The notes beneath the pieces are model-generated. The model was not told the DNA's origin. It did no database searches and saw only the letters and a list, made by a program, of their open reading frames with translations. This document shows, piece after piece, positions 1 to 64,000 of a stretch of 64,000 bases of DNA (positions are counted from its first letter, which is position 1; every line of letters begins with the position of its first letter). The translations under genes were made by a program, and so were the position numbers. This DNA is from Thermodesulfobacteriota bacterium. Its GTDB lineage: Bacteria; Desulfobacterota; SM23-61. The stretch spans positions 24,534-88,533 of the forward strand of contig JBNAWB010000001.1 of NCBI GenBank assembly GCA_049699975.1, read 5' to 3'.

Positions 1-1
1 A

Positions 2-523
2 ATCCACCGTCGACTTACTTGGAAAAAGCTGAAAATGGCTGTCCTGCGCACATTAGGTGTGACCTGTATGGCCATGTGGATAGTAATCGGGGCTAAGTGT
101 TTTTCTTCTATCTATACGGCCGGCGGAGCTTCTGACTTTATCCTTTCTTTAGTTAAAGATCTCCAAGTCCCGCCCCTACTTATGATCGGCATTATGCAAT
201 TCATCTTTTTTATCTTAGGCATGTTTATCGACCCAGTGGGCATGTGCATGATCTGTTCTCCCGTCTTTCTCCCGATCGTGACTACACTCGGGTTTGACCC
301 TACTTGGTTTGGCATTCTTTTTATTTTAAATTGCGGGATGGCTTATATTACCCCTCCTTTCGGCTTTAATCTTTTCTACATGCGCGCCATAGTGCCAGAA
401 GATTGTAGTATGGGTGAAATATATAACTCCGTCTGGCCCTGGGTTATTTGTCAAGCAATAGTCTTGATTTTAGTCCTGCTCTTTCCCGAAATCGGTATGT
501 GGCTTCCCAACCGCATGAAATAA
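2..523 (+). CDS. TRAP-type C4-dicarboxylate transporter large permease (DctM family), C-terminal portion; 5' end lies outside the window
   Basis: The reading frame is open from the window edge. The product is hydrophobic and multi-TM, with a PPFGFNLFY motif typical of DctM C-termini. Confidence 0.55.
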   Translation: MHRRLTWKKLKMAVLRTLGVTCMAMWIVIGAKCFSSIYTAGGASDFILSLVKDLQVPPLLMIGIMQFIFFILGMFIDPVGMCMICSPVFLPIVTTLGFDPTWFGILFILNCGMAYITPPFGFNLFYMRAIVPEDCSMGEIYNSVWPWVICQAIVLILVLLFPEIGMWLPNRMK

Positions 524-644
524 AAACTTTCCCACATAATTATTTATCTTATTAGTTTTAAAGTTTGTCCATAAATTGACGATACCTTTTTGGGTAATCC
601 TTAAATTTTTTGGCGAATTCGTCAGATATACTAATGAGGGTAAT

Positions 645-1199
645 ATGGATGAACCCAAGAAAAGAATAAATTCGCAAAATGATTTAGAGAATAGTTCTCT
701 TGTTTCTGAAAATAAGGAAGCTACGCCGCTCGGTCCTCTTAAAAATAATAAAAAAAAGTTCTTAAAATTGGGATTAATTTTAATATTTTTAATTGCCAGT
801 GGAGTTGGGTTGGCTTTTTATTTTCAGCTAATAGAAATGCCTTCCCCAGCTAAAAATAAAGAAGCAAAAGCCAACGAGCCGGCTAAAGAAATTTCCGTAG
901 GACCCATGATTAAACTTAGTCCGCTTATTATAAATTTGAATGAAACAGAAGGTAGACATTTCCTTAAAGTCACTTTAGTTTTAGAAGCAGAGCAAGCTAA
1001 ATTTTTAGAGGAAATCCAAGCCAAAACTTCGCAAATTACCAATATGATTATAATCCATCTGAGTGATAAGAAACTTGCAGATATTCATCAGCGGGATGCT
1101 AAAGAAAATTTAAAAAAAGAACTTTTAGAAAAAATGTCTAACCTAATAGGCGGAGGGAAGGTCAAGCAAATTTATTGGGAAGAATTCATATACCAATAA
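645..1199 (+). CDS. fliL: Flagellar basal body-associated protein FliL (paralog 1)
   Basis: There is a single N-terminal TM segment, and the C-terminal FliL-like region (LIINLNETEGRHFLKVTLVLE...IYWEEFIYQ) resembles the second fliL at 13814. An AGGGT Shine-Dalgarno precedes ATG 645; the longer frame from 576 is less likely. Confidence 0.7.
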   Translation: MDEPKKRINSQNDLENSSLVSENKEATPLGPLKNNKKKFLKLGLILIFLIASGVGLAFYFQLIEMPSPAKNKEAKANEPAKEISVGPMIKLSPLIINLNETEGRHFLKVTLVLEAEQAKFLEEIQAKTSQITNMIIIHLSDKKLADIHQRDAKENLKKELLEKMSNLIGGGKVKQIYWEEFIYQ

Positions 1200-1361
1200 T
1201 AAGAGGAAAAATTTGCCTATCCTTATTTGTTGATTTTAAAAAGTCCGCTAAATAACCGCTAATGATCGTGGTCATGAATTTTTAAAAATTGATAATAATT
1301 AAAGCAATTTAAGATAAAAAATTAAAAAATAAAGGCGGTTAAAAAAAGCATTAAGTTTTTA

Positions 1362-1376
1362 GGCATATGAATTGCA
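1362..1376 (+). promoter_or_regulatory. Sigma-54 (-24/-12) promoter: aGGCATatgaaTTGCAt
   Basis: GG and GC elements are spaced exactly as in the TGGCAC-N5-TTGCA consensus. The site lies 35 nt upstream of ORF 1413. Confidence 0.6.
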
Positions 1377-1412
1377 TAGAAGATAATTGAATAAATTTTT
1401 GAGGAAGTGGCG

Positions 1413-1868
1413 ATGAAGATAAAAGGCCTTAGCGAAAATATAAATTCGCTATTAGCAGCAAAGAATAAAAAAAATATTTTGCCGGAGAAAACTAATTTTC
1501 AAGATGTGCTCCATAAAGCTTGCACGAATATTAAAGAGAATAAACCAGAAATCTCTTTTTTATGCCCAACATCAATTAACTTTCCTCAGCAAATAAATAC
1601 AAATAGGTTCATTATGAATTCCTGGGGAATAAAAACTATAGAAGATACTTTGGACCTCTTAGAAAATTATAAAGATCATCTTCTCAATCCTAACGTTTCC
1701 ACAGAAGAATTGAAAAAAGAATTAATTATTTTAAATAACAAAGCAGATGAAATGGGTCGCATCTTCCAGAGCGAAGGAGTTGACAAAGACCTCTTGAAAA
1801 TCGTAGAAGAAATTAAAATGCTTTCTAAGGCGGAAGTAGAAATAATTAATCGCGGAGATTATGATTGA
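1413..1868 (+). CDS. Hypothetical protein, first gene downstream of a sigma-54 promoter and upstream of the flagellar activator
   Basis: ORF with a GAGGAAG Shine-Dalgarno 7 nt upstream of ATG 1413. No recognisable family; C-terminus is acidic and predicted helical. Confidence 0.5.
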   Translation: MKIKGLSENINSLLAAKNKKNILPEKTNFQDVLHKACTNIKENKPEISFLCPTSINFPQQINTNRFIMNSWGIKTIEDTLDLLENYKDHLLNPNVSTEELKKELIILNNKADEMGRIFQSEGVDKDLLKIVEEIKMLSKAEVEIINRGDYD

Positions 1869-2230
1869 ATATATCCTCTGCCCTTTTTCTAAAACCCTCT
1901 TTTTTACCTCTTCTCTATCTTTTCTGAGAGCAAAAATTTTCAAAAAGTCAAAAATGTGACTCTCACTGAAAATATTTTTTTGACTATTTTGGGGAATTTT
2001 ACTTTTTGGACCGCACTTTAAATAGCCTAACTTTCGGTAATTAAATAATTCTTTATGAATGGCACAATAATTGCTGTCTAAATTAACCGACATTAACCGA
2101 CAGAAGTTTAGAAGATTTCAAAATTATCTTTAAGAAGCAATATTATCAACCATGATTGATAAATATGAAAGTCTTCTTTTAGATCCTTAATCCTGGATTA
2201 AATCAAATTTACTATTGGGGATAATTATCT

Positions 2231-3331
2231 ATGAATGGTCTGGAAACGGTTAATAAGGATGTAGAAGAAAGAAGTAGAGAAAAGAAGAGTTCTATCCCAA
2301 AATTATTTGCTGAAGCCTTACCAGAGGCCAATGGCCGCCAAATATTTAAAGAATTTTTAGCCGCCTTTTCCGGTTCTCCACCCCTTATTACTCAAAACAA
2401 GAAGATGCTGGAAATTCTTGCTTTATGTCAAAAAATTGCCTCCAGCAAAGCCACCGTTCTTCTGCAAGGCGAAAGCGGGACCGGAAAAGAACTTTTAGCT
2501 AAATATATCCATTCCTTAAGTCCGCGGAATAAAGGACCTTTTGTAGCGGTAAATTGTGCTTCTTTACCTGAGTCTTTATTAGAAAGTGAATTATTTGGCC
2601 ATGAGAAAGGTGCATTCACCGGAGCCATTGCCAAAAAAATAGGCAAGTTTGAGTTAGCTCATGGCGGAACCATCCTTTTGGATGAGATTAGTGAGATGAA
2701 TACTTTTCTCCAAGCCAAGATTTTAAGGGTGCTCCAAGAAAGCGAAGTGGACCGTATTGGTGGCCATCACCCTATTCCCATCGATATTCGAGTCATTGCC
2801 ACAACTAACCGGCATTTAGAGACCAGTGTGCAAAAAGGAGAATTTCGGGAAGATTTATATTATCGTTTGAATGTAGTTAATATAAAAATACCGCCCTTAA
2901 GAGAACGTCCCGAAGATGTTCCCCTCTTGGCCGATCATTATCTAAAATTTTACGCCCAAAATTATGGGCGGGCCGTGGAAAATATATCTCCCGCAGCCTT
3001 AGCTTGGCTCCAAAATCAGGAGTGGAAAGGTAATATAAGAGAACTTAAAAATAAAATAGAGTATGCGGTGCTGGTCACAAATAAGAACTTTTTAGATGTA
3101 GATGATTTTGCAGAAAAAGAAGGGACGCTGATTGAACCCAACCTCTTTCCCGCCCATGATTCTTTGTGCTTAAAAGATATGGAAAGGAGGTTAATTTTAA
3201 GAGCACTGGAGGCCACTAAAGGCAACCGCACGCAAGCTGCTAAAGTATTGGGGATCAGTATTAGAACATTAAGAAATAAGCTCAATGAATATAAAAAAGG
3301 TAATAGAGACTTAAAAATTTTTGAGGATTAA
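2231..3331 (+). CDS. Sigma-54-dependent transcriptional activator (bacterial enhancer-binding protein) lacking an N-terminal receiver/regulatory domain
   Basis: Walker A GESGTGKE, the GAFTGA sigma-54 contact motif and an R-finger region are present, followed by a C-terminal Fis-type HTH (TQAAKVLGISIRTLRNKL). Only about 55 aa precede the AAA+ core. Confidence 0.9.
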   Translation: MNGLETVNKDVEERSREKKSSIPKLFAEALPEANGRQIFKEFLAAFSGSPPLITQNKKMLEILALCQKIASSKATVLLQGESGTGKELLAKYIHSLSPRNKGPFVAVNCASLPESLLESELFGHEKGAFTGAIAKKIGKFELAHGGTILLDEISEMNTFLQAKILRVLQESEVDRIGGHHPIPIDIRVIATTNRHLETSVQKGEFREDLYYRLNVVNIKIPPLRERPEDVPLLADHYLKFYAQNYGRAVENISPAALAWLQNQEWKGNIRELKNKIEYAVLVTNKNFLDVDDFAEKEGTLIEPNLFPAHDSLCLKDMERRLILRALEATKGNRTQAAKVLGISIRTLRNKLNEYKKGNRDLKIFED

Positions 3332-3336
3332 TAAAA

Positions 3337-3753
3337 ATGAGCGAACTCTTAGGGAGAAAATTATTCGATAAAACCATTCTTTATCTCCAAAGGTCTTTGG
3401 GCTTGAGGACGTTAAACCAAAGAGTTATTAGCAATAATATTACTAACGCGCACACCCCTGGATACACTCCTAAAGAAATTCCTTTTCAAAGATTATTAGA
3501 TCAAGCTTTAGAAAAAGCTAATGGCCTTTTTATAGCTAAAACCAATGCCCAGCATTTGCCTAATTATCCTGAAGAGAGTTACCTGCTGGAGGCAATGGAA
3601 GAGAAACTTTCCTCGCTGCCTACTGATGAGGAAGTGCAGATAGAGAAAGAAATGGCTAAATTAGCTGCCAATAATCTCATGTTTCAAGCAGAAGTGCAAG
3701 CCCTTTTAAAGAAATTAGAAGCTTTGAAACTAACTATCTCAGAAGGGAGGTAA
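3337..3753 (+). CDS. flgB: Flagellar basal-body rod protein FlgB
   Basis: N-terminal rod motif (ISNNITNAHTPGYTPKE), appropriate size, and position immediately before flgC. Confidence 0.85.
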   Translation: MSELLGRKLFDKTILYLQRSLGLRTLNQRVISNNITNAHTPGYTPKEIPFQRLLDQALEKANGLFIAKTNAQHLPNYPEESYLLEAMEEKLSSLPTDEEVQIEKEMAKLAANNLMFQAEVQALLKKLEALKLTISEGR

Positions 3754-3760
3754 GCATTAT

Positions 3761-4267
3761 ATGAATTTATTAAGAGCCATGGCCATCAGTGCCAGCGGCC
3801 TGCAGGCCCAAAGATCGGTAATCAAAGCTACGGCTACCAACTTGGCGAATACCCAGACTATAAACCCGGAAAATGGGCTGCCCTACCCAAAAAAATCGGT
3901 CATCTTCTCTCCCCAAAATTATGGCCAGCCTTTTTTAGAAATTCTCCGAAGCAAATTGCCTTGGCCACAAAGCTTAGCTAGAACCCATATTGCCCATCTT
4001 CCCCCGTTAGAATTTTGGACTCCAGATTATGCGCCGCGACCTGAAGGTGTGACCGCGGAGATAATTACTGATCAGGAAGGATTCAAAAAAATATATGATC
4101 CTACTCACCCCCAGGCTGATGAACACGGATATGTTCTTTTGCCCGACATCAATTTGGTAGAAGAAATGGTCAAATTAATGATGGCCGTGCGGCAATACGA
4201 AGCGAATGTAACTTCATTTAACTCCATTAAAAATATGATCATGAAAGCTTTAGAAATTGGGAAGTAG
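3761..4267 (+). CDS. flgC: Flagellar basal-body rod protein FlgC
   Basis: N-terminal SASGLQAQRSVIKATATNLANTQT and C-terminal VEEMVKLMMAVRQYEANV rod-family motifs. Confidence 0.9.
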   Translation: MNLLRAMAISASGLQAQRSVIKATATNLANTQTINPENGLPYPKKSVIFSPQNYGQPFLEILRSKLPWPQSLARTHIAHLPPLEFWTPDYAPRPEGVTAEIITDQEGFKKIYDPTHPQADEHGYVLLPDINLVEEMVKLMMAVRQYEANVTSFNSIKNMIMKALEIGK

Positions 4268-4288
4268 AAAAAAATTCGAGGTGCGCAG

Positions 4289-4597
4289 ATGGATGATTTA
4301 AAAGTGCAAGGAGGTAGGCTTAAAAATTGGCCGGAATTACCAAATTTAAACAGCCCTTACCAAACCGATCAGAAATTTACTTTAGACTTTCAGGAATTTT
4401 TGCAAAAATCTCTGGCCGAAACAAATAGGGAAATGATCAAGAGCGATGAGCATATTAAAGAAATGATCGGGGGGCAAAAAGACGTACACGAGACTATGAT
4501 CGCCTTAGAGGAAGCAAACCTTTCCTTACGTTTACTGCTGCAAATAAGAAACAAGTTGCTTGCTGCTTATGAAGAGATTATGCGCCTGCAGTTCTGA
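4289..4597 (+). CDS. fliE: Flagellar hook-basal body complex protein FliE
   Basis: About 100 aa, with the conserved FliE C-terminus and a position between flgC and fliF. Confidence 0.8.
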   Translation: MDDLKVQGGRLKNWPELPNLNSPYQTDQKFTLDFQEFLQKSLAETNREMIKSDEHIKEMIGGQKDVHETMIALEEANLSLRLLLQIRNKLLAAYEEIMRLQF

Positions 4598-4609
4598 AAG
4601 GAGTAAGCT

Positions 4610-6247
4610 ATGGCGACATCTTTAATTGATCAAATGCAAAAACTCTTGAATTCTCCAACTAAAAATAGAAATTTAGCTGTCGCTTTAATCCTCATTTTAT
4701 CTTTGGTCAGTTTTGGTTCTTTAATTTATTGGAACAATACTCCTGACATGCAAATTTTGTTTACTAACCTTATGCCAGAAGATGCGGGAGAAATAGTGCA
4801 TAAATTAAAGGAGAAAAAGATTCCTTTTAAGATTGCCCATAATGGTACCGCCATCTTGGTTCCCCGAGATCAAGTCTACGATACTCGCCTGGCTTTAGCT
4901 TCGGAGGGCCTACCTAAAGGAGGAGGCATAGGATTTGAAGTTTTTGACCGCCAAAATTTAATTACCACAGATTTTATGCAAAAAATGAATTATCAAAGGG
5001 CGCTGCAGGGTGAGTTAAGTCGGACTATTAAACAAATTAAGGCGATAGAGCAAGTACGTGTCCATATTGTCACTCCTAAAGAATCGCTCTTTATCAGTGA
5101 ACAGAAAAAACCCACCGCGTCAGTATTTATTAAAACACGAGCAGGGGCCTCCTTAGAACCTGCCCAAGTAGAGGGGATTATCCATTTAATAGCCAGTTCA
5201 GTAGAAGGATTGGAACCGGGCAATGTAACTGTGGTCGATACTTCGGGAAAAATTTTATCCAAAAAAAGTCTCCCTAATTCTTTGGCTTCCTTAACAGCCA
5301 GCCAAATAGAATTTCAAAAGAATATTGAAGAAAGCTTAAAGAAAAAAGTGCAGACCATGCTGGAAAATGTTTTGGGAGCCCATAGAGTTATTGCCCAGGT
5401 TACCGCGGATATTGATTTCCAACAAGTGGATATATCGGAAGAAAAATTTGATCCCCAGGCTATAATCCGCAGTGAACAGAAGATAATCGAGCGCAATCTA
5501 ATGTCTTCAGGAGTGAAGAAAGGGGAGGAGGAGAAAGGTGTCCCACCGGATAAGGAAAAATCTTTAAACCCTCCCAAAGTTACGGGCGAGACAAGCGCCA
5601 ATAAAATGCTTAATAGCCCCTGGCCATTTAATGCTAATTCTTTAGAAAGGCAAAACGAAATTCGTAATTATGAGATCTCTAAGATAAATAAGCATATAAA
5701 AAATCCCGTGGGCACCCTAAAAAGACTCTCCGTAGCTGTAATGGTTGATGGCACTTATCAAGAAATGGTGGATAGCAAAGGTAAGAAAACCAAAAAGTAT
5801 TTACCTCGGCCCCCGGAAGAAATGAAAAGTTTGGAGAATATTGTTAAGAAAGCTGTGGGATTTAACCAAGAGAGAGGGGATCAATTAGAAATTATAAATA
5901 TGCCTTTTAATTTAGCCGCCAATGAAGAAGAAGAGATGAAAGCAGCTCCCCGGGAAAGTATCTGGAAGGAATATTTGCCCATCGCTTATAAACCGCTGAC
6001 CAGCTTAATTTTAGCAACCCTTTTTATCTTTTTCGTAGTTAGACCTCTTTTGAAGAGAATGTCGTTTTCCATGAAAGAAACTATGGCGCCGACAGAGCTT
6101 GCTCCTGTTCCAGCTATTGCACCAGAAACCGCCCCTGAACCGAAGCAATTGGACTTACGGACGCAAACTATAAAATTAGTAAAAGGAGATGCTGAACGGG
6201 CAGCAGGCGTAGTGAAGGCTTGGATCAACGAAAAAGGTGAGAGGTAG
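4610..6247 (+). CDS. fliF: Flagellar MS-ring protein FliF
   Basis: 545 aa with N- and C-terminal TM segments and the conserved YscJ/FliF core (EQVRVHIVTPKESLF, GLEPGNVTVVD). Confidence 0.9.
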   Translation: MATSLIDQMQKLLNSPTKNRNLAVALILILSLVSFGSLIYWNNTPDMQILFTNLMPEDAGEIVHKLKEKKIPFKIAHNGTAILVPRDQVYDTRLALASEGLPKGGGIGFEVFDRQNLITTDFMQKMNYQRALQGELSRTIKQIKAIEQVRVHIVTPKESLFISEQKKPTASVFIKTRAGASLEPAQVEGIIHLIASSVEGLEPGNVTVVDTSGKILSKKSLPNSLASLTASQIEFQKNIEESLKKKVQTMLENVLGAHRVIAQVTADIDFQQVDISEEKFDPQAIIRSEQKIIERNLMSSGVKKGEEEKGVPPDKEKSLNPPKVTGETSANKMLNSPWPFNANSLERQNEIRNYEISKINKHIKNPVGTLKRLSVAVMVDGTYQEMVDSKGKKTKKYLPRPPEEMKSLENIVKKAVGFNQERGDQLEIINMPFNLAANEEEEMKAAPRESIWKEYLPIAYKPLTSLILATLFIFFVVRPLLKRMSFSMKETMAPTELAPVPAIAPETAPEPKQLDLRTQTIKLVKGDAERAAGVVKAWINEKGER

Positions 6248-6251
6248 AAAC

Positions 6252-7271
6252 ATGGCCACCCAAACCATTACTGGACCGCAAAAAGCAGCCATCTTGTTGT
6301 ACAGCTTGGGAGAAGAGTTAGCCACAGAAATCGTGAAGAAGTTGGACGAGTCCGAAATAGAAAAGATTGGCCAATCCATGGCCAATATTTCCAGTATTTC
6401 TCCCGAGACAATAGAGACTATTTTAGGGGAGTTCCATCAATTAGCTGGTAAATCTTCTTTCCTGCCCCCGTTAAGCCCTGCGGGTAAAACTCTTTTTCTT
6501 AAGAATATTTTGACTAAAACTTTAAATGGCGAAAAAGCCCAAAGTCTCTTAGAAAAATTTAAAGAAGAGAAAAGATGGAATTTATTTAAAAAATTAAGCC
6601 AATTAGACTCCAGGGCTTTATTTAATTTCCTAAAAAATGAGCATCCGCAAATTATTGCGGTGATCTTGGTTCATCTGGATCCGCGGCAAGCCGCAGCAAC
6701 TTTAAGAGAATTTCCTAAGAATATGCAAGCAGAAATATTATACCGCATTTCCCAAACAGAAAACGTTTCCCAAAACATTTTGGAGGATATCGATCGTTCT
6801 TTGCAAAAAGAGATCATGCAGGTTGAGCATTTGGAAAGAGGGAAATTAGGTGGTATCCAATCGGTGGCCGAGATATTAAATCAAATGGATAGTGAGACGG
6901 AAGAAAATATCCTGCAGCAGATGGAAGAGTTTAAAAGCGGGATCGCGGAAGAAGTTAGAAAATTGATGTTTATCTTTGAAGATTTGGGAGAAATTGATGA
7001 CCGCAGTATGATGGCCATTTTAAAAGAGGTCAATAATGAGACGCTAAAATTGGCTCTTAAAACAGCCTCGGATAGATTGAAAGAAAAAATTTTCAAAAAT
7101 ATGTCGGAAAGAGCGGCCCAAATGTTGAAAGAGGATCTGGAAATAATGGGGCCAGCTCGCTTGAAAGATGTGGAAAATGCTCAACAGGAGATTATTAAGA
7201 TAGCTAAAAAGTTAGAGGCGGAAGGGAAAGTCATGTTGCTAAATAAAGGGAAGGAGGAAGTTTTTGTTTAA
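6252..7271 (+). CDS. fliG: Flagellar motor switch protein FliG
   Basis: FliG N-terminal, middle and C-terminal domains with the charged C-terminal helix region. ATG 6252 is preferred over the GTG at 6237. Confidence 0.9.
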   Translation: MATQTITGPQKAAILLYSLGEELATEIVKKLDESEIEKIGQSMANISSISPETIETILGEFHQLAGKSSFLPPLSPAGKTLFLKNILTKTLNGEKAQSLLEKFKEEKRWNLFKKLSQLDSRALFNFLKNEHPQIIAVILVHLDPRQAAATLREFPKNMQAEILYRISQTENVSQNILEDIDRSLQKEIMQVEHLERGKLGGIQSVAEILNQMDSETEENILQQMEEFKSGIAEEVRKLMFIFEDLGEIDDRSMMAILKEVNNETLKLALKTASDRLKEKIFKNMSERAAQMLKEDLEIMGPARLKDVENAQQEIIKIAKKLEAEGKVMLLNKGKEEVFV

Positions 7272-7983
7272 GAATTTGTCTTGGAGCAATACAAAAGATG
7301 AAGGAGAAAAGAAAGAAATTTCAGTAGATTACCGAAGGAGCCCTTTTGCGCCCAGCCCCATGGCTTGGCCCCGGATCAATCCCGGGATAAAAAATAACTT
7401 TCGCCCTGCTTATTGGGAAAAGTTGGAAAATGAGATAATCCAACAGGCTAAAGAGAAAGCCTTCTTTATAGAAAAAGAGGCTTATGAAAAAGGGTTTGTC
7501 CAAGGGGAAAAAAATGGTTGGGAGATGGCCCAAAAGAAATTAGCCGTTCTTTGGGATAATTTTCAAAAGCTCTTCCATGAATTGGAGAAGAAACTGGAAG
7601 AGCTTTATAGCCAAAATGAACGGGCATTGATCAAACTCGCTTTAGAGATAACTAAGAAAATATTACAACAAAACCACCTCCACTTAGAAGACACTATTGT
7701 AAAGACTTTATCAGCGGCCTGGCAATATGTAAAGGAAAATAAAAAAATTATAATCCATCTGCATCCCAAAGATTATGAATATCTAATGGCTAATTCCCCG
7801 CGATGGCCTTTTCCTTATGCCGAAAAAGAGTTGGGAAAAGTAGAATTGGTAGCCGATTCGACCATTTCCCGGGGGGGATGCTATTTGCAGACCGCTGTGG
7901 GAGATATTGATGCTACCTTAGAGACGCAATATGATCAACTTGTTTCTTTAATTTGGCAGAAAGTGAGCAAAGAAAGGGATTAG
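7264..7983 (+). CDS. fliH: Flagellar assembly protein FliH
   Basis: Lies between fliG and fliI, with a coiled-coil N-terminus and FliH/YscL-like C-terminus. The start (TTG 7264) is uncertain. Confidence 0.75.
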   Translation: MFKNLSWSNTKDEGEKKEISVDYRRSPFAPSPMAWPRINPGIKNNFRPAYWEKLENEIIQQAKEKAFFIEKEAYEKGFVQGEKNGWEMAQKKLAVLWDNFQKLFHELEKKLEELYSQNERALIKLALEITKKILQQNHLHLEDTIVKTLSAAWQYVKENKKIIIHLHPKDYEYLMANSPRWPFPYAEKELGKVELVADSTISRGGCYLQTAVGDIDATLETQYDQLVSLIWQKVSKERD

Positions 7984-7995
7984 GATAATAAGCGC

Positions 7996-9321
7996 ATGGA
8001 GCAGCATCCTAATTTTAATTGGCCAGCCATTTATGAGCAAATCCAGAAAGCGCAGCCTATAAAAAAATATGGTTGGGTCAATAGAGTTACGGGCATTATC
8101 ATTGAGGGGCGGGGCCCTCTTGCTGCCGTAGGCGACCTTTGCCGCGTAAAACTGAAAAATGGGGGCAAAGGGATATTTGCTGAAGTAGTGGGTTTTAAGG
8201 AAGATAGAACTTTATTGATGCCCTTGGAAGAGATAAGGGGCATTGAACCAGGCTGTCAGATAATTGCTAATGGCGCCGCTCCTCAAGGGCAAGTAGGTTT
8301 TGATCTTTTGGGAAGAGTGTTAGACGGCCTGGGCAACCCTTTAGATCAAAGAGGGCCTATTGTGGGCGATGGAGAATATCCCCTCTATGGGCAAACAATA
8401 AATCCGATATTGCGGCAAAGAATCTCTGCCCCCTTAGACGTAGGGGTTAAGGCCATAAATGCTTTATTAACTTTGGGCAAAGGGCAGAGAATTGGAATTT
8501 TTGCGGGTTCGGGGGTGGGGAAAAGTACTCTTTTAGGGATGATGGCCCGCCATACTAAAGCAGATATCAATGTCATTGCCCTAATAGGAGAGCGGAGCCG
8601 CGAAGTTCGGGAATTTATAGAAAAATGTTTAGGGGAAGAAGGATTAAAGAAATCAGTTCTGGTAGTAGCCACAGCCGACCAGAACCCCATAGTTAGAATG
8701 AGAGGAGCCTATCTAGCCACTACTATTGCGGAATATTTTCGTGATCAAAAAATGGATGTTCTTTTCATGATGGATTCTATAACCAGATTTGCGATGGCAG
8801 CGCGGGAAGTCGGTCTGGCTATTGGCGAACCGCCTACTTCGCGGGGGTACACGCCCAACGTTTTTACCCAACTTCCTAAACTATTGGAAAGAGCAGGAAC
8901 TTCGGCTAAGGCGGGCAGTATTACCGGCATTTATACCGTGCTGGTGGAAGGAGATGATTTAAATGATCCCATTGCCGATGCTATCCGCGCCATTGCCGAT
9001 GGTCATATCGTTCTCTCCCGGGAATTGGCCAACCAGAATCATTATCCGGCGATTGATATATTGGAAAGCATTAGCCGAGTCATGGTTGATATTGTTTCCC
9101 CAGAACAAATGGATTGGCGAAACAAGCTTGTTTCCTTAATGGCCGTCTATAAACGCGCTGAAGATTTGATTAATCTGGGTGCCTATAAAGATGGGAGCAA
9201 CGCGGCCATAGATTTGGCGCTGAAAAAGATGCCGCAAATTGCTCAGTTTTTAAAACAGGGTATATATGAAAAATTCTCTTATCCAGAATCTCTGGAGCTT
9301 TTGCGGGCAATTTTTGAGTAA
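7996..9321 (+). CDS. fliI: Flagellum-specific ATP synthase FliI
   Basis: Walker A GSGVGKST and an F1/T3SS ATPase fold (LTLGKGQRIGIFAGSGVGKSTLL). Confidence 0.95.
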   Translation: MEQHPNFNWPAIYEQIQKAQPIKKYGWVNRVTGIIIEGRGPLAAVGDLCRVKLKNGGKGIFAEVVGFKEDRTLLMPLEEIRGIEPGCQIIANGAAPQGQVGFDLLGRVLDGLGNPLDQRGPIVGDGEYPLYGQTINPILRQRISAPLDVGVKAINALLTLGKGQRIGIFAGSGVGKSTLLGMMARHTKADINVIALIGERSREVREFIEKCLGEEGLKKSVLVVATADQNPIVRMRGAYLATTIAEYFRDQKMDVLFMMDSITRFAMAAREVGLAIGEPPTSRGYTPNVFTQLPKLLERAGTSAKAGSITGIYTVLVEGDDLNDPIADAIRAIADGHIVLSRELANQNHYPAIDILESISRVMVDIVSPEQMDWRNKLVSLMAVYKRAEDLINLGAYKDGSNAAIDLALKKMPQIAQFLKQGIYEKFSYPESLELLRAIFE

Positions 9322-9329
9322 ATGAAGAA

Positions 9330-9776
9330 ATGAAATTTAAATACTCCCTGCAGAGCGTCTTGAATTTTAAGAAAGAATTGGAGGATTTTTCGCGCCTCCG
9401 CTTGAAAGAAGCTAGCGCTGCTTTAGAGAAAAGGAAAGAGGAGATGCAAACTCAGGTTCGGCAGCGCAATCGGTGGTTTACCAAATGGCAGGAGAAGAAC
9501 CTGCAGGGGATAGATGGGAGGGAGTATTTTTTATACCAAATTTTTAATGAACATTGGCGAGATAAAATCAAAATCATAGAACGAGAGCAGAAAGCGGCCG
9601 CACAAAAAATGGAATTAGAAAAGGAAAAATTAAAGACCATTCGCCAGGAAAGAGAAGTTTTAGAAAGATTAAAAGCAAAAAAATGGAGGCGATTTTGGCA
9701 AGAGATAAATAAAAAGGAACAGAAGGTAAATGATGAAATAGTGCTTTTCAAATATAATCCGCTGCTAAAAGAATGA
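9330..9776 (+). CDS. fliJ: Flagellar export protein FliJ
   Basis: About 148 aa, highly charged coiled coil, immediately after fliI. Confidence 0.75.
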   Translation: MKFKYSLQSVLNFKKELEDFSRLRLKEASAALEKRKEEMQTQVRQRNRWFTKWQEKNLQGIDGREYFLYQIFNEHWRDKIKIIEREQKAAAQKMELEKEKLKTIRQEREVLERLKAKKWRRFWQEINKKEQKVNDEIVLFKYNPLLKE

Positions 9777-9923
9777 GGAAAATATTTCTCTCGGGAAGTT
9801 ATTTAATTGGAAATTATTGCCTAAATTAAAAACAATTCCGGTTTACTTTCCCTCCTTAAACTTCTAACTAATTAAAATCATAAAATATTTTTTTAACCCA
9901 CCCTTAGGATTTTTTCTTTTTTT

Positions 9924-9939
9924 TGGCATTTTAATTGCT
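9924..9939 (+). promoter_or_regulatory. Sigma-54 promoter: TGGCATtttaaTTGCT
   Basis: Exact -24 GG to -12 GC spacing. The site lies 16 nt upstream of the fliK start. Confidence 0.65.
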
Positions 9940-9954
9940 CGAGCAGAAGGCATC

Positions 9955-11571
9955 ATGAACATTGGGGAAAGTGTTCTAAATCTTAAATCAGAGATTATAA
10001 AAAATAATTTTTCAAATTTCGCCCAGGAGGGAGACAGTTTTTATTCATTGGTATTGGAATCATTGGAGGAAGTGCCCGAAGAGGCCAAGAAAGAAGCCAA
10101 TTCATTTCCTTGGGCGACAATTTTCTTCCCTTTGTTTAATACGGAGACATTTCCCATAGAGATAAAACCTGAAGGCCAAGAGAATAGAAAAGAAAGTAGC
10201 CCCGCGGAAGACATTTTAAAAGAGAATATGCTTCCCGAAAAAATAAATTTAGGAAAGAGGCCCACTCCAGCGGAATCCTTATCTGAAAATTTTATGACTC
10301 TCCTTAAGGAAATAAGTACAGTTTATCCCTATCCTGCAAAAGATTCGCTTCCCGGGCAGGAAGCAGCTACAGATCAGCTTGGGGAGTTAGAAGCTAACGG
10401 AGAAGAGGCCTCCCAAACCTTGGGCATAAAGGAAAACAAAATTAGATTATTCTTGGCAAGACAGAATGGGCAAGAGCAAATGGATATAGGACAAAAGGCG
10501 CCTGAGAAAATAGATCCTTTCTCCATCATAAGGGAAACCCCGCTCAATTTATCTTCGGCGGAAAGTAAGGCCATAAAGGGGGCCAATGGAGATAATCCAA
10601 ACTTTAATTCCTTAAAGAGGGCGGATAAAGAGGAGATATTTGTAGGCCGCAAGGAGCCAGCTATTATGGAAACTTTGTTAACCAAAGAGAAAATTAAAGA
10701 GGCGCTTATGGAGATGCCGGAAGAGAAATTAAAAAATGAACAAGCAAATTTTGCCTTCTTGAACAAGGAAAAAGTAGGCTCAGACAAGGAAGAATCACTC
10801 TGGCAAGATGTGGTGATAAGAAATGGCTGGCCATTTTCGGTGAAAGAAGAAAGCAGATCGATTTCCCATTTAATGAAGGAGAATAAATTTGAGCAATCTA
10901 AGTTGTGGGGAAAAGATTTTGGGGAAAACTTTGGCGGCAGGACCGATCCAGATCTCGATAATTTTCCAGCCTTAGATAAAAATTTGACTTTTTCTCTTTT
11001 TAAAGGAGAAAAAAGGGGAAATACGAAATTAGATTATTTTCCCCATTTTTCTCCTGAAGTCTCGGGCAAAGATCCCCTTTTAGGCCGAGATAACTTAGCC
11101 GAAACTGGAGGAGTCTGGGGCAAAGAGAATTTAAGCCAATGGCGGCCAGGAGAAACGGAAATTTATAAACAAATAAGTCAAAGAATAATATGGTCGATCA
11201 AAAATGATCAGGAATTAATAAAGGTTACTTTGGAACCGCCGCATTTAGGCAATATCTACATTGAGGTGACCCGGGAGAAAGAGAATATCAGGGCTAAAAT
11301 ATTGACTGAGAACCCACTCACTAAAGAATTAATAGAGCATAATTACTGGCCAATTCAAAAAATCATAGAGAAAGAAGGCTTCAGATTAGAAAGATTTGAC
11401 GTCTTTTCCCCATTAGATATGAACTTATCGGATGGGGCTAAAGGGGAGCACTTGTCCTCCAAAAGTAAAGATAGAGTTTACCATTCAGCTGGAGAAATTA
11501 AAGACCAAATCTCCTTAGAAAATAGCCTTCCCTTAGAAACCAATAATGGGGGCATAAATATCCTTATTTAA
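9955..11571 (+). CDS. fliK: Flagellar hook-length control protein FliK
   Basis: Long, low-complexity acidic N-terminal region and a conserved C-terminal Flg_hook domain (VTLEPPHLGNIYIEV). Confidence 0.8.
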   Translation: MNIGESVLNLKSEIIKNNFSNFAQEGDSFYSLVLESLEEVPEEAKKEANSFPWATIFFPLFNTETFPIEIKPEGQENRKESSPAEDILKENMLPEKINLGKRPTPAESLSENFMTLLKEISTVYPYPAKDSLPGQEAATDQLGELEANGEEASQTLGIKENKIRLFLARQNGQEQMDIGQKAPEKIDPFSIIRETPLNLSSAESKAIKGANGDNPNFNSLKRADKEEIFVGRKEPAIMETLLTKEKIKEALMEMPEEKLKNEQANFAFLNKEKVGSDKEESLWQDVVIRNGWPFSVKEESRSISHLMKENKFEQSKLWGKDFGENFGGRTDPDLDNFPALDKNLTFSLFKGEKRGNTKLDYFPHFSPEVSGKDPLLGRDNLAETGGVWGKENLSQWRPGETEIYKQISQRIIWSIKNDQELIKVTLEPPHLGNIYIEVTREKENIRAKILTENPLTKELIEHNYWPIQKIIEKEGFRLERFDVFSPLDMNLSDGAKGEHLSSKSKDRVYHSAGEIKDQISLENSLPLETNNGGINILI

Positions 11572-11587
11572 CAAAAAGGAGGGGAAC

Positions 11588-12247
11588 ATGGGACTAACTG
11601 GAGCAGCAACTGTAAGCAATTCTAAGGCCACCATAACTCAGTCGCCAATAAAAAAGACACTTACCCAAGAAGATTTCATAAACATCTTGGTAACCCAAAT
11701 GAAGTATCAAAATCCCTTGGAACCATTAAATAATGAACAGATGGCCACGCAAATAGCCCAGATGAGTAGCGTGGATGCCTTGCAAAAAATGGAACAAACG
11801 ATGAAAAATATGGCCTCAAAATATGACTGGTTAGCTAACATGCAGGCAGCGAGTTTAGTCGGCAAAAAAGTAGAAGTTGCCGGAAGCCAACTACCTTTAT
11901 TGCCTAATCAGAGCGCGGAAGGTTTTTATCAGTTACCTCAAGCGGCTAAGGTCACGATTCAAATATACGATTCTTTAGGAAATTTAGTCCGGATTATCGA
12001 AGAGGGCCGAAAGGAGATGGGCAAGCATAAGTTTTCCTGGGATGGCCAAAATAATAAGGGCGAAAAAGTCCCTGAGGGAATCTATACCTTTGTTATATCC
12101 GCAGTTGATCAGAGAGGAAATGGAGTTGCAGTCTCTTCTTCCCTGATCGGGGAGATCAAAGAAATCGCTTATGAAAATGGCACCGTTTATTTCGTGATCG
12201 GGGGCCAAAAATATAATTTAGAAAGTATTAGGTCAATTTTCAGTTAA
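11588..12247 (+). CDS. flgD: Flagellar hook assembly/capping protein FlgD
   Basis: FlgD N-terminal motif (FINILVTQMKYQNPLEPL) and a C-terminal Ig-like/FlgD domain. Confidence 0.9.
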   Translation: MGLTGAATVSNSKATITQSPIKKTLTQEDFINILVTQMKYQNPLEPLNNEQMATQIAQMSSVDALQKMEQTMKNMASKYDWLANMQAASLVGKKVEVAGSQLPLLPNQSAEGFYQLPQAAKVTIQIYDSLGNLVRIIEEGRKEMGKHKFSWDGQNNKGEKVPEGIYTFVISAVDQRGNGVAVSSSLIGEIKEIAYENGTVYFVIGGQKYNLESIRSIFS

Positions 12248-12279
12248 CAAGCAAAAATAAAAATAGAAAAGGAGGTTTT

Positions 12280-13542
12280 ATGTCGATCACCGCTTCGTTT
12301 TATTCAGGTTTAAGTGGTCTTTCGGCCCATGCCACGGCCATGCAGGTAATTGGCGACAATATTGCCAATGTGCACACGACAGGTTTTAAGGGAAGTACAG
12401 TACATTTTGCCGATGTTTTAGGCGTGGCGCTTACGGGAGTATCCGGAGGAAACCAGACCGGCGCCGGCACAGAAGTTACTTCCGTGGATTTGAATTTTAT
12501 TCAAGGATCTCTGGACACAACAAATCTCTCAACTGATTTGGCCATAAATGGCCGGGGCTTTTTTGTCGTCAAGGACTCAAGTTCCGAAGAAGTCTTTTAC
12601 ACCCGGGCGGGGCACTTCAACTTCGACAATCAAGGCTATTTTGTAAACCCGCTTGGCTATCGGGTTCAAGGTTACCTTTATGACGCTACCGGTACTTCTC
12701 TTTTCGAAAATCTGGCCGATATATGGGTAAATAAAAATAGCATGATAGATCCACAGGTTACCGGAGAAATTGATATGGTATTAAATCTGGATGCTGCCGA
12801 GTCAGTACAAACTTGGAATGAAAGCTTACCCTACGATACATCTAATTTTGCCACTTCTTTGAGCATTTTCGACTCTTTAGGCCAGTCGCATCCGATTCAG
12901 ATTTTCTTCACTAAATCAGCCGCTGCAGTTTGGGATTGGTATGCCATGATTGATGGGAGTGAACTTGATGGGGGAACAGCAGGAGAATTGGTGGAATTCG
13001 GCTCAGGAACCATAGAATTTGATAGCTCCGGCAAATTAACTACCTCTATGCCCCTCACCTTCCATTCTGGAGGACTTACTTTTGCCAATGGCTGTCCTTC
13101 CAGCGCTTGTGAGATTGATTTTACAGGTACGACCCAGTTTGGATCCCCCTCTGTAGTGCAAATAGTTAATCAAGACGGATATACTGCCGGCACCATCTCC
13201 CAGGTGAATATTGATGAAGAAGGGAATATGGTGGCTTATTATACTAACGGCAAGCGTCAAAAAATTGCCCGTTTAGTGGTGGCCGACTTTCCCAACTTAA
13301 GTGGCCTAAGTCGGAAAGGTTCTAATCTTTACCAAGCAACAACTACCTCGGGAGATCCTATATATAATAAACCTGGCGTAGGCGGCATGGGCACAATTTT
13401 CGCCTCCATGCTTGAAGAGTCTAATGTGGATATCGCGGCCGAGTTGATAAAAATGATTATCACCCAAAGAGGATACCAGGCTAACATCAAAGTAATCTCC
13501 ACTACTGATGAAATGTTAGCTCAGTTGATGAATATTCGTTAA
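12280..13542 (+). CDS. flgE: Flagellar hook protein FlgE
   Basis: Conserved flagellar rod/hook N-terminus (LSGLSAHATAMQVIGDNIANVHTTGFK) and C-terminus (ITQRGYQANIKVIST). Confidence 0.9.
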   Translation: MSITASFYSGLSGLSAHATAMQVIGDNIANVHTTGFKGSTVHFADVLGVALTGVSGGNQTGAGTEVTSVDLNFIQGSLDTTNLSTDLAINGRGFFVVKDSSSEEVFYTRAGHFNFDNQGYFVNPLGYRVQGYLYDATGTSLFENLADIWVNKNSMIDPQVTGEIDMVLNLDAAESVQTWNESLPYDTSNFATSLSIFDSLGQSHPIQIFFTKSAAAVWDWYAMIDGSELDGGTAGELVEFGSGTIEFDSSGKLTTSMPLTFHSGGLTFANGCPSSACEIDFTGTTQFGSPSVVQIVNQDGYTAGTISQVNIDEEGNMVAYYTNGKRQKIARLVVADFPNLSGLSRKGSNLYQATTTSGDPIYNKPGVGGMGTIFASMLEESNVDIAAELIKMIITQRGYQANIKVISTTDEMLAQLMNIR

Positions 13543-13549
13543 TCTGCAA

Positions 13550-13574
13550 GGGGAGGAGATATGCTTTCCTCCCC
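13550..13574 (+). terminator. Hairpin downstream of flgE (ggggagga-N9-tcctcccc), no U-tract
   Basis: An 8-bp perfect inverted repeat immediately after the flgE stop. It could be an attenuating or mRNA-stabilising stem-loop rather than a full terminator. Confidence 0.35.
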
Positions 13575-13745
13575 CTCAAATATCTGCCCAAATAATAAGG
13601 AAAAATAAAATTTAAAATCTGTCAAAGTATTGACTAAAAATTAAAAAATTGACAAAAACGGGCCAAAATCCATTCTAAAAACACCCCCCTGATTTCTAAC
13701 CTTTCAATTTTAATAATATTTTTATCTTGGCAGTTCCATAATATC

Positions 13746-13761
13746 TGGCATAAAAATTGCT
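13746..13761 (+). promoter_or_regulatory. Sigma-54 promoter: TGGCATaaaaaTTGCT
   Basis: Same core as the fliK promoter, about 50 nt upstream of the second fliL. Confidence 0.65.
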
Positions 13762-13813
13762 CATGAAAAAAACTGACATAAGTGAGTAACAAAATGGGAA
13801 AAATAACAAAAAA

Positions 13814-14269
13814 ATGAAAAAAAAGGGCTTGTTTATTTTTCTGGCTCCCTTGGTCATCTTAGGCTTGGGGGGCGGGCTAATATACTTTTTAAAACCTTCT
13901 TTTCTGACTCAATTTTTGCCAAACCATGCCGGTACCAAAACAGAGCAATATATGCCTAAAAAGGAAAAAGGGTTTCTGTATAAAATGGATCCGCTCATCG
14001 TAAATTTAGCTGATGCCGAAACATTGCATTACTTGAAAATAAAAATTGACCTGGAAAGTATGGAGGAGAAGCCCAATGAAGAATTTGAAAAAAGGCTGCC
14101 GCAAATTCGCGATAACATTCTACTGTTGCTTTCCACGAAGGAGCGGAAAGTCTTGATGGATGCCGAGGGGAAAAATAAATTGCGGGCCGAAATCCGTGAA
14201 AAAGTAAATCAGTTGCTGAAAAATTTTAAGATTAAAGATATCTATTTCACCGAGTTCTTGATTCAGTGA
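13814..14269 (+). CDS. fliL: Flagellar basal body-associated protein FliL (paralog 2)
   Basis: N-terminal TM segment and a FliL core (DPLIVNLADAETLHYLKIKIDLE...IYFTEFLIQ). Confidence 0.85.
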   Translation: MKKKGLFIFLAPLVILGLGGGLIYFLKPSFLTQFLPNHAGTKTEQYMPKKEKGFLYKMDPLIVNLADAETLHYLKIKIDLESMEEKPNEEFEKRLPQIRDNILLLLSTKERKVLMDAEGKNKLRAEIREKVNQLLKNFKIKDIYFTEFLIQ

Positions 14270-14278
14270 GTAAAAGCA

Positions 14279-15247
14279 ATGGATAAATTACTTTCCCAAG
14301 AAGAAATTGATGCTCTTTTGCACGGCATAGAAGATGGGGTCGTAAAAACAGAGTCTCCAGCGGCTAATAAAGCTGGTGATTTAATTCCCTTCGATTTTAC
14401 CAATCAAGACAAATTTGTTCATAAACGTTTGCCCAATTTAGATGCCTTAAATCAAGCCTTGGCTAAGAATTTAGGAAGTTCTTTTTCTCTTACCCTGAGA
14501 AGAACAATAGATGTAAATGCTAAACCTAAAGAGATTATAAAATTTGGAGATTTTATCTCGCGCCTGCCCGTGCCCAGCAGCCTCCATATTTTTAAAATGG
14601 AGCCGCTCAATGGCTATGCCCTCTTAGTTTTAGAGGCTAAATTAGTATTTACTTTGATTGACATTCTTTTAGGCGGTAATGGGAAAATTGGCTTCCGCGT
14701 GGAAGGGCGCGACTTTTCCAATATTGAACTCCAGTTAATTCACAAAATGGTAACTATTATCTTCAATGATTTAGAAAAAGCCTGGAGTAGCATCTATCCC
14801 ATAAAAACCAAATATTTACGCAGCGAGATTTATCCCCAATATGCGCAAATTCTTTCGGCTAATGATTTGGTAATAATCAGCCCGCTCTTCTTGGAAGTAG
14901 AGCAATTTTCCGGAACAATAAATGTTTGTCTTCCTTATTCTTCCTTGGAACCGATTAAAGAAAAATTTTATTCTGCCTACCAAAGTGAGCAAAGCAAGTT
15001 GGATGAAAATTGGCGACAGAGAATTTTAGAAAACCTTTATCAAACTGAAGTAATGGTCACGGTGGAATTAGGAAAGGGGAGATTGCCTATTCAAAAATTA
15101 ACTCAACTAAAAATAGGAGACTTAATTCCCCTAAATAAAGGAATTGGAGATCTGTTGGTAGCAAAAGTAGAAGGGCTGCCCAAATTTTTGGGCCAGGTAG
15201 GCGTCTTGGGAAATAATAAGGCCTTCCAAATTGAAGGTCAGATATAA
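14279..15247 (+). CDS. fliM: Flagellar motor switch protein FliM
   Basis: N-terminal CheY-binding LSQEEIDALL motif, a CheC-like middle domain and a C-terminal SpoA/FliN-like domain. Confidence 0.9.
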   Translation: MDKLLSQEEIDALLHGIEDGVVKTESPAANKAGDLIPFDFTNQDKFVHKRLPNLDALNQALAKNLGSSFSLTLRRTIDVNAKPKEIIKFGDFISRLPVPSSLHIFKMEPLNGYALLVLEAKLVFTLIDILLGGNGKIGFRVEGRDFSNIELQLIHKMVTIIFNDLEKAWSSIYPIKTKYLRSEIYPQYAQILSANDLVIISPLFLEVEQFSGTINVCLPYSSLEPIKEKFYSAYQSEQSKLDENWRQRILENLYQTEVMVTVELGKGRLPIQKLTQLKIGDLIPLNKGIGDLLVAKVEGLPKFLGQVGVLGNNKAFQIEGQI

Positions 15248-15265
15248 AAATATAAGGAGAGGGCT

Positions 15266-15589
15266 ATGGAATTAGAAGGAAGTGCTGCGGCAAAGAATGA
15301 TAAAAAGGAAAGCGGCCTCTTAGCCAATAATAATCTTGATTTTATTCTGGATATCCCTTTGGAGATTTCGGTAGAAGTAGGCAGAGCTAAATTATCGATC
15401 GGAGAACTTTTAAAATTAGGGCAGGGATCGGTAGTGGAATTAAATAAGTTAGCCGGCGAGCCTTTAGAGATTTTCGTCAACGGCAAATTGATGGCCCGGG
15501 GTGAAGTTGTGGTCGTCAATGAAAAATTTGCTATCAAAGTGATGGATATTATAAATCCCACTGAAAGGGTGAAACAAATAAGCGCGTGA
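15266..15589 (+). CDS. fliN: Flagellar motor switch protein FliN
   Basis: A 107 aa SpoA-domain protein (LDIPLEISVEVGRAKLSIGELLKLGQGSVVEL). Confidence 0.85.
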   Translation: MELEGSAAAKNDKKESGLLANNNLDFILDIPLEISVEVGRAKLSIGELLKLGQGSVVELNKLAGEPLEIFVNGKLMARGEVVVVNEKFAIKVMDIINPTERVKQISA

Positions 15590-15596
15590 GGGGAAA

Positions 15597-15974
15597 ATGC
15601 TTTGGATAATTGTCAAAATGTTCTTAGCTTTAGGGCTGATGGGCGTACTTCTTTTCTTTTGCCTAAAATTTTTTAAACGCGTAGGGTTAAGCGGAGTTAA
15701 TGACCCGGCCTCGGGGGGGGTTAAAGTTTTAACTAATAAATTGATTGCTCCCCAAAGGTATATCACTTTAGTAGAGATCGGAGATGAAATATTTGCCTTA
15801 GGTATATCTCCGCAACATATTTCTTTTCTCACCAAAATCGACCATAAAGAATCATTGCTCCGCAAGATATCCCCTTTAAACACGGTTAATAATTCGGCTA
15901 AATGGTTTGGACTTTGGAAATCGCCTTCCCTACGACAAAATTTAGCCTGGGCAAGGGAGAAAAATGAAGATTAA
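15597..15974 (+). CDS. fliO: Flagellar biosynthesis protein FliO
   Basis: Small single-TM protein between fliN and fliP, with a FliO-like C-terminus. Confidence 0.7.
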
Positions 15975-16731
15975 AATTTGGTGGGTACCTATAATCTTAT
16001 GTACATTATCTCTTTTCTGTTTTTCCCTTTCTTGGGGGCAGGCTCCTTCTGCTTGGCCTTTACCGACTATAACTTTGGGAGTTAAAGAAGCCAAAGAACC
16101 AGGGGAAATTGCGGTGGCCCTGCAGATTTTAATTCTCTTAACTGTGTTATCTCTTGCTCCCGCAATCTTAATTATGATGACTTCTTTTACGCGGTTAATA
16201 GTAGTTTTTTCTTTGCTCCGTCATGCCTTGAGCACGCAACAAATGCCACCTAATCAAATTTTAATTGGCTTAGCCCTTTTTTTGACTATATTCATCATGT
16301 CTCCGGTCTGGACGGAGATAAATGCCCAAGCGCTAGTTCCTTATAAAGAGAAGAGGATTACCCAAGAACAAGCTCTGGAGGCCGGTCTTAAGCCTCTGCG
16401 CCAATTTATGGCCAAACAGACGCGGGAAAAAGATATAGCCTTGTTTGTGAATATCGCCAAAATACCGCGTCCGCATAGTTGGGAAGATATCCCAACGACG
16501 GTTTTAATTCCTGCTTTTATGATCAGTGAACTAAAGACGGCGTTTCAGATAGGTTGTATTCTTTATCTACCTTTTTTGATAATAGATTTTGTTGTTTCCA
16601 GCATCATTTTGTCCATGGGCATGATTATGTTGCCACCCGTAATGATCTCTTTGCCTTTCAAGATTTTATTATTTGTTTTAGTGGATGGTTGGAATTTACT
16701 CGTGGGTTCATTAATAAAAAGTTTTCAGTGA
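15964..16731 (+). CDS. fliP: Flagellar export apparatus protein FliP
   Basis: Signal peptide and conserved FliP TM core ([27 protein letters not shown]). Confidence 0.9.
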
Positions 16732-16740
16732 GGAAGGCAC

Positions 16741-17010
16741 TTGACTCCGGATTTTGTAGGCCAGATTGCCAAAGAAGCTATTGAAGTTATTTTATTCATT
16801 TCTTTACCTTTCTTAGGCGTGGCCTTAATAGTAGGCTTAATCATCAGTATTTTTCAAGCAGCCACGCAAATTCAAGAGGCTTCTTTGCTTATCGTGCCTA
16901 AAATAGTTGTTTTTTTACTTACCCTACTCTTGTTGTCTCCTTGGGTAATGCAAAAAATGATTGGTTATACCGAAGACCTTTTGGCTAATCTGCCCCGGTA
17001 TGTGCATTAG
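16741..17010 (+). CDS. fliQ: Flagellar export apparatus protein FliQ
   Basis: An 89 aa two-TM protein; FliQ family by size, context and hydrophobicity. TTG start. Confidence 0.8.
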   Translation: MTPDFVGQIAKEAIEVILFISLPFLGVALIVGLIISIFQAATQIQEASLLIVPKIVVFLLTLLLLSPWVMQKMIGYTEDLLANLPRYVH

Positions 17011-17031
17011 CCAGATGAGGAATAAGCAATC

Positions 17032-17814
17032 ATGCTGTGGGGAGCATGGCCTTTCGAACAAATAAAAACTTTCATATTAATTTTAATGCGCGTAACTGCG
17101 GTCCTGTTTTTTATGCCTGTTTTAGGAACGCGCAATATTCCAGCAGTTTCCAAAATTGGGTTAAGCATGATCATTAGCTTACTCCTACTTCCTTTAGTAA
17201 AGATCGATCCCCAAAGTTTTCCTAAGGAGCCTTTATTTTTTGTTTCTTTGTTGCTGAAGGAAATTATTTTGGGAATGGTCTTGGGCTTATCCGTTAAAGT
17301 TATTTTCGCGGGGGTCCAGGCTGGAGGCCATATTTCCGGATTCCATATAGGATTTACTATGGCCCAGATAATTGATCCGCAATCTGAATCACAGGAAACC
17401 GTCTTAACCCAACTATATTTTTTTCTAAGTCTCTTAATCTTTTTGGCGATAGATGGACATCATTGGTTCATTCGCGCTTTAACTTATAGTTTTGAATTTA
17501 TTCCTCTGGGCAGCTTTTTCTTAAAAGCACAATTAGGGGAACATTTGCTAAAGCTTTCGGGAACTATATTTATTATTGCCGTTAAGATAGCCGCGCCTAT
17601 TTTGGTCGCTTTATTCTTAGTGCAAATGGGCTTAGGTATTTTGGCCAAAGCTGCGCCGCAAATAAATATTATGATGACCAGTTTCCCCTTAATAATTGCC
17701 GTGGGCTTGTTAATTTTAGCGCTCTCTACGACCCTAGTGATGGATTATTTAAAAGAGATTTTTCTGGGAGGAAGCCGCGGGTTAGTTTTGGAAATTCTAC
17801 CCCTGGCTAAGTAA
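17032..17814 (+). CDS. fliR: Flagellar export apparatus protein FliR
   Basis: A 260 aa polytopic membrane protein between fliQ and flhB. Confidence 0.85.
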   Translation: MLWGAWPFEQIKTFILILMRVTAVLFFMPVLGTRNIPAVSKIGLSMIISLLLLPLVKIDPQSFPKEPLFFVSLLLKEIILGMVLGLSVKVIFAGVQAGGHISGFHIGFTMAQIIDPQSESQETVLTQLYFFLSLLIFLAIDGHHWFIRALTYSFEFIPLGSFFLKAQLGEHLLKLSGTIFIIAVKIAAPILVALFLVQMGLGILAKAAPQINIMMTSFPLIIAVGLLILALSTTLVMDYLKEIFLGGSRGLVLEILPLAK

Positions 17815-17816
17815 AC

Positions 17817-18893
17817 ATGGCTGAAGAATCTTTTGCGGAAAGAACAGAACAGGCTACGCCGCGGCGACGGAGGGAGGCCCGCCGCAAAGGACAGGTGGCC
17901 AAAAGTAGAGAAATTCCCGCAGCCGCCATTCTCTTATTAGGCAGCTCTATTCTTTATCTTTTAAGTTCTCATTTTTATAATTGCTTTTCAAAACTAATGG
18001 TTAATTTTTTGCACCAGATAAAAGATCTGGAGCTAACCCCGGCTAACCTGCTCTCCTTACAAAAATATATCTTCTATGAGCTCTTTCTCATTATGGGACC
18101 TATTTTGCTCACGATTTTGGCCATGGGGATTATCAGCAATTATGCGCAAGTAGGCCATATTTTTGCTTGGGAGCTAATTCAACCGAAATTTTCTAAACTA
18201 AATGCTTTGCAAGGGTTGCAGCGCATATTTTCTAAAGAAACTATAGTGGAATTAATAAAGGCCTTAGCTAAGTTCCTGATTGTGGGTACAGTAGTCTATT
18301 ATACGATTGAGGGAGAAACCGTAAAGATATTAAACCTTGCTGGTCAAGAGCTGGCGACCATCGTCAATTATTTAGGCCGCATTTCCTTCATTATGGTCAT
18401 AAAAGTTAGTTTGATTATTTTGATCTTAGCCATATTTGACTACCTTTACCAGAGATGGCGGTATGAAAAAAGTTTACGCATGAGTAAACAAGAAGTTCAA
18501 GAAGAATTCAAGCAAACCGAGGGGGATCCTTTAGTTAAATCGCGCCTAAAAAGCAGGCAACGGAGTCTGGCCCGCCAGCGGATGATGAATGAAGTGCCCA
18601 AGGCAGATGTAGTCATTACTAATCCCCAGCATTTGGCTGTAGCCTTGGGGTACAAAAAAGAAGAAATGGTGGCCCCGAAAGTGTTGGCCAAGGGGGCGGG
18701 ATTGATTGCGGAAAAAATAAAAGAAATTGCGCGGGCCCATAGTATTCCCATCATCGAGAACAAGCCTTTGGCGCAAATAATTTATAAATCTGTAGAAATA
18801 GGAGAGATGATTCCCTCGAGTTTATATCAAGCGGTAGCTGAAGTTTTAGCTTATGTCTATACCATGAAGATGAATTTTAAGAGAGCAAGGTAA
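17817..18893 (+). CDS. flhB: Flagellar export apparatus protein FlhB
   Basis: N-terminal TM domain and an NPxH-like autocleavage region (VVITNPQHLAVAL). Confidence 0.9.
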   Translation: MAEESFAERTEQATPRRRREARRKGQVAKSREIPAAAILLLGSSILYLLSSHFYNCFSKLMVNFLHQIKDLELTPANLLSLQKYIFYELFLIMGPILLTILAMGIISNYAQVGHIFAWELIQPKFSKLNALQGLQRIFSKETIVELIKALAKFLIVGTVVYYTIEGETVKILNLAGQELATIVNYLGRISFIMVIKVSLIILILAIFDYLYQRWRYEKSLRMSKQEVQEEFKQTEGDPLVKSRLKSRQRSLARQRMMNEVPKADVVITNPQHLAVALGYKKEEMVAPKVLAKGAGLIAEKIKEIARAHSIPIIENKPLAQIIYKSVEIGEMIPSSLYQAVAEVLAYVYTMKMNFKRAR

Positions 18894-18899
18894 TAAAAA

Positions 18900-21008
18900 A
18901 TGGCGGAAAAGAGAACTTCATCCTTATCTTTGCCTGGAGAAAAAGTAAGAATTGATCGCTCCGAAATTCTCATGGCCTTAGGGGTAGCTACTATCCTGCT
19001 GATCATGATCATCCCTTTACCCCCTTGGCTATTAGATATTTTCATTTCCTCTAGTATTACCATTGCTTTATTGATCTTGTTGACTGCTTTTTACGTACGC
19101 CAACCCTTAGAGTTTTCCACATTTCCTTCTGTGTTACTCATAACTACCCTTTTCCGTCTTTCTCTAAATATTGCCACGACCAGGGTTATCCTTCTGCATG
19201 GCAACGAAGGAACTGGAGCAGCGGGGGTAGTAATTAAATCTTTTGGCCACTTTGTCGTGGGGGGGAATTATGTTGTCGGCTTCATAATTTTCATCATCTT
19301 GGTCATCATAAATTTTGTGGTCATTACCAAAGGAAGCGGCCGGATTGCTGAAGTAGCCGCCCGGTTTACTTTGGATGCTATGCCTGGAAAGCAAATGAGC
19401 ATTGATGCTGATTTAAATGCCGGCCTTATTGATGAACAAGAGGCCAGGAGAAGAAGGGCCCAAGTATCCAGAGAGGCTGATTTTTATGGCGCCATGGATG
19501 GAGCGAGCAAATTTGTCAGGGGCGAGGCTATTGCTGGCATACTTATTATCTTAGTCAATATCATTGGTGGTTTTACGATCGGCGTTTGGCAACAGAATTT
19601 ACCCCTTTTGACGGCGGCGCAAACTTACACCATTCTCACTATCGGAGATGCCTTGGTTTCGCAAATTCCCGCCCTTATTATTTCCACTTCGGCTGGTATT
19701 ATTGTCAGCCGGGCCGCTTCGGAATTTAATATGGGGAAAGAGTTGAGTCGCCAATTTAAAGTCCAGCCGCAAGCCATCTATCTCTCCGCAGGAATCCTCT
19801 TCTTCTTAGGATTAATTCCCGGGTTACCCCATATTCCTTTTTTCCTGTTGGCTATCTTAGTTGGCTTAATTGCCCACCGAGCTTATCAAGAAGAACAAAG
19901 AAGAGCAGATTTAAGGAGAAAAGAAACAGAACAAAAAGTGGCTGCAACTCAAAAAACTGAGAATATAGAGGCTTTATTGGGATTAGACCGGCTGGAATTA
20001 GAAGTAGGCTACAGCCTCATTCCTTTAGTTGATGAAGAGCAAAATGGTGACCTCCTGACGCGCATTCGTTCTATTCGTCGCCAGATGGCTGCAGATTGGG
20101 GGTTTATAGTTCCTCCATTGCGGATTCGCGATAACCTCCAACTTAATCCCGGAGAATATAGAGTGCTCATCAAAGGCAATGAGGTGGCCCGGGCCGAAAT
20201 CATGACCGGTCATTTCTTGGCCATCGATCCCGGAGAATTAAAATATAAGATCGAAGGGATTCCTACGCAAGAACCAGTTTTTCAATTACCCGCTCTATGG
20301 ATTCCGGAAAGCAAAAGGGAAGAAGCTCAAATTGCCGGTTACACAGTAGTTGATAATTCAACCATCTTGACGACGCACTTGACGGAGATTATAAAAAACC
20401 ATGCTGCTGATTTGTTAAGCCGTCAAGATGTGCATAAGCTTTTAGAAAATTTAGCGCAAAATTATCCTAAGGTGGTAGAAGAATTAACCCCTAACCTTCT
20501 ACCTTTAGGGACTATCCAAAAAGTTTTGCAAAATTTACTGCGCGAACGAGTACCCATAAAAGATTTGTTAACTATTATGGAAACACTCTCCGATTATGCT
20601 TCTCTAAGCAAGGACCCTGATCTGCTTACAGAATATGTGCGCCAGAAATTAGGCCGCACCATCACCAAAAATTATGAAAATAAAGAAGGGGTGCTGCCGA
20701 TTATTACTTTAGAGCAGAAATTGGAGGATACTTTGCGGGAAAAAATTCAAAGAGGCGAACAGGGTTCATATCTGGTTTTAGAACCAATCTGGGCCCAAAA
20801 ATTATTAGCAGCTATTAAACAAACCTGGGAGCAAGGTGGGCAAATGGGCTATCCTCCTGTGCTTCTATGTTCTTCTGTATTAAGACGCCATTTGAAAAGA
20901 CTTTTGGAGCGCTTTATGCCCCAGGTGGCTGTTTTGGGACACAATGAAATTGCCTCCCCTACTAAAATTAAGTCTTTAGGGACGGTGAGCTTAGATTATG
21001 CAGATTAA
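18900..21008 (+). CDS. flhA: Flagellar export apparatus protein FlhA
   Basis: 702 aa with an N-terminal 8-TM domain, the FHIPEP region and a C-terminal cytoplasmic domain. Confidence 0.95.
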   Translation: MAEKRTSSLSLPGEKVRIDRSEILMALGVATILLIMIIPLPPWLLDIFISSSITIALLILLTAFYVRQPLEFSTFPSVLLITTLFRLSLNIATTRVILLHGNEGTGAAGVVIKSFGHFVVGGNYVVGFIIFIILVIINFVVITKGSGRIAEVAARFTLDAMPGKQMSIDADLNAGLIDEQEARRRRAQVSREADFYGAMDGASKFVRGEAIAGILIILVNIIGGFTIGVWQQNLPLLTAAQTYTILTIGDALVSQIPALIISTSAGIIVSRAASEFNMGKELSRQFKVQPQAIYLSAGILFFLGLIPGLPHIPFFLLAILVGLIAHRAYQEEQRRADLRRKETEQKVAATQKTENIEALLGLDRLELEVGYSLIPLVDEEQNGDLLTRIRSIRRQMAADWGFIVPPLRIRDNLQLNPGEYRVLIKGNEVARAEIMTGHFLAIDPGELKYKIEGIPTQEPVFQLPALWIPESKREEAQIAGYTVVDNSTILTTHLTEIIKNHAADLLSRQDVHKLLENLAQNYPKVVEELTPNLLPLGTIQKVLQNLLRERVPIKDLLTIMETLSDYASLSKDPDLLTEYVRQKLGRTITKNYENKEGVLPIITLEQKLEDTLREKIQRGEQGSYLVLEPIWAQKLLAAIKQTWEQGGQMGYPPVLLCSSVLRRHLKRLLERFMPQVAVLGHNEIASPTKIKSLGTVSLDYAD

Positions 21009-22029
21009 AAGTTTTCGAGGCTATGATATTCAAGAAGTATTAAAGCAAGTGAAAAAGGTTTTCGGGCCAGAGGCGCTGATCATTTCTACCAAGACCATTA
21101 AGCCACCGCCTGATCGGTTATGGCGCGGAGAAAGATCGCTAGTGGAAGTGGTTGCCGCCTTAGATTTTGCTAAGCAAAGTCTTGGGCTAGATAATGCCTC
21201 GGGTGAAGCTGAAAAAGAAGATTTAAGGCAAGGAAAAGATCCGGCCCTCTTGATCTCAAATCCATTGGCGGCCAAGATGTGTGCCCGGGGTCTTATGCCC
21301 GAGTTTGTAGCGGAAATAGCCGCCGAATATGAACATCTCCAAGCCAAGAAAGAGAAAGAAAATAATTGGCAAAATTTTCAAGAATTTGTTTTGTGGCGAA
21401 TTATGCAATCTGTGGAAGTGACCGGATTAGATTTAGAAAGAAAGAAGATATGGGCTTTTGTTGGCCCCACGGGCGTAGGCAAAACAACTACTATAGCTAA
21501 ATTAGCGGCTCTTTATCATTTACGTTACCAGAAAAAAATTGCTTTGATTACCTTAGACACTTTTCGCATTGGCGCCATAGAGCAATTGCAGACGTATGCG
21601 CAAATTTTACAGCTTCCCTTGCAAGTGGCGAAAGATGGAGAAACTTTACGCCAGGCCATTAATAATAATGTGGATCGGGATTTAGTGCTTATAGATACAG
21701 CTGGGCGGAGCCCTCACCAGCAGCTAGACCTGGAAGAGTTAAAAAATTTTTTAGGCGCCCATGGGCAAGTTGACTGCCACTTAGTCTTGAGTGCGACTAC
21801 CAAAGAAGCCGACTTAATGTTTAGTATTCAACAATTCAATATTTTCCCGGTGAAAAGCTATATTTTTACGAAGATTGATGAGACCAGAGACCATGTGGCC
21901 ATTTTTAATCAACTATGGCGCTTCCCGAAGCCTTTGTCTTTTATGACTAATGGGCAGAGAGTACCCGAAGATATAGAACTGGCGACTAAAGGGAAGGTTG
22001 CGAATTTAATCAGGCAAAATATTAATTAA
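20998..22029 (+). CDS. flhF: Flagellar biosynthesis GTPase FlhF (SRP-type)
   Basis: G1 motif FVGPTGVGKTTTIAKLA and SRP54-type GTPase motifs (DTAGR). Confidence 0.9.
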   Translation: MQIKSFRGYDIQEVLKQVKKVFGPEALIISTKTIKPPPDRLWRGERSLVEVVAALDFAKQSLGLDNASGEAEKEDLRQGKDPALLISNPLAAKMCARGLMPEFVAEIAAEYEHLQAKKEKENNWQNFQEFVLWRIMQSVEVTGLDLERKKIWAFVGPTGVGKTTTIAKLAALYHLRYQKKIALITLDTFRIGAIEQLQTYAQILQLPLQVAKDGETLRQAINNNVDRDLVLIDTAGRSPHQQLDLEELKNFLGAHGQVDCHLVLSATTKEADLMFSIQQFNIFPVKSYIFTKIDETRDHVAIFNQLWRFPKPLSFMTNGQRVPEDIELATKGKVANLIRQNIN

Positions 22030-22046
22030 AGGATTGAGAAAGAGAT

Positions 22047-22943
22047 ATGGATCAGGCCGAACAACTGCGCATCATGATGAACAAGCAGACTTTTATAAGT
22101 CCAGATAAATTTCCCCGCCTTATTTCTATAAGTAGCGGTAAAGGGGGCGTGGGCAAGACCAATATAGTGGTAAATTTGGCGTTGGCTTTGGCAAAATTGC
22201 GCAAGAAAGTTTTAATATTTGATGCGGACATGGGGTTGGCTAATGTCAATATCCTTTTAGGGTTGGTCTGCCCCTATAACATCGAGCATCTTCTAAAAAG
22301 AGAAAAAAAGATGGAAGATATTTTAGTTGCTGGCCCTGAAGGCATAAATATTTTGCCAGCCAGTTCGGGCTTTTTAGAAATAGGGCGGCTGCCCGAATCA
22401 CAGCAACATTTTTTAATAAATGAGCTGCACCAAGTAATGAAGGCTGTGGATATTTTATTGATCGATACAGCCGCGGGAATCTCGGCTAATGTGGTGTATT
22501 TTAATTTAGCTGCCGAAGAAACGATTGTGGTCCTCACCCCCGAAGCTACTTCTTTAGCCGATGCCTATGCTTTAATAAAAATTTTGTTCGCGGAGCATGG
22601 CAAGAAAAATTTTTCTATTTTAGTTAATGCCGCCCGGAATAGCCAGGAAGCAGAGGAAGTTTTTAAAAAAATTACAAAAGTTGTACATCACTTTTTAGGG
22701 GATCTTACTTTAGATTATTTAGGATTTATACCTTTTGACAGCCGCATTGGGGAAGCAGTTAGGCAGCAAAGAGCCGTTTTAGACCTCTTCCCTCAAGCCC
22801 GCTGCAGCCGTTATTTTTTAGAAGTGGCCCGCCTGCTTGATAAGAAGAAGACCGTCCATGTATTGGCAGGGAGGGAATCCTTGTTCTGGAGGCCTGGGCA
22901 AAATTTTGGTTTTAGGGGAGGAAAAATAGGAGGAGAAAATTGA
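22047..22943 (+). CDS. flhG: MinD/ParA-family ATPase FlhG (FleN), flagellar number regulator
   Basis: Deviant Walker A SGKGGVGKT and a position between flhF and fliA. Confidence 0.85.
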   Translation: MDQAEQLRIMMNKQTFISPDKFPRLISISSGKGGVGKTNIVVNLALALAKLRKKVLIFDADMGLANVNILLGLVCPYNIEHLLKREKKMEDILVAGPEGINILPASSGFLEIGRLPESQQHFLINELHQVMKAVDILLIDTAAGISANVVYFNLAAEETIVVLTPEATSLADAYALIKILFAEHGKKNFSILVNAARNSQEAEEVFKKITKVVHHFLGDLTLDYLGFIPFDSRIGEAVRQQRAVLDLFPQARCSRYFLEVARLLDKKKTVHVLAGRESLFWRPGQNFGFRGGKIGGEN

Positions 22944-23737
22944 AAAATAAAAATAATTATTATCAAGGCTATCAAAGATTATTGAATTTTCCTTCATCTT
23001 GGAATGATTTCTCCTCGCAGAAAGAAGAAATGATCTTGAAATATGCCCCCTTAATTAAACAGGTTGTGGAACGGTTAGCCATCCGCCTTCCTGCGCATAT
23101 AAACAAAGAGGATTTATTCAGTGCCGGCCTAATAGGACTGCTGGACGCGCTGGCTAAATTCGATCCCGAAAAAAAAGTGAAATTTGAGACCTATGCCGAA
23201 ATTCGCATTAAAGGAGCGATCTTAGATGAATTGCGATCTCTGGATTGGTTTTCCCGTTCGGCGCGGCAAAAAGCTAACCATTTAGAAAAAGTTCTGCATG
23301 CTTTAGGTATGAAAAAAGGAGGAGATCTCGAAGACGAAGAGATAGCTCAAGAGATGGGCCTTTCTTTAAGGGAATATTATGATCTCCTCAATGAAATTCG
23401 GGCGGTCAATTTATTGGATCTCGAAAGCATAGAAGAAAAGCTCTTGCCCAATGGCGAAAAGAATTTATTTAATCTAATAACCGGAGAAATGGAAAATCAT
23501 CCTTTACATGAAATTACCTGGCAAGAATTAAAAAAAGATTTGGCTAAGGCCATAGAAGAGTTGGCGGAGAAAGAAAAGATTGTCTTGAATTTATATTATT
23601 ATGAGGAACTTACTTTAAAAGAAATTGGAGATGTCTTGGGTTACACGGAATCACGTATATGCCAAATACACGCCAAGGCCATTCTGAAATTACGGGCCAA
23701 ATTGAGGGAATATTTGGGAACAGAGGAGGCATCTTAA
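22940..23737 (+). CDS. fliA: RNA polymerase sigma-28 factor FliA
   Basis: Sigma-70 regions 2, 3 and 4 (region 4 HTH LKEIGDVLGYTESRICQIHAKAILKLR). TTG start preceded by AGGAGGA; an ATG start at 23030 is also possible. Confidence 0.85.
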   Translation: MKNKNNYYQGYQRLLNFPSSWNDFSSQKEEMILKYAPLIKQVVERLAIRLPAHINKEDLFSAGLIGLLDALAKFDPEKKVKFETYAEIRIKGAILDELRSLDWFSRSARQKANHLEKVLHALGMKKGGDLEDEEIAQEMGLSLREYYDLLNEIRAVNLLDLESIEEKLLPNGEKNLFNLITGEMENHPLHEITWQELKKDLAKAIEELAEKEKIVLNLYYYEELTLKEIGDVLGYTESRICQIHAKAILKLRAKLREYLGTEEAS

Positions 23738-23754
23738 GTTCTTAGGAGGGGAAA

Positions 23755-24141
23755 ATGGTAGACCTGAAAATGAAAATATTAGTCGTTGATGATTTTGCCA
23801 CCATGCGGCGCATTATCAAAAATATCTTAAAGGATTTGGGATACGAAAATATTTTCGAAGCAGATTCTGGGCTTTCAGCCTTAGAAATTTTAAAAAGAGA
23901 GAATATTAATTTTATTATTTCCGATTGGAATATGCCGCAAATGTCGGGCATCGAGCTCTTAAAAGCAGTGCGCAATAGTGAGCTTTGGAAGGATATCCCT
24001 TTTTTAATGGTTACCGCCGAAGGGCAAAAGGAGAATGTGCTGGAAGCGGCCAAAAATAAAGTAAGCAATTATATTGTTAAGCCTTTCACGGCTGAGGTTC
24101 TGAAAGAAAAAATCAATAAAATTTTTGAAAACAGAAAATAA
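23755..24141 (+). CDS. cheY: Chemotaxis response regulator CheY
   Basis: A 128 aa single receiver domain (DD...D...T...K pattern; ILVVDDFATMRRII..ISDWNMP..G). Confidence 0.9.
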   Translation: MVDLKMKILVVDDFATMRRIIKNILKDLGYENIFEADSGLSALEILKRENINFIISDWNMPQMSGIELLKAVRNSELWKDIPFLMVTAEGQKENVLEAAKNKVSNYIVKPFTAEVLKEKINKIFENRK

Positions 24142-24160
24142 AAAAACTCTTAGGGCAGCT

Positions 24161-24376
24161 ATGCCTGATGATTTTTTTACGTTAAATAAACTTAAGCAGA
24201 TGTCTTCTTTGGGCGGACCTTTAGACGCCAAAACAACCCCGGTAGCCAAAGATTTAGGAAAAGCTAAAAAGAAGCGGGAGAAAAAAGAGGAAAAAAATAA
24301 GCTGGCAAGTGAGGAACAAGAACAGAAAGAAAAAGGAGATTTGTCAAGGGGGAAAATTGTGGATATCTTAGTATAG
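24161..24376 (+). CDS. Small lysine/glutamate-rich hypothetical protein
   Basis: ORF overlapping the cheY 3' end. Highly charged and low-complexity; could be non-coding. Confidence 0.25.
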   Translation: MPDDFFTLNKLKQMSSLGGPLDAKTTPVAKDLGKAKKKREKKEEKNKLASEEQEQKEKGDLSRGKIVDILV

Positions 24377-24454
24377 GCAGAGACTTTAATTATCACCCTC
24401 ATCTTGCCTCCCCCTTTGGGGAGAAGAAGGAAAAGGATTTATTAAACAGAAAGG

Positions 24455-24940
24455 ATGGCTATGAAGTATATACCTTTGGAAATGTGGTTCTTAATTATAG
24501 GAGCAAGCATCCTTATTTCTTCTTTGATAACCATTATTTGTTATAAAAAAATTTCTAACCTAATTTGGGCCCAAAGGATTAAAAATAAAAATCTCTGGAG
24601 CAAAAATTTCTTACCCATTATCGAAGAGTTGAAAAGCGTGCTTAAAGAAGCCGAAGACTTCTCCCACAATTTTTCCAGATTCTTAGAAGAAAGAAATAAA
24701 CTTTTCCATTCTTCGGCCTGCGGAAAAGAATTAGATAATAGCCAAAAGGAATTTGTAGCGCAGAGGCCAGATAATATGAAGACTTATTCCCCGGCCGCAA
24801 ATAGCTTAAGGCAAAAAACTATCCATATTTGCCAACTCGCTTCGGCCGGATGGGCAGTTGCTGATATCGCTTGGCAACTTGGCCTCTCTCGAGAAGAAGT
24901 GCAGTTGATATTAAATCTTTCCCAGAAGGCCACTAATTAG
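24455..24940 (+). CDS. Membrane-anchored protein with C-terminal helix-turn-helix (unknown function; possibly DUF2802-like flagellar-locus protein)
   Basis: N-terminal TM helix (FLIIGASILISSLITIICY) and a C-terminal HTH-like segment (ICQLASAGWAVADIAWQLGLSREEVQLILNL). Confidence 0.5.
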   Translation: MAMKYIPLEMWFLIIGASILISSLITIICYKKISNLIWAQRIKNKNLWSKNFLPIIEELKSVLKEAEDFSHNFSRFLEERNKLFHSSACGKELDNSQKEFVAQRPDNMKTYSPAANSLRQKTIHICQLASAGWAVADIAWQLGLSREEVQLILNLSQKATN

Positions 24941-25154
24941 ATTTTTGGCCTCTCTTCCCTCTCTTAGAAGAGCCTCCTAATCATGGAAATTTTTAGGCAA
25001 AAAATTCCCGCCGTTCATTAAGGGGGAATTTTTTTCCGCCTATTTTTCCAGCGATGGTCGCAGGAGGGAAAAATCTTATTAAAAAATAATAATGATTTTC
25101 ATAAATTAGAAGGTTTAAGGCGTGAAAACTAAAAAACATCTATAAGAAAGACCG

Positions 25155-25170
25155 GGCATACCGTTTGCAA
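25155..25170 (+). promoter_or_regulatory. Sigma-54 promoter: gGGCATaccgtTTGCA
   Basis: Correct GG-N10-GC geometry, about 30 nt upstream of flgF. Confidence 0.6.
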
Positions 25171-25202
25171 ATTTATGAATAAGCAAACTGGGAGGTAGAG
25201 TT

Positions 25203-25913
25203 TTGAAGAGTGTATATACAATAGGCGCAAATGCTTTGTTGAGGCAAGAAAAAAGATTTGCCCTCATCGCCAATAATCTAAGTAATGCCCATACCATAGG
25301 GTTCAAAAAGGAAACCCCTTCTTTTAAAGAGATTATAGGGCAGGCCTGGGGTGGAAAATTCGAAAAAGAAGTAATCGAAGATTACCAAATTAGTTTTCGC
25401 CAAGGAGATTTGCAAGTTACTAATAATGATCTCGACTTGGCTATAGAAGGGGAAGGTTTTTTTAAAATTAAAACTCCCCAGGGTATGCGTTACACGCGCA
25501 ACGGTCAGTTCCGTTTGGATAGAGATCAGAAATTAGTACAGGCAGATGGCTTTCCCGTAATGGGTAGGAGAGGAGAAATTTATATAAAAGGCGGAAAGGT
25601 AAGGGTCGAGGCGAATGGGTTGATCAAAGTGGATAACCAAGAAGTGGATCAATTGGCCATAGTGACCTTCGCTAATTTAAAAACTCTCCAGAAAGAAGGA
25701 CAAAATTTATTCCAACTGTCTTCGCCTCAAGAAGAGAGGGAGGCGGACAAGGCAGTTATTCATCAAGGTTTTGTAGAAACGGCCAATGTTAATGTAATCG
25801 AAGAGATGATTGCCCTTATCGATACTCATCGAAATTTTGAAGCATATACGCGCCTGCTGCAAGCCAATGATGAATTGGACGCCAAAGCAGCAAATGATTT
25901 AGGAAAAGTATAA
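25203..25913 (+). CDS. flgF: Flagellar basal-body rod protein FlgF
   Basis: Rod-family N- and C-terminal motifs. TTG start with a GGGAGG Shine-Dalgarno. Confidence 0.85.
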   Translation: MKSVYTIGANALLRQEKRFALIANNLSNAHTIGFKKETPSFKEIIGQAWGGKFEKEVIEDYQISFRQGDLQVTNNDLDLAIEGEGFFKIKTPQGMRYTRNGQFRLDRDQKLVQADGFPVMGRRGEIYIKGGKVRVEANGLIKVDNQEVDQLAIVTFANLKTLQKEGQNLFQLSSPQEEREADKAVIHQGFVETANVNVIEEMIALIDTHRNFEAYTRLLQANDELDAKAANDLGKV

Positions 25914-25927
25914 AAGGAGGGAAAATT

Positions 25928-26710
25928 ATGCTCCGTGGTCTTTGGACAGCCGCCACAGGAATGGCTTGTCAACAAACAAATTTGGCCTCTATAGCCAATA
26001 ATTTAGCCAATGTTAATACTAACGGCTTTAAGAAGAGTCGGGTAAATTTTCAGGATTTGATGTATCAAAATCTACGCACGCCAGGATCAACCACTTCGTC
26101 TGGAGGGCAATTGCCCGCCGGCATTCAAATCGGCATGGGAGCGAAAGTAGTGGCGGTGGAAAAAGTTTTTACCCAAGGAGATTACACTCAGACTAAGAAC
26201 CAATTAGATATGGCTATAGAAGGGAAAGGCTTCTTCAAATTAATGAGCATGGGGAGAGAAGTCTATACGCGCTCGGGAGCTTTTAAATTAGACAAGGACG
26301 GTTACATCTGCGATAGCAATGGTAATCGTCTCCAACCAGAATTTGCGGTTCCGGCCAAAACAGCTACGATAACTATAGAGCCTGGTGGAAAAATAGTTTG
26401 CGCAGGCTCAGATGGCAAAGAGTTAGGAAGCGTGCAGATTCAACTTTTCAATTTCCCCAACCCGGCAGGTCTCCAATCTATTGGCCATAATTTATTTGTT
26501 CCCTCCGATGCTTCTGGGGAAGCCGTCCAAGGAAATCCAGGATCCGATGAATTTGGGACCATTCTCCAAGGATTTTTAGAAATGTCTAACGTGGATGTGG
26601 TGGAAGAAATGATTAATATGATCATGACCCAAAGGGCCTATGAAATCAGTTCGAAAGTAATCCAGGCCGGAGATGATATGTTGCATATGGCCTCCAATTT
26701 GCGGAGATAA
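25928..26710 (+). CDS. flgG: Flagellar distal rod protein FlgG
   Basis: Motifs LWTAATGMACQQTNLASIANNLANVNTNGFK and MTQRAYEISSKVIQAGDDML. Confidence 0.9.
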   Translation: MLRGLWTAATGMACQQTNLASIANNLANVNTNGFKKSRVNFQDLMYQNLRTPGSTTSSGGQLPAGIQIGMGAKVVAVEKVFTQGDYTQTKNQLDMAIEGKGFFKLMSMGREVYTRSGAFKLDKDGYICDSNGNRLQPEFAVPAKTATITIEPGGKIVCAGSDGKELGSVQIQLFNFPNPAGLQSIGHNLFVPSDASGEAVQGNPGSDEFGTILQGFLEMSNVDVVEEMINMIMTQRAYEISSKVIQAGDDMLHMASNLRR

Positions 26711-26717
26711 GCTTAAA

Positions 26718-27464
26718 ATGGTTAGGTCTAAGATTTTAAAAATATATCTGATATTAATTCTTTATTCAGCAATCCTGATTTACTCTTTAGCTCACTCTGA
26801 AACAAAGGCCGACCTCCAAAACGGTTATATCATCGAAGCAGAAAGAGTGATGCGGATTTTAGAAGATTTTTTAAAGACTAACTTGGAAAAACAAAATCGC
26901 TCAGTCAAAATAAGCGAGATTCGCGGTTTTAAAAAAATTTTCCTACCCGAAGGAGTTCTATCCTGGGAAATAAAACTTCCTGATAGATTCTTCCAGGGGG
27001 GCGGTATTCCAGTTACTTTAACCTTCTATATAAATGGTCGCAAAGTTCAAGAGGTTCATTTTCAAGCTCAAGTTGAGATTTATGCCTGGGTAGTGGTGGC
27101 TAAAAATTATTTGCCCAAGCATCAGCTCATTAAAGAAAGCGATGTTCATCTTGTTTATCGGAATATTACCAAATATCCGGCCGATGTTCTTACGGAGACT
27201 AAAGAAGTTATAGGGAAAAGAGCGAGTCTCCATATAAATGCTTGGGAAGTTTTGCGCAAATCTATGGTGGAAGTGCCCCCCTTAGTGAAAAAAGGCGACT
27301 ATGTAACGCTCTTGGCCGAAAATGAGGGCTTTCGGATTACGGCTATAGGGGAAGTGAAGGAAGAAGGGCGTCAAGGTGAAATAGTGAAGGTTTTAAATAT
27401 TTCCAGCAAAAAAGAGATATTTGGCCGAGTTTTGGACAGTCAGACGGTGCAGGTAGATTTTTAG
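26718..27464 (+). CDS. flgA: Flagellar P-ring assembly chaperone FlgA
   Basis: Signal peptide, C-terminal SAF-like domain, and context between flgG and flgH. Confidence 0.7.
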   Translation: MVRSKILKIYLILILYSAILIYSLAHSETKADLQNGYIIEAERVMRILEDFLKTNLEKQNRSVKISEIRGFKKIFLPEGVLSWEIKLPDRFFQGGGIPVTLTFYINGRKVQEVHFQAQVEIYAWVVVAKNYLPKHQLIKESDVHLVYRNITKYPADVLTETKEVIGKRASLHINAWEVLRKSMVEVPPLVKKGDYVTLLAENEGFRITAIGEVKEEGRQGEIVKVLNISSKKEIFGRVLDSQTVQVDF

Positions 27465-27472
27465 GAGGGAAA

Positions 27473-28168
27473 ATGCCTAAATATATAGCCCAAAGATATT
27501 GCTTATTAATATTCTTCTTGATTTTGGGGGGCTTGGGGGGGTGTATGATGAAACCATCGCCCACCTGGAAATCTTCCCCTGCGCAATTAAAACCTATATC
27601 TCCTCTTCCTTCGCCACCGGCGCCCATAAGTGAAGGTTCTTTGTATTCTCCCCAGATGGGGGTAAATTGGTACACTGATCTAAAAGCCAGAAACGTCGGG
27701 GATATAGTAACCATAAACATTGTGGAATCAGCGAAAGCCTCCAAGAATGCTTCCACCAAGACTTCCCGCAATTCCGAATTTGGAGCGAGTTGGAGCGGCG
27801 TCCTATCTAAATTGAGTGGTAATTGGTTTGGTGATGAACATAAAGCTTCTTTTGATAATGAATTTGAAGGGAAAGGTGAGACTACCCGTAGTTCCCAATT
27901 AAACGCTTATATTACCGCCCAAGTAATCCAGGTCTTGCCCAATGGGAATTTAGTAATTCAAGGATCGCGCGAAGTGCGGGTTAATAACGAAAATCAATAT
28001 ATTAATATTCAAGGAATAGTTCGTCCGGAAGATATTTCGGCCAATAATATAGTCCTTTCTACCTTTATCGCCGAGGCCAAGATTGAACTTACGGGCCAAG
28101 GAGTTATTGCCGATAAGCAAAGGGCCGGGTGGTTTACCAGAATCTTAGATTGGATCTGGCCATTTTAA
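27473..28168 (+). CDS. flgH: Flagellar L-ring lipoprotein FlgH
   Basis: Lipobox LGGLGGC and a conserved FlgH core (NVGDIVTINIVESAKASK...). Confidence 0.9.
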   Translation: MPKYIAQRYCLLIFFLILGGLGGCMMKPSPTWKSSPAQLKPISPLPSPPAPISEGSLYSPQMGVNWYTDLKARNVGDIVTINIVESAKASKNASTKTSRNSEFGASWSGVLSKLSGNWFGDEHKASFDNEFEGKGETTRSSQLNAYITAQVIQVLPNGNLVIQGSREVRVNNENQYINIQGIVRPEDISANNIVLSTFIAEAKIELTGQGVIADKQRAGWFTRILDWIWPF

Positions 28169-28194
28169 ATAGTTATAAAAGAGGAAGAAGAGCA

Positions 28195-29382
28195 ATGAAA
28201 AAGGGCTTTTTCCAAATTTTATGTTTGTTCATGATTCTTGCAATTTTTTCCTCCCCTTCCTGGGGAGCGCGTTTGAAGGATATTGCTACTTTTAAAGGAA
28301 TTCGGAATAACCAATTAATCGGTTATGGGTTAGTAGTGGGCCTCAATGGCACGGGGGACAGTCCGAATGCCGAGTTTACCATCCGTTCGATCAGCAATAT
28401 GTTAGAAAGGATGGGCGTCCATATTCCCCAAGAGCGGCTCAGTCAAATCAGATTGAAAAATGTAGCCGCGGTAATAGTAACCGCATCTTTGCCTCCTTTT
28501 TCTAAAGTGGGAAATAAGATTGATGTGCATGTTTCTTCTCTGGCTGATGCTACTTCCTTAGCTGGGGGCACTCTTCTTTTAACCCCCCTCATTGGCCCTG
28601 ATAAACAGGTATATGCCTTAGCCCAAGGACCCATCGCCATAGGTGGCTTTGCTTTTTCTGGAGCTTCAGGCAGTGGTGTGCAGAAAAATCATCCCACAGT
28701 GGGTATCATTACCCGCGGGGCAGTGATTGAGAGAGAAGTACCCGTTTCTTTAAACGGGAAAAAGGAGCTTTTTCTTACGCTCTTCAATCCCGATTTTACT
28801 ACTGCCGAAAAAGTTAAAGAGGCGATCAATCATCTTTTAGGATTGAGCTATGCTTCTTGTGTTGATTCGGGAACTATTCAGATAGATGTACCTTATTCCT
28901 ATCAGCAACGAATTCCCCAATTGATCTCTTTATTGGAGCAGATTGAAGTAACTCCAGATACCGTAGCGAAAGTGATCATAAATGAAAGAACGGGCACCCT
29001 TGTTTTGGGAGAGAAAGTGCGCATTTCTACCGTGGCCGTGGCCCACGGAAATTTAAATATCCAAATAAAAGAGAAATTGCACGTCTCGCAACCCAATCCT
29101 TTTGCTCCCCCAGCTCCGCCGGGTACCCCAACTACGGTTGTTCCTCCTCGGGAAGGCACAGGTACTATTGTTACTCCGGGATCAGCTACAGTTGTTACGC
29201 CGGAATCAACCATAGGGGTGAAAGAAGAAAGAAAAGGATTAGTAGTTTTATCTGAAGGGGTAGATTTAGGAGAGTTAGTGAGAGCACTCAATGCATTAGG
29301 AGTAACTCCTCGGGATTTAATAACAATTTTGCAGAGTATTAAGGCCGCGGGAGCCTTGCAAGCAGAGCTGGAAATCCATTAG
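28195..29382 (+). CDS. flgI: Flagellar P-ring protein FlgI (with proline/threonine-rich tandem-repeat insertion near C-terminus)
   Basis: Signal peptide and FlgI core (RLKDIATFKGIRNNQLIGYGLVVGLNGTGD). An insertion of about 40 aa (PPAPPGTPTTVVPP...TIVTPGS ATVVTPES) lies within nt ~29095-29225. Confidence 0.9.
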   Translation: MKKGFFQILCLFMILAIFSSPSWGARLKDIATFKGIRNNQLIGYGLVVGLNGTGDSPNAEFTIRSISNMLERMGVHIPQERLSQIRLKNVAAVIVTASLPPFSKVGNKIDVHVSSLADATSLAGGTLLLTPLIGPDKQVYALAQGPIAIGGFAFSGASGSGVQKNHPTVGIITRGAVIEREVPVSLNGKKELFLTLFNPDFTTAEKVKEAINHLLGLSYASCVDSGTIQIDVPYSYQQRIPQLISLLEQIEVTPDTVAKVIINERTGTLVLGEKVRISTVAVAHGNLNIQIKEKLHVSQPNPFAPPAPPGTPTTVVPPREGTGTIVTPGSATVVTPESTIGVKEERKGLVVLSEGVDLGELVRALNALGVTPRDLITILQSIKAAGALQAELEIH

Positions 29383-29401
29383 AAATTTAAAGTTTAAGAA
29401 A

Positions 29402-29848
29402 ATGGAAAAAGGGCCGATACAAAATGTAAAAAATTTACCCAATCTCCTTTCCCCTATGGACAATTTTAATAAAGGGAAATTGGATGAAGAAAGAGCTAAA
29501 AAAGTTTGTCGAGAATTTGAATCCTTATTTTGGAAAGAAATCTTCAAATTGATGCGGAAAATGACCTGGGGAAAAGGATGGGGGAACAATAGCGAGTCAG
29601 GAAATGAAATATACCAAACCCTTTTAGAGCAAGAAGTGAGTAGAACCCTGGCTCAGAAAAAAGGATTAGGGATAGGAGAGCTAATTTATAAACAGATTAC
29701 CAATCAGCAAAAAAATAAAAGTAACCTTTCACTCTCCCCTCTTCCCAGCGGGGAGAGCCCCTTACCTTCTCCGCTCCTTAGTGGGGAGAGCCCCTCACCT
29801 TCTCCTCTCCCCATTGGGGAGAGGCAAGGTGAGGGGGAATTAAAATGA
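29402..29848 (+). CDS. flgJ: Flagellar rod-binding protein (FlgJ N-terminal domain only; no muramidase domain), with repeat-encoded C-terminal tail
   Basis: Rod-binding motif FESLFWKEIFKLMRK...GNEIYQTLLEQEVSRTLAQKKGLGIGELIY. The C-terminal 40 aa (SPLPSGESPLPSP... x3) are encoded by tandem hairpin repeats at 29732-29842. Confidence 0.75.
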   Translation: MEKGPIQNVKNLPNLLSPMDNFNKGKLDEERAKKVCREFESLFWKEIFKLMRKMTWGKGWGNNSESGNEIYQTLLEQEVSRTLAQKKGLGIGELIYKQITNQQKNKSNLSLSPLPSGESPLPSPLLSGESPSPSPLPIGERQGEGELK

Positions 29849-29897
29849 ACACTTGCTTGAGGCTTTGCCTAAAGAAATTAGGCGCGGAGAATAGGCA

Positions 29898-30386
29898 ATG
29901 GAAGAATCTACCGGGCAATTTAAGGATTTAGAAGAGTTAATGGTTGAAGAAATCCGTCAATATAACTTATTAATTGAAAAGATCAAAGAAGAAGGGCAAT
30001 ATTTGCGACAAAATTCTGTGGAACTTCTGCTTAAATCTATTAGCCAAATTGATAAACAAAGAGAAATTTTAGTGAAAATAAATGAAACCCTGAGGAAAGA
30101 ATTGAAAAGGGCAGCTAATTCATCTGAACTTAAAGAAGAAATTTTGGCTCACGCTCTGCCACTCCCAATTTACCATAAATGGCAGAGGCACCAAAAAGAA
30201 GTGGCCCACTTAAAGGAAAGAGTCCATAAATTAAATTTACAGAATAAGGCATTCATCCAAGAAATTCTTGCTTACTGGAGAGAATTAATGGATTTGATCG
30301 CTTCTTCCGGTAGTAACCTTTCATACCATTGGGTTAAGGGTAATAATCCAAAAACAAATCCATTCTTCTTAAATCAGCGAGTGTAA
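29898..30386 (+). CDS. flgN: Probable FlgN-family export chaperone for FlgK/FlgL
   Basis: About 160 aa, helical and charged, immediately upstream of flgK. Confidence 0.5.
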   Translation: MEESTGQFKDLEELMVEEIRQYNLLIEKIKEEGQYLRQNSVELLLKSISQIDKQREILVKINETLRKELKRAANSSELKEEILAHALPLPIYHKWQRHQKEVAHLKERVHKLNLQNKAFIQEILAYWRELMDLIASSGSNLSYHWVKGNNPKTNPFFLNQRV

Positions 30387-30388
30387 GA

Positions 30389-31840
30389 ATGTCTGGAGTT
30401 AGCGGAGTATTCAATATAGCTAAAGGTGCTTTGCAGGCTCAATTGGTCGCTATGCAAGTGGCCAGTCATAACTTAGCCAATGTAAATACCCCTGGGTATA
30501 CGCGCCAAATAGCCTTATTAGAAACCCAACCCTCAGCTTCCACAGGCCGGTTGAATTTAGGCCTGGGAGTGACCGTGCAATCTATAACCCAAGCAGTAGA
30601 TATTTATACTACGCAGACTATCCATAAAAACATTGCTGACCTTTCCGAGAGTGATACCAAAGCTTCTATATTGAATTATATTGAGAGTCTTTTTAATGAT
30701 ACTTCGGGCACGGGTCTTGCTCAGGCGTTGAGTGAGTTTTGGAATGCCTGGCATGACTTGGCTAATAATCCGAGCGGGATTGGCGAGCGCACTTCCCTTT
30801 TGGGAAAAGCCGAAAACCTTTGTAGCTTTTTCCATTCCTTAAGAAACAATTTAAGCCAAATTATGGAGCAAGCAAATGCCAGTATTGCTATCGCCCTCCA
30901 GGAAGTGAATGTGATCACCTCCCAAATTGCCAAATTAAATGGGAAAATTTTGGAAGCCGAATCTGCCGGAGCTGTGGCCAATGATTTACGTGACCAAAGG
31001 AATATTTTGTTAGAAAAATTATCAGACTACTTAGGCAATGTATATTTGGAAGATGAAAATGGGGGCTTGAAAATTTGGGTGGGTCAGGGCATAAGATTGG
31101 TTGACGGCCTTGAGTATTGGGAATTAGAAAGCAATGACGGAAAAATATTTTGGAATGATATTCCCGTAGATATTAGTAAAAGGTTGATCGGTGGCAAGAT
31201 CGGAGGTTGGTTAGATATTCGAGATGAAATAGTTCCTCAGTATATGGCCAACCTTGATGAATTAGCCGGCACGCTCATCGCCCAGGTGAATACGCTGCAT
31301 TTTACAGGCTACACCCTGGAGGGAGAAACAGGAAAATATTTTTTCAAAGATTTCCAAACTGCTCCGGAGTTGCCCAATTCCTCGGATTATACCAATGCGG
31401 CAGCTTATATACAATTGAGTACGGATGTCCTTGGTAATCCGCGGAATATCGCCGCCGGAGGAAGCACAGGTGATCCAGGAGATAATGAAAATGCTTTAAA
31501 AATATTAAATATCCAGAATGATGATACTAACTCCATTACCAAATGGGTTTATAACCAACGGGGAGATTCCCGCACGAGCATTTCCCTGAACGTTACTTTA
31601 GATCATTATTACCATAACCTCACCGGCGAAATAGGGCTTTTGACTGAGCAAATGCAACAAAAGCAGGAATTTATGCAGACATTTTTAGATCAATTAAGAA
31701 CAGTGCGTGATTCAGTCTCCGGGGTAAACGTAGATGAAGAATTGGTGGAAGTAATGAAAATTCAGCGGGGTTTTGAAGCGGCCTCAAAATTAATAGCAGT
31801 TGCCGATCAAATGTTGCAAAGTTTATTGGAGATCAGATAA
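30389..31840 (+). CDS. flgK: Flagellar hook-associated protein 1 FlgK
   Basis: Rod-family N- and C-termini (ALQAQLVAMQVASHNLANVNTPGYTRQ) and HAP1 size. Confidence 0.9.
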   Translation: MSGVSGVFNIAKGALQAQLVAMQVASHNLANVNTPGYTRQIALLETQPSASTGRLNLGLGVTVQSITQAVDIYTTQTIHKNIADLSESDTKASILNYIESLFNDTSGTGLAQALSEFWNAWHDLANNPSGIGERTSLLGKAENLCSFFHSLRNNLSQIMEQANASIAIALQEVNVITSQIAKLNGKILEAESAGAVANDLRDQRNILLEKLSDYLGNVYLEDENGGLKIWVGQGIRLVDGLEYWELESNDGKIFWNDIPVDISKRLIGGKIGGWLDIRDEIVPQYMANLDELAGTLIAQVNTLHFTGYTLEGETGKYFFKDFQTAPELPNSSDYTNAAAYIQLSTDVLGNPRNIAAGGSTGDPGDNENALKILNIQNDDTNSITKWVYNQRGDSRTSISLNVTLDHYYHNLTGEIGLLTEQMQQKQEFMQTFLDQLRTVRDSVSGVNVDEELVEVMKIQRGFEAASKLIAVADQMLQSLLEIR

Positions 31841-31843
31841 AAA

Positions 31844-32725
31844 ATGCGCGTAGCTACCAGGACTATATACTATAACTTGGAAAAGAAACTCCTTTCCTTG
31901 GAAGAAAAACAGCAAAAGATAAATGAACAGATAGCTTCAGGAAAGATCCTCAATAAACCATCAGATAATCCGCTGGCCATGATCAATGTTCTCCACTTGA
32001 AGAAGGCATGGGCGCAGGTGCAACAATACCAGCGGAATATGGAAACGACCAAAACTTGGCTAAATTTAACAGAATCGGCGCTGCAGCAGACGGAAGAATT
32101 GATCGGCCGGGCTAAAGAAATTGCTACCCAAATGGCTAGTGATACCCAAAATGCCGCGACTAGAGCTTTGGCGGCTAAAGAAATAGATCAACTTATAGAT
32201 CAGGCAATTTCTTTGGCTAATAGCGAGTTAGGGGGAAAATATATTTTTGCAGGTTATAAGGTTAATACTGTTCCTTTTTCCAAGGTGAGCGGATCCGTTC
32301 AATATAACGGCGATACTAATACAATTCAAATTCCCATTGGCCAAGAGGAAACTTTGGCAATCAATAAAGATGGGCAGACCGCCTTTATGGAGGCTGATAT
32401 TTTTACTGTATTAGGGAGTCTCAAAACTGCGCTGGAAAATAATCAGACAGCAGAAATTCGGCAGCAGTTAGAAAATCTCCAAGAGGTCGCGGATCATTTC
32501 AATAATCAAATAGTTGATATTGGGTCCCGACTGAACCGCTTGGAAGCCAAACAAAATATTCTTAAAGACCTGGATCTTTTCTTTCAAGAGAGAATCTCAG
32601 AAGAAGAGGATGCGGATATTTCCGCTTTAGTTGTGGATTTAAAGGCGAAAGAATTGGCTTATCAGGCGGCCCTGCTCTCTTCAGCAAAAATCCATGAGTT
32701 AACTTTATTAAATTATTTGCGTTAA
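31844..32725 (+). CDS. flgL: Flagellar hook-associated protein 3 FlgL
   Basis: Flagellin-like N-terminus with the typical FlgL motifs, and appropriate size. Confidence 0.85.
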   Translation: MRVATRTIYYNLEKKLLSLEEKQQKINEQIASGKILNKPSDNPLAMINVLHLKKAWAQVQQYQRNMETTKTWLNLTESALQQTEELIGRAKEIATQMASDTQNAATRALAAKEIDQLIDQAISLANSELGGKYIFAGYKVNTVPFSKVSGSVQYNGDTNTIQIPIGQEETLAINKDGQTAFMEADIFTVLGSLKTALENNQTAEIRQQLENLQEVADHFNNQIVDIGSRLNRLEAKQNILKDLDLFFQERISEEEDADISALVVDLKAKELAYQAALLSSAKIHELTLLNYLR

Positions 32726-32728
32726 ATT

Positions 32729-32853
32729 ATTAATGAGCGCATTAAATAAATGACATATGCTGTTCTTAACCCCTTATCCTAACCCTCTCGCCAGGCATGG
32801 GGAGAGGGGAAGGTAAGGGGAATAAGTGTAAATATTTAATCGCTCCGAGTAAT
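32729..32853. mobile_element. MITE-like repeat, copy 1 (imperfect 21-bp terminal inverted repeats tattaatgagcgcattaaata / tatttaatcgctccgagtaata; internal ctctcgcc...ggggagagggg hairpin)
   Basis: Near-identical to 62075-62221 over both arms. Located between flgL and csrA. Confidence 0.7.
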
Positions 32854-32888
32854 AAATAGAGCAGTCATTTTTGCCAGGGAGGGTGAAA

Positions 32889-33110
32889 ATGCTGATTTTA
32901 ACTAGGAAGATAGGCGAATGCATCGTCATCGGGGACAAGATCAAGGTCTATGTAATAGATGTCCGCGGTAAGCAAGTGCGCTTAGGTATTGAGGCCCCGG
33001 TTGAAAATGTTATTTATCGGGAGGAGATTTTCCAGAAGGTCATAGAGGAAAACAAATTAGCCGCCGAGGCAGTTCAATACCACTTCTCGAAGATTAAAGA
33101 AAAGGAGTAA
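32889..33110 (+). CDS. csrA: Carbon storage regulator CsrA
   Basis: MLILTRKIGE.I.IGD.I.V.V..V.G.QVRLGIEAP...I.REEI, with a GGGAGGG Shine-Dalgarno. Confidence 0.9.
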   Translation: MLILTRKIGECIVIGDKIKVYVIDVRGKQVRLGIEAPVENVIYREEIFQKVIEENKLAAEAVQYHFSKIKEKE

Positions 33111-33118
33111 GAGATAAA

Positions 33119-33553
33119 TTGAGAGTCACCACTTCTCGTTTTGGAACGATAGACATTGAGGAAAAACAGGTTATTCGCATGCCGGAAGGCATGATTGGTT
33201 TTCCTGATTTTCGAAACTATGTTCTCTTAGAGCATAAAAAAGAATCTCCTTTTTGGTGGTGGCAGTGTCTAGATGCACCTTCTTTGGCTTTTGTCCTTAC
33301 AGATCCTTTGCTCTTCAAACCAGATTATGAAGTACAAATAAGTCCGGAAGATGAAGAAATATTGCAGGTTAAAGAGGCGGCAGGAAACTTGAAAACTTTA
33401 GTCGTCGTTAATATATCGCGAGACACTCCACCCATCATTACTGCTAATCTCCTTGGCCCATTGGTAATCAATGTGGCTAAGAGACTCGCCCGCCAAATTA
33501 TTCAATTCCAGAATTCTTATTCCCACCGTTTTCCCCTTCCCTTAAGGTTATAA
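33119..33553 (+). CDS. fliW: Flagellar assembly factor FliW (CsrA antagonist)
   Basis: FliW family (FGTIDIEE..VIRMPEGMIGFPD...YVLL). TTG start. Confidence 0.85.
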   Translation: MRVTTSRFGTIDIEEKQVIRMPEGMIGFPDFRNYVLLEHKKESPFWWWQCLDAPSLAFVLTDPLLFKPDYEVQISPEDEEILQVKEAAGNLKTLVVVNISRDTPPIITANLLGPLVINVAKRLARQIIQFQNSYSHRFPLPLRL

Positions 33554-33582
33554 GGGAGGTCAGGCAAGTCCGCAGGGCGTGG

Positions 33583-33648
33583 CCATCTCTTTAATTTCAA
33601 TGAGTTACGAGATCGCCGCGGTCTGCATGCTCCCTCGCGATGACCTTA
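33583..33648 (+). repeat. GC-rich structured intergenic repeat, family 2, copy A
   Basis: About 85% identical to the reverse complement of 50180-50250. Contains the palindromic core gctccctcgcga. Confidence 0.6.
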
Positions 33649-33745
33649 CTACACAGTCTCAATGAAGAGAGGATTAGAGTGAGGGGATAAATTATAAGTA
33701 AGGTAATTTGGGCATGGGGTCGAGTTGTATCAAAGAAGATGAAAA

Positions 33746-34060
33746 TTATTTCAAAATCTCGGCTAAAAATTCTTTAGCCAACTTTTCTGATAATGCCTGG
33801 ACATCAACTTGATATTTTCCCTCCGCAATCAATTCTTTCAATTTCGCAATTTTTGCGGATCTTTGTTCAGGTATGCTTTGGAGAAAAGAATAAATTTGTT
33901 GCAGCTCTTTAGATGCCTGAGAAAGTTCCACTTTGTCGCTTGCTTCCCCAGGAGATTTCTTAGCATCTAAGGCTACTTTTCTTTGTTCCGCCGAAGTAAG
34001 TTTTTCGGATTGGGTTATTACTCCGGTCGCTTGATCGGGTTTTACATTCGTCACTGTCAT
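33746..34060 (-). CDS. flgM: Anti-sigma-28 factor FlgM
   Basis: About 104 aa with the conserved FlgM C-terminus (RSAKIAKLKELIAEGKYQVDVQALSEKLAKEF). Confidence 0.8.
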   Translation of the reverse strand: MTVTNVKPDQATGVITQSEKLTSAEQRKVALDAKKSPGEASDKVELSQASKELQQIYSFLQSIPEQRSAKIAKLKELIAEGKYQVDVQALSEKLAKEFLAEILK

Positions 34061-34113
34061 GAAGATTTTCTCCTTTATGAGAAAAAAATTTAAAATTTTA
34101 TTTTTCTAATTAT

Positions 34114-34140
34114 TTTTCGGCAAATTTAAAAGAAACTTTA
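34114..34140 (-). promoter_or_regulatory. Sigma-28 (FliA)-type promoter for flgM: TAAA-N15-GCCGAAAA (read on - strand)
   Basis: The reverse complement of 34114-34140 reads TAAAgtttcttttaaatttGCCGAAAA. Confidence 0.55.
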
Positions 34141-34294
34141 ATTTTTCTAATCACCCCCCGCTTAGATAAATAAAAAATAAATTAACTCGGCAAATTTTGC
34201 AACCCTTTTTTGTTTGGTCAGGCCTTTTTTGCCTATTTAATCTTTCTATCAATTTTAACTATTAGAAAAAATTAGGGTTTTTAAATTCATCTTC

Positions 34295-34310
34295 TGGCAT
34301 ATCCTTTGCT
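34295..34310 (+). promoter_or_regulatory. Sigma-54 promoter: TGGCATatcctTTGCT
   Basis: Correct -24/-12 spacing, about 40 nt upstream of the first gene of the glycosylation island. Confidence 0.6.
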
Positions 34311-34351
34311 GAAATTAAAATATGGAATTTTTCTTGTAAGGAGGAATAAAA

Positions 34352-35071
34352 ATGGGCATTTTGGCAAATGTTACAGCGGCCATATTGGCTGGTGCTTGGG
34401 ATCCTTCCTTCCGTCGCTTCTTTCCTGATCAGCCTAAAGTTTTAACAGAAATTGGAGGTAGGCCTTTTCTTTCTTATATATTGGACCATTTACAATTATT
34501 TGGATTGAAAGAGATAGTCCTGTGTACTGGCTACCGCGGCGAGAAGATAGAAGAAGTATTTGGCAGTAGTTATAAAAGTATGCGCCTTTGGTACTCAAAA
34601 GAATTTTCTCCTCGCGGCACAGGAGGAGCGCTGAGGCTTGCCCTACCCTTCTTTAGATCAGCGCAAATTTTAGTTTTAAATGGTGATTCCTTTTGCGAGG
34701 CCAACTTGGAATCTTTTTGGCGCAGCCACATGGCCTGGGGCGCTGATGTGAGTATTGTATTAACCATGGCTCCGGAAAAATCAGGCTATGGGGTTGTAAT
34801 AACGGATGAAGACGGTTTTGTTTATAAATTTTCCGATAAGAAATTATTAGGTTCTTATGGCTGGGTAAATGCAGGCATTTACTTAATCAAACGTAATTTA
34901 ATTAGAAGTATTGCCCCTGGAAGACCAGTTTCCTTGGAAAGAGAAATGTTTCCTTCCTGGAGAGGACAAAAAATTTTCGGCCACCGCTTAGCCAGTAAAT
35001 TTTTTGAAATAAAAACTCCAGAAAACTATGGGCAAACTGATCTTATCTTTGCTTTTAGCAAGTCTCTATAA
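34352..35071 (+). CDS. Sugar-phosphate nucleotidyltransferase-like protein (divergent G-loop)
   Basis: NTP_transferase fold (AILAGAWD..FRRF...KVLTEIGGRPFLSYILD, GYRGEKIEE), but the canonical GGxGTRLxPLT signature is replaced by GAWDPSFRRF. Confidence 0.6.
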   Translation: MGILANVTAAILAGAWDPSFRRFFPDQPKVLTEIGGRPFLSYILDHLQLFGLKEIVLCTGYRGEKIEEVFGSSYKSMRLWYSKEFSPRGTGGALRLALPFFRSAQILVLNGDSFCEANLESFWRSHMAWGADVSIVLTMAPEKSGYGVVITDEDGFVYKFSDKKLLGSYGWVNAGIYLIKRNLIRSIAPGRPVSLEREMFPSWRGQKIFGHRLASKFFEIKTPENYGQTDLIFAFSKSL

Positions 35072-35147
35072 ATATGCTCTAATCAAAATTAAATTTTTTC
35101 CAAATTACAGCGCGAAAAAATATTTAAAAGATAAAAGGAATAAATAT

Positions 35148-35684
35148 ATGGATGTATTACAAAATAAAGAAGAATTGGAAAAATGGTATGAAAATCCGGA
35201 TCCTTGGGGGTATGAAAAAAATCCTGAAGATCTTAACAGAAAAGCCATACTGCTTTCAGCAATTCCCAAAAAGCCCTATAAAAAAGTTTTAGATATAGGG
35301 TGCGGAAATGGCTTTATTACTAATTCTCTTCCTGGAGAAAAAATTATCGGCATAGATATTTCTTCTCGGGCAATCGAGTATGCGAAGAGAACTTGTCCCC
35401 CTCATATTGAATTTTTTCCCTATTCAATTTTTGACCTTCCTTTTTTAGGTTGGGGAAAAGATTTTGATCTTATAGTCATAACTGGAGTCCTATATCCCCA
35501 GTATATAGGTAATAGTGAAAAGTTAATTTATACAATCATTGATGATCTTTTGATTTGTAGGGGGATATTAGTTTGTTGCCATATTGAAGAATGGTATTCA
35601 GCTCGATTCCCTTATATTACTTTGCATAGAGAATATTATTCTTATCGAGAGTATGTTCATATTCTGGAGGTATATTTAAAATGA
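35148..35684 (+). CDS. Class I SAM-dependent methyltransferase
   Basis: Motif I VLDIGCGNGFIT. ATG 35148 with an AAAAGGA Shine-Dalgarno; the longer frame from 35028 overlaps the upstream gene. Confidence 0.7.
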   Translation: MDVLQNKEELEKWYENPDPWGYEKNPEDLNRKAILLSAIPKKPYKKVLDIGCGNGFITNSLPGEKIIGIDISSRAIEYAKRTCPPHIEFFPYSIFDLPFLGWGKDFDLIVITGVLYPQYIGNSEKLIYTIIDDLLICRGILVCCHIEEWYSARFPYITLHREYYSYREYVHILEVYLK

Positions 35685-38600
35685 TCCTTTTGTACCACAA
35701 AGTTTACCCAGAGTCACCATCTATATGGTGGGTAACTCCCAATGAGTTCTGGAGACAAATGGAAGAATTAAGGCGTTGTCAAGTTGTTTATTTAGACGAA
35801 TATGACCCAAATAATCCAGATCAAGTAGTTATAACTTTTGATGGCATATACGAAAATGTATTTACCCATGCCTTTCCTATCTTGAAAAAGTTTGGATACC
35901 CTTTTGAACTTTTTATTATTGGAAACTTCATTGGCAAAAATAATAGCTTTGATCAAGGAGAGCCTCTAATTAATTTTGCTGGCTCCGCTCAGCTAAGAAG
36001 TATGGTTCAGCATGGTGGACGATTACAATGGCACTCTTGGTCTCATCCAGATTTAAGTAAAATCAACAAAAAAGAAGAAATAGAGTCTGAGATTTTTATT
36101 CCTGCCCATATAAGAGATTTAGATCCAAAGGGATTTGCTTGGTTTGCTTATCCTCATGGACGTGTGCCATCTTTTGGGCAGCAGATCATAAAAGATTTTT
36201 TCAAAGGAGCTGTTTTATGTGATCAAGGAAAAGATTACGATCTCTATAATCTTAAAAGGATAACAGTTACTAATAAAACAAGTTTTGCTAAATCGACTGT
36301 ATCTTTAATTATAGCCAATTACAATTACGGACGTTTTGCAGCAGAGGCTATCGAATCAGCTATTCACCAAACTGTTCAACCGGATGAAATTCTTTTTATC
36401 GATGATTGTTCAGAAGACAATTCTATGGAGGTAGCGAACCGTTACAAAGAAAAAATAAGAATTGTTAGAAATGAGAGAAATTTAGGTATAGTTGATAATT
36501 TTAACAAAGCAGTTTCTTTAACTTCGGGGAAATATATATGCTTTTTAGGGGCTGATAATCGCTTGCGAAGCGACTATATAGAAAAATGCAAATTAGCTCT
36601 GGACTTGCATCCACAGGCCGCGATCGCTTATACAAATATTATTATTTTCGGCCCCCGAGCAGAAATTCTTGCACATAAAGTCCATGCCTCCCCTATAGAA
36701 GAATGCAAGGAAATTTTTTTATGGCGATTTCCTGAGTTTACTGACGAAACAAAGCAACTCCTCAGATCAAGGAATTTTATCCATGGCTCGTCCATGTATA
36801 GGCGAGAAGCCTTCGAAGAGGTGGGTGGCTACAAAAAATCTAATGGCCCCGAGGATCATCATCTATTTATACGCATTATAGATAAAGGATGGAAAGCTGT
36901 TCTATGCCCCGAATTCTTACTTGAATATCGGCAACATTCCAATGATCAAGCAAACACATATCTTAATATGGGTATAGAATTAGCTTTCCTTCGACGACAA
37001 TACAATTTGTTAATTCAGCAATTGGAAGCTTTAATGAAAAAAGAAAAAATAATTCAACAAACCCTTCATCAAGTATCTACTCATGCCCAACAAGAGAAGG
37101 TAGAAGAGGCAATTGAAATAATCCTCGAAACTTTAAGGAAATTTCCCGAGCATGGGAAACTGATCTTACAATATGCTCTACTTCTTAAGCTAAAAGGATC
37201 TGCTGATCAAGCCAAAAAGTACTTTGAGTATGCTCTTCTTTATAATCCTAATTTTAGAGAATTAGAGAAATATTATAATGATAAAAATATTCGCCCCCCA
37301 AAAGGCGTTGGCAATAGTGAGGGAGTTATATTGGGCCAAAATACTACCCCAAAAGTAGATCAAGTGATAGATCCAACTCCTGAAGGAGCCAATGCAGACT
37401 TAGAGGCAATTATGAAACGGAAGCAAACTCAAGTAAATAGTAATGAAAATTCAAAAAATGATACAAATTTATCCACAAAAAAAGAAAATCAAAATGGGGT
37501 TAGAGTTTCTATAATAATTCCTGTTCATAATCAATTGGAATTTACGCGAAATTGTTTAAAAGGTATTTTTGAGCATACAAATGAAAGCTATGAGCTGATA
37601 ATAGTAGATAATGCTTCATACGATGGAACAAGAGAATTTATTTTGGGGCTAAAGGAGTACCCGATAAGGCCTTTATTTTTGTCAAGCAACATTGGTTTTG
37701 GAAGGGCTTGTAATTTAGGCGCTAAAATTGCAAAAGGTAAATATCTTGTTTTTTTAAACAATGATACAGAAGTAACCCATGAATGGCTTAAACCATTAGT
37801 TCAGTTTATGGAAAATAATTCTGATTGTGGTGCGGTAGGATCAAAACTTGTTTATCCTGATGGAAGACTTCAGGAGGCTGGAGGAATTATTTTTGCAGAT
37901 GGCCAGGGTTGGAATTATGGTCGGGGAATGGATCCATCTGACCCTCGTTTTAATTTTGTCAGAGAAGTTGATTACTGTTCAGGGGCGGCGCTAATGATTC
38001 GAAAAAATGTATGGGATGAAATAGGAGGTTTTGATTTGCGCTACGCCCCAGCCTATTATGAAGATACAGACTTGTGCTTCGAGATCAGGAAGCGTGGCTA
38101 CAAAGTATATTATCACCCCAGAAGCGTTGTCCTTCATCATGAAGGAAAAACAGCAGGTACAGATCTTCAGTCGGGATATAAAAAATATCAGGAAATAAAC
38201 CGCTTTAAATTTATCGGAAAATGGAGAGCGGAACTAAAAAAACAATTTCCTAATGATCCTAGAAATGTATTTAAAGCCTCTGATAGACGGGCCATGAAGA
38301 ACATTTTGGTGATAGATGCTTTTCTTCCTTTTTATGATAGAGCTTCTGGTTCTCTCCGTTTATTTCAAATTCTAAAAATGTTGAAGAAATTAAAATTCCA
38401 TATAACTTTTCTGGCTAGGGACGGCTCTTTGGAAAGTCAATATCGCCCAGTTTTAGAAGAGATGGGGATAGAAGTTTATGCTGGGGATTATGAAGCTATG
38501 AAGGCTGCAGGATATAAAGATAACCCATGGCATTCTATTTCTTACGACTCTCTTTTTAAATATCGATCATATGATTTTGCGTTAATTGAATTTTGGGAAG

Positions 38601-40864
38601 TGGCAAATTATTACAGTCCCATTATAAGAAAATTTTCTCCCCAAACAAAGATAATTATTGATACAGTGGATATTCATTTTGTTAGAGAAATGCGCGAGGC
38701 TGAACTAAAGCAAAATCCTGAACTTAAAAGGAGAGCATTATTAAATAAAGAGAGAGAAATAGCTGTTTATAATAAGGCTGATAGAATTTGGGTGGTAACA
38801 GAGAACGATAAAAAGGCTATAGCAAATCTCGTAAATAATATACCAATTGATGTCGTGCCCAATATTCACGAAAGAAATGATTTTATAAAAAAATATGAAG
38901 AAAGTTCAGATCTTCTTTTTGTGGGCAACTTTAACCATCCACCTAATAGAGATGCAATTCATTTCTTTTGTCGAGAAATTTTTCCTCTTATTAAAAAGAA
39001 ATTATCGGGAGTGAAATTTTATATCGTGGGCAATAATCCTCCAGAAGATATTAAAATGTTGGCTTGCTCGGAGATAATTGTGACAGGTTATGTCCCAGAT
39101 CTGAGTCCTTATCTTAAAAATGCCAGAATCACTGTAAGTCCTTTGAGGTATGGAGCAGGAATGAAGGGAAAGATTGGAGAGGCTCTTTCCTGGGGATTAC
39201 CTGTTGTTACTACTTCTGTCGGGGCAGAAGGGATGGAATTGATAGACGGAGAAGATGCCTTGATTGCAGATTCTCCTGAGGAATTTGCCGAGAAAGTAGT
39301 TCAGCTTTATCATGATCCTATTCTCTGGAAAAATTTGTCCGATAAGGGAAAGAAAAAGGTCGAAATTAATTGGGCTCCAGAAGTTATAAATAAAAAATTA
39401 GCAGAAATCTTTGGATCGGAAAAATTGCAAGTGGAAGAAAGGCTTATTTCAATAATAATACCTATGCACAATCAATTCAAATATACAAAAAAATGCCTTG
39501 AAAGCTTATTTAATTATACAGATGTACCTTTTGAATTAATAATTGTCAATAATGGATGTACAGATGAAACCCCTGAATATTTAAAAGCAATTAGAGAAGG
39601 AAGGCAGTCTATTGCGGGTTGGAAGTTTTTTGCAGAAGAAAATGGAGAAATAAAAGAAAAAAGATTTGGTGGGAAAAGGAAAAATAAAAAGAAAAAAGCT
39701 ACAAAATATTTCTACTGCAAAAGGTTTAAAATAATTTCTAACGATAAAAATATGGGATTTGCTGCAGGTAATAACCGAGGAATAGCAGAGGCAAAAGGAG
39801 ATTATATCCTCCTCCTAAACAACGATGTGGTGGTTACTCCAGGATGGTTAAAAAGAATGTTGAATATAGCCGAAAGAAAATCCGAAATTGGTATAATTGG
39901 ACCAATGTCCAATTACGTTTCTGGGCCTCAACTCCTTGAGGATGTAAAATATAATATCCACACCTTAGAAGGGCTTAATGAATTTGCGATTCAATATGCT
40001 CAAAAAAACCAGGGACGAGCAAGACAATTCTGGAGAGTTGTAGGCTTCTGTATGCTCATTAAAAAAGCAGTTATAGAGAAAATAGGAGGATTAGATGAAA
40101 GATATGGAATTGGGAATTTCGAAGACGATGATTTTTCAATTAGAGCGCGGCTCGCAGGTTTTGAATCCTGGATTGCTGAGGATAGTTATGTCCATCATTT
40201 TGGTAACAGGACGTTTATAGGAGAGTCCATAGAATATTCTGAAAGCTTAAAGAGAAATTGGGAAATATTCAAAAAGAAATGGGGGATTCCGGAGGATATC
40301 GAGTACGGAGCTAAGTATGATCTGGGTTGGATTTTAAATCAAGACTTTGATCCAATCAAGCATTATTACCCAATAAATGCAGATGAATTATCAATTTATC
40401 AGGGCGAGGCATTATTTAATATGGGGGATATGGAAGGAGCAGAACATATTTTTCAAAGAATTCTCTCTTGGGATCCTAAAAATGTAGATGTTTTAAATGA
40501 TTTGGGAGTCATTTGTTTCCAAAAAGGAGAATTCGAGCAGGCAATTGCTTATTTTAACCAAGTCCTAAAATTGAACGAAAATCATTCCGAAGCTTTAGAA
40601 AATTTAGGAAATTGTCTTATTGCCCAAAGTAAGTTTGGAGAAGCAATCTCCTACTACGAAAGGGCTTTGAATTTGAGGCCAAGAGATGTAAGCCTTCTAA
40701 ATTCTCTTGCCAATTGTTTTATCCACTTAGAAGACTACGCCAAGGCCGAAGAGGTTTATAAAAAATCTTATCAGATAGATAACCATCAGATTCATGTAAG
40801 GGAAATCATTAACGAGATAGATAAGATGAAGATGTTCGAAAATCAAGGGAGCATGGTTACATGA
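35681..40864 (+). CDS. Giant multi-domain glycosylation enzyme: polysaccharide deacetylase (CE4/NodB)-GT2-TPR-GT2-GT4(GT1-fold)-GT2-TPR (1727 aa); candidate flagellin glycosyltransferase
   Basis: CE4 motifs ITFDG and HSWSHPD at the N-terminus, then three GT-A modules (SLIIANYNYGRF...DDCSEDNS; VSIIIPVHNQLEF...IIVDNASYDGT; ISIIIPMHNQFKY...NNDVVVTPGWL), one GT-B module (...SPLRYGAGMKGKIGEALSWGLPVVTT), and TPR repeats in the middle and at the C-terminus. Confidence 0.8.
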   Translation: MILLYHKVYPESPSIWWVTPNEFWRQMEELRRCQVVYLDEYDPNNPDQVVITFDGIYENVFTHAFPILKKFGYPFELFIIGNFIGKNNSFDQGEPLINFAGSAQLRSMVQHGGRLQWHSWSHPDLSKINKKEEIESEIFIPAHIRDLDPKGFAWFAYPHGRVPSFGQQIIKDFFKGAVLCDQGKDYDLYNLKRITVTNKTSFAKSTVSLIIANYNYGRFAAEAIESAIHQTVQPDEILFIDDCSEDNSMEVANRYKEKIRIVRNERNLGIVDNFNKAVSLTSGKYICFLGADNRLRSDYIEKCKLALDLHPQAAIAYTNIIIFGPRAEILAHKVHASPIEECKEIFLWRFPEFTDETKQLLRSRNFIHGSSMYRREAFEEVGGYKKSNGPEDHHLFIRIIDKGWKAVLCPEFLLEYRQHSNDQANTYLNMGIELAFLRRQYNLLIQQLEALMKKEKIIQQTLHQVSTHAQQEKVEEAIEIILETLRKFPEHGKLILQYALLLKLKGSADQAKKYFEYALLYNPNFRELEKYYNDKNIRPPKGVGNSEGVILGQNTTPKVDQVIDPTPEGANADLEAIMKRKQTQVNSNENSKNDTNLSTKKENQNGVRVSIIIPVHNQLEFTRNCLKGIFEHTNESYELIIVDNASYDGTREFILGLKEYPIRPLFLSSNIGFGRACNLGAKIAKGKYLVFLNNDTEVTHEWLKPLVQFMENNSDCGAVGSKLVYPDGRLQEAGGIIFADGQGWNYGRGMDPSDPRFNFVREVDYCSGAALMIRKNVWDEIGGFDLRYAPAYYEDTDLCFEIRKRGYKVYYHPRSVVLHHEGKTAGTDLQSGYKKYQEINRFKFIGKWRAELKKQFPNDPRNVFKASDRRAMKNILVIDAFLPFYDRASGSLRLFQILKMLKKLKFHITFLARDGSLESQYRPVLEEMGIEVYAGDYEAMKAAGYKDNPWHSISYDSLFKYRSYDFALIEFWEVANYYSPIIRKFSPQTKIIIDTVDIHFVREMREAELKQNPELKRRALLNKEREIAVYNKADRIWVVTENDKKAIANLVNNIPIDVVPNIHERNDFIKKYEESSDLLFVGNFNHPPNRDAIHFFCREIFPLIKKKLSGVKFYIVGNNPPEDIKMLACSEIIVTGYVPDLSPYLKNARITVSPLRYGAGMKGKIGEALSWGLPVVTTSVGAEGMELIDGEDALIADSPEEFAEKVVQLYHDPILWKNLSDKGKKKVEINWAPEVINKKLAEIFGSEKLQVEERLISIIIPMHNQFKYTKKCLESLFNYTDVPFELIIVNNGCTDETPEYLKAIREGRQSIAGWKFFAEENGEIKEKRFGGKRKNKKKKATKYFYCKRFKIISNDKNMGFAAGNNRGIAEAKGDYILLLNNDVVVTPGWLKRMLNIAERKSEIGIIGPMSNYVSGPQLLEDVKYNIHTLEGLNEFAIQYAQKNQGRARQFWRVVGFCMLIKKAVIEKIGGLDERYGIGNFEDDDFSIRARLAGFESWIAEDSYVHHFGNRTFIGESIEYSESLKRNWEIFKKKWGIPEDIEYGAKYDLGWILNQDFDPIKHYYPINADELSIYQGEALFNMGDMEGAEHIFQRILSWDPKNVDVLNDLGVICFQKGEFEQAIAYFNQVLKLNENHSEALENLGNCLIAQSKFGEAISYYERALNLRPRDVSLLNSLANCFIHLEDYAKAEEVYKKSYQIDNHQIHVREIINEIDKMKMFENQGSMVT

Positions 40865-42609
40865 AAAAAGGTAAAGGTATCAAACTTTCTCTTTGTATGA
40901 TTGTGAAAAATGAAGCCCATAATCTAAAGGATTGCATTCACCCCTTAAAATCAATTTTAGATGAAATCATTGTAGTAGACACCGGTTCTACGGATCAAAC
41001 GAAGGAAGTGGCCAAAAGCTTGGGTGCTAAGGTTTTTGATTTTCAGTGGTGTAATGATTTTTCTGCTGCCCGAAATGATTCCATCCGCCATGCTACCGGT
41101 GATTATATCCTCTGGCTCGATGCGGATGATCGAATTGATGAACAAAACATCAAAAAAATCGGGCAGTTAAAGAATAGTTTATCAGCAAGCAGAGATAAAG
41201 CCTATTATTTAATAATAAATAGCCAATCACCTGTAGATGGAGAGACTCGTTTTCGGCAAATAAGAATATTTCCAAAGATAAAAGGGACTCTATTTGAAGG
41301 AAGGGTCCATGAGCAAATTTATTATAGCCTTAAACGCCAAGGAATAAAATTTGAGAATATGGATATTGAAATTAGACATATAGGGTATTCAGATTCTGAA
41401 ACCATTATTAAAAAAGCTCAAAGAAATCTTTCTATAATTGAAAGCGAACTGAGCGTAAAACCTAATGATTTAATATTACATTATAATGCCGCGCGTACTC
41501 TGGCCATGATTGGCCGAAAAAAAGAAGCAATTTATCATATGAAAATTATAACCAAAAATAAAAATATCAGAAAGCGGGAAAAACAATTCTATTTGGAATG
41601 CGCATTATTGATGGGCAAGTATTACGTTGAATTAGGGTCATATGGAGAGGCTGTTTCCATCTTTTCTGAATTAAGCAAAGATTTTAAAGATAATGCTTTA
41701 GTCCATTTTTGCTTGGGGCAAGCTTATTTCCATTCCCGAAATTACGACCAGGCAATAAAGCATTTTCACGAGTCGCTCCTTTTCCCTTTAGAAGTTGGTC
41801 TATTGCCGATTAACCTAAACCAGCTACGTTACGATTTACATTATAGCCTAGGCCAATGTTTTTTAGAAAAAGGCCAGAATGAATTAGCTAAAAATAATTT
41901 TTTAAGATCTTTGCAATTTAGAAATGACTTGCCTAAAAGTTACCAAGCCTTAGGCCTATTATATCTTAAAGAGGGAAATTTTGAAGAAGCAATTAAGTAT
42001 TATGAGAAGGTCATTTTGTCAGAAAGAGCTACCGATCAAGATTATACAAACGTGGGTTTGGCTTATCGAAAGCTTGGCCTATATAATCAAGCAGAGGAAG
42101 CTTTCCAAAAAGCCTTAGAGATCAATCCTCAAAGAATAGAAGCCTTAACTAATTTAGGACATCTCTATTATGCAAATAAAGATTACTATAAAGCAGAGGA
42201 ATTTTTTAAAATGGCTTTAACCTATGATGCCAATTTAATTGATATAAGATTAATCTTAAGTGATATTTATTTTCGCTTTTACGAGATCGAAAATTTAATA
42301 TCGCAATGTGATGCTCTTTTGAGAATTCTTAATTTACCTCGCCACATCACCATAAATAATTTCGCAGAAATAAATGCTTTATATAAGAAAATGGCCGAGA
42401 TTTTTTCTGCCCTTGGGCAAGAAAGGTTCGCTCTTTTAGCCTGGAAAACAGCTTTTTTAATTTATCCCCAGGAAGAAATCTTGGAAATGATCATCAACAA
42501 AGCAATCACTTTAGGATTGAAGGAAAAAATAATAAGAGAATTGAATGAGATAATAGAGTTTTACAAGCAGAAGGAAAAGACTGAGGAAGTTTCTTTTTTG
42601 GCCAACTAA
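40861..42609 (+). CDS. GT2-family glycosyltransferase fused to C-terminal TPR repeats
   Basis: N-terminal GT-A domain (LSLCMIVKNEAHNL...VVDTGSTDQT...WLDADDRI), then about 350 aa of TPR repeats. Confidence 0.8.
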   Translation: MKKGKGIKLSLCMIVKNEAHNLKDCIHPLKSILDEIIVVDTGSTDQTKEVAKSLGAKVFDFQWCNDFSAARNDSIRHATGDYILWLDADDRIDEQNIKKIGQLKNSLSASRDKAYYLIINSQSPVDGETRFRQIRIFPKIKGTLFEGRVHEQIYYSLKRQGIKFENMDIEIRHIGYSDSETIIKKAQRNLSIIESELSVKPNDLILHYNAARTLAMIGRKKEAIYHMKIITKNKNIRKREKQFYLECALLMGKYYVELGSYGEAVSIFSELSKDFKDNALVHFCLGQAYFHSRNYDQAIKHFHESLLFPLEVGLLPINLNQLRYDLHYSLGQCFLEKGQNELAKNNFLRSLQFRNDLPKSYQALGLLYLKEGNFEEAIKYYEKVILSERATDQDYTNVGLAYRKLGLYNQAEEAFQKALEINPQRIEALTNLGHLYYANKDYYKAEEFFKMALTYDANLIDIRLILSDIYFRFYEIENLISQCDALLRILNLPRHITINNFAEINALYKKMAEIFSALGQERFALLAWKTAFLIYPQEEILEMIINKAITLGLKEKIIRELNEIIEFYKQKEKTEEVSFLAN

Positions 42610-42615
42610 ATATTT

Positions 42616-42641
42616 AAGTTTTCTCACAAGCGGACGATAAA
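42616..42641 (+). promoter_or_regulatory. Sigma-28 (FliA)-type promoter for flagellin: TAAG-N14-GACGATAA
   Basis: One mismatch each from the TAAA / GCCGATAA consensus. About 90 nt upstream of fliC. Confidence 0.55.
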
Positions 42642-42731
42642 TAATTCGACAAAAGCCCGGGCTCAAAGTCAAAATTAATTCAAATCATGGGCAAGGATGC
42701 CCAAAATTAAAAAATCAAGGAGGAAAAAACT

Positions 42732-43568
42732 ATGGCACTAAGAATTAATACTAATGTGGCGGCTCTAAATGCCCATCGGCAACTTACGGATACTGACGCC
42801 AGATTGTCAGTGTCTATGGAAAGATTGTCATCCGGCTATAGAATTAACAAAGCTAAAGATGACGTAGCCGGACTTTCCATCGCTAACAAGTTCAGAATGG
42901 AAGTAAGAAGCCTGAGAATGGCGCAACAGAACGTTTCCCAGGCGACAGCCATGTTACAAATGGCTGAAGGAGGTGCCCAGAAGATTGAGTCTATTATTGA
43001 ACGTTTAAAAGAATTGGCGACTCTTGCTGCTTCAGATAATACGGATAGCACTGGGAGAACGAGTCTCAATGCTGAGGCAGAAAAACTTATTTCAGAAATA
43101 GATCGGATAGCCAACGACACTAAATATAGTGGCACAGCTATGTTGAATGCTGCCATTAGTTTTAATTTCCAGGTTGGTTCAGGGAATACCGCCACTGAGG
43201 ATCGGATTGCCGTGAGCACCAGTGATGGCTTATTATCAAACGACTTGGGATTAAATTCTTTATCCCTAAGCAGCTTAGCTTCTGCTCAGGAAGCTTTAAC
43301 TTCTATTGATAATGCTTTGACTTCGGTTAATACGATATTAGGCGAAATTGGTGCTGCCCAGAGTAGATTGGAATTTGCCGCTGCTAATTTAGCCATTACA
43401 ATAGAGAATATTGCCGCTACTGAATCGACCATCAGAGATGTGGATATGGCCTTCGAAGTGGTTAACTTTACCAAGAATCAGATCTTGCTCCAGGCAGGAA
43501 CAGCCATGCTTGCCCAGGCTAATATGGCTCCGCAGAGCGTTCTCGCCTTACTTGGCGGTGGCCGTTAA
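42732..43568 (+). CDS. fliC: Flagellin (short, 278 aa)
   Basis: Conserved flagellin N-terminal D0/D1 (MALRINTNVAALNAHRQL...LSSGYRINKAKDDVAGLSIANK) and C-terminal D1/D0 helices. Confidence 0.9.
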   Translation: MALRINTNVAALNAHRQLTDTDARLSVSMERLSSGYRINKAKDDVAGLSIANKFRMEVRSLRMAQQNVSQATAMLQMAEGGAQKIESIIERLKELATLAASDNTDSTGRTSLNAEAEKLISEIDRIANDTKYSGTAMLNAAISFNFQVGSGNTATEDRIAVSTSDGLLSNDLGLNSLSLSSLASAQEALTSIDNALTSVNTILGEIGAAQSRLEFAAANLAITIENIAATESTIRDVDMAFEVVNFTKNQILLQAGTAMLAQANMAPQSVLALLGGGR

Positions 43569-43594
43569 TCTGCTTTAAAACAAATTTAAGCAAA

Positions 43595-43629
43595 GGGGAA
43601 GGGGAGTTTACTCCTTCCCCTCTTTTCTA
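43595..43629 (+). terminator. Rho-independent terminator after flagellin
   Basis: Stem ggggaaggggag / ctccttcccc with loop ttta, followed by tcttttct. Confidence 0.7.
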
Positions 43630-43645
43630 TTAAAGGAGGGGTGAA

Positions 43646-44008
43646 GTGAAGATCGGAGATGTGACCCAAAATATTGTGCACCCTCCTTCTACGCCCGATT
43701 CTCTTCAGGTCTCAGGGAAAAAATTTGAGAATCCTATAAAGAGCGATGAAAATATAGCAAAATTCCTAAAATCATTTTCTGAAGAACAACAAAAAGCCAT
43801 TCAGGACTTAGCCGAACGAATCAACGAGTTCGCCAAAGGTAACCAATTTAGCCTGAAATTTATTCCGGAAAAAGATTCGGGGATGGTCATAATCAAAGTT
43901 TACGATGCCAAAGGAAAGCTGATTCGACAGATACCCTCTGAAGAACTTATAAACCTTGCAGAGAAAATTGGGAAGAAGATTGGATTTTTGTTAAATGTAA
44001 AAATGTAA
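43646..44008 (+). CDS. flaG: Flagellar protein FlaG
   Basis: About 120 aa with the FlaG C-terminal motif (VIIKVYDAKGKLIRQIPSEELINLAEKI) and a position after fliC. Confidence 0.7.
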   Translation: MKIGDVTQNIVHPPSTPDSLQVSGKKFENPIKSDENIAKFLKSFSEEQQKAIQDLAERINEFAKGNQFSLKFIPEKDSGMVIIKVYDAKGKLIRQIPSEELINLAEKIGKKIGFLLNVKM

Positions 44009-44111
44009 TATTCATATATAAATTCTCCTCACTCTTTCCCCTGGTCGAGTATTGGCGACTCTCCCCAGGGGAAAGAAGGTAAAATGAACAGATTAATTTG
44101 GAGGAAAATAA

Positions 44112-46478
44112 ATGGCCGGAACCAGTATGGTCAGCGGCTTGGCAAGCGGCCTGGATTGGCAAAAAATCATTGAACAGTTAAGAGCAGTAGAGCATAAAAG
44201 AATTGATCTTATTGAAAGCAGAAAGAAAACATACACGGACAAACTCAGTGCCTGGCAAGCAATAAATACTAAACTCCTATCTTTAAAAACCACGGCCGGA
44301 AAACTCAATAAACCTGCGTATTTTAATCTTTATACTGTTTCCCTTTCTTCAAATACTACTACCGACGCTGAGGACATCCTCTCCGCCACGACCACGACAA
44401 GTGCTGCCCCTGGTTCTTACCAAATCAAAGTAAATTCTTTGGCCAGCGCGCAAAAGCTTTCCTCGACGAGCTTTGCCAGCCAGACGGCAGCTCTGAATCT
44501 TTCTGGAGACATAATCATTGGCGGGCGAACGGTTTCCATCTCTACCACGGATAGCTTATCCTCTATCCGCCATAAAATCAACGCGGTTAATTCGGGTGCT
44601 AATGCTTCGCAAGTGACGGCCTCGATCGTTAATTATGGAAATGAAGGCTATAGATTAATCTTGACTAGTGATGAAGAAGGATCAGCAGGAATAAGCCTCC
44701 TTAATGGCGGAGCAACGGACCTGCTTGGTTTGCTCGGGTTCGTTGATGCGGCGGAGAAAACAGCGAAAAATATAATAGCCGCGGGACACAAGAGTGATGC
44801 CTTTTCTGAGGCAGATGAGGCCATCGGAGGTGCCAATCTTCTTAATTTAACTTCTCCCCAAAGTGGGGAAGTGACCATAGTTATTAATGGAATTTCCAGG
44901 TCTGTAGCGATTGATTTAGCCACGGATTCATTGAATACCATAAGAGAAGCCATTAATAATGCTTTCAACGGAGTATTTACCTCAAATCCAGCTTCGGTAA
45001 TAAGTGAAACAGCTGAAGATGGGAATACTTTTTATAGGCTTTTAATTGAAGGAAGTACAATCGCTTATACCGATACCAATAATATTTTAGAAACTCTTGG
45101 CATCTTAAAAAGAGGCGGCGTTTCCGATGAAAAGGGTGTTACGGGCGACATCCAGAACACTATCGGCGGGGTTTATATCACCTCAGCAACTTTAATAAAA
45201 GATATCGATGGTTATAACGATTATGCGGTGGGAGATACCATTGAATTAACTGGTACAGACACATCAGGCAATGCGGTTAGTTATTCTTTTGTTATCAATG
45301 ATACCACTACTGTGGGAGAATTGCTGACCGCTATTGAAAATCAATATGGGTATGTTACTGCTCAAGTAACCGCCGATGGGAAAATCAGAGTGTTGGATAA
45401 TGAGCTTGGGGATACAGATCTATCTGTAATTCTTACTCCCAGCAAATCCACTATTAAATTTGATAGCGATTATGATTTAGGGGCCTTAAGTACGATAAGA
45501 GCCAGGCAGATTCAGGCCGGGGCAAATGCCAGTATTACCATTGATGGAGTGGAGGTCACAGCCAGCTCCAATATGGTCGATGATGTAATTCCTGGGGTAA
45601 CGTTGAATTTGAAAAAGGCGGCCAGCGATACCACCGTTACCCTCAATATTAATAGAGATTATGCTGCCGTAAAGGAGAAAATCGAGGAGTTCGTAAATGC
45701 CTATAATGAGGCTATAGAAGCCATCAATAGTCATTTAAGATACAATGAGACAACTAAGGAGCCAGGAGGAATATTATTTGGAGACAATACTTTAAAGACG
45801 ATAAAATCAAGTCTTACCCAGATTATTTTGAATAGAATTGCAGGAGTATCAGATAATTTTTCTACCCTTGGTCAATTCGGTATTAGACTTAGCAACGATG
45901 GCAAACTGAGCATTGAAGAAGATACATTAAATGATTATTTAGCAAGCAATTTCGATGACCTAAAAAGGCTTTTTGTGGCCGATTGGTCAGCGACAAATAG
46001 TAATTTAACTTATATTTATCACACGATTGACACTCAGGCAGGGACATACAATATCCAAATAACAGGCATTGATCCTGTTACTGGTTACTTCGAGACTGAA
46101 GGAGATGCTCAGGGAGAGGGCGAGTATCTGCGCGGAATCTCGGGAAATGCCAAGGGGCTGGTTCTTCGTTACTCTGGCACAGCTACAGGAGATATAGGTA
46201 GTTTTACATTAACTTATGGAGTAGCGGAGTTGCTCGACCGAGCGCTTTATTACATTACAGATTCTGTTAGCGGAACAATTGCTAATAAAGAGCAGACTAT
46301 TCAAGAAACAATCTCCAGTTTGGCCGATGATATATCAGAAATGGAAGATCGTCTCGATCGAAAAATGGCCGACTTGGAACGGAAATTTATTGCTATGGAG
46401 ACTGCTTTAAGCACCTTGCAGAGTCAGATCAGTTGGCTATCGAGCCAAATTGAAACAATTAATAAAGGATGGGGATAA
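44112..46478 (+). CDS. fliD: Flagellar filament cap protein FliD (HAP2), large 788 aa form
   Basis: FliD N-terminus (GLASGLDWQKIIEQL...LSAWQAINTKL) and the C-terminal coiled-coil FliD domain. Confidence 0.85.
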   Translation: MAGTSMVSGLASGLDWQKIIEQLRAVEHKRIDLIESRKKTYTDKLSAWQAINTKLLSLKTTAGKLNKPAYFNLYTVSLSSNTTTDAEDILSATTTTSAAPGSYQIKVNSLASAQKLSSTSFASQTAALNLSGDIIIGGRTVSISTTDSLSSIRHKINAVNSGANASQVTASIVNYGNEGYRLILTSDEEGSAGISLLNGGATDLLGLLGFVDAAEKTAKNIIAAGHKSDAFSEADEAIGGANLLNLTSPQSGEVTIVINGISRSVAIDLATDSLNTIREAINNAFNGVFTSNPASVISETAEDGNTFYRLLIEGSTIAYTDTNNILETLGILKRGGVSDEKGVTGDIQNTIGGVYITSATLIKDIDGYNDYAVGDTIELTGTDTSGNAVSYSFVINDTTTVGELLTAIENQYGYVTAQVTADGKIRVLDNELGDTDLSVILTPSKSTIKFDSDYDLGALSTIRARQIQAGANASITIDGVEVTASSNMVDDVIPGVTLNLKKAASDTTVTLNINRDYAAVKEKIEEFVNAYNEAIEAINSHLRYNETTKEPGGILFGDNTLKTIKSSLTQIILNRIAGVSDNFSTLGQFGIRLSNDGKLSIEEDTLNDYLASNFDDLKRLFVADWSATNSNLTYIYHTIDTQAGTYNIQITGIDPVTGYFETEGDAQGEGEYLRGISGNAKGLVLRYSGTATGDIGSFTLTYGVAELLDRALYYITDSVSGTIANKEQTIQETISSLADDISEMEDRLDRKMADLERKFIAMETALSTLQSQISWLSSQIETINKGWG

Positions 46479-46517
46479 TCGAGAAATATTACATATTTTA
46501 AGGAGGTTTATAAAAGA

Positions 46518-46940
46518 ATGAATAATGCCGGCTATAGGGTATACAAGCAGACAAATATCTTGACGGCAGATGAAAAAAGGCTGATTATTCTGTGTTATGA
46601 AGAAGCAATTAATAGCCTAAGATCAGCTAAAACCAATTATCTCAAGGAAAATTATGAAGCAAAAGGCCAAGCAGTCCAAAAAGCCTTAGATATCATAAAT
46701 GAATTAAGAGTGGCCCTTAATTTTGAAAAAGGAGGCATTATAGCCAAGAATCTTGATCTCATCTATGGGTTTTTAATTCGGCACATATTGGATGCAGATA
46801 TAAAAAAAGATATAAAAGGATTGGAACAAGCAGCCTCTATACTTAGCGAATTAAAATCAGCTTGGGAGCAGGTTTTTTACGGGAATAAGAGTAACCAGAG
46901 TTTATATGCTTCTGAAACCCAAGGATCTTTAATTTCCTGA
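46518..46940 (+). CDS. fliS: Flagellin-specific chaperone FliS
   Basis: 140 aa four-helix FliS family (ILCYEEAINSL...LDLIYGFLIRHI). Confidence 0.8.
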   Translation: MNNAGYRVYKQTNILTADEKRLIILCYEEAINSLRSAKTNYLKENYEAKGQAVQKALDIINELRVALNFEKGGIIAKNLDLIYGFLIRHILDADIKKDIKGLEQAASILSELKSAWEQVFYGNKSNQSLYASETQGSLIS

Positions 46941-46951
46941 AAGGCGCAGAA

Positions 46952-47398
46952 GTGGAATTGCAAGAAAAAAAATCTTTTGCCGAATCTAATTTAAAGTATT
47001 GGGAGGAGAAAAAAGATCTTTTAACTAACTACTTAGCCCTTACTAAAACTTTATATTCAGAGTCATCTCCTTATAATCTTCCGGAAATTTTTAAACTCTT
47101 AAATCAGAGACAAAAAATAATGAGCGAGATAGAGATTCTTGATAATTTACTAACAAAGATTAAAAAGAATAGGAATCTGGTTGAAGATCCAGAAAAACGA
47201 TTTCTTTCCGAAAATATTAAAAATATTCTTTCAGAAATACAATACTTAGATAATCAATTAAGCCAAAAATTCGTTTCCTGGAGAGAAGATGTGAGAAAGG
47301 AATTGATGGCTAATCAACTCACCTTGAAAACTCTCCATACTTATGCGCAGACCTTTACTTCCCCAGTTACTCCACGTTTTCTTGATTTGCGCCAATAA
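46952..47398 (+). CDS. Hypothetical protein, possible FliT-like chaperone
   Basis: 148 aa helical protein directly after fliS. Assigned by position only; GTG start. Confidence 0.3.
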   Translation: MELQEKKSFAESNLKYWEEKKDLLTNYLALTKTLYSESSPYNLPEIFKLLNQRQKIMSEIEILDNLLTKIKKNRNLVEDPEKRFLSENIKNILSEIQYLDNQLSQKFVSWREDVRKELMANQLTLKTLHTYAQTFTSPVTPRFLDLRQ

Positions 47399-47415
47399 AA
47401 GGGAATAAATTTCCT

Positions 47416-48105
47416 ATGCCTAATAATCAAGCAAATAAAATTCGTCTATGGATTGCTGAGGATGATGAAGCATTCCGCGAAATTTTGGGTAAAACTTTAG
47501 CTTGCGGTATAAGAGAAGTAAATTTATTTCCGGATGGCCAGGCTGTTTTACGGGCCCTGGAAAAAGCTTCTTTTGATATTTTAATAACTGACTTAGTGAT
47601 GGCCGGAGTGGATGGCCTGCAGCTTCTGCACGAAGTAAAGAGGGTTAATACGGAGAGCTTAGTTATCATCATGACAGGTTACGCATCGGTTGATACGGCA
47701 ATAAAGGCCATTCGCGGAGGAGCCTATGATTACATAAAGAAACCATTTAAGATAGAAGAATTAGAAATTATTATAAGTAATGCTTGGGAAAAGCTTAGAT
47801 TACAGAGAGAAAATCGCCAGCTTTTATATCGCTTACAGGAGACAATGCAAGAGTTAAAAAAATTTAAAGATTCTTTATTTAAAGAATCTTCTCACTCTCC
47901 GCGCTTACCCACCGTTTTCGACTACAAATTATCAGAATTAGACCTCATCTTAAAACAGATGGTATCCACTCCAGGAGATTTTCTTACCGAAAAAAAAGAA
48001 GAAAAAGTTATCAAAGATTTGAAAAAATTTATTGAGTGGCGCAAAGAAGGCTTAATCGATCAGCAAGAGTTTAGGATCATAAAAAAGATGCTTTTAAATC
48101 TATAA
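47416..48105 (+). CDS. Response regulator: receiver domain plus uncharacterised C-terminal helical domain
   Basis: REC motifs (IAEDDEAFREIL...ILITDLVMAGVDG...IIMTGYASVDTAIKAIRGGAYDYIKKPF). The roughly 100 aa C-terminal region has no recognisable output domain. Confidence 0.8.
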   Translation: MPNNQANKIRLWIAEDDEAFREILGKTLACGIREVNLFPDGQAVLRALEKASFDILITDLVMAGVDGLQLLHEVKRVNTESLVIIMTGYASVDTAIKAIRGGAYDYIKKPFKIEELEIIISNAWEKLRLQRENRQLLYRLQETMQELKKFKDSLFKESSHSPRLPTVFDYKLSELDLILKQMVSTPGDFLTEKKEEKVIKDLKKFIEWRKEGLIDQQEFRIIKKMLLNL

Positions 48106-48106
48106 T

Positions 48107-49009
48107 TTAAACTCCTGTTTGACTTGGTCGAGGAAATTGTGTGGGAGGCGGTAAATTATGAGGTGGGCTAAATTTTCCGCCTTCTGGGTTGATATTTTTG
48201 TCTGTAGATTCTCCTTGCTTGGGCTCAAAATTCTCTTCCAAGCTGCTTAGAATTACTACATCAACTCGGCGATTAAGAGCTCTACCCTCAGGAGTAGAAT
48301 TAGGAGCTATGGGTCGAAACTCAGCAAATCCCGTAGCCGATAATTTTTCTGGTTTAAAATTAAAGTTGCTTAGGAAATAGCGGACGACCGTGGTGGCCCG
48401 GGCCGTGGATAACTCCCAATTAGAAGGAAATTTAACAGTTTGAATGGGCACGCTATCAGTATGCCCTTCAATCCGGATCAGGTTGGGAATTGTCTCTAAG
48501 GATTTACCTAAGGCATTTAAAATGGGAATAAATTCGGGCCGGATAGAAGCTTCCCCAGAGTTAAAAAAAAGACTATCGGGCACCCTAATTACTAACCCCC
48601 GTTTTTCTAAGATATATTTAATTTGGTTAAAAGGTGGGCGTTTTCTTTGCTCAATGCCCATTAAATTATCTTCGATTTGCTTTTGAATTTCCGCAACTAA
48701 TTTTTCAAAAGCCTTCCTTTCTCTCTCCGCCAATCTTATATCAAGATCATTTATGATACCTTTGCCTATGGGAGTTGAGGTAGGCGTAAAAGCCCCAGCA
48801 TCGCGTTGACTGATTTGCACCGGAATTAATGAGCCCAAGGCCCTTTGCAGAGATTCTACTGCCGAGCCTAGTTTTTGCTCATCCACGCGGGAAATAGCAT
48901 ACATGGTGACAAAGAAAGCAAAGAGAAGAGTAATAAAGTCGGCATAAGAAACCAGCCAACGCTCTAAATTTTCATGTTCTTCATCATGTTTTTTTTTGCG
49001 CCGCGCCAT
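48107..49009 (-). CDS. motB: Flagellar motor stator protein MotB (OmpA-like), with Pro-rich C-terminal tail
   Basis: N-terminal TM with the plug/Asp region (WLVSYADFITLLFAFFV), then an OmpA peptidoglycan-binding domain. Confidence 0.85.
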   Translation of the reverse strand: MARRKKKHDEEHENLERWLVSYADFITLLFAFFVTMYAISRVDEQKLGSAVESLQRALGSLIPVQISQRDAGAFTPTSTPIGKGIINDLDIRLAERERKAFEKLVAEIQKQIEDNLMGIEQRKRPPFNQIKYILEKRGLVIRVPDSLFFNSGEASIRPEFIPILNALGKSLETIPNLIRIEGHTDSVPIQTVKFPSNWELSTARATTVVRYFLSNFNFKPEKLSATGFAEFRPIAPNSTPEGRALNRRVDVVILSSLEENFEPKQGESTDKNINPEGGKFSPPHNLPPPTQFPRPSQTGV

Positions 49010-49011
49010 GG

Positions 49012-49779
49012 TTATTTTTTCTTTTGCTCGGGAATTAAATCCGGAAGATAAGATCTAAGTTTTTCTTCTATTAATCTGGGATTTTCTCCGTTAGAAACGG
49101 AAATTACGCCTTCTAACATCATTTCACGCAAGATCATTTCATTTCTATGCCGCACCTCCAATTTAGTGGCAATAGGTAAAAAGAGCAAATTTGCTGAACC
49201 TACACCATAAACGGTAGCGACAAAAGCTACCGCAATGCCCGCGCCCAATTTGCTGGGGTCGTTGAGATTCTCCATTACATGAATAAGCCCCAAAACTGCG
49301 CCCAATATACCTATGGTGGGGGCATATCCACCAGCCGATTTAAAAATTTTAGAACTTATTTTGCCATGTTCATCTAAATATTCTAATTCAGTTTCCATGG
49401 CCTCCCGGATCAAATGAGGTTCTAACCCATCTACGGCCATAGTGAGCGCTTTCTTTAAAAAGGCATTGTCAATGTTTTTAATTTCCTTTTCCAGAGAAAG
49501 TATGCCTTCTTTGCGGGCTTTATTAGCATACTGCGTTATTTGCTTAATAATTTCTTCGGCATTTTGGGGAGGTTCTTTGAGAATTGACTTGACACCTTTA
49601 AGAGCAGCAATAACTTGTTTGAATGGATAGCTAAGAAAAACTGCCCCAAAAGTTCCCCCAATTACAATAACGAAGGCGGTAATTTGCATGATGGAGCCGA
49701 GATGCCCTCCTTCTAAGGCTTGCCCGCCTAAGACGGCCCCAATACCTAAAACGAGTCCTATAATAGATGCCTTATCCAT
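49012..49779 (-). CDS. motA: Flagellar motor stator protein MotA
   Basis: Four TM segments and the MotA/TolQ/ExbB family core. Confidence 0.9.
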   Translation of the reverse strand: MDKASIIGLVLGIGAVLGGQALEGGHLGSIMQITAFVIVIGGTFGAVFLSYPFKQVIAALKGVKSILKEPPQNAEEIIKQITQYANKARKEGILSLEKEIKNIDNAFLKKALTMAVDGLEPHLIREAMETELEYLDEHGKISSKIFKSAGGYAPTIGILGAVLGLIHVMENLNDPSKLGAGIAVAFVATVYGVGSANLLFLPIATKLEVRHRNEMILREMMLEGVISVSNGENPRLIEEKLRSYLPDLIPEQKKK

Positions 49780-49788
49780 AATTTTTGA

Positions 49789-49989
49789 TCATTCAATAGG
49801 AAGAGATGAATTAAAAACGCGGCGGCGGAATTCGATTACCCGGCGAATAATTTCGACCACTTTTTCTTGGACAGCAATTTTTTCCCCATTAGCCATGGTA
49901 ATTATAGTATCCGGGGTTTCTTCCATAAAAATTATTAAATCAGGATTGATGACTAAAGGAGTATTATTTAAGCGAGTTAAGCTGATCAT
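49789..49989 (-). CDS. flbD: Flagellar protein FlbD
   Basis: MISLTRLNNTPLVINPDLIIFMEETPDTIITMANGEKIAVQE matches the FlbD family. AGGAGGG Shine-Dalgarno before ATG; the upstream in-frame extension to 50139 is rejected. Confidence 0.8.
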   Translation of the reverse strand: MISLTRLNNTPLVINPDLIIFMEETPDTIITMANGEKIAVQEKVVEIIRRVIEFRRRVFNSSLPIE

Positions 49990-50011
49990 GGCAAAATAAT
50001 CCCTCCTGCAT

Positions 50012-50037
50012 TTTGCTATTGATATCGGAAGATTGTT
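50012..50037 (-). promoter_or_regulatory. Sigma-28-type promoter for flbD-motA-motB: TAAG-N14-TCCGATAT (read on - strand)
   Basis: Same architecture as the flagellin promoter. Confidence 0.45.
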
Positions 50038-50179
50038 GGCGAACTTAAATTGGAGAACAGCAATAAATACTAAAAAAATAATAATTTTTTTTAATGCCCA
50101 AGCTAAAAAGTGGAGAACTTCATGACGCCTCAAGAACATTTCCTCCTTACCATCTCCTCTCCTTAGGGAAACTATATTG

Positions 50180-50250
50180 TAAGGTCCTCGCGAGGGAGCG
50201 CAGGGACCGTGGCGATCTCATAACGCTTTGAAATTAAAGAGATGGTCAGG
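50180..50250 (-). repeat. GC-rich structured intergenic repeat, family 2, copy B (inverted relative to copy A)
   Basis: The reverse complement aligns to 33583-33648. It is embedded in a GC-rich island (about 50180-50340) within an AT-rich divergent intergenic region. Confidence 0.6.
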
Positions 50251-50524
50251 CTTCGCTACCTCAAGTGCGGAGTCCCTCGCCATGACGGAAAATGCGTCGC
50301 GACCCAATCTCAGTGGGCAGAGGCAGGGAAAGGGAAGTCATTGAAAATTCCAATAATAATCTCACTCTTCAGTGAGAGATTAATAATTTTTATTGCTCCA
50401 TTTAAGAAAATTAAAATTCACCCGATATTTTAACCAGACTTGGATGAAAATAAATTCTCTTCAAGAAAAGAATAAAAAGAAGAAGGAATTTTTATAAAAA
50501 ATTACCATTTAGAGGAAAGAAGGA

Positions 50525-52693
50525 ATGACTAAGGAAAAAAAAACGTTAACCGAGATTATTGAAGAAATATCCATGCAAGCAATGATTGTGGACTACGATG
50601 ATATCCAAACTTTGGGGTCAATCTTAGAGAAATTAGAATTGATCCAACAAGCAGGAGAAGATGCTGCTTTTCCTCAAAATTTGCCCCAAGCCCTTAAGAG
50701 TTTGGTTGAAAAAATTATTTTACATGAAATTCACGAAGGCCATGACGGCCTCGCTTTTCTGCGGCGCGGAGTAGGTCTCCTGCAAGAACATCTTCTTGCT
50801 CCTTCTTCTCCAAATTTAATTGAAAAAATAGAGCAATATGCCAAGGATATGACCTCTTTAGGCATAGTATTGGATATTAAGTTTTCAGAGAAAAAAGAGA
50901 AGGATTCTTCTGTCGCCAAGGAACAGATAAATTTGCAGGACATAGAACTCTATAAAGACTTTATTAGCGAAGCTCTTGATTATCTAAATAATATGGAGTT
51001 GCAGATCATTGATTTAGAACAGAATCCAGAAGACCCAGAGGTAATTAATTCAATTTTTCGGCCCTTCCATACTATTAAAGGGGTTTCTGGCTTCCTGCAT
51101 TTGCGCCAAATAAACGAATTTTCTCATGCCGTGGAAAGCCTTTTAGACAAAGTCCGGAATAAAAAAATCAAGATATCTCAGGAGCTTATTGATTTCATCT
51201 TAGAAGCGGTCGATTTATTAAAACGCATGATCCTGGATTTAAAGACCCAGATTGAGGCCGGGAGCTCAAAAACAACTTTTTTTGATATTCAACCCTATTT
51301 GGCGAAAATTGAGAATTTGGCTAATGAGGATAAATTATTACTATTACCCAGAAAAAAAGAAGCAGAAAGTCTCTCAGATTTTAAAGATGAAGAATCCTCT
51401 TCAATGGAAGAAAAATTAAGAGATTCCCAAATCACTTCTGTCCAAGAAAACAAAGAAGAAGGTAAAACAAATCTCAAAAAGTTAAAAGAAGACCCCCTTG
51501 AACAAAAACAGATAGGAGCCCAAGTTGCTGACTCCACCATAAAAGTGGATACCAAAAAATTAGACAATCTTATTGATACAGTGGGTGAGTTAGTAATTGC
51601 TCTATCTTTAGTTCAACAGAATCCTTTAGTTAGCGCCATCAAAGACCAAAAATTAATCCAAGATTTTTCTCAGCTCAAAAGGATTACAAATGAATTGCAA
51701 AAAATTTCTATGTCCTTGCGCATGGTTCCCATTCGGCAAACCTTCCAGAAAATGCATCGTTTGGTAAGGGACTTAGCTAAAAAATCAGGGAAATTAGTAG
51801 AACTGATCATGTCTGGGGAAGATACGGAAATTGACCGTCATATGGTAGATAGTCTATATGATCCTTTAGTGCATATGATCCGCAACGCCATTGATCACGG
51901 AATTGAACCGCCTGCAGTTCGCCAAGAAAAGGGAAAAAAAGAGATAGGCAGGATAAATTTAAGAGCCTATCAACATGGTGGCAATGTAGTTATAGAAATA
52001 GCCGACGATGGTCAGGGGCTTAATCGGGCAAAAATCCTCCAGAAAGCTAAAGAAAAAGGCCTCATTACTGATGAAAAATCCCTAACTAATTGCCAAATTG
52101 ATAATCTCATTTTTGAGCCAGGATTCTCTACGGCAGAAAAAGTTACCGATGTTTCCGGACGCGGGGTAGGCCTGGATGTGGTCAAGAAGGCCATTGAAAA
52201 ATTGAAAGGGAAAGTGGAAATTTTTTCTGAGGAGGGGAAAGGCTGCCTTTTTGTTATGCGTATCCCTCTAACCTTAGCCATTATGGATGGCATTATTGTG
52301 CGCAGCGGAGAGGAACGGTTTATCATTCCCACTGAATTTGTTAAAGAAGCAATAAGGCCCAGGCCGGATGAGGTTTTCACTATGCATAAAAAAGGAGAAA
52401 TGGTCAAAGTGCGGGATAGAATTTTGCCTTTAGTTAGACTTCACCAATTTGTGAATGTTAATCCTGAAAAAAATAAGCCGTGGGAGTCGTTGATTATAGT
52501 GCTTGAAGGAAATGGACACCAGAACGGCCTGATGGTAGATGATCTATTGGGCAAACAAGAAGTGGTTATCAAAAATATGGGGGAGAAATTAAAAGATGTT
52601 AAAGGAGTAGCCGGGGCTACGATCATGGGGGATGGTCGGGTGGGTTTAATATTAGATGTCCAGGAGATATTTACTAACGGTAATTGTGGTTAA
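50525..52693 (+). CDS. cheA: Chemotaxis histidine kinase CheA
   Basis: P1 HPt (H in FHTIKGVSGFL), P2, P3 dimerisation, P4 HATPase (GRGVGLDVVK) and P5 CheW-like domains. Confidence 0.95.
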   Translation: MTKEKKTLTEIIEEISMQAMIVDYDDIQTLGSILEKLELIQQAGEDAAFPQNLPQALKSLVEKIILHEIHEGHDGLAFLRRGVGLLQEHLLAPSSPNLIEKIEQYAKDMTSLGIVLDIKFSEKKEKDSSVAKEQINLQDIELYKDFISEALDYLNNMELQIIDLEQNPEDPEVINSIFRPFHTIKGVSGFLHLRQINEFSHAVESLLDKVRNKKIKISQELIDFILEAVDLLKRMILDLKTQIEAGSSKTTFFDIQPYLAKIENLANEDKLLLLPRKKEAESLSDFKDEESSSMEEKLRDSQITSVQENKEEGKTNLKKLKEDPLEQKQIGAQVADSTIKVDTKKLDNLIDTVGELVIALSLVQQNPLVSAIKDQKLIQDFSQLKRITNELQKISMSLRMVPIRQTFQKMHRLVRDLAKKSGKLVELIMSGEDTEIDRHMVDSLYDPLVHMIRNAIDHGIEPPAVRQEKGKKEIGRINLRAYQHGGNVVIEIADDGQGLNRAKILQKAKEKGLITDEKSLTNCQIDNLIFEPGFSTAEKVTDVSGRGVGLDVVKKAIEKLKGKVEIFSEEGKGCLFVMRIPLTLAIMDGIIVRSGEERFIIPTEFVKEAIRPRPDEVFTMHKKGEMVKVRDRILPLVRLHQFVNVNPEKNKPWESLIIVLEGNGHQNGLMVDDLLGKQEVVIKNMGEKLKDVKGVAGATIMGDGRVGLILDVQEIFTNGNCG

Positions 52694-52717
52694 AATTTTT
52701 TTGAGAGGGCAACTAAA

Positions 52718-53533
52718 GTGAAAAGTTTAGGGCAAGATAATTTTCAGTCATTGGATGAGGAAAAGAATAAATTTTTGGAAATAAGTTTATGGCAATCTCA
52801 AAATATGGAAGCACTGGGGGTATTGGCTTGTGGAATTGCTCATGATTTTAACAATATTTTAACAGCAATGATAGGATATACCGAACTTTCTTTGGCCCAA
52901 GTACCAGCAGATTCGCATATAAAACAAAATTTATGGGAAATATTGCAAGCTGGCCGAAGAGCCAAAGAATTAGTTAATCAGATTCTTAAATTTAGAAGAG
53001 AAAATGAGCAGGAAAATAAGGTTCTGCCAATTGTTCCGTTAATTAAAGAGGCTTACCGGCTTTTGCAAGTTAGTGCGCCGCCCAATATAAAAGTTAATTT
53101 GCAAATTGAAGACGAGAGCCAGCTTATAAGAGCCAATCCTACGCAAATATATCAAATTTTAATGAATCTTTGTATGAACGCTATACAAGCTATAGGGGAT
53201 AAAGAAGGAATGCTGCAAATAAAATTATCTTCTTGGCATGTAAATGAGGTTATGGCGGCCCAATGTCCAGACTTAAATCCAGGCCCTTATGTGTGTCTTA
53301 GCGTCGAAGATACTGGTGTAGGAATGACTCCAGAAGTTATGAGTAGGATATTTGATCCTTATTTTACAACCAAGAAAAATGGAGAAGGAAATGGCCTGGG
53401 TTTAGCAATAGTCCAGGGTTTGGTAAAGCGGCATAATGGGGCTATCTTCGTATATAGTGAACCGGGTAAAGGAAGTATTTTTCAAGTATTTTTGCCCACA
53501 ATTGAAAGTAGAGATATTGATGGGCAAAAATAA
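52718..53533 (+). CDS. Orphan cytoplasmic sensor histidine kinase (HisKA + HATPase_c only)
   Basis: H-box GIAHDFNNILTAMIGY and G-boxes (GVGMTPEV..IFDPYFTTK..GNGLGLAIV). No TM or sensor domain. Confidence 0.8.
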   Translation: MKSLGQDNFQSLDEEKNKFLEISLWQSQNMEALGVLACGIAHDFNNILTAMIGYTELSLAQVPADSHIKQNLWEILQAGRRAKELVNQILKFRRENEQENKVLPIVPLIKEAYRLLQVSAPPNIKVNLQIEDESQLIRANPTQIYQILMNLCMNAIQAIGDKEGMLQIKLSSWHVNEVMAAQCPDLNPGPYVCLSVEDTGVGMTPEVMSRIFDPYFTTKKNGEGNGLGLAIVQGLVKRHNGAIFVYSEPGKGSIFQVFLPTIESRDIDGQK

Positions 53534-53709
53534 CTAAAAATCCCTCATTGATAAAAAATAATGGGATTCTTTTATTTTTTGTGTTTTTCAAGTTCTTAAA
53601 AATTCATCCGATAAAAACGCTGTAACTCGGATAAAAGCATAGTCTCCTTATTATATGACCCACGTTTTGATAAATAAAAGGGGTATAAAGCTTTTAAAAG
53701 GGGGAGAAA

Positions 53710-54231
53710 ATGAGTCAATTAGTAACTTCAGTGAATCAAGCAATAAAAGAAATAACCAATCGCGAAGGGAAATATTTAACTTTTTCTCTCGGCGCGGAAG
53801 AGTATGGAATAGGTATTTTAAAGATTAAAGAGATTATTGGGATGCTGCCTATTACCGCGGTTCCCCGCACGCCACCTTTTGTAAAAGGAGTAATTAATTT
53901 GCGGGGAAAGGTTATTCCGGTGATTGACTTACGCGTTAAATTCGGCATGGAAGACAAAGCTTATACCGAGAAGACCTGCATCATCGTAGTTGAGATCAAA
54001 GGGAAAGATAATCCAATTCTTATGGGAATAGTAGTCGATGCTGTTTCGGAGGTTTTGAATATCAAAGCAGGGGAGATTGAAGAAACCCCTCGATTGGGGA
54101 CTAATCTCGATTTAGATTATATTTCTGGAATCGCGAAGATTAATGGTGGAGTAAAAATTTTATTGGATATTGATAAAGTATTGAACCAAGAAGGAATTAA
54201 TTTTTTAACTCAAAAATCCCATAGTGGATAA
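53710..54231 (+). CDS. cheW: Chemotaxis coupling protein CheW
   Basis: Single CheW domain of 173 aa. Confidence 0.9.
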
Positions 54232-54257
54232 ATAAGTTTATAAATAAAGGTGGAGTT

Positions 54258-55884
54258 ATGTGGGCTAAATTAAAGCTTTCCACAAAGATTTTGCTATTAG
54301 GAGTCGTTATTATATGCTGTTTCTCCTTAGTCTTTGCTTGGCTGATACCAAAAGTTAGAAGCAATATGTACGAGGCTAAGTATCAGAAAACAAAACATAT
54401 TGTTGAATCTGCCTGGGGTGTATTAGACCATTACGCCAAGCAAGCAAAGGCAAAAGTGCTTTCCGAGGAGGAAGCAAAAAGACAAGCTAAAGAAGTCATT
54501 AAGAATCTGCGTTATGACCAAGATGATTATTTCTGGATTAACGACTTAGAGCCAAGAATGGTTATGCACCCTTTTAAAAAGGAGATGGAGGGGCAGAGTT
54601 TATCAGATTATAAAGATCCTAACGGTAAAAAGTTATTTGTTGCTTTTGTAGAGGTTTGTAAGAAATCGGGTGAAGGTTTTGTGGATTATATGTGGCCCAA
54701 ACCTGGGGCCACTAAGCCCGACCCCAAAATTTCATATGTCAAATTACTCCCCGAATGGGGATGGATTATCGGTTCTGGAATTTATATTGATGATGTGGAA
54801 AAAGAAATAAATCAAATCCTTTATGTAATAATCGGCACAGTGATAGCTGTTACAATAGGGGGGCTTTTTTTGGCTTATTTAGTGGCCCGCTTTATTTCCC
54901 GATCTATTAATCGAGTTGCTCAGGGTCTAACAGAAGGTGCAGAGCAAGTGGCCTCGGCATCAGGCCAAGTTTCCTCAGCCAGTCAAATCTTGGCTGAAGG
55001 GGCATCAGAGCAAGCAGCCGGAATTCAAGAAACTTCTTCTTCCATTGAAGAAATGTCTTCTATGACGCGCAAAAATGCGGAAAATGCCAATCAAGCCAAT
55101 ATATTAGTGATGGAAACATCACGGGCTGTAGAAGAGGCCAATCAATCCATGAAAGAATTAACGCAGTCTATGAGTGAAATTTCCAGCGCCTCAGAAGAGA
55201 CAGGAAAGATTATTAAGACTATAGATGAAATTGCCTTTCAAACTAATTTATTGGCCTTGAATGCGGCGGTAGAAGCAGCTCGGGCTGGAGAAGCTGGTGC
55301 TGGTTTTGCAGTTGTGGCCGATGAGGTGCGCAATTTAGCCATGCGGGCAGCAGAAGCTGCTAAAAACACAGCTAATTTAATCGAGGGAACAGTTAAAAAG
55401 GTTCGTAATGGATCAGAAATTTTGGCGAAAACTAACTAAGTCTTTGCCAAAGGTGGCCAGCAGTTCAAAAAAGGTACAGGAGTTAGTTGGGGAAATTGCG
55501 GCCGCTTCCCAAGAACAGGCTCAGGGCATAGAACAAATTAATAAAGCAATTTCCGAGATGGATAAGGTAGTGCAAAAGAATGCGGCTTCTGCCGAAGAGT
55601 CTGCGGCGGCGGCAGAGGAGATGAATGCGCAAGCCGAAACAATGAAGGGGTTTGTATTTGAGCTTATGAATTTGATGAATGGGCAGAATGGAAATAGCCA
55701 AACGTCTTGGGAGTTGAAAAAAGTGACTCAGGGCGAAGGACCTCTTGGAAGTCAAGACCAGAAGGGTGGTAATGGAAAAAGAAAGGTGCGTTCTATAATC
55801 AGCTGCAAGAAAGGAGGGAGGCAAATAGAAGCAAAGAAACCAGAACAAATAATCCCCATGGAGGGAGATTTTAAAGAATTTTAA
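54258..55884 (+). pseudogene. Methyl-accepting chemotaxis protein (single-Cache sensor) disrupted by in-frame TAA (55437-55439) plus +1 frameshift (~55452)
   Basis: Two ORFs (54258-55439 and 55408-55884) together reconstruct a full MCP when aligned to the MCPs at 56479 and 62707. Expected ...KTNEVFAKVASSSKKV; observed KTN*VFAKGGQQ. Confidence 0.7.
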
Positions 55885-55965
55885 AACTTTTTTCTAAGCA
55901 CTTAGATTAAACTCCTTCGATTTTGGGAAGAAGGAGACTATAAATCAAAAATAGGAGGTAAAGGT

Positions 55966-56427
55966 ATGAAAAAAATTTTGGTGCTTATTTTATTGAGTTT
56001 TTTAGTATGGGGAACCGGGGGGATAGCGTTCGCTGGAGAATTTGGAACTAAAGAGGAAGCTGAAGCTTTAGTAAAAAAGGCGATCAGCATGATCAAGACG
56101 GAAGGAAAAGAGAAAGCTTTTGCTGAGATAAATAATCCCAAGGGGAAGTTTGTCGATCGGGACCTTTATATCTTTGTTTACGATATGAACGGCAAGTGTG
56201 TAGCCCATGGGTTTAACCCAAAGATGATAGGGAAGGACTTGCTTGAAATGAAAGATGCCGATGGAAGATATTTTGTAAAAGAAAGGATTGAAATTGCCAA
56301 AACTAAGGGCAAAGGGTGGCAAGATTATAAATTTACCAATCCATTGTCAAAGAAAATCGAGCTGAAGACAGCCTACATCGAGAAAGTTGATGACCTTATC
56401 GTCGGCTGCGGCGTATATAAGAGATGA
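55966..56427 (+). CDS. Secreted stand-alone single-Cache (sCache_2-like) domain protein
   Basis: Signal peptide plus Cache motifs (DLYIFVYDMNGKCVAHGFNPKMIGKD...GWQDYKFTNP). Confidence 0.65.
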   Translation: MKKILVLILLSFLVWGTGGIAFAGEFGTKEEAEALVKKAISMIKTEGKEKAFAEINNPKGKFVDRDLYIFVYDMNGKCVAHGFNPKMIGKDLLEMKDADGRYFVKERIEIAKTKGKGWQDYKFTNPLSKKIELKTAYIEKVDDLIVGCGVYKR

Positions 56428-56478
56428 TTAAGTTTTTTCATATTTATCAAAGATGATATAAAGGCGGGGAGGGTAATT

Positions 56479-58086
56479 ATGAAGATTGGGCAATTAGTTA
56501 AGGACATGAAGCTTTCTAAAAAGTTGCTCATATCCCCCATGGTGGTAATAGTCTTTTTAATCCTCCTGGGCTGGGTCTCTTACCGAGGTTTAATTAGCCA
56601 AAAAGAAGCTATGGAAGATGTTTTTCAAAATCGCTTTAAGAATTATCAAATAAGTGCTGCTTTGGTGAATGATCTCGCCACTATGCATAGCAATTTATAT
56701 AAATTAATAAGTTGGGCTAATGCTAACTACGAAGAGAAAAAAATCCAAAGCCTCGGTAAAGAACAAATAAACATGTTGGAAAAAGCTGCGCGAGGAGTCA
56801 GCGAAGTGCAGTCAAAGAATGAACTCGCTCGGGAGGAAAAAGTTCTTTTGGGAACAATTGGAACTCAACTTGCGGAATATAAAAAAGTAGCCCTCTCCGC
56901 CATTGACCTAGCCACTTCAGATCTTAATATGGCTACTATGTACATGGGGAATGCTGATGATAAATACCAAGTATTATATAAAACCTTACAAGAACTTTTG
57001 GCTTTGGAAAACAAACTGAGCCAAGAAAGTTATATTTCTTCAATGGCAAGTTATTCCACAGCAGTAAGAATGTTTTTTATTATTATGGGAATTTCTTTAA
57101 TTATTTCCATAGGCATAAGCCTGCTCACTGCACGGAAAATTACTCATCCGCTTCACCAAGCCATGAAAGTTATCCATCAGATTGCTGAGGGGGATCTGAC
57201 TCGAGAACTTAAAGTAGAATCCCGGGATGAAGTCGGGGAATTAGCAAAATCTGTAGAAATGATGCGTCTCAAAATGAGCGAAGCAGTTGGCCAGTCAGTT
57301 TCCATGTCCCAGAGCCTTGCCGAAGCTGCCGCTGAGCAAGCAGCCTCCTTGGAGGAGACTTCTTCATCTTTAGAAGAGATGACTTCCATGACCAAACAGA
57401 ATGCCGGAAATGCCCATCAGGCTAATAGTTTGATGGATAATACCCAAGAAGTGATTAAGAAAGCAGATGGCTCTATGAGGCAATTAATTGCTTCTATGAG
57501 AGAAATCTCGACGGCGAGTGAGGAAACGGTAAAGATCATTAAAACTATTGATGAGATAGCTTTCCAGACGAATTTATTAGCTCTAAATGCGGCGGTAGAA
57601 GCAGCTCGGGCTGGAGAAGCTGGTGCTGGTTTTGCGGTAGTAGCTGATGAAGTACGCAACTTAGCGATGCGGGCCGCGGAAGCAGCCAAGAACACATCAG
57701 AGCTGATGGCTGATATTATGCGTAAGATTAAGAATGGAGAGAAGCTGGTTAATGTAACCGCTGAAGGATTTAGAGAACTCACAGATAGTTCTTCTAAGGT
57801 GGTTGGTTTAATTCAGGAGATTGCTGCTGCTTCCCAAGAGCAAGCCCAAGGGATTGAGCAAATAAACAAGGCGGTCACTGAGATGAATAATCTAACCCAA
57901 AAGAATGCGGCGGCCGCCGAGGAGTTGGCTTCCCTTATGGCCATATTCAAGACCAACGGTTCTGGAGGAAAAAGTACAGGAGCTATTTCTGTATCCCCAA
58001 AGGCAGATTTTATGGATCACATTTCGCCAAAAAGATTATCCGAAGACAAAGTGATCTCTCCCAACCTAACCGAAGCCCAAATTTAA
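56479..58086 (+). CDS. Methyl-accepting chemotaxis protein (4HB-type periplasmic sensor, HAMP, MA domain)
   Basis: TM1, a helical periplasmic domain, TM2, HAMP, and a conserved signalling domain ([37 protein letters not shown]). Confidence 0.9.
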
Positions 58087-58184
58087 ACTTATAAGAAAAC
58101 TATAAAAAATAAATTTATCAATGAAAGAAAATAAGAATTTTAAAAAATTTATGGTTTTACAGTCCAATGGAAAGGAAACGCAAT

Positions 58185-58658
58185 ATGGAGTTGAAAGCGG
58201 AGTTAGTCAACCCTTTTCTATCAGCTACAGTTCATGTTTTAAAGACCATGGTCAACTTGACTCCTGTGGTAGGCAAACCATACATCAAGAAAGAAAGTTC
58301 AACAAGGGGGGACATTTCTGGCATAGTGGGCATAATCGGAGATACAGAAGGTTCCTTATGTTTGACTTTCAGCAAAAATTGCATTTTATATATTGTCAGC
58401 AAGTTGTTTGGAGAAGAACAGCAGGAGATCAATGAAGAGGTAAAAGATGCTGTAGGAGAACTGACCAATATGATTTCAGGTGATGCCCGAAGGCGATTAG
58501 AGGAAATAGGCTACCATTTTCAAGGAGCGGTGCCTTCCGTTGTGTCAGGGCCCAATCATGAAATCAAGCATATCACCAAAGGGCCTATTTTAGCTATTCC
58601 CTTTAGTACCTTAGCTGGAAATTTTATAGTGGAAATTTGTTTTAAAGGAGCAAAATAA
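58185..58658 (+). CDS. cheX: CheX/CheC-family CheY-P phosphatase
   Basis: About 158 aa CheC-like fold (ELVNPFLSATVHVLKTM...GELTNMISGDA). Confidence 0.7.
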   Translation: MELKAELVNPFLSATVHVLKTMVNLTPVVGKPYIKKESSTRGDISGIVGIIGDTEGSLCLTFSKNCILYIVSKLFGEEQQEINEEVKDAVGELTNMISGDARRRLEEIGYHFQGAVPSVVSGPNHEIKHITKGPILAIPFSTLAGNFIVEICFKGAK

Positions 58659-58675
58659 TTGATAGAGATTCACTG

Positions 58676-59527
58676 ATGTCTTACTCTTTTAATTTACCTT
58701 CTTTAGAATTAAAAGATAGTGATTTTGAAAAAATTCGTAGCCTAATTTATGACCAGTGTGGGATTAATCTTACGGAGGCGAAAAAAGAATTAGTTAAAGC
58801 ACGCTTGGGTAAAAGACTCAGAAGTGGTCAATTTAAATCATTTCGTGATTATTATGAATATGTATTAAATGATGCCTCCGGGAAAGAGCTAATTCTACTA
58901 CTTGATTCGATCGCAACGAATTTCACTTTTTTCTTTAGAGAGCCCAGGCATTTCGAATATCTTAAATCTGTTTTTCTTCCCGAAATAATGAGTAGAAAAA
59001 AGAAGGGGGATAAGAAATTGAAATTTTGGAGTGCCGGTTGTTCTTCAGGGGAAGAACCATATTCTATTGTTATGACCTTGCTTGAGGCCATAGAGGCCGC
59101 TCTGGTATGGAATATAAATGTTTTGGCCACTGATCTATCTACACAGATGCTGAAAACAGCACAGGCAGGCATTTACCCAAAAGAAAAAGTTCGTGATCTT
59201 CCGCCTTTAATGATAAAAAAATATTTTTTAAGAGGAGACGGGGAATGGCAAAATTATGTCAAGATAAAGGATCAACTTAAGCAATATATTCAATTCCAGA
59301 GACTGAATCTGATGGAGCCTTTTTCTTTTGCTGAACCCTTTGATTGTATTTTTTGTCGGAATGTCATGATTTATTTTGATAAAAATAAACAAACGAGTTT
59401 AGTGAATAGGTTTTATGAATGTTTATATCCAAGAGGAATTTTGATAATCGGTCATTCCGAAAGTTTAACGGGTGTATCCCATAATTTTAAATATGAAAAG
59501 CCGTCTATTTATAGAAAGGAGCTTTAA
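58676..59527 (+). CDS. cheR: Chemotaxis protein methyltransferase CheR
   Basis: CheR N-terminal helical domain plus SAM-binding domain (KFWSAGCSSGEEPYS). Confidence 0.9.
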   Translation: MSYSFNLPSLELKDSDFEKIRSLIYDQCGINLTEAKKELVKARLGKRLRSGQFKSFRDYYEYVLNDASGKELILLLDSIATNFTFFFREPRHFEYLKSVFLPEIMSRKKKGDKKLKFWSAGCSSGEEPYSIVMTLLEAIEAALVWNINVLATDLSTQMLKTAQAGIYPKEKVRDLPPLMIKKYFLRGDGEWQNYVKIKDQLKQYIQFQRLNLMEPFSFAEPFDCIFCRNVMIYFDKNKQTSLVNRFYECLYPRGILIIGHSESLTGVSHNFKYEKPSIYRKEL

Positions 59528-59569
59528 TAACTTTACAAAGCTCCGAGTTCATCTTTAGTAAGCAAAATA

Positions 59570-60055
59570 ATGATTAAGAATATTATTGTAGGGATTGCTG
59601 ATATGAAGATAACCAATGACCCCCAAACCAATTTGGTTACTTACGCTTTGGGTTCTTGTATCGGCGTGGCTTTGTATGATCCTTTAGTTAAAGTAGGAGG
59701 ACTCCTTCATTTTATGTTGCCTGATTCCCGTATAGATCCCCTCAAAGCCAGAAAGAATCCTTGGATGTTTGCCGATACAGCTCTTCCGCTCTTTTTGGAA
59801 GAATTTTATAAATTTGGGGGGCTCAAAGAGAGAATGAAGGTCAAGATTGCCGGGGGAGCCAAGATTTTAGATGATACAGATTTTTTTAGTATTGGCAAGA
59901 AAAATTATCTGAGCTTAAGGAAAATCCTGCAATTAAATAACGTTCCCATTAATGGGGAAGATATAGGCGGGCAGGGTAATCGAACTATTACTTTAGAACT
60001 TTCCTCTGGAAAGTTATTTGTTAAGATCTCTGGAAATGGAGTGAAGGTGCTATGA
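59570..60055 (+). CDS. cheD: Chemoreceptor glutamine deamidase CheD
   Basis: CheD family (LVTYALGSCIGVALYDP...GGLLHFMLP). Confidence 0.85.
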   Translation: MIKNIIVGIADMKITNDPQTNLVTYALGSCIGVALYDPLVKVGGLLHFMLPDSRIDPLKARKNPWMFADTALPLFLEEFYKFGGLKERMKVKIAGGAKILDDTDFFSIGKKNYLSLRKILQLNNVPINGEDIGGQGNRTITLELSSGKLFVKISGNGVKVL

Positions 60056-60915
60056 GCATGGTGGAGCAAATTATCCAGGCAAGTAATAAATTGCCTCCCT
60101 TTTCTATGGTGATTCAAAAGGCCTTGCAATTGATAGAAGATCCAAAATCCTCGGCGCAGCAAGTAGTTGAAGTTATTCAATACGATCAATCTATTACTTT
60201 TAAAGTGTTAAAGGTATGCAATTCTGCTTATTTTGGTTTAAAAAGAAAGGTAAGTTCTTTAAAAGAAGCTTTAATAATGATCGGTTTTGATCAACTTTTA
60301 CAGATAGTTTTAAGTCAGGAGAGTAGTAAAATTTTTTTAAAAGACTGCTCAGGATATGATCTCCACCACGGAGACCTCTGGAGACATTCTGTGTCCTGTG
60401 CCCTCTTATCTAAGATCATCTGTAACCATGTACATGAAATTAGATCAAATGCTATTTTTACGGCTGCTTTGCTCCATGACATAGGGAAGATGGTTCTACA
60501 TAGCTATGTAAGAAATTATTTCGCAGAAATCAAATTATTGACCGAAGAGAAGGCACTCTCTTTTTCCGAGGCAGAAAAAGCTATATTAGGTATTGACCAT
60601 GCAGAGTTAGGCGGAATGATCATGGAAAAATGGTCTTTCCCTGAAGAAATAATTTTTGCTGTTCGGTATCACCATACCCCCTTATCAACTTCTAATTATT
60701 CCCAAGTGATTGATTTAGTTTATCTAAGCGATCTAATTGCGATGATGACTGGGATAGGCGGCGGAGCAGATGCCCTTAATTATCATGGCTATGAGGAAGT
60801 CATAAAGCGCCATGCTTTTAAAGAGGATGATCTGGAACATTTTATGGTGCAATTGAGCGATCAATTAGGATTGATCGAAGAGATGTTACAAGGTCACCCT
60901 AACCTCGGCCGATAA
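60052..60915 (+). CDS. HDOD domain signalling protein
   Basis: HDOD signature (LLHDIGKMVL, HAELGG..MEKW). Confidence 0.75.
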   Translation: MSMVEQIIQASNKLPPFSMVIQKALQLIEDPKSSAQQVVEVIQYDQSITFKVLKVCNSAYFGLKRKVSSLKEALIMIGFDQLLQIVLSQESSKIFLKDCSGYDLHHGDLWRHSVSCALLSKIICNHVHEIRSNAIFTAALLHDIGKMVLHSYVRNYFAEIKLLTEEKALSFSEAEKAILGIDHAELGGMIMEKWSFPEEIIFAVRYHHTPLSTSNYSQVIDLVYLSDLIAMMTGIGGGADALNYHGYEEVIKRHAFKEDDLEHFMVQLSDQLGLIEEMLQGHPNLGR

Positions 60916-60994
60916 TAAATTCATTTGCTATAAAAAAATTGGATAGGAATAGGCTTTCTCAGCAAGTGCGGAAGGAAAAAGAAGGGGATAATAA

Positions 60995-62044
<1,050 letters not shown>

Positions 62045-62074
62045 GAAGCAAATCTGCTGGCCAGGCTAAGCGAT

Positions 62075-62221
62075 ATTAATGAGTGCATTAAATAAATGAC
62101 ATCTGCTGTTCTTAACCTCTCACCTCGGTACGAGTCGATTCCGACCTAACCTTCTCCCCACGCATGGGGAGAGGGGAGGATGAGGGGAATGATTGTAAAT
62201 ATTTAATCGCTCGGAGTAATA
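62075..62221. mobile_element. MITE-like repeat, copy 2
   Basis: Same TIRs and internal ggggagagggg hairpin as 32729-32853, with a longer internal segment. Confidence 0.7.
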
Positions 62222-62235
62222 CTTTTTCTTAGACT

Positions 62236-62640
62236 AATGAAAATTATGGGATTGAGATTTTGAAGGTTAAGGAGATTATCAGGATGGTGCCGATACGTTC
62301 CGCACACTTCTTTGTTTTTAAAAAGAGTTATCAATTTGCAGGGGAAGGTAATTCCAGTAGTTGATTTGCGGCTTAAATTTGGGATGGAAGAGGTGGAGCC
62401 TACGGAGAAGACTTGTATTGTGGCAGAGGTGAAAGGTGAAAAAGATAAGACGTTAGTGGGGATCGTGGTGGATTCCGTTTCAGAAGTTTTTGAATATTAA
62501 AGCTGGGGAGGTTGAGGAGACGCCGGCTTTTGGAGCGAAGACGGATACAGACTGTATCATGGGGATGGCCAAGATGAACGGAAATTTAAAGATCTTCTTA
62601 AATATTTATCAGATCCTCAATGAAATAAATAAAAATAATT
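62236..62640 (+). pseudogene. Decayed cheW paralog (N-terminally truncated at the MITE boundary, multiple frameshifts/stops)
   Basis: The translation matches CheW 53710 in blocks (GIEILKVKEIIRMVPI | VINLQGKVIPVVDLRLKFGMEE..EKTCIV..VKGE.D..LVGIVVDSVSEVF | KAGEVEETP), but these blocks lie in different frames. Confidence 0.7.
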
Positions 62641-62706
62641 AACAGGTCGATAAAAAGATTATAACGCCCTTCTTTAGAATTTAACGATTGAAATAAGGAG
62701 GATTTT

Positions 62707-64000
62707 ATGGTCAAAAAAATTTTTAGATTAGATACTATTAATAAGAAGTTCATGATTCCAACCTTAATGTTAGTTGTAATTTTGCTCTTGGGGTTAGGAA
62801 CGATTTTGGTTATGAACCATTATTTTTCTACAAAATCTTTAATGGAATCAAAAGCGAATTTTTTATCAACTTTCCTTAAAGAAATTAGTACCCCTTATCT
62901 CAGTAATTATGACTATCGCCCGTTAGAAGGCTTTGTTCAAGAAGCGTGTAAAGACCCCGAGATAGCTTTCGTTATTTATTACGATGATCGGAATAATCCT
63001 GTAACAACGAGCGTAAAAGAGCCAACGGATACTTCTTCTTTACTGCTTTACAGACATGAGGTAAAAAACTCTGAGGGCAGGGTTGTGGGCTCTTTTAAGA
63101 TGGGTTATAAAAAAAATGTGCTTTCAGAAATTTTGCAAGGAGGAATATTTAGAATAGGTTTGAGCATCCTGATAGCTATGGGCATAATGGCCGTAGCGCT
63201 CACATTGCTTATCCGCAATATCGGCCGATCTTTAAAAGACATTTTTAAAGGTCTAAATGAGGGAATTGATCAAGTAGCATCAGCATCTGCTCAGATTTCT
63301 TCAGCCAGCCAATCTATGGCGGAGGCAACTTCAGAACAAGCAGCGGGAATTCAAGAGACTTCTTCTTCGCTTGAAGAGATGACTTCCATGACAAAGCAAA
63401 ATGCGGAGAGCGCTAATCAGGCAAACAATTTGATGATGCAGACAAGTAAGGTTGTAGAGGAAGCAAACCAAGCAATTAAGGAATTAATTCAATCAATGAA
63501 CGAGATTTCAAAGACTTCTGAAGAGATGGCCAAGATAATCAAGACTATCGACGAGATAGCTTTTCAGACTAACCTTTTGGCTCTTAATGCAGCCGTAGAG
63601 GCGGCACGAGCTGGAGAAGCGGGGGCTGGTTTTGCCGTGGTAGCTGATGAAGTAAGAAACTTGGCTATGCGCGCTGCGGAGGCGGCAAAGAATACAGCCA
63701 GCTTAATTGAAGAGTCGGTTAAGAAAATTAAAAATGGCTCTATCATTGTTACAAAGACCAATGAAGCATTCGAGAAGGTTTCTGTTAGTTCCAAGAAAGT
63801 GGCCGAGCTCATGGCTGAAATAACAGCAGCTTCTCAAGAACAGGCCCAAGGAATTGAGCAGATTAACAAAGCAGTAGCAGAGATGGATAAAGTAGTGCAG
63901 AGGAATGCGGCTTCGGCAGAGGAGTCAGCTTCGGCAGCGGAAGAGATGAATACACAGGCTGAAACAATGAAAGGTTTTGTAGAGGAATTAATGGCTTTAG
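62707..64000 (+). CDS. Methyl-accepting chemotaxis protein, 5' portion (continues beyond window end)
   Basis: AGGAGG Shine-Dalgarno, TM, a periplasmic domain, TM, HAMP, and an MA domain highly similar to the MCPs at 54258 and 56479. There is no stop before the window edge. Confidence 0.85.

Follow-up and report, generated by a model that had tools for sequence, protein, structure and literature searches.

A receiver-less sigma-54 activator in a flagellar gene cluster: candidate second tier of a two-activator cascade

Introduction

How are the flagellar operons of this locus controlled, and what part is played by an enhancer-binding protein (EBP) that has no receiver domain? The window, a 64-kb stretch of DNA, derives from an uncultured relative of sulfate reducers. 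The first-pass annotation described five sigma-54 promoters under one EBP, with a suggestion of autoregulation. In this report, we argue that the sequence is best read with this EBP at the second level of a cascade of a well-known kind, in which two activators act in turn, and not as the sole master regulator. The new aspect is the middle regulator, which lacks a receiver.

Results and Discussion

Sigma-54 promoters and operon blocks

A scan for GGCATNNNNNTTGCW returned exactly five matches in the 64 kb, all on the plus strand (positions 1362, 9925, 13747, 25155 and 34296); 0.38 were expected, and five were reached in 0 of 100 shuffles. The matches share the consensus GGCAT-N5-TTGCW with canonical GG-N10-GC spacing, and each is intergenic, with 15-52 nt between it and the start codon that opens the flagellar block downstream. 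All five promoters of the first-pass annotation are thereby upheld, but a sixth had been missed: TGGCACAATAATTGCT, a better match, lies directly 5' of the EBP gene, within the 362-nt gap that separates it from the hypothetical gene. Because of this site, what was listed as the first block is probably two units, one running from P1 to the hypothetical gene and one from P2 through the EBP gene to flgBC and fliE..J. The gene content of the five blocks, checked with Pfam, NCBIfam and gene calls on orthologous contigs, is otherwise as listed, with flgM to be added. The features are as follows.

1361-1376, plus strand: P1, predicted sigma-54 promoter AGGCATATGAATTGCA of the hypothetical gene; invariant in related loci L001-L003 (alignment A3)
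1413-1868, plus strand: conserved hypothetical protein, 151 aa, helical; adjoins EBP genes in both clades
2060-2075, plus strand: P2, predicted sigma-54 promoter TGGCACAATAATTGCT of the EBP-flgB operon; kept in L001-L003 and 5' of EBP2 in the receiver-bearing clade
2231-3331, plus strand: receiver-less EBP, 366 aa, FlbD/FlrC type; degenerate REC remnant (residues 1-51), AAA+ core, HTH_8
3337-9776, plus strand: flgB, flgC, fliE, fliF, fliG, fliH, fliI, fliJ (from the ORF list and Pfam on orthologous contigs)
9924-9939, plus strand: P3, predicted sigma-54 promoter of fliK-flgD-flgE (9955-13542)
13746-13761, plus strand: P4, predicted sigma-54 promoter of fliL-fliM-fliN-fliO-fliP-fliQ-fliR-flhB-flhA-flhF-flhG-fliA-cheY (13814-24141)
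25154-25169, plus strand: P5, predicted sigma-54 promoter of flgF-flgG-flgA-flgH-flgI-flgJ(N)-flgN-flgK-flgL (25203-32725)
32889-33110: csrA, downstream of flgF..flgL
33119-33553: fliW, downstream of csrA
33746-34060, minus strand: flgM, between fliW and the glycosylation promoter; TIGR03824 match above cut-off
34114-34140, minus strand: sigma-28-like promoter TAAAGTTT-N11-GCCGAAAA, for flgM
34295-34310, plus strand: P6, predicted sigma-54 promoter of the glycosylation island (34352-42609)
42614-42640, plus strand: sigma-28-like promoter TTAAGTTT-N11-GACGATAA, for flagellin (42732-43568)

The flgB start lies 5 nt past the EBP stop, and flgB..fliJ are therefore likely to be co-transcribed from P2; no sigma-54-like site was found between 2075 and 7874. 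No terminator is predicted between P1 and P2. Conservation in relatives was checked for P1 to P4: P1, P2 and P3 are kept at orthologous positions in L001-L003 and in receiver-clade loci, and P4 in 14 of 15 fliM loci. Judged by sequence, the flagellar cluster is driven by six genuine sigma-54 promoters.

The hypothetical gene most likely starts at the ATG at 1413, given that its orthologues (150-165 aa, present in all related loci) start MKIK. Its 151-aa product has no Pfam or NCBIfam match, and its AF2 model is helical (mean pLDDT 62) and gave no Foldseek match in the PDB below E 0.1. The glycosylation island encodes a nucleotidyltransferase, a methyltransferase, a 1727-aa multi-glycosyltransferase and a GT2-TPR protein.

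A conserved truncation of the window EBP

The window EBP consists of Sigma54_activat (residues 52-218, with GAFTGA at 127-132), AAA_lid (224-295) and HTH_8 (314-354); Pfam finds no REC, GAF or FleQ domain in it, in agreement with the first-pass annotation. A true start far upstream that would add a regulatory domain is excluded by in-frame stops, one of them two codons ahead of the ATG and another four within the 240 nt upstream. Only 51 residues precede the AAA+ core in the window EBP and in L001-L003; among about 70 homologues that are complete, and so not cut off by a contig end, none has fewer than 119. The short form is common to 12 orthologues from different samples, all of which start MNGL and have the same length. 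Syntenic orthologues 5' of flgB carry a full canonical REC, with acidic pocket, phospho-Asp, Thr and Lys. The remnant in the window EBP aligns to alpha4-beta5-alpha5 of REC (tblastn E 0.002); beta1-beta3 are gone (alignments A1 and A6), and AF2 gives residues 1-51 a pLDDT of 25-39, compared with about 90 for the core.

These 51 residues evolve fast (dN/dS 0.13-0.74), whereas the AAA+ core shows a dN/dS of 0.02-0.07 at saturated dS (at least 0.8). The protein also retains an intact GAFTGA motif, Walker A, Walker B and HTH. The truncation is thus maintained under strong purifying selection on the core. Because only an unfolded 51-residue remnant of the receiver is left, the protein cannot be phospho-switched, and the earlier suggestion of phosphorylation-independent, possibly constitutive activity is plausible; we infer that the truncated EBP is active without a signal. 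Loss of a receiver need not have this effect, since in positively regulated EBPs such as FleR the REC helps assembly (PMC10696123).

Two classes of upstream site

The sites upstream of the promoters fall into two classes, type A (GTCA-N6-TGAC) and type B (GGCA-N5-TGCC), listed here without strand.

1205-1217: type B site GGAAAAATTTGCC, 151 nt before P1
1947-1984: type A site, dyad GTCAAAAATGTGAC (1947-1960) and TTGAC half-site (1980-1984), about 107 nt before P2
9809-9821: type B site GGAAATTATTGCC, 110 nt before P3
13621-13653: type A site, dyad GTCAAAGTATTGAC (13621-13634) and TTGAC half-site (13649-13653), about 119 nt before P4
24996-25008: type B site GGCAAAAAATTCC, 153 nt before P5
34189-34233: two type B sites, GGCAAATTTTGCA (34189-34201) and GGCCTTTTTTGCC (34221-34233), 101 and 69 nt before P6

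Type B sites precede the hypothetical gene, fliK, flgF and the glycosylation island; type A sites precede the EBP's own promoter and the fliL operon. Each class is separately conserved across distant relatives. The P1 site is kept as GGCAAAATTTGCC and similar forms in L001-L005, L008 and L010-L013, and GGAAAT-W-TTGCC occurs at -106 to -118 of the fliK promoter in L001-L003 and nine receiver-clade loci (L005-L013), the fliK site of L004 being at -255; type B sites before the hypothetical-gene and fliK promoters are therefore kept in both clades. The P2 dyad is kept before the EBP2 promoter in L001-L004, L006-L008 and L010-L013, with one mismatch in L005. Dyad and promoter of P4 are kept in all 10 related loci (nine distinct contigs) that have enough upstream DNA, over a range of FliM identity from 92% down to 34%. 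De novo dyad discovery in the receiver-bearing clade also ranked the type A dyad first. With at most one mismatch allowed, the type B motif of the literature has 26 sites in the 64 kb. Five of these fall in the six promoter-upstream windows, at exactly four promoters, against 0.58 expected (P = 3e-4), a figure to be read with the fact that the sites at P1, P3, P5 and P6, each one mismatch from the perfect dyad, were partly found by eye before the test. The predicted promoters are not the single uniform regulon that had been proposed: four have type B and two have type A sites.

A second, receiver-bearing activator

Within the 64 kb the window EBP is the sole EBP, as first reported, but it is not the only one of the organism. 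GCA_049969335.1 contains an identical copy of the window EBP together with P0181 (here EBP1; 462 aa, REC-AAA+-HTH), which is encoded outside the window. The pair also occurs in two further MAGs, as judged by accession series (agreeing series: MGB969..., MGC88..., MGQ969...). The two EBP genes are on separate contigs, which makes their association only as sure as the MAG binning, although three MAGs agree.

EBP1 has a conserved sigma-70 promoter, TTGACA-N17-TAAAAT, and a GTCA dyad with a sigma-54 promoter lies just 3' of its gene. In L005-L008 and L010-L013 the type A dyad is found both before the EBP2 promoter and directly 3' of EBP1; L087 and L088 also have it 3' of EBP1. In each of the 120 EBP1 family members examined, the sigma-54 contact loop has GAFTNA in place of GAFTGA, so the competence of EBP1 to activate sigma-54 is an assumption. 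An flhG-like gene adjoins EBP1.

Which activator fits which site

HTH similarity, adjacency and exclusion suggest an assignment of the two EBPs to the two classes. FlbD is the best NCBIfam match of the window EBP, at 413 bits, below the FlbD equivalog cut-off of 750. Its HTH (GNRTQAAKVLGISIRTLRNKLNEYK) is almost the same as in those Desulfovibrio homologues that have an atypical REC and in FlbD-like homologues from alphaproteobacteria. The target of DVU1063 by DAP-chip is GGCAxxxxTGCC and that of FlbD is CCCGGCAxxxxxTGCCGGG (PMC3333781); by its sequence, type B is this published site. The type A dyad resembles the proposed FleQ box, GTCaNTAAAtTGAC (PMC6120874). Comparison with solved structures places the two proteins in opposite ways: FleQ/FlrA resemble EBP1 more than FlrC does, whereas for the window EBP it is FlrC that comes nearer. 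Since P2 carries the class that mismatches the predicted DNA specificity of the window EBP, a cascade fits better than the simple autoregulation proposed earlier, of which one form survives: with no terminator predicted between P1 and P2, read-through from P1 could add a feedback loop. GTCAA-N4-TTGAC and GGCAA-N3-TTGCC are related, so cross-recognition is possible.

A proposed cascade and its alternatives

We propose, with a probability of about 0.6, a cascade from a FleQ/FlrA-like activator through a FlbD/FlrC-like activator without a receiver to FliA. The window would hold the core of a four-tier polar-flagellum hierarchy. At tier 0, EBP1, FleQ/FlrA-like and with a receiver, would be expressed from its consensus sigma-70 promoter outside the window. 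Tier 1 would comprise the sigma-54 promoters with a GTCA-N6-TGAC dyad about 110-125 nt upstream, namely P2 (receiver-less EBP and flgBC-fliE..J) and P4 (fliL..flhA-flhFG-fliA-cheY). At tier 2, the receiver-less EBP would bind GGCA-N5-TGCC about 70-155 nt upstream and activate four sigma-54 promoters: P1 (hypothetical gene), P3 (fliK-flgDE), P5 (flgF..flgL) and P6 (flagellin glycosylation island). Tier 3, the last, would consist of the promoters read by FliA (sigma-28), which serve flagellin, flgM and che genes. Activity of the tier-2 EBP would most likely be set by the amount made from P2; P1 read-through feedback or a protein partner may add control.

Such a partner could matter more than this. 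A possible, though clearly less probable, version of the cascade has a trans-acting protein gating the truncated EBP at its AAA+ core or HTH, the candidates being the adjacent 151-aa protein and FlhG. Precedents are FliX-FlbD, PspA-PspF and HrpV-HrpS: FliX, not phosphorylation, controls FlbD (PMC3096577, PMC7064773), and inhibitors control domain-less EBPs such as PspF and HrpS (PMC10084136). The 151-aa gene adjoins EBP genes in both clades and is preceded by a type B site and a sigma-54 promoter of its own. However, its product has no detectable similarity to FliX or any other family, and its model gives no informative fold match. It is equally present beside EBPs with a canonical receiver, and hence does not stand in specifically for a lost one.

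It is unlikely that the receiver-less EBP is instead the single, constitutive and self-activating master of all sigma-54 flagellar promoters, restrained by FlhG/FleN. The absence of another EBP from the window, the position of its gene 3' of two sigma-54 promoters with no intervening terminator, the presence of flhG in the P4 operon and the inhibition of FleQ by FleN through protein-protein contact (PMC10084136) would all suit such a scheme. Against it stand the two separately conserved site classes, the receiver-bearing EBP with its own sigma-70 promoter in the same MAGs, the GTCA site that travels with the EBP1 gene in both clades, and the FlbD/FlrC-like rather than FleQ/FlrA-like character of the window EBP. 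The earlier suggestion that FlhG controls the window EBP finds no support in these data; the published FleN-FleQ precedent fits EBP1 better, which has an flhG-like gene of its own beside it.

More doubtful still is the reverse assignment, with the receiver-less EBP on GTCA (autoregulation and early genes) and EBP1 on GGCA as a rod/hook phospho-checkpoint. The two dyads are alike in form, and the scheme would retain a two-component checkpoint ahead of rod and hook gene expression, as known from Vibrio, Pseudomonas and Campylobacter (PMC7064773). Yet it is the window EBP whose HTH matches that of the FlbD/DVU1063 homologues with experimental GGCA-type sites; the HTH of EBP1 differs, and both EBP1 and the GTCA dyad lean towards FleQ. 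Finally, the EBP is shorter than every other homologue and has a fast-evolving N-terminus, but a decaying remnant or assembly artefact without activator function is very improbable in view of the 12 independent sequences with the same start and length, the constrained AAA+ core, the intact motifs and the GGCA sites fitting its HTH that are kept before P1 and P3 in the receiver-less clade.

Comparison with known systems

FleQ (Pseudomonas) and FlrA (Vibrio) are to be compared with EBP1, not with the window EBP. They are the closest solved structures to EBP1 (303-348 bits), which shares with them a sigma-70 promoter, the FleQ-box-like dyad (PMC6120874) and presumed targets in the EBP2 operon, the flhA-flhFG-fliA operon and the adjacent flhG-like gene. 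EBP1 differs from FleQ in its canonical phosphorylatable REC (degenerate in the FleQ type) and in GAFTNA.

The window EBP resembles FlrC (Vibrio cholerae), FleR (Pseudomonas aeruginosa) and FlgR (Campylobacter, Helicobacter) in its putative role: within a polar-type hierarchy that includes FlhF and FlhG, it would activate sigma-54 promoters of rod, hook and hook-associated-protein genes at the second tier, and its own gene would lie in an operon that depends on the first-tier activator. The FlrC AAA+ domain (4QHS, 262 bits) is the solved flagellar regulator closest to it. Those proteins, however, are bona fide response regulators, the kinases of which (FlrB, FleS, FlgS) sense assembly of the MS-ring and export apparatus (PMC7064773), whereas the window EBP has neither a receiver nor an adjacent kinase; FleR, moreover, needs its REC for a stable active oligomer (PMC10696123).

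PspF, HrpR/HrpS and Rhodobacter FleT likewise have an AAA+ core without a sensory domain, and PspF works constitutively as long as no inhibitor acts on it in trans (PMC10084136). No PspA-like or HrpV-like inhibitor was identified for the window EBP, and PspF is not its relative by descent (192 bits, versus 262-277 for FlrC and ZraR). FleT, unlike the window EBP, also lacks the HTH and forms a hetero-oligomer with FleQ.

Another close parallel is with FlbD (Caulobacter crescentus) and its homologue DVU1063 (Desulfovibrio vulgaris). The HTH recognition region of the window EBP is almost identical to that of FlbD/DVU1063 homologues. Predicted common features are a target site with the core GGCA-N5-TGCC, placed 5' of sigma-54 promoters for rod, hook and late genes (PMC3333781), activity independent of receiver phosphorylation (PMC3096577) and action after the MS-ring and export-apparatus genes. 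No FliX was detected here. FlbD and DVU1063 keep a full-length, atypical receiver fold, whereas the window EBP lacks beta1-beta3 and the remainder is unfolded. As the receiver of its immediate relatives is canonical and apparently phosphorylatable, the loss in the window EBP probably arose independently of the degeneration in FlbD and DVU1063.

A flagellar activator without a receiver

We conclude that the 366-aa enhancer-binding protein (EBP) encoded at 2231-3331 is most likely a FlbD/FlrC-type second-tier flagellar activator that lacks a receiver. Its only domains are Sigma54_activat (residues 52-218; E = 8.5e-71 against PF00158), AAA_lid_14 (224-295) and HTH_8 (314-354), and Pfam thus bears out the first-pass annotation's claim that receiver, GAF and FleQ domains are absent. 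The protein retains the hallmarks of a sigma-54 activator, namely an AAA+ core with Walker A and B motifs (GESGTGKE, 80-87; LLDE, 149-152) and a GAFTGA loop (127-132), all invariant across 12 orthologues, together with a C-terminal HTH, and enhancer-like dyads lie 69-153 nt 5' of four sigma-54 promoters. In having no N-terminal regulatory domain it also conforms to the domain-less PspF/HrpRS type; the window shows no evident homologue of PspA or HrpV. The alternative that a start codon far upstream adds a regulatory domain is excluded, because an in-frame stop lies two codons 5' of the ATG and four more lie within 240 nt.

An NCBI MAG protein from "Thermodesulfobacteriota bacterium" has the same sequence as the EBP, and 11 further proteins of 361-369 aa share its MNGL start and 80-90% identity. 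The next homologues fall to 65-70% identity; all of them have the REC-AAA+-HTH architecture and a length of about 454 aa. These are positional orthologues, lying directly 5' of flgB-flgC-fliE-fliF... in other Thermodesulfobacteriota, and in their receivers the acidic pocket and the phospho-acceptor Asp are present, as are the conserved Thr and Lys. In a set of 86 loci, a stretch of 51 residues ahead of the AAA+ core is confined to the window and three relatives' loci (L001-L003); the other homologues that are not truncated by a contig end have at least 119. Residues 1-51 weakly match, at 34% over 71 residues, the receiver's alpha4-beta5-alpha5 end, and tblastn of the 362-nt gap 5' of the EBP detected no relic of beta1-beta3, the sole match being the in-gene remnant. 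In the AlphaFold model, pLDDT is 25-39 over residues 1-51, compared with about 90 in the AAA+ core and 84-91 in the HTH. Among four clade members, dN/dS in the core is 0.02-0.07 (dS at least 0.8), compared with 0.13-0.74 in the N-terminal remnant, a pattern which argues that the truncated gene is old, maintained and functional, with a decaying leftover at its N-terminus. The receiver-less state is therefore clade-wide, selected and derived from a normal response regulator. A contig scan of GTDB species representatives found no receiver-less orthologue.

Of 18,950 NCBIfam models, FlbD (NF050807) matches the EBP best, at 413.5 bits against an equivalog cut-off of 750. The match spans profile positions 115-440 of 454; hence, the receiver part is missing. 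FlbD proteins have a full-length atypical receiver and a FliX partner, whereas the EBP has a 51-residue remnant; Pfam matches FliX neither to the conserved hypothetical 151-aa protein encoded at 1413-1868 nor to anything else in the window. Likewise, FlrC, FleR and FlgR combine a receiver bearing a phospho-acceptor Asp with a cognate histidine kinase, but the EBP has no REC domain and no adjoining kinase; its syntenic orthologues in other lineages do carry a receiver with that Asp. Among solved structures the EBP scores higher against FlrC (262 bits) than against FleQ/FlrA (229-233 bits). Unlike FleQ and FlrA, which have a FleQ domain and stand at the top tier under a sigma-70 promoter, it has no FleQ domain and only sigma-54 promoters upstream. 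A sigma-70 consensus scan around its gene returned background level only.

Sigma-54 promoters and two classes of upstream site

The five GGCAT-N5-TTGC(A/T) promoters with -24/-12 geometry that the first-pass annotation placed before the flagellar operons are real, and its count was incomplete. GGCAT-N5-TTGCW matches the window five times, always on the plus strand, against an expectation of 0.38, and no shuffle reached five. All five have the sigma-54 geometry GG-N10-GC and are intergenic, 15-52 nt before the start codon of the leading gene in a flagellar block. A relaxed consensus scan added the overlooked sixth, P2, which is intergenic and 155 nt 5' of the EBP start codon. Further consensus-like matches (18094, 30706 and others) are intragenic and probably due to chance. 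No rpoN lies within the 64-kb window; six conserved -24/-12 promoters and two EBPs kept by purifying selection are indirect hints that the genome may carry one.

Sigma-54 promoters (all plus strand) and the dyads before them
P1, 1362: type B dyad at 1205, 151 nt upstream, kept before this hypothetical-gene promoter in both clades
P2, 2060-2075, TGGCACAATAATTGCT: type A dyad at 1947-1960, 107 nt upstream
P3, 9925: type B dyad at 9809, 110 nt upstream, kept before this fliK promoter in both clades
P4, 13747: type A dyad at 13621-13634, 119 nt upstream
P5, 25155: type B dyad at 24996, 153 nt upstream
P6, 34296: two type B dyads at 34189 and 34221, 101 and 69 nt upstream

The gene content listed earlier was matched by Pfam and NCBIfam in the window and by Pfam calls on orthologous contigs, the latter identifying flgB through flgE. 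Present are fliK, fliL, flgF, FlhG (a ParA/MinD-type ATPase), FliA, and the nucleotidyltransferase and methyltransferase of the glycosylation island. Also encoded are FliM, FliN, FliP, FlhB, FlhA, FlhF, CheY, FlgK, CsrA, FliW, FlgN, multi-glycosyltransferases, flagellin, FliD, MotAB, CheA and, on the minus strand at 33746-34060, FlgM. The flgB start lies 5 nt past the EBP stop, and the separate flgB promoter of relatives is missing in the receiver-less clade. A 10-nt tandem duplication (ATTAACCGAC x2, 2083-2102) just 3' of the P2 -12 element, in the initially transcribed region, is absent from L001-L003 in the alignment with those loci.

Alignment with L001-L003 revealed conserved blocks beyond the promoters in the intergenic regions, and these fall into two classes; no promoter in the window is preceded by both. 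Type A is a GTCA-N6-TGAC dyad followed by a TTGAC half-site. It ranks first in an unbiased dyad count of promoter-upstream regions in the receiver-bearing clade. The dyad stands before the promoter of the orthologous EBP gene in 11 of 12 related loci (L001-L004, L006-L008, L010-L013), the twelfth, L005, having one mismatch. With a sigma-54 promoter it also precedes fliL in 10/10 related loci with enough upstream DNA (nine distinct contigs; FliM identity from 92% down to 34%).

Type B reads GG(C/A)A-W5-TGCC. Allowing no more than one mismatch, the literature motif GGCA-N5-TGCC occurs 26 times in the 64 kb; the six 236-nt windows upstream of the promoters contain five of these sites, where 0.58 would be expected (P = 3e-4). 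TTGCCTA, considered as a clade-specific motif, proved to be half of the GGCA-N5-TGCC dyad, which is conserved in both clades.

The likely reader of type B sites can be named from its relatives. The HTH of the EBP (GNRTQAAKVLGISIRTLRNKLNEYK) is nearly identical in alphaproteobacterial FlbD-like proteins and in Desulfovibrio homologues whose receivers lack a phosphorylation pocket (FIAEPQ..., FTRPQ). DVU1063, a D. vulgaris flagellar regulator, is a FlbD homologue with an atypical receiver that in DAP-chip binds GGCAxxxxTGCC, a site that Rajeev et al. likened to the FlbD site CCCGGCAxxxxxTGCCGGG (PMC3333781). As judged by sequence, type B is this published DVU1063/FlbD site, and the predicted sites place an ftr-type GGCA-N5-TGCC core at sigma-54 late flagellar promoters, as expected of FlbD. 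On the HTH likeness and the site match together, we assign type B to the receiver-less EBP, which we infer binds these sites.

Two GGCA-N5-TGCC-like sites with one mismatch each (13918 and 13944, within 13918-13956) lie inside fliL, about 170-200 nt 3' of P4. Downstream sites are used by FlbD and FlrC; those in fliL could be repressive, activating or fortuitous. A second FliL-domain protein (207 aa, long N-terminal extension) is encoded at 576-1199, just 5' of P1, and a near-perfect FleQ-box-like sequence, GTCCATAAATTGAC, overlaps the start of its gene at 567-580.

A second activator outside the window

The EBP had been described as the only one present, which holds for the window and fails for the organism, since a second, receiver-bearing EBP (EBP1) is encoded in the same assembly. 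In the receiver-bearing clade, EBP1 is a 461-aa REC-AAA+-HTH protein located just 5' of EBP2, the positional orthologue of the window's EBP, with a type A dyad and promoter directly after it. It has 45% identity to the window's EBP and a different HTH. A search with EBP1 recovered a 462-aa subgroup on AT-rich contigs, where EBP1 is followed in turn by a type A dyad, a TTGAC half-site, a sigma-54 promoter, an flhG-like gene and a fliA-like gene. Assembly GCA_049969335.1 contains one such contig as well as a gene for an EBP identical to that of the window, and NCBI accession series pair the two proteins in three MAGs.

EBP1 loci (same species-level MAG, outside the window) and MAG pairs
L087, 8001-11303: EBP1, type A dyad, sigma-54 promoter, flhG-like/fliA-like pair
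L088, 122-3445: the same arrangement
Linked pair in one MAG: MGB9697767 with MGB9698122
Linked pair in one MAG: MGC8809063 with MGC8811639
Linked pair in one MAG: MGQ9695382 with MGQ9695943

The flhG-like/fliA-like pair has 56-58% identity to the window's FlhG and FliA, so the organism has two flhG-fliA modules. EBP1 has a conserved TTGACA-N17-TAAAAT promoter and scores higher against solved FleQ/FlrA (303-348 bits) than against FlrC (250 bits). The type A dyad has the same form as GTCaNTAAAtTGAC, the proposed FleQ box of P. aeruginosa (PMC6120874). Adjacency, exclusion and this double resemblance to FleQ/FlrA and the FleQ box suggest that EBP1 serves the type A sites. A caveat to such an activating role is its loop: GAFTNA replaces GAFTGA in 120/120 EBP1-family members (P0121-P0240; one reads GSFTNA). 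A literature search on GAFTNA found no mention of the variant for EBPs, and one on FgrM of Geobacter returned nothing usable.

No locus examined has a cognate kinase beside EBP1 or EBP2; in some genomes of the receiver-bearing clade the gene between them encodes a TPR protein of 612 aa rather than a kinase (L010, 7745-9583). The window encodes a single HisKA kinase, a sensor-less soluble protein (271 aa, HisKA + HATPase_c, 52718-53533) directly after cheA, not adjoining the EBP. A stand-alone receiver protein (229 aa, 47416-48105, after fliS) has a C-terminal half with no assigned role; as a detached receiver of the EBP it was rejected, its 33% identity to the orthologues' REC being at the generic level. 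Either protein could be a partner of EBP1.

Proposed hierarchy

We propose a cascade in which a sigma-70 promoter would drive EBP1, a FleQ/FlrA-like protein with a canonical receiver, and EBP1 would act at the type A sigma-54 promoters. Of these, P2 would supply the receiver-less EBP and flgBC-fliE..J, P4 would supply fliL..flhBA-flhFG-fliA-cheY, and a third, elsewhere in the genome, would supply the flhG-like/fliA-like pair. The receiver-less FlbD/FlrC-type EBP would then act at the type B sigma-54 promoters, with P1 serving the 151-aa protein, P3 fliK-flgDE, P5 flgF..flgL and P6 the glycosylation genes. Finally, FliA would act at sigma-28-like promoters before flgM, flagellin, cheA and cheW.

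Sigma-28-like promoters
34140-34114, minus strand: flgM, TAAAGTTT-N11-GCCGAAAA
42614-42640: flagellin, TTAAGTTT-N11-GACGATAA
cheA and cheW: sigma-28-like promoters likewise

This cascade would be the "polar flagellar transcriptional program" of Vibrio, Pseudomonas, Campylobacter and Caulobacter (PMC7064773). The receiver-less clade differs by three linked changes: loss of the tier-2 receiver, loss of the flgB promoter, and placement of EBP1 outside the cluster. Autoregulation of the EBP, suggested earlier, survives in a limited sense. Its own promoter, P2, carries a type A rather than a type B site; with a type B site at P1 and no predicted terminator between P1 and P2, read-through may give positive feedback.

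Constitutive or gated activity

It is plausible, by analogy, that the receiver-less EBP is constitutively active. FlbD is active without phosphorylation, under FliX control (PMC3096577), and DVU1063 is probably phosphorylation-independent as well (PMC3333781). Removal of the receiver from the negatively regulated NtrC1 and DctD yields constitutively assembled, active oligomers; arguing against constitutive activity, the active heptamer of FleR is stabilised by its receiver (PMC10696123). The direct ancestors of the EBP had a canonical receiver.

A trans-acting partner is possible. The conserved 151-aa neighbour is a speculative candidate, for which Pfam, NCBIfam, homologue search, AF2 and Foldseek against the PDB recognised no family or fold: the search returned only nine close relatives, all unnamed, the AF2 model has pLDDT 62, and the best Foldseek hits (E = 0.27) are generic helical bundles. 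FlhG, put forward earlier as the EBP's controller, is likewise a speculative candidate. Its documented antagonism is toward FleQ (PMC10084136, PMC10723142) and fits EBP1, which has an flhG-like gene alongside, better than a FlbD-type protein. The picture of a single, constitutive, FlhG-controlled master regulator is unsupported, given two site classes and a second EBP in the same MAGs.

Implications for flagellar checkpoints

The prevailing view is that polar flagellates require a second-tier sigma-54 activator gated by a signal, which delays rod and hook genes until the MS ring and export gate exist. Known checkpoints between the MS-ring/export-apparatus and rod/hook genes are FlgSR, FlrBC, FleSR and FliX-FlbD. 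We raise, as a doubtful idea, that this uncultured Thermodesulfobacteriota clade dismantled that checkpoint, with receiver loss, transcriptional fusion of the EBP to flgB-fliJ and relocation of EBP1 beside a second flhG-fliA pair occurring together. Timing would then come from a pure transcriptional relay, or the 151-aa protein would be a new partner that gates a domain-less FlbD via its AAA+ core.

Caulobacter FlbD and Desulfovibrio DVU1063 indicate that phosphorylation can be dispensable. The present lineage goes a step beyond, in that the receiver is deleted and selection on the protein nevertheless stays strong. This makes it a natural experiment on the part that the receiver plays in FlbD/FlrC-type activators, be it repression, assembly or partner docking. 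It likewise tests whether a bare transcriptional relay suffices to order flagellar assembly. From the two site classes, regulons can be predicted across a large group that is mostly uncultured, with GTCA-N6-TGAC marking early genes and GGCA-N5-TGCC late genes. The known logic of flagellar hierarchies is not overturned.

Other features of the window

An Rfam scan of the window gave no match, including to two G+C-rich elements: a 190-nt stretch between fliW and flgM (33554-33745) and an inverted repeat (ccctctc...gagaggg) between flgL and csrA (32726-32888). Upstream of csrA-fliW there may be a dedicated promoter or a terminator. A chemoreceptor gene is seemingly broken into two ORFs that overlap (matching MCPsignal profile positions 6-111 and 125-171), followed by an isolated sCache fragment (54258-55884, 55966-56427); this is either a pseudogene, a frameshift or a misassembly. 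A single ORF of 1727 aa (35681-40864), located between P6 and the flagellin gene, encodes a polysaccharide deacetylase domain, four GT2 domains, one GT1 domain and TPR repeats; its product presumably glycosylates flagellin.

Follow-up and report, generated by a model that had tools for sequence, protein, structure and literature searches.

The gene studied here lies on the forward strand of a 64,000-nucleotide stretch of DNA that was analysed as a whole (hereafter the window), within the gene order flhA-flhF-flhG-fliA-cheY-orf71-target (Table 1). The original prediction described, at 24455–24940, an open reading frame (ORF) of 161 amino acids encoding a membrane-anchored helix-turn-helix (HTH) protein in a flagellar context. 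The ORF is present on the forward strand with the sequence quoted there, and the flagellar context is borne out by synteny. The start codon is the part of this description that needs revision: an ATG at 24461 is kept in orthologues and is preceded by a purine-rich ribosome-binding site (RBS) 5–7 nucleotides upstream, while orthologues show TTG or ATA at the position equivalent to 24455. For this reason 24461 is the likelier start, and the protein probably has 159 amino acids instead of 161. Throughout, ‘target’ denotes the gene or protein of 24461..24940, and residue numbers follow the 161-amino-acid frame starting at 24455. Compared with two orthologues, the target has an overall dN/dS of 0.22–0.24, which divides into 0.15–0.26 for the transmembrane (TM)/helix and C-terminal parts and 0.6–0.8 for the linker. 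The target is a genuine gene under purifying selection.

Table 1. Features of the target and of its flagellar neighbourhood, in window coordinates; residue ranges follow the 161-amino-acid frame.
Feature	Coordinates	Strand	Evidence
flhF, SRP-type GTPase, candidate binding partner	20998..22029	+	Pfam SRP54, synteny
flhG, MinD/ParA-type ATPase	22047..22943	+	Pfam ParA, CbiA, AAA_31
fliA, sigma-28	22940..23737	+	Pfam Sigma70_r2 and r4, synteny
cheY	23755..24141	+	Pfam Response_reg; NCBIfam CheY model 161.7 bits, under the curated cut-off of 189
orf71, 71-amino-acid KE-rich ORF directly upstream of the target	24161..24376	+	Conserved in L001–L007
Target gene, SwrB/FipA superfamily (by profile)	24461..24940	+	ORF, conserved start and RBS, purifying selection, Pfam DUF6115/DUF2802
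Single N-terminal TM helix, residues 11–30, predicted N-out/C-in	24485..24544	+	Hydropathy, flanking charges, AF2 helix, family-wide N-terminal hydrophobic block
Predicted long cytoplasmic helix, residues 48–89, motif L-x-E-x-E-x2-S-x6-LEEK/R	24596..24721	+	AF2, family alignment, DUF6115 match
Variable linker, predicted disordered, residues ~88–115	24716..24799	+	pLDDT <50, dN/dS 0.6–0.8, length and sequence vary across the family
Predicted C-terminal three-helix HTH-fold domain, residues 118–158, with G132, L144, E148, L151	24806..24928	+	
Sigma-54-type -24/-12 element GGGCAT-N5-TTGCA, upstream of flgF	25154..25169	+	Pattern match; conserved

The small KE-rich ORF that had been noted upstream of the target, orf71, proved to be real and conserved. 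It is kept in loci L001–L004, and in three further loci (L005–L007) an ORF with 33–36% identity lies directly upstream of the target homologue. Its N-terminus is conserved and its C-terminal end, G-K/Q-x-x-D-I-L-V/I, is invariant. No match to orf71 was obtained in Pfam or NCBIfam, and its assignment as FlgM or another known protein was rejected on these grounds.

The target had further been placed at the junction of two sigma-54 operons. Elements resembling the -24/-12 pattern are indeed found at 13746, before fliL, and at 25154, the latter being invariant between the diverged loci L001 and L004 while its flanks diverge; the junction stands to that extent, its support consisting of pattern matches. 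The same pattern scan gave no element directly upstream of the target. Because the 25154 element opens the next operon and none precedes the target, the target reads as the last gene of a fliL...flhA-flhF-flhG-fliA-cheY-orf71 unit, an arrangement that this pattern evidence suggests. Scans around the target for sigma-70 promoters and terminators returned nothing convincing, and a scan with the sigma-28 promoter consensus gave uninformative noise.

This gene order extends beyond the window. Close relatives show flhA-flhF-flhG-fliA-cheY-orf71-X-flgF-flgG-flgA-flgH-flgI, where X is the target homologue. A scan of a genome collection with an 11-sequence alignment identified three loci (L005–L007), none from the window's own species, in MAGs of a Thermodesulfobacteriota, a Syntrophaceae and a ‘delta proteobacterium’. 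Identity to the window in these loci is 72% for FlhA, 80–84% for FlgG and 28–30% for the target homologue, and the order is flhB-flhA-flhF-flhG-fliA-(cheY)-orf71-X, after which come a FliK-like gene, an FlhB-C-terminal-like gene, flgF and flgG. The ORF is accordingly conserved in related flagellar loci, being kept in close relatives and in the MAGs. In Pseudomonas putida, fipA (in a copy that lies at a contig end) adjoins an FlhB-C-terminal-like gene and a Flg_hook gene, the same two gene types that follow the target homologue in the MAGs. In Bacillus subtilis, the order is flhA-flhF-flhG-cheB-cheA-cheW-cheC-cheD-sigD-swrB. Genes of the target family lie downstream of fliA/sigD in every lineage examined, and a member of the family closes the flhA-flhF-flhG...fliA/sigD operon in Bacillus, in the Thermodesulfobacteriota-like MAGs and in the window.

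The target contains one strongly hydrophobic segment only, residues 11–30 (WFLIIGASILISSLITIICY; Kyte-Doolittle 2.4 over 19 residues), in agreement with the single N-terminal TM helix originally proposed, which is also backed by flanking charges and by an AlphaFold2 (AF2) helix. Directly after this helix there are five K/R and zero D/E, so that the C-terminus is predicted to be cytoplasmic. With this predicted topology the portion outside the membrane would amount to only ~8–10 residues, without room for a sensor domain. AlphaFold2, run on an alignment of close orthologues, predicts a helix at 8–43, a long helix at 48–89, a low-confidence region at 88–115 and a three-helix bundle at 118–158. 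The central part of the DUF6115 profile (see below) covers the long cytoplasmic helix, in which L75 and E77 are near-invariant in the family alignment.

The C-terminal domain, for which a separate model was built from the C-termini of the target clade and of SwrB, is predicted with confidence to adopt a tri-helical HTH fold, which is the fold of DNA-binding HTH domains. A C-terminal HTH had been anticipated, and a three-helix domain of this fold is what the models predict; the more specific likeness to sigma-70 region 4 did not hold up. The fold is generic: no match of the target to Sigma70_r4 or to any other HTH Pfam family was found at E <= 1, and the sigma-factor fold matches share mostly 12–16% identity with the domain, with a maximum of 26% (3hug_A). 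Weak GerE, HTH_7 or HTH_23 matches appear in only some members of the target family, and a sequence search of solved structures with the target gave nothing significant. The domain thus differs from HTH DNA-binding domains such as sigma-70 region 4, LuxR/GerE, resolvase HTH_7 and the DeoR/SorC N-terminal domain in having no significant sequence match to them, in lying C-terminal to a TM anchor and in the acidity of its third helix; the equivalent domain in FipA is a protein-binding surface. The third helix bears conserved acidic residues in the target (REEVQL), in FipA (KAEAEL) and in SwrB (KTEIEL), which is unusual for a DNA-reading helix.

Profile scores place the target securely in the DUF6115/DUF2802 superfamily. 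Against Pfam DUF6115 (PF19610), the target scores 27.6 bits with a cut-off of 27, residues 57–155 matching profile positions 37–133 of 134. The original prediction had drawn a parallel with the DUF2802-type proteins encoded after fliA-cheY in Vibrio and Pseudomonas; against DUF2802 (PF10975), the target scores 22.4 bits (E 1.3e-4), under the cut-off of 33.5, and the match is confined to the C-terminal motif (profile positions 36–67 of 68), so that it is DUF6115 that passes instead. Given this E-value, though under the cut-off, and close relatives that pass, the DUF2802 link was a good lead. A partial copy of the target with 100% identity is named ‘DUF6115 domain-containing protein’ by NCBI, and the precomputed PF19610 annotation is found on relatives P0001–P0009 and on SwrB. 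Authentic entries named ‘swarming motility protein SwrB [Bacillus subtilis]’ all carry PF19610, and DUF6115 can therefore be equated with the SwrB family; many SwrB orthologues go under the NCBI name ‘DUF6115 domain-containing protein’. The SwrB set was retrieved with an approximate query 99% identical to the authentic protein, and the later comparisons use the retrieved database sequences. This approximate query scores 27.0 bits against DUF6115, close to the borderline score of the target.

A word-indexed homologue search returned 11 close relatives of the target, and an exhaustive HMMER search of 1.84 billion representatives returned 44 proteins at E <= 0.001. The members of this 44-protein family, mostly 150–170 amino acids long, share the architecture of the target. 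DUF6115 is matched by 32 of the 33 aligned members and DUF2802 by 24 of the 33. Both cut-offs are passed by the closest non-trivial relative of the target (P0132, 33% identity; DUF2802 37.1 and DUF6115 31.4 bits) and by a second member of the family (P0164; 36.8 and 32.8 bits), and the homologue in L005 reaches 32.7 bits against DUF2802.

Comparisons of whole families point in the same direction. In hhalign, the target family aligns with a 16-sequence SwrB alignment at 96% (E 4.3e-9) over the C-terminal 47 columns, and a profile-profile comparison with the C-termini of gamma-proteobacterial FipA proteins gives 48% (E 1.9e-4). Comparing the SwrB and FipA profiles directly yields a weak match (5%, E 0.007) without change of register, and the register is identical across the target-family, SwrB and FipA comparisons. 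A profile made from close orthologues of the target gave an insignificant hhalign result against FipA (E 0.017). We also carried out a local HMM test with 567 ORFs of the window as decoys. In this test the target comes first among the window ORFs with the SwrB HMM (E 0.003), which also ranks 11 of 13 FipA fragments above every decoy, whereas a narrow HMM made from gamma-proteobacterial FipA fragments, searched against the window ORFs, missed the target. With the target-family HMM, every one of the 16 SwrB sequences is recovered (E 1e-12 to 6e-6), and two FipA fragments score higher than the decoys. At the level of sequence, scores place the target nearer to SwrB than to FipA; compared directly, the target and gamma-proteobacterial FipA show weak similarity, and the target family bridges FipA and SwrB.

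Both relatives have been characterised, and the function of the target need not be considered unknown, as had been stated. In the available text of the FipA study (PMC11620751), DUF2802 is described as FipA, a partner that binds FlhF directly through conserved C-terminal residues and promotes its polar localisation; the proteins studied are VP2224, PP_4331 and Sputcn32_2550. SwrB activates flagellar type III export (PMC4526659), and in its presence a larger fraction of basal bodies proceed to hook assembly.

Functionally tested residues of both proteins can be located in the target. Starting from the mutagenesis primers (Supplementary file 1e, PMC11620751), motif segments of 32–35 amino acids were rebuilt for the three FipA proteins of that study and confirmed within PF10975 proteins from Vibrio, Pseudomonas, Shewanella and Idiomarina, the comparison set being 23 partial DUF2802 proteins. 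The mutated positions, as given in the available text of that paper, are G110, E126 and L129 in V. parahaemolyticus, G104, L116 and L123 in P. putida, and G106, L118 and L125 in S. putrefaciens, which expressed as spacing correspond to G, L+12, E+16 and L+19. The G and L+19 (V. parahaemolyticus G110 and L129) are described there as needed for FlhF binding and function. Residues G132, L144, E148 and L151 of the target have exactly this spacing. SwrB G136, E152 and L155 share columns with target G132, E148 and L151, the column of SwrB L155 being that of FipA L+19, and for SwrB only five stable loss-of-function alleles were recovered, L155P among them (bioRxiv 10.1101/2021.04.30.442225). The residues L, G, I-A, E, L and L are the same in all 23 C-termini compared from the target clade and SwrB. 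Two other SwrB sites concern the N-terminal half. According to published mutant data, H13 of the TM helix is required for punctate localisation, and the hydrophobic junction residues L48, F51 and L53 are critical for activity. H13 is invariant in the SwrB alignment, and no equivalent histidine is found in the TM helix of the target. For the L48/F51/L53 region, the DUF6115 match spans the post-TM helix of the target, but hhalign aligns the C-terminal domain only.

Taken as a whole, the target resembles SwrB (YlxL) of B. subtilis in its length of ~160 amino acids, in its predicted topology of one N-terminal TM helix with the bulk in the cytoplasm (shown experimentally for SwrB; bioRxiv 10.1101/2021.04.30.442225), in a LEE-K/R-type helix motif followed by a variable acidic linker, in a C-terminal G-x5-IA-x8-E-x2-L three-helix domain in which the L155 column is kept, and in its position as the last gene of an flhA-flhF-flhG...sigD/fliA operon. 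It differs from SwrB in that identity is very low, with hhalign coverage of the C-terminal 47 columns only, and in the absence of the TM histidine. Unlike a peritrichous Firmicute, its host is a diderm with flgH, flgI and sigma-54 promoters. The conserved orf71 lies beside the target, whereas in B. subtilis the interval from sigD to swrB has no called ORF of this kind.

With FipA (130–165 amino acids, bitopic, having one C-terminal domain and a coiled region in the cytoplasm, according to the available text of PMC11620751), the target shares this architecture as predicted, the full C-terminal motif, relatives that pass the DUF2802 cut-off (P0132 and P0164), and a location downstream of flhA-flhF-flhG-fliA-che genes together with flhF and flhG. 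According to the same text, FipA is restricted to bacteria that also have flhF and flhG, and its gene directly follows the flhA-flhF-flhG-fliA-che operon. There are also differences. The target itself remains under the DUF2802 cut-off and is missed by the narrow gamma-proteobacterial FipA HMM; its region before the C-terminal domain is longer (G132 compared with a FipA G at 104–110); and its gene follows soon after cheY, with orf71 between, whereas fipA comes after the whole che/mot/par block. FipA is described in the available text as restricted to gamma-proteobacteria, while the target locus is closest to the Thermodesulfobacteriota and Syntrophaceae MAGs. A third protein, FlgW of Campylobacter jejuni (‘FlgW/SwrB’), has been described as distantly related to SwrB and as required for normal flagellation (PMC9321776; bioRxiv 10.1101/2021.04.30.442225); according to a personal communication, it binds FliO (bioRxiv 10.1101/2021.04.30.442225). 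FlgW, which we consider here by description only, is not encoded beside flhF and flhG (PMC4073491).

We favour, with moderate confidence, the reading of the target as a bitopic inner-membrane protein of the SwrB (DUF6115)/FipA (DUF2802) superfamily that promotes an early step of flagellum assembly. For its membrane topology, self-association, partner and effect on assembly, we infer the following course of events. The target would share a transcript with the fliL...flhA-flhF-flhG-fliA-cheY unit, as its last gene, and its product would insert into the membrane by the one TM helix, leaving a very short N-terminus outside. It would self-associate, probably via the long cytoplasmic helix, and the C-terminal HTH-fold domain, tethered by a flexible linker, would serve as a protein-binding module at the membrane. 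By analogy with FipA, this domain would most likely bind FlhF via the conserved face around G132, L144, E148 and L151. FlhF would thereby be recruited or activated at the assembly site, where the complex of MS-ring, C-ring and export gate would be nucleated and become export-competent; this last step, as proposed for the target, fits the SwrB phenotype. FlhF is the most likely partner because the FlhF-binding residues of FipA are conserved, because flhF and flhG are in the same operon, and because FipA-type genes are found only with flhF and flhG.

The choice of partner is also where the closest rival explanation departs from this proposal. In a mechanism more like that of SwrB, the target would act transiently and sub-stoichiometrically on FliF-FliG or on FliO/FliP, without FlhF, and switch on type III export. 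The higher score of the target with DUF6115/SwrB than with DUF2802, the far stronger alignment of its family with SwrB than with FipA, the SwrB suppressors that map to FliG and FliP (PMC4526659) and the FlgW-FliO binding communicated personally (bioRxiv 10.1101/2021.04.30.442225) are all consistent with such a mechanism. We nevertheless regard it as rather unlikely, since the functionally important TM histidine is absent from the target, flhF and flhG stand in the target's own operon, and the FlhF-binding residues of FipA are conserved. Genetic data on SwrB implicate FliG, FliP and FliO instead of FlhF, and the partner may therefore differ between lineages. The FlhF-type and SwrB-type mechanisms may be compatible and are perhaps one mechanism.

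A different kind of function had been suggested originally, namely that the target is a membrane-tethered transcription regulator or an anti-sigma-like component of the flagellar hierarchy. As a regulator, the target would bind promoter DNA through its HTH, and the predicted C-terminal fold is of the DNA-binding HTH type. The SwrB/FipA family acts by binding other proteins, however, and the target is for this reason most likely not a transcription regulator: as far as the available descriptions go, both characterised relatives act post-transcriptionally via protein contacts, and FipA binds FlhF through the very residues that the target has conserved. The conserved acidic third helix, the lack of an extracytoplasmic sensor domain and the lack of an HTH Pfam match at E <= 1 add to these arguments, and we consider the role of a DNA-binding regulator very unlikely. 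Less probable still is a modulator of sigma-28, whether anti-sigma or anti-anti-sigma-like, for instance a region-4-like decoy for FlgM or FliA at the membrane. The likeness to region 4 from which this idea could draw is that of a generic HTH fold at the low identities given above; neither Pfam nor NCBIfam detects in the target a known anti-sigma domain (ZAS, RskA, FlgM and similar); and FlgM is exported as soon as the export gate becomes active, which accounts for the effect of SwrB on sigma-D (PMC4526659). The proposal of an early assembly factor acting through protein contacts is the one that we retain.

FipA and SwrB have been treated as unrelated and lineage-restricted in their respective papers, as far as the available texts show. 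The SwrB paper considers SwrB as conserved only in Bacillus, and the available text of PMC11620751 reports FipA as gamma-proteobacterial, with homologues absent from Bacillus, epsilon-proteobacteria and spirochaetes. A full-text search for literature naming both FipA and SwrB found none among the indexed texts besides the FipA paper PMC11620751. The indexed full text of this paper contains the word ‘SwrB’ three times, in places beyond the main text. A connection between FipA and SwrB may already have been raised there.

We tentatively put forward, as a possibility short of a probable one, that the target clade is a missing link: FipA and SwrB, and perhaps FlgW of Campylobacterota, would form one ancient family of membrane-anchored HTH-fold proteins ending the flhA-flhF-flhG...fliA operon. 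If true, this would imply a common mechanism, in which SwrB also acts via FlhF or FipA also licenses the export gate, with an HTH fold repurposed for protein binding. Because members of the target family pass both Pfam models, in one register and with the critical Leu in the same column, the shared mechanism is a testable prediction. If true, orf71 would be a further unknown partner in the target lineage. In wider terms the gain is modest though useful, the FipA–SwrB bridge being a side result and the target an ordinary yet informative flagellar accessory gene. Its annotation improves from ‘membrane-anchored HTH protein’ to a probable SwrB/FipA-type flagellar assembly factor, not a new regulator, and the range of the SwrB/FipA family extends to Thermodesulfobacteriota-like bacteria.

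The KE-rich ORF of 71 amino acids (orf71) that separates cheY from the target gene is a conserved partner of the SwrB/FipA-type membrane-anchored protein gene. Its position directly 5' of the target homologue is kept even in the three MAG loci in which identity of the target protein is only 28–30% (L005–L007). Its N-terminus is conserved (M-x-D-D/E ... PV-x-K), the central stretch is charged and of low complexity, and the C-terminal end, G-K/Q-x-x-D-I-L-V/I, is invariant. Pfam and NCBIfam scans of orf71 returned no match. As for the target gene itself, the ATG at window position 24461 is kept in orthologues, where the position corresponding to 24455 reads TTG or ATA; the annotated start at 24455 is thus probably 6 nt too early, and sequence comparison favours 24461.

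Next to the family gene, the MAG loci and P. putida alike carry a gene pair encoding FliK-like (Flg_hook) and small FlhB-C-terminal-like (Bac_export_2) proteins; the window contains no such pair at the corresponding position beside the target gene. Within the flagellar cluster of the window lies the gene for a 1727-aa glycosyltransferase-domain protein, followed by that for a 582-aa protein; a role in flagellin glycosylation is possible.

Features in the window and in related loci
Feature	Location	Strand	Remarks
Sigma-54 -24/-12-like elements	window 2060, 9924, 13746, 25154, 34295	+	pattern match, 0–2 mismatches
orf71, KE-rich, 71 aa	window 24161-24376	+	conserved directly 5' of target gene
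Inverted repeat GGAAATTTTT-AGGC-AAAAAATTCC	window 24985-25008		AT-rich; kept in window and orthologous loci L001, L004
1727-aa protein	window 35681-40864	+	four GT2 domains, GT1 domain, polysaccharide deacetylase domain, TPR repeats
582-aa protein	window 40861-42609	+	GT2-TPR
orf71 counterpart	L005 7742-7963		directly 5' of target homologue
orf71 counterpart	L006 7736-7957		directly 5' of target homologue
orf71 counterpart	L007 7709-7939		directly 5' of target homologue
Flg_hook + Bac_export_2 pair	L005 8484-9908
Flg_hook + Bac_export_2 pair	L006 8462-9887
Flg_hook + Bac_export_2 pair	L007 8464-10293
Flg_hook + Bac_export_2 pair	L008 (P. putida) 248-2209

The five sigma-54-like elements are intergenic, and each lies shortly 5' of one of the successive flagellar gene blocks. 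Across the whole window the total count of such matches is not above chance; their placement alone is suggestive. The inverted repeat lies about 150 bp 5' of the flgF sigma-54-like promoter, and it may serve as a site for an enhancer-binding protein or mark where the upstream transcript ends.

A comparison of FipA with SwrB may already have been raised: 'SwrB' occurs three times in the indexed text of the FipA paper (PMC11620751) and is absent from its main text, references and supplements as far as these are accessible, and the three mentions probably sit in peer-review material.

Target residues 57–153 weakly match the C-terminal part of the NCBIfam model 'SpiroCoCo family coiled-coil protein', scoring 28 bits against a cut-off of 125, which hints that spirochaetes may carry a related C-terminal module. 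The family profile also matches two further kinds of protein: some consist of resolvase-type HTH_7/HTH_23 repeats in tandem, and others have two or three C-terminal domains of the DUF6115 (SwrB-family) type (P0143, P0146, P0147, P0151, P0162; P0155, P0157, P0165). These matches suggest that the domain arose among simple HTH modules.

Follow-up and report, generated by a model that had tools for sequence, protein, structure and literature searches.

How does a gene for a flagellar rod-binding protein come to end in tandem hairpins that lie within its own reading frame? The question is raised by a locus in the window, the stretch of 64,000 nucleotides from a Thermodesulfobacteriota bacterium that is analysed here. 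The first-pass annotation had read three inverted repeats of a "MITE-core family" as the C-terminal tail of this protein, and saw in them either a repeat element recruited into coding sequence or a gene end overwritten by an element insertion. Our comparison of the locus with its relatives, with other repeats in the window and with known bacterial palindromes leads to another answer. The locus is an ordinary gene-end accident rather than a new mechanism, and its hairpin repeat is already known from many bacteria.

A complete rod-binding gene with a lineage-specific tail

The open reading frame (ORF) at 29402-29848 on the forward strand is a single-domain rod-binding gene of the FlgJ N-terminal type, with a 148-residue product. 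Its membership of the rod-binding family is supported by a profile score above the gathering cutoff (Pfam PF10135, residues 51-98, 31.9 bits against 25.1) and by its position between flgI and flgN in the gene order flgH-flgI-flgJ-flgN-flgK-flgL-csrA-fliW. The next gene downstream, flgN (29898-30386, forward strand), is identified by Pfam PF05130 and by the gene order in the related loci L001-L011. The NCBI annotation, which starts the window gene at an internal methionine and gives it 95 residues, is doubtful. The nine FlgJ orthologues (71-82% identity) start with MEKGPIQ and finish at about residue 105. The lengths of P0002-P0009 range from 100 to 107 residues, five being exactly 105, and the 105-residue proteins P0002 and P0007 terminate in QQKK.

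The window protein aligns end to end with these orthologues through residue 105, and the repeat is found only beyond this point. On the evidence of the Pfam match and the orthologues, codons 1-105 (29402-29716, forward strand) form the conserved core of the gene. Codons 106-148 (29717-29845, forward strand) form a lineage-specific extension of 43 residues, the counterpart of which in relatives is the flgJ-flgN spacer. The extension (KSNLSLSPLPSGESPLPSPLLSGESPSPSPLPIGERQGEGELK) is rich in Ser, Pro, Leu, Gly and Glu. Since it is absent from every orthologue found, as the first-pass annotation had proposed to check, it is a recent addition built of repeat DNA. The 33-nt period and the translation confirm that the repeat lies inside the longest rod-binding ORF with the frame kept. 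Three copies of SPLPSGESPLP had been announced; Pro/Ser-rich units are indeed in frame, but the peptides are similar rather than identical (SPLPSGESPLP, SPLLSGESPSP and SPLPIGERQGE).

That the tail is translated is predicted from the ORF alone. In an AlphaFold2 model of the 148-residue protein, residues 109-148 have pLDDT values below 50 and no secondary structure, and the tail is probably disordered, although the model is weak evidence because the underlying alignment is empty there. Codon usage favours the frame in use over the other two (0.25 against -0.07 and -0.33 bits per codon) and places it at the 36th percentile of real 43-codon windows. Some selection on the tail might be suspected from this, though the sample is small and repetitive and amounts effectively to about 11-14 independent codons.

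Three tandem units of unequal strength

The 33-nt tandem array occupies 29732-29836 within the ORF and is flanked by AAAAGTAACCTTTCA and TTAAAATGAACACTTGC. Tandem repeat analysis with TRF returned a single array (29744-29823, period 33, 2.4 copies, 82% matches, score 118), the only one with this period in the 64-kb window. The G+C content of the array is 64%, compared with 39% for the window, and the array holds five of the ten window occurrences of GGGGAGAG (2.3 expected). The 141-nt region folds with -72.6 kcal/mol (z = -5.95); dinucleotide shuffles average -48.8 +/- 4.0, and none of 200 folds as well.

The units differ in quality. By fold and alignment, unit 1 (29732-29757, forward strand), the first and partial one, is the hairpin CTCTCCCC-(10 nt)-GGGGAGAG, with a perfect 8-bp stem (-15.5 kcal/mol, z = -3.3). 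Unit 2 (29758-29790, forward strand; CCCCTTACCTTCTCCGCTCC-TTAGT-GGGGAGAG) is the duplicated 33 nt seen as the TRF period, and its degenerate hairpin folds no better than shuffles (z = -1.3). Unit 3 (29791-29823), together with an outer right arm (29824-29836), forms a 46-nt palindrome (29791-29836, forward strand), CCCCTCACCTT-CTCCTCTCCCC-ATT-GGGGAGAGG-CAA-GGTGAGGGG, which was delineated by folding, a triplex-type scan and consensus alignment; its 20-bp stem has -38.8 kcal/mol and z = -6.1. Thus two of the three inverted repeats first described, units 1 and 3, are convincing hairpins, while unit 2 is not.

In a promoter and terminator scan of 29300-30000, neither strand had a terminator-like site and the forward strand had no promoter, and unit 3 is followed by GAATTAAAATGAAC in place of the U-run of an intrinsic terminator. 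No convincing sigma-28 or sigma-54 promoter was seen by eye in the spacer. Rfam searches at the gathering threshold gave zero matches in the whole window and no relevant match in 17 motif-bearing loci; in E-value mode, 29650-29900 gave only sub-threshold matches to generic, miRNA-like hairpins.

A resident hairpin in the spacer of relatives

In L001, L009, L010 and L011, flgJ ends with a TGA stop, and a single hairpin homologous to units 1 and 3 follows 15-25 nt further on, between flgJ and flgN. Aligned to L001 and L011, unit 1 matches this hairpin from its left arm through the loop to the inner right arm, and the window carries a 66-nt (2 x 33) insertion, which includes unit 2, between GGGGAGAG and GCAAGGTG. 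The window and its relatives have in common a locus-specific GCAAGGTG and, on the left flank, AAAAGTAAyCT..TCAC. The length of the flgJ-flgN spacer varies from 4 nt (L132 and L133) to 189 nt (L006), and such hypervariability fits the local instability described for loci of the G/C-rich triplex motif (PMC4666352). The orthologous hairpin is strong in L010 (z = -3.8) and no better than shuffles in L001, L009 and L005, and no compensatory changes were seen among the orthologous hairpins; for both reasons, we do not claim a conserved RNA structure. A metagenome scan with the FlgJ core returned three loci, one of them already found and two more distant ones without a spacer hairpin, and no repeat-number variants among the three.

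A stop codon one base out of frame

Where the orthologues stop, direct reading and the frame table place a run of seven A (A7) at 29709-29715 on the forward strand. One extra A in this run would bring a TAA into frame and give a 105-residue protein ending in QQKK. Two TAA triplets (29716-29718 and 29722-29724; 29716-29724, forward strand) both lie in frame +2 relative to the ORF. An alignment with L001, L011, L009, L010 and L008 suggests that the pair is probably a relic of the ancestral stop region, which reads aaaTGAaaagGTAAt in relatives, and the relatives differ among themselves around the stop, which obscures the exact series of indels. By the frame table, every stop codon from 29716 to 29830 falls in frame +2. 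Since the repeat frame has no stop and the period is a multiple of three, translation would cross all three units, up to the TGA stop in actual use (29846-29848, forward strand), which starts 10 nt past the last paired base of unit 3.

A true stop hidden upstream by a sequencing error had been named as a possible objection. An upstream stop is indeed missed by a single base, but an error is disfavoured because two assemblies show the same arrangement. L134, a metagenome-assembled genome (MAG) of another assembly (GCA_049969335.1), shows 99.89% identity to the window over 9025 bp, with 10 SNPs, one of them at 29707 adjoining the A7 run, and 0 indels. Given that this second MAG has the identical A7 run and all three units, a random assembly error is unlikely. 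Both MAGs may stem from a single study on a single sequencing platform, in which case they could share a platform-specific homopolymer undercall. However, intact ORFs of the window contain 68 other long homopolymers (at least 7 A/T or at least 6 G/C). About 90% of the window falls within its 63 ORFs, and nothing points to systematic indel errors. In L005, from a different species and a different assembler, an identical cA7t reads into a decayed hairpin and gives a 119-residue product. By FlgK and FlgN identities, L005 falls outside the group of the window and L001, so stop loss of this kind probably occurred more than once.

Relation to the BoxC/PIT triplex motif

Holder et al. 2015 (PMC4666352) described a G/C-rich intrastrand triplex motif, TM(ECO), which corresponds to the BoxC or PIT elements of E. 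coli. They reported local instability at the motif loci, and found neither promoter nor terminator activity of the PIT/BoxC elements in E. coli when this was assayed. A preprint (bioRxiv 10.1101/032615) presents the same class as a conserved G-quadruplex-hairpin motif. Unit 3 aligns locally to the E. coli TM type A consensus (CCCTCGCCCCTTTGGGGAGAGGGTTAGGGTGAGGGG) with a score of 39, compared with 10.6 +/- 2.0 for shuffles (0 of 2000 as good), and 29 of 35 aligned columns are identical. Its core, CCTCTCCCC-ATT-GGGGAGAGG-CAA-GGTGAGGGG, has the block structure of the consensus, CCCTCGCCCC-TTT-GGGGAGAGGG-TTA-GGGTGAGGGG.

We also applied an ITxF-style triplex scan, which seeks a pyrimidine block, its Watson-Crick purine complement and a mirror purine block (G*G, A*A, T*A). 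Stems could measure 6-15 nt and loops 1-6 nt, and one mismatch was tolerated. Unit 3 was matched on both strands (29803-29836 forward and 29791-29825 reverse; stem 10, 1 mismatch), and units 1 and 2 were not. The window contains three such G/C-rich matches, and 40 dinucleotide shuffles contain none. Its block structure, near-identical sequence and ancestral intergenic site place the hairpin core in the known BoxC/PIT/"triplex motif" class, and the unusually variable spacer around it resembles the reported TM loci. Triplex formation by unit 3 is predicted by these pattern criteria, and hairpin formation by computed folding.

The window element differs from TM(ECO) in several respects. Its host is a 39% G+C Thermodesulfobacteriota genome, its G-tracts are shortened (GG for GGG), it forms a complete palindrome that has an outer stem, and it stands in three tandem units with a 33-nt period. 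While TM(ECO) was reported as always intergenic and not found tied to mobile elements, the window array lies inside an ORF (its homologues in L001, L009, L010 and L011 being intergenic), and a related core occurs here inside a MITE-like element. An exact-pattern scan found over 119 stretches, from many phyla, with an identical core. The generic motif GGGTGAGGG would give TGA in the reading frame of the window, so the frame differs.

In-frame palindromes of the TM type were also seen within genes elsewhere: in L048 within cmk (cytidylate kinase; a 13-residue insert relative to 1KDO), in L041 within a metallophosphoesterase (an 11-residue insert relative to 3RQZ), in L034 as the C-terminal tail of a DUF559 protein, and in L105 as an internal insertion in an SDR protein.

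MITE-like elements elsewhere in the window

Two MITE-like elements of 127-148 nt are present in the window. Copy 1 (32728-32854, forward strand; repeat families D6 and D10) lies in the flgL-csrA spacer, whose length is about 165 nt in the window and 35 nt in L001. Its outer arms are AT-rich and inverted around a GC-rich central hairpin that is TM-like; its identity boundaries are sharp, with TA on both sides, and a hairpin spans its whole length (z = -7.7). Copy 2 (62074-62221, forward strand), downstream of cheB, has a 21-nt indel adjoining its core, and the core (62150-62187) passes the triplex-motif criteria. The MITE string quoted in the first-pass annotation is exact at 62150-62190, and unit 3 scores 34 and 40 by Smith-Waterman alignment to the two cores; shuffles scored 11 +/- 2, and none of 2000 did as well. 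The likeness to the MITE core is thus real, but the label is too narrow, the E. coli consensus scoring 39. The outer arms, the two-copy families D6 and D10, have no window sites besides 32728-32774 and 62074-62120. On either side of the array the sequence is unlike these arms; the array is related to copy 1 through the core alone, and no target-site direct repeat was found beside the array, at a site that relatives have already filled with the homologous hairpin.

Discussion

Stop-codon loss combined with slippage expansion of an unstable resident repeat is the probable explanation of the window locus. The flgJ-flgN spacer of this AT-rich Thermodesulfobacteriota clade carries a resident GC-rich BoxC/PIT/TM palindrome, of which replication slippage has probably twice duplicated 33 nt (left arm, loop and inner right arm) to give the three-unit array. 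Slippage, which we infer as the cause, accords with the reported instability of TM loci. An indel in the A-rich tract at the gene end, today cA7t and one A short of ...QQKK-TAA, has probably shifted the ancestral stops by one base relative to the frame. Read-through of the three units to the TGA at 29846 would then add 43 residues to a complete 105-residue protein. The tail is probably a tolerated by-product rather than an adaptation. Any role of the hairpin in RNA, for example as a 3' exonuclease barrier between flgJ and flgN, would presumably be disturbed by ribosomes unwinding it.

Homopolymers are a classic site of indel errors, and one A restores both the length and the terminal residues of the orthologues, with two TAA triplets coming into frame. 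It could be argued, then, that the real genome has A8 and a 105-residue protein ending in QQKK, and that the array is an intergenic tandem hairpin repeat. We regard such an artefact as unlikely, since A7 is common to two separately deposited MAGs 10 SNPs apart, the other homopolymers leave their ORFs intact, and L005 shows the same read-through in an unrelated data set. If instead the stop loss is real, the tail might be adaptive, for instance as a flexible Pro/Ser-rich linker that alters contacts of the rod cap with the peptidoglycan hydrolase or the rod. In two-domain FlgJ proteins a flexible linker follows the rod-binding domain, the tail is identical in the two strains, and its frame is the most coding-like of the three. 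Against this, all other species compared lack it, the two strains (0.1% divergence) are too close to reveal selection, its composition is dictated by the palindrome and no structure is predicted for it; we consider an adaptive origin very unlikely.

The proposal that transposition of a MITE or of a MITE core put a new 3' end, with the element's own frame, in place of the original end of flgJ draws on the resemblance of unit 3 to both MITE-like cores, including the GGGGAAT after them, and on the apparent mobility of the element, which occupies the flgL-csrA spacer here and is absent there in relatives. Unit 3 is, however, equally close to the E. coli BoxC/TM consensus, and nothing of flgJ has been overwritten, the gene core being complete to residue 105. 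The array has neither the AT-rich outer arms nor a flanking direct repeat, and relatives already possess the homologous hairpin, with the same GCAAGGTG and left flank, after a normal stop. We therefore rejected insertion of a MITE into flgJ; this reading is largely refuted and now seems highly improbable. Programmed recoding has been considered as well: A_AAA_AAT (29710-29716) could act as a -1 slippery heptamer giving the 105-residue protein, with standard decoding giving the 148-residue form. As in dnaX-type frameshifting, the heptamer is in phase, a TAA (29716-29718) follows at once in the -1 frame and a stable structure lies downstream, and L005 has the heptamer too. The first stem lies 15 nt downstream rather than the usual 5-9 nt, its hairpin has just 8 bp, and AAT in the A site is a weak shifter in bacteria. 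L001, L009, L010, L011 and L006 have plain stops without the heptamer, and its absence from most relatives gives no sign of conservation. Recoding is, in our judgement, extremely improbable.

For the preferred reading, stop loss at a resident repeat, the closest precedent by analogy is enhC and QMITE2 of Coxiella. In Coxiella burnetii Dugway, enhC is longer by 33 residues owing to an indel that joins the gene to a QMITE2 copy, whereas in a sister strain the stop directly precedes the element (Wachter et al. 2018, PMC5896051). In both systems, an indel appears to have removed the stop upstream of a palindromic repeat, and a functional gene gained an encoded C-terminal extension. They differ in repeat family and host, in the additional tandem expansion of the flgJ repeat, and in that the extended flgJ protein is a predicted one. 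Rickettsia palindromic elements, about 150 bp long, insert within ORFs and are likewise tolerated in frame and translated (reviewed in PMC10969869). The flgJ case differs from them in being a terminal read-through without an internal insertion in the conserved domain, which is found in L048 and L041. The array also resembles the REP/BIME elements of enterobacteria, short GC-rich extragenic palindromes between operon genes, but the REP consensus sequence differs from the window hairpin. A REP near a stop codon can reportedly lower translation, a finding attributed to Liang, Rudd and Deutscher in 2015. REP elements can also stabilise upstream mRNA against 3' exonucleases; both RNase R and PNPase work on mRNAs that contain a REP (PMC12320835).

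With the present locus, the known range of the BoxC/PIT/TM class comes to include tandem arrays, coding sequence and a lineage of AT-rich Thermodesulfobacteriota, and the palindromes in frame within conserved enzymes of other phyla bear on the nature and spread of these motifs. It is tempting, if speculative, to view the BoxC/PIT/TM palindrome as a pan-bacterial mobile element that tolerates translation as the Rickettsia elements do, with the flgJ tail as one visible case. On this tentative view, taken as a whole, the palindrome would ride MITE-like carriers (32728 and 62074), expand in tandem, and enter reading frames in unrelated uncultivated phyla, where it would form C-terminal tails of some proteins and internal insertions in housekeeping enzymes. 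We found no description of such general behaviour of this palindrome in the literature. If true, the palindrome would be a widespread source of new peptide segments and more than a curiosity of non-B DNA.

The flgJ case itself offers a clean, datable example of an unstable GC-rich palindrome beside an A-tract adding a peptide to a complete gene. Annotators should leave the 43-residue tail out of the FlgJ family and record it as a read-through into repeat DNA that is specific to this lineage. The predicted tail contains the tryptic peptides SNLSLSPLPSGESPLPSPLLSGESPSPSPLPIGER and QGEGELK.

The extended flgJ reading frame

The window, with a G+C content of 39%, is a cluster of flagellar and chemotaxis genes, in which flgJ (29402–29848, forward strand, 148 residues) lies between flgI (PF02119) and flgN (PF05130). 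The ORF contains the rod-binding domain PF10135 (31.9 bits, residues 51–98), and NCBI names the matching protein as from a Thermodesulfobacteriota MAG. Because the start MEKGPIQ is common to every flgJ orthologue, we take 29402 as the true start. P0001, the window's own protein in the NCBI annotation, begins at an internal Met; the entries of both MAGs that carry this gene (MGB9697798.1 and MGC8810614.1) start at Met residue 54 and comprise 95 residues, with the N-terminal half missing.

As the first-pass annotation held, and with minor corrections only, a tandem hairpin array lies within this ORF and is read as a C-terminal tail (KSNLSLSPLPSGESPLPSPLLSGESPSPSPLPIGERQGEGELK) down to the TGA at 29846–29848. 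Its 33-nt period indeed preserves the frame, which stays open through all units to 29846. Tandem Repeats Finder reports the period-33 array at 29744–29823 (2.4 copies, 82% matches), the sole one of its kind in the window. In our register, unit 1 (29732–29757) consists of CTCTCCCC-10 nt-GGGGAGAG and is followed by unit 2 (29758–29790), unit 3 (29791–29823) and an outer right arm (29824–29836), all on the forward strand. The region has a G+C content of 64% and folds at −72.6 kcal/mol (z = −5.95 against dinucleotide shuffles). Unit 1 alone is a perfect 8-bp hairpin (z = −3.3), and unit 3 with the outer arm forms a 20-bp palindrome (−38.8 kcal/mol, z = −6.1), while unit 2 alone does not fold above the shuffle level.

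The conserved part of flgJ closes with CAG CAA AAA AAT AAA AGT AAC, which includes an A7 run (29709–29715, forward strand). All stops up to 29830, among them the TAA codons at 29716 and 29722, fall in frame +2; no stop interrupts frame +1 before 29841 or frame 0 before 29846. With one additional A the gene would end CAG CAA AAA AAA TAA, that is ...QQKK*, giving 105 residues, the length and ending of the related proteins P0002 and P0007 (C-terminus ...KQQKK). A one-base difference in the A-tract therefore accounts for the extension. The relative's locus L005, which comes from a data set unrelated to this one, shows the identical cA7t and reads on into its own decayed hairpin; the end of flgJ is evidently labile.

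The hairpin in the flgJ–flgN spacer of relatives

A search of 5.8 billion proteins returned ten relatives including P0001, the other nine being orthologues from other species with 71–82% identity across the aligned core. They are 96–119 residues long, five of them exactly 105. The first-pass annotation had considered that orthologues might show the same tail, and it is present in none of the nine; the short extension of P0005 (119 residues) is unlike it.

We retrieved the orthologue-encoding loci and compared their gene ends and spacers with the window by alignment. In L001, L009, L010 and L011 the gene ends as ...aaaTGAaaa(a/g)gtaat..., and 15–25 nt further on lies a single hairpin homologous to that of the window (in L011 the spacer reads TCACTTTTACCTCTCCTCAGCGGGGAAAGGCAAGGTGGGG). 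Relative to this single hairpin, the window has a 66-nt (2 × 33) insertion between GGGGAGAG and GCAAGGTG, and the locus-specific left flank AAAAGTAAyCT..TCAC is common to both. The hairpin remains in decayed form in L005 and L007; the alignment found none in the flgJ–flgN spacers of L008, L132 and L133, and L006 has an unrelated spacer with a called 55-aa ORF. Across L001–L011, L132 and L133 this spacer varies from 4 nt (L132, L133) to 189 nt (L006), while the flgI–flgJ, flgN–flgK and flgK–flgL junctions are nearly constant. Correspondingly, the rod-binding protein has a variable C-terminus (100–119 residues).

By FlgK and FlgN identity, the window is closest to the L001/L009/L010/L011 group, and L005 falls outside it. 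Together with the homologous hairpin in relatives, this placement indicates that the hairpin is an old resident of the spacer that was enlarged in situ in the window's lineage. The proposal that an inserted element overwrote the gene end is thus contradicted, since relatives already carry the hairpin and the protein is complete. The orthologous hairpins fold from strongly down to the shuffle level, and no compensatory changes were seen among them; accordingly, we make no claim of a conserved RNA structure.

Motif class and relation to the MITE-like element

The hairpin matches the BoxC/PIT motif, known from Holder et al. (2015, PMC4666352) as TM(ECO), the G/C-rich intrastrand triplex motif; a description of it as a G-quadruplex-hairpin motif also exists (10.1101/032615). 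When one genome of each species was scanned, the core pattern TCTCCCC-N3-6-GGGGAGAGG-N2-3-RGRT-N-AGGGG matched at least 119 stretches; among the matches listed were Methylomirabilota, Planctomycetota, many Alphaproteobacteria, Acidobacteriota, Nitrospirota, Omnitrophota, Verrucomicrobiota, Chloroflexota and others. Our self-written scan with ITxF-like rules picked out the core at 62150–62187 and, on each strand, unit 3; these are the only G/C-rich matches in the window, with none in 40 shuffles. No Rfam family matches the hairpin, and no terminator-like site was found at the array. An AT-richer sequence at 43607–43639 (reverse strand) also satisfies the triplex-motif rules, and a related intergenic hairpin (CTCTTTCCCCTGG...CCAGGGGAAAGAAGG) lies at 44031–44082, 5′ of the ORF at 44112–46478.

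The MITE-like element is present in two copies of 127–148 nt (32728–32854 and 62074–62221) with sharp identity boundaries, TA|TTAATGAG...GAGTAA|TA. Its outer arms are AT-rich and inverted, TA borders it on either side, and the central hairpin is GC-rich and BoxC/TM-like; the element folds as a whole with z = −7.7. A 21-nt indel adjoining the core distinguishes the two copies. The one at 32728 fills the flgL–csrA spacer, which is 35 nt long in L001 and only about 35 nt in relatives. Unit 3 does resemble the MITE-like cores (alignment scores 34 and 40; shuffles about 11 ± 2), but the E. coli type A consensus is equally close (39), and the outer arms are absent from the flgJ array as well as from the relatives' loci. 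That a repeat was recruited into coding sequence holds insofar as the array is a recent addition translated within the ORF, but it is not specifically MITE-derived. Since Holder et al. (2015) saw no link to mobile elements, a MITE-like carrier for the TM motif is possibly new.

In E. coli, TM motifs are reported to be always intergenic and unlinked to mobile elements, to lack promoter or terminator activity (Holder et al. 2015, citing earlier PIT work), and to go with raised local variability, mainly small intergenic deletions and changes (PMC4666352). Both the hypervariable flgJ–flgN spacer and the duplication of 33-nt units in place agree with this picture of local variability. Short tandem arrangements of the motif, as repeated third blocks (e.g. 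GGGTGAGGGG-TTAGGTGGTGAGGGG...) or complete units spaced by about 100 nt, also occur in other phyla (L015, L035, L053, L090, L093), so tandem expansion is not peculiar to the window.

Origin of the tail

We consider it probable that the tail arose by stop loss and in-place expansion of a BoxC/PIT/TM-type spacer palindrome. The resident palindrome would have grown to three 33-nt units by slippage, an indel in the adjoining A-tract would have put the stop out of frame, and the ORF would then run on for 43 codons through the array. Such a run-on follows from arms of only purines or pyrimidines, which are stop-free in two of three frames, and from a unit length divisible by three.

The alternative, also raised in the first-pass annotation, is that the upstream stop was lost only through sequencing or assembly error. 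A TAA does lie one base off frame, and a platform-specific systematic error could be common to two assemblies. However, the 90% cluster of P0001 has a second member, P0011 (MGC8810614.1, assembly GCA_049969335.1), whose 9025-bp contig, L134, matches window positions 24597–33621 at 99.89% identity with 10 substitutions and no indels. One substitution falls at 29707, directly 5′ of the A-run; L134 and the window do not differ in the A7 run, in any of the three units or in the MITE-like element at 32728. Moreover, 68 other homopolymers (at least 7 A/T or at least 6 G/C) sit within intact ORFs of the window, where 63 ORFs span about 90% of the sequence. This agreement and these intact ORFs make a random assembly error unlikely, and we regard an artefactual A7 state of any kind as improbable.

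Under stop loss and expansion, the tail is probably a disordered addition to an otherwise complete protein, one that would be tolerated rather than under selection: its 43 residues include 10 Ser, 9 Pro, 8 Leu, 5 Gly and 5 Glu, and the structure model, from an alignment without depth in the tail, predicts no secondary structure there, at a pLDDT below 50. Ribosomes would have to unwind all three hairpins, and one terminating at 29846 would stand 10 nt past unit 3, so that any putative RNA-level role of the hairpin may be weakened in this lineage.

Precedents and in-frame palindromes elsewhere

The nearest precedent is enhC of Coxiella burnetii: in strain Dugway an indel joins the ORF to a QMITE2 copy, giving 33 C-terminal residues, and in RSA 493 a stop lies ahead of the element (PMC5896051). 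Both the event type and the motif class are already known; the host and the tandem, coding arrangement are new. The Rickettsia palindromic elements (review PMC10969869) are the best-known case of palindromic repeats translated in frame. Among the matches listed in the core scan, the motif is covered by an ORF of 80 aa or longer in 7 of 18 lower-G+C loci, and four of these seven ORFs match Pfam families. The full palindrome lies within a cytidylate kinase in L048 (1285–1316; 13-residue insert relative to E. coli Cmk, 1KDO), just past the GHTH motif of a metallophosphoesterase in L041 (581–612; 11-residue insert relative to 3RQZ), and as a C-terminal tail behind a complete DUF559 domain in L034 (5783–5814), resembling the behaviour of Rickettsia palindromic elements. 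In L105 (352–383) it lies in a mechanical ORF, and a short-chain dehydrogenase match starts right after it (residues 76–189, C-terminal half of the profile only); with a second TM-like peptide further upstream, it is at most a possible interruption of the gene. For the loci sampled, we suggest only tentatively that the BoxC/TM palindrome behaves like these elements and has a MITE-like carrier in the window.

Nine alphaproteobacterial loci of the scan (L023, L029, L038, L070, L072, L089, L091, L124 and L126; Reyranella, Asaia and others) have the left flank tCATgttCC. On the opposite strand their purine arm is GGAGAGGAACATGA, resembling a Shine–Dalgarno sequence and start codon, and the copies often lie as an inverted pair, some 50 nt from each other, where two genes diverge. 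Such hairpins might mask the neighbouring gene's ribosome-binding site.

Elsewhere in the window, a segment of about 600 nt occurs in three diverged copies (54993–55673, 57319–57925 and 63319–63998; 69–79% identity), 2326 and 6000 nt apart (repeat families D1–D4), which are probably paralogous genes in its chemotaxis part.

Follow-up and report, generated by a model that had tools for sequence, protein, structure and literature searches.

The two related repeats found in the 64,000-nt stretch of DNA analysed here (hereafter the window) very probably belong to a family of non-coding MITEs, which resides in an uncultured Thermodesulfobacteriota lineage and its congeners, inserts at TA, and is presumably mobilized by a transposase of the IS630/Tc1-mariner type supplied in trans. 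The original prediction of a MITE-like, non-autonomous mobile element is supported by a pair of empty and filled sites with TA duplication, and by at least 13 further distinct complete members located in unrelated intergenic contexts. The family combines small size, lack of coding function, terminal inverted repeats (TIRs), target-site duplication and dispersed copies with unrelated flanks, and these properties match the description of bacterial MITEs as elements of less than about 200 bp with TIRs, TA at the termini, duplication of the target site and transcripts that form long stem-loops (PMC2229807).

Both copies are present on the plus strand, within one base of the positions originally given for them (32729-32853 and 62075-62221). 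Copy 1 occupies 32728-32854 (127 nt including the flanking TA pairs; element proper 32730-32852, 123 nt), while copy 2 occupies 62074-62221 (148 nt; element proper 62076-62219, 144 nt). Copy 1 lies in the spacer between flgL, the coding sequence of which ends at 32725, and csrA (ATG at 32889), followed by fliW, and thus separates flgL from csrA-fliW as originally described; copy 2 is located after cheB (stop at 62044). The flanking proteins are annotated as from a Thermodesulfobacteriota MAG, and both copies were found with identical sequence in an independent assembly, GCA_049969335.1 (contigs L001 and L006).

The ends of the two copies are nearly identical, as had been noticed before, with 94% identity over the left 47 nt and 88% over the right 77 nt, and the alignment with copy 1 revealed an extra 21 nt in the left arm of copy 2. 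The TIRs of the window copies are 26-27 nt in length and imperfect, with 21-22 matching positions, for which the earlier '21-bp' is a fair description. In copy 1, the left TIR (TTAATGAGCGCATTAAATAAATGACA; 32730-32755, +), of which the end is common to all family members, pairs at 22 positions with the reverse complement of the right end, and the right TIR (TGTAAATATTTAATCGCTCCGAGTAA; 32827-32852, +) was located by end-block search, family comparison and TIR pairing; these are bordered by the left TA (32728-32729, +), represented by a single TA in ten congener empty sites, and by the right TA (32853-32854, +), assigned by the empty/filled comparison, as the two halves of the duplicated target site. 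In copy 2, the left TIR (62076-62101, +) was located by copy alignment, end-block search and TIR pairing, and the right TIR (62194-62219, +) by end-block search and TIR pairing; its left TA flank (62074-62075, +) is a presumed target-site duplication in view of the TA flanks seen in the family, and its right TA flank (62220-62221, +) was recognized by family comparison. When up to 3 mismatches are tolerated, the window still contains exactly two occurrences of each end block, against an expectation from shuffled sequence of 0.17 (18-nt block) and 0.04 (19-nt block), and a search of the window with profile HMMs made from three family size classes detected no TIR-bearing copies beyond the two.

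Between the TIRs, copy 1 carries a G/C-rich palindromic core (32770-32820, +), which is BoxC/PIT/TMECO-like but partly degenerate, as judged from its inverted repeat, motif hits and the match to E. coli BoxC under the published definition (PMC4666352), and which consists of the blocks CCCCTTATCC TAA CCCTCTCGCC AGGCAT GGGGAGAGGGG AA GGTAAGGGG. The BoxC/TMECO-like core of copy 2 (62116-62187, +), identified by the inverted repeat and motif hits, reads CCTTCTCCCC ACGCAT GGGGAGAGGGG AGGATGAGGGG and includes the 21-nt insertion specific to this copy (CTCGGTACGAGTCGATTCCGA; 62124-62144, +), which is predicted by folding to form a small GTCG...CGAC hairpin of its own. The internal hairpin claimed in the original prediction is real, being formed by the inverted repeat CCCTCTC.CC/GG.GAGAGGG. 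The folding check gave for each copy one significant long hairpin, of -51.1 kcal/mol (z = -6.6) for copy 1 and -51.9 kcal/mol (z = -4.2) for copy 2. The sole ORF touching copy 1, 56 aa on the minus strand, extends out into csrA, and the absence of coding capacity holds throughout the family, of which all members are intergenic and 123-312 nt in length.

The insertion of copy 1 was established by comparison of the flgL-csrA spacer between the window and its relatives. The FlgL homologues form a tight group at 84-94% identity, with the next tier at about 55%, and this group is herein taken as the congeners. In 10 out of 10 congener contigs (L007-L013 and L050-L052; FlgL 86-94% identical to that of the window), the spacer is 34-38 nt in length, in contrast to 163 nt in the window, and contains the empty site GCGTTAAAT-TA-AATAGAGC, or a close variant, with a single TA. 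The group with 91-94% identity (L007-L010 and L050-L052) reads ...GCGTTAA|AT-TA-AATAGAGCAGTCATTTTTGCCAGGGAGGGTGAAAATG, whereas the window reads ...GCGTTAA|AT-TA-[123 nt]-TA-AATAGAGC..., with the rest identical to this group; the filled site, 123 nt with TA on both sides, is also present in L001 and L002. Since ten empty sites with a single TA stand against TA-element-TA, and since the placement of the insertion point is ambiguous by exactly 2 bp, copy 1 is an insertion of 123 nt that duplicated a 2-bp TA target site, and for this copy the duplication is proven by the empty/filled comparison. DNA identity of the window is about 88% with the L007 group and about 80% with L011/L013, and because all of these are empty, the filled state is the derived one; copy 1 thus represents an insertion in the window lineage rather than a deletion elsewhere. 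The corresponding empty site for copy 2 could not be reconstructed, the sequence downstream of cheB being different in every related lineage, and a matching empty site is available for one insertion only, that of copy 1.

Copy 1 was inserted 4 nt past the flgL stop codon, leaving intact the last 34 nt before csrA, which include the ribosome-binding site and a leader hairpin and are identical in the 91-94% congeners, with one difference in L011/L012. The leader hairpin at 32866-32891 (CATTTTTGCCAGGGAGGGTGAAAATG), in which the csrA ribosome-binding site and start codon are predicted to be paired with a GGA in the loop, is unchanged in 9 of the 10 congener contigs and might be a site of CsrA autoregulation.

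Outside the window, a scan of JGI metagenomes with a relaxed left-end pattern yielded 20 loci from five samples; the strict pattern, requiring both window-type ends exactly, gave no match in the JGI metagenomes. From these loci we extracted 15 complete elements, 13 of them distinct, all having both ends in common and unrelated flanks. With the TA flanks included, the family sizes are 127, 136, 148, 196, 237-238 and 302-316 nt (123-312 nt without flanks). The complete elements begin with TA|TTAATG and end with TAA, and carry TA on both sides in 13 of the 15 cases, as expected for a MITE derived from IS630/Tc1-mariner, the other two having a degenerate right TA (CA, GA). TIRs of 26-27 nt with 19-22 matching positions were identified in all 15, and the end consensus is TTAATGrGnGCATwAAATAAATGACA ... 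TGTAAATATTTAATyGCTCsGAGTAA. The ends and a subterminal segment on the right-hand side are common to all size classes, which differ in their interiors, where small hairpin modules are nested: the short class, including both window copies, carries the BoxC/PIT/TMECO-type core, and in the longer classes the same ends enclose other hairpin modules. Modules resembling the insert of copy 2 (TCGGTACGA, TTCCGAC and GAGTCGAT..CGAC) were recognized by eye in L017, L019 and L021. Several metagenome loci contain two or more copies, and truncated copies were found in L020, L022, L023 and L029. All copies are intergenic, and relative to co-directional neighbour genes 10 are in the same and 4 in the opposite orientation, a difference that is not significant.

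Among the metagenome contigs, the main one that ties the family to a host organism is L033, on the same contig as the flagellar cluster of the 94% congener (L007): it carries a family member in the fliW-flgM spacer, while its own flgL-csrA site is empty. This member (L007, 11772-12100) has a good left end and a decayed right end, and is a mosaic of a left part from the mid-size class (11772-11887) and an interior of the 300-nt class (11875-12074). In the orthologous fliW-flgM spacer of the window, an unrelated repeat, referred to as E2, is present in place of the family member, and this spacer has the appearance of a hotspot for the insertion of small repeats. In L021, two family members in inverted orientation, at 1049-1286 (-) and 2687-2834 (+), bracket a histidine-kinase gene, and one of them is located inside a two-component operon, between the stop codon of the response-regulator gene, 3 nt away, and the start of the kinase gene, 9 nt away. 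A search of species-representative genomes for the 19-nt right end of the window copies gave three matches, all by chance and in unrelated organisms. Because the metagenome members differ from this 19-mer by one base (TTGCTC instead of the TCGCTC of the window), the exact-match scan of genomes is uninformative beyond the window's own lineage. Nine matches on viral contigs were all to an unrelated phage gene or due to chance.

The element inserts at TA within AT-rich intergenic DNA, duplicating that TA as observed for copy 1, and according to the mechanism that we propose, a transposase encoded elsewhere would recognize the terminal repeats and move the element by cut-and-paste. Because strict duplication of a 2-bp TA characterizes the IS630/Tc1-mariner family, the transposase is most likely a DDE enzyme of this type, an assignment based on the TA duplication; RUP with IS630-Spn1 provides a precedent in bacteria (PMC2229807). 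The search for a cognate transposase, suggested along with the original prediction, found none among the neighbours of orphan ends, the window ORF positions and the fetched loci. The ORFs adjoining orphan left ends encode ordinary metabolic or membrane proteins, and the ORF map of the window, inspected by ORF position and not by protein-family scan, contains no obvious candidate. Within the fetched loci, no inverted repeats 0.6-3.5 kb apart were found to enclose a transposase, the only such arrangement being the two MITEs around the histidine-kinase gene. No full-length partner IS with these ends was detected in about 400 kb of fetched sequence, nor was an IS with the same ends found on plasmids, where blastn against PLSDB matched the core only.

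The plasmid matches concern the G/C-rich interior (about 22-99 of the family consensus), which was hit at 607 places in 198 PLSDB records from hosts including Sinorhizobium, Rhizobium, Azospirillum, Escherichia and Enterobacter. In addition, matches to the 61-nt core were found in 5354 of 5426 complete E. coli genomes, at a median of 12 places in each. A search of the literature for the literal sequence identified this core as the BoxC/PIT/'TMECO' intrastrand-triplex motif (PMC4666352; BoxC is also listed in PMC2267715). The type A motif of E. coli is CCCTCGCCCC-TTT-GGGGAGAGGG-TTA-GGGTGAGGGG, and a total of 3610 motif copies were counted in 262 proteobacterial genomes, never associated, according to the authors, with transposons or other mobility functions (PMC4666352). 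On their minus strand, L021, L028 and L032 carry the 22-mer GGGGAGAGGGTTAGGGTGAGGG, which agrees exactly with the type A motif of E. coli, and the plus strand of L028/L032 reads CCCTCTCCCC-AAGCAT-GGGGAGAGGG-GA-GGGTGAGGG; judged from its sequence, the family core is a palindromic double BoxC. The block structure is kept in copy 2 (GGGGAGAGGGGAGGATGAGGG), and the third block is degenerate in copy 1 (GGTAAGGGG). The order expected of the triplex motif, i.e., C-rich stem, loop, G-rich stem, spacer of about 3 nt and second G-rich block, is present at the sequence level, and the second G-rich block is a potential antiparallel purine-motif third strand. A BoxC-like palindrome without MITE ends was also found at about 29770-29863, between an ORF for a flgJ-like rod-binding protein and flgN, and the C-terminus of ORF 29402-29848 runs into this palindrome; about 165 nt at this place are absent from the 94% congeners (L007) and partly present in L013. 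From this palindrome it follows that the BoxC motif is not confined to the MITE in this lineage.

BoxC/TMECO motifs have been known for about 30 years and are abundant in Proteobacteria, and we know of no mechanism for their dispersal. The location of such a motif inside a demonstrably mobile shell offers a concrete and testable model of how it can move: the MITE family could be a vehicle spreading BoxC/PIT/TMECO palindromes, the BoxC of E. coli and other Proteobacteria being cargo or relics of TA-inserting MITEs, or else the BoxC hairpin could be a module recruited repeatedly, for instance helping the ends to synapse or shaping host transcripts. This proposal is speculative and is treated as of low probability, because the motif also occurs outside the MITE and because the likeness between phyla may have arisen by structural convergence on a purine/pyrimidine motif and not by common descent. 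If it is true that MITEs spread BoxC, it would provide a dispersal route for the BoxC repeats of E. coli and Proteobacteria that have been reported as unlinked to mobile elements.

Besides the MITE family, three explanations for the two window copies were considered. Copy 1 had been proposed to act as a terminator, stability or regulatory element of the CsrA-FliW module, and in the wider form both copies might be a dedicated cis-regulatory or structured RNA (terminator, attenuator, stabiliser or CsrA-binding decoy) of the flagellar/CsrA-FliW regulon, kept at both positions for function. In agreement with this explanation, both copies are oriented as the flanking flagellar and chemotaxis genes, both fold very stably, GGA triplets are present in the G-rich arm, and, on the plus strand, several positions at which the stems of the two copies differ show compensatory changes or G-U wobbles; compensatory changes are, however, to be expected in any inverted repeat that a single transposase binds. 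The same operon lacks the element in all ten congener contigs, leaving its role as a designed or conserved feature unsupported, and family members are located beside unrelated genes in both orientations. Neither copy has a hairpin plus T-tract of an intrinsic terminator within it or at its end, the bases after the stem being AATAGAG and CTTTTTC; no sigma-70 promoter consensus was found in the element; Rfam 15 gave 0 matches at gathering thresholds across the window, and at permissive settings (E up to 10) only far-sub-threshold matches to microRNA hairpins; and no strand preference of folding stability is consistent across the family. The GGA triplets lie inside the stems of the predicted fold rather than in loops, which, together with the empty locus in congeners, is not the arrangement of a CsrA-sequestering RNA of the Csr/Rsm type. 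The regulatory explanation is largely refuted by the empty sites, and we consider it very unlikely. The element may nevertheless have an incidental effect on processing or stability of the flgL-csrA mRNA: since its ends and interior are self-complementary, any read-through transcript would be expected to form a hairpin of about -50 kcal/mol, and such an effect is plausible by analogy with the Correia and ERIC elements.

The copies might instead be palindromes of the REP/BIME or BoxC type, spread by a REP-associated tyrosine transposase, recombination or replication slippage, with the AT-rich ends merely carried along as flank. The interior is indeed a BoxC/TMECO-like palindrome, and the BoxC-like palindrome without MITE ends at about 29770-29863 also varies in presence between lineages; but the same 26-27-nt ends and TA flanks are found in family members whose interiors are wholly different, indicating that the unit of mobility is set by the ends and not by the palindrome, and the boundary of insertion lies exactly at the ends with a 2-bp duplication. 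REPs are 20-40 bp in size, lack TIRs and target duplication, and are often clustered, and the label 'REP-type', also used in the original prediction, does not fit an element of at least 123 nt with TIRs and TA duplication that occurs singly; such an origin is likewise considered very unlikely. The alternative named at the outset as the outcome that would overturn the mobile-element reading, a local or segmental duplication within the flagellar-chemotaxis cluster without mobility of its own, is in keeping with the fact that the 64-kb window contains only two copies, which belong to a single gene cluster. Its probability is negligible, as the similarity between the copies stops exactly at the TA-flanked ends, and it was ruled out by the dispersed copies, at least 13 of which, additional and distinct, were found with unrelated flanks in related metagenome contigs.

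A cheW pseudogene (about 62239-62642), 5'-truncated and spread over three frames with two inferred frameshifts, lies directly to the right of copy 2 and is a paralogue of the intact cheW at 53710-54231; contig L006 of the independent assembly has the same sequence throughout copy 2, and the only CheW called there is a fragment of 54 aa. Downstream of cheB (62044 onward, compared with L034-L038), the gene order differs in every related lineage: in relatives with 90% CheB identity an MCP gene follows directly, and in the 94% relatives a different gene follows, their contigs ending about 220 nt after cheB. Because the cheW pseudogene adjoins it and the downstream sequence differs between lineages, copy 2 marks a rearrangement junction. 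The second, unrelated intergenic repeat family of the window, E2, is represented at 33577-33673 (+), just after fliW, and at 50155-50251 (-), each 97 nt in length and 79% complementary, and reads CCATCTCTTTAATTTCAA..GAGATCGCC.CGGTC..GCTCCCTCGCGA.GACCTTAC. Both repeats appear to break assemblies, since contig L001 of another assembly ends inside E2 and contig L002, likewise of another assembly, ends inside the MITE. Three diverged direct repeats at 54993-55673, 57319-57925 and 63319-63998 (69-79% identity) are regarded as paralogous chemoreceptor genes and not as mobile repeats, because the matched regions of related contigs are annotated as MCP signalling domains.

Taken as a MITE family, the repeat is a routine addition to the bacterial catalogue, comparable to RUP, Correia and ERIC, but it represents a clean case from an uncultured Thermodesulfobacteriota lineage, as an exact empty site, TA duplication and several size classes were all documented, and what sets it apart is the core of BoxC/TMECO type; copy 1 splits the flgL-csrA junction of a conserved flagellar operon, and copy 2 adjoins a decayed cheW at a synteny break. 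Among the known systems, RUP of pneumococcus, a MITE thought to be mobilized by IS630-Spn1, is similar in its size of about 100-130 bp, non-coding nature, TIRs, insertion at TA with duplication, many intergenic copies and presumed trans-acting transposase of the IS630 type (PMC2229807). The resemblance of the RUP TIRs to a resident IS is documented, whereas no partner IS was found for the present family, which also differs in its several size classes and BoxC-type core, and of which the sequence does not appear to be related to RUP. Correia/NEMIS elements of Neisseria share TIRs of about 24-26 bp, TA termini with duplication, size variants arising from internal indels and insertion inside operons, and their transcripts form long stem-loops that were proposed as RNase III substrates affecting the neighbouring mRNAs (PMC2229807); they differ in host phylum and sequence, and neither an IHF site nor an outward promoter consensus was detected in our elements. 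ERIC/IRU of enterobacteria is likewise an intergenic, imperfect palindrome of 127 bp flanked by TA with duplication, is co-transcribed with neighbour genes and affects mRNA stability in an orientation-dependent manner (PMC2229807), but its TIRs are short (7 contiguous bp in the review table; PMC2229807) and its sequence is different, so that the equal length of 127 bp is a coincidence. With BoxC/PIT/TMECO of E. coli, the short-class interior shares the block order of C-rich block, loop, GGGGAGAGGG, spacer of 1-3 nt and GGGTGAGGG(G); in contrast to the E. coli motif, reported never to occur with mobile elements (PMC4666352), it is located here inside an element that is bounded by TIRs and duplicates TA.
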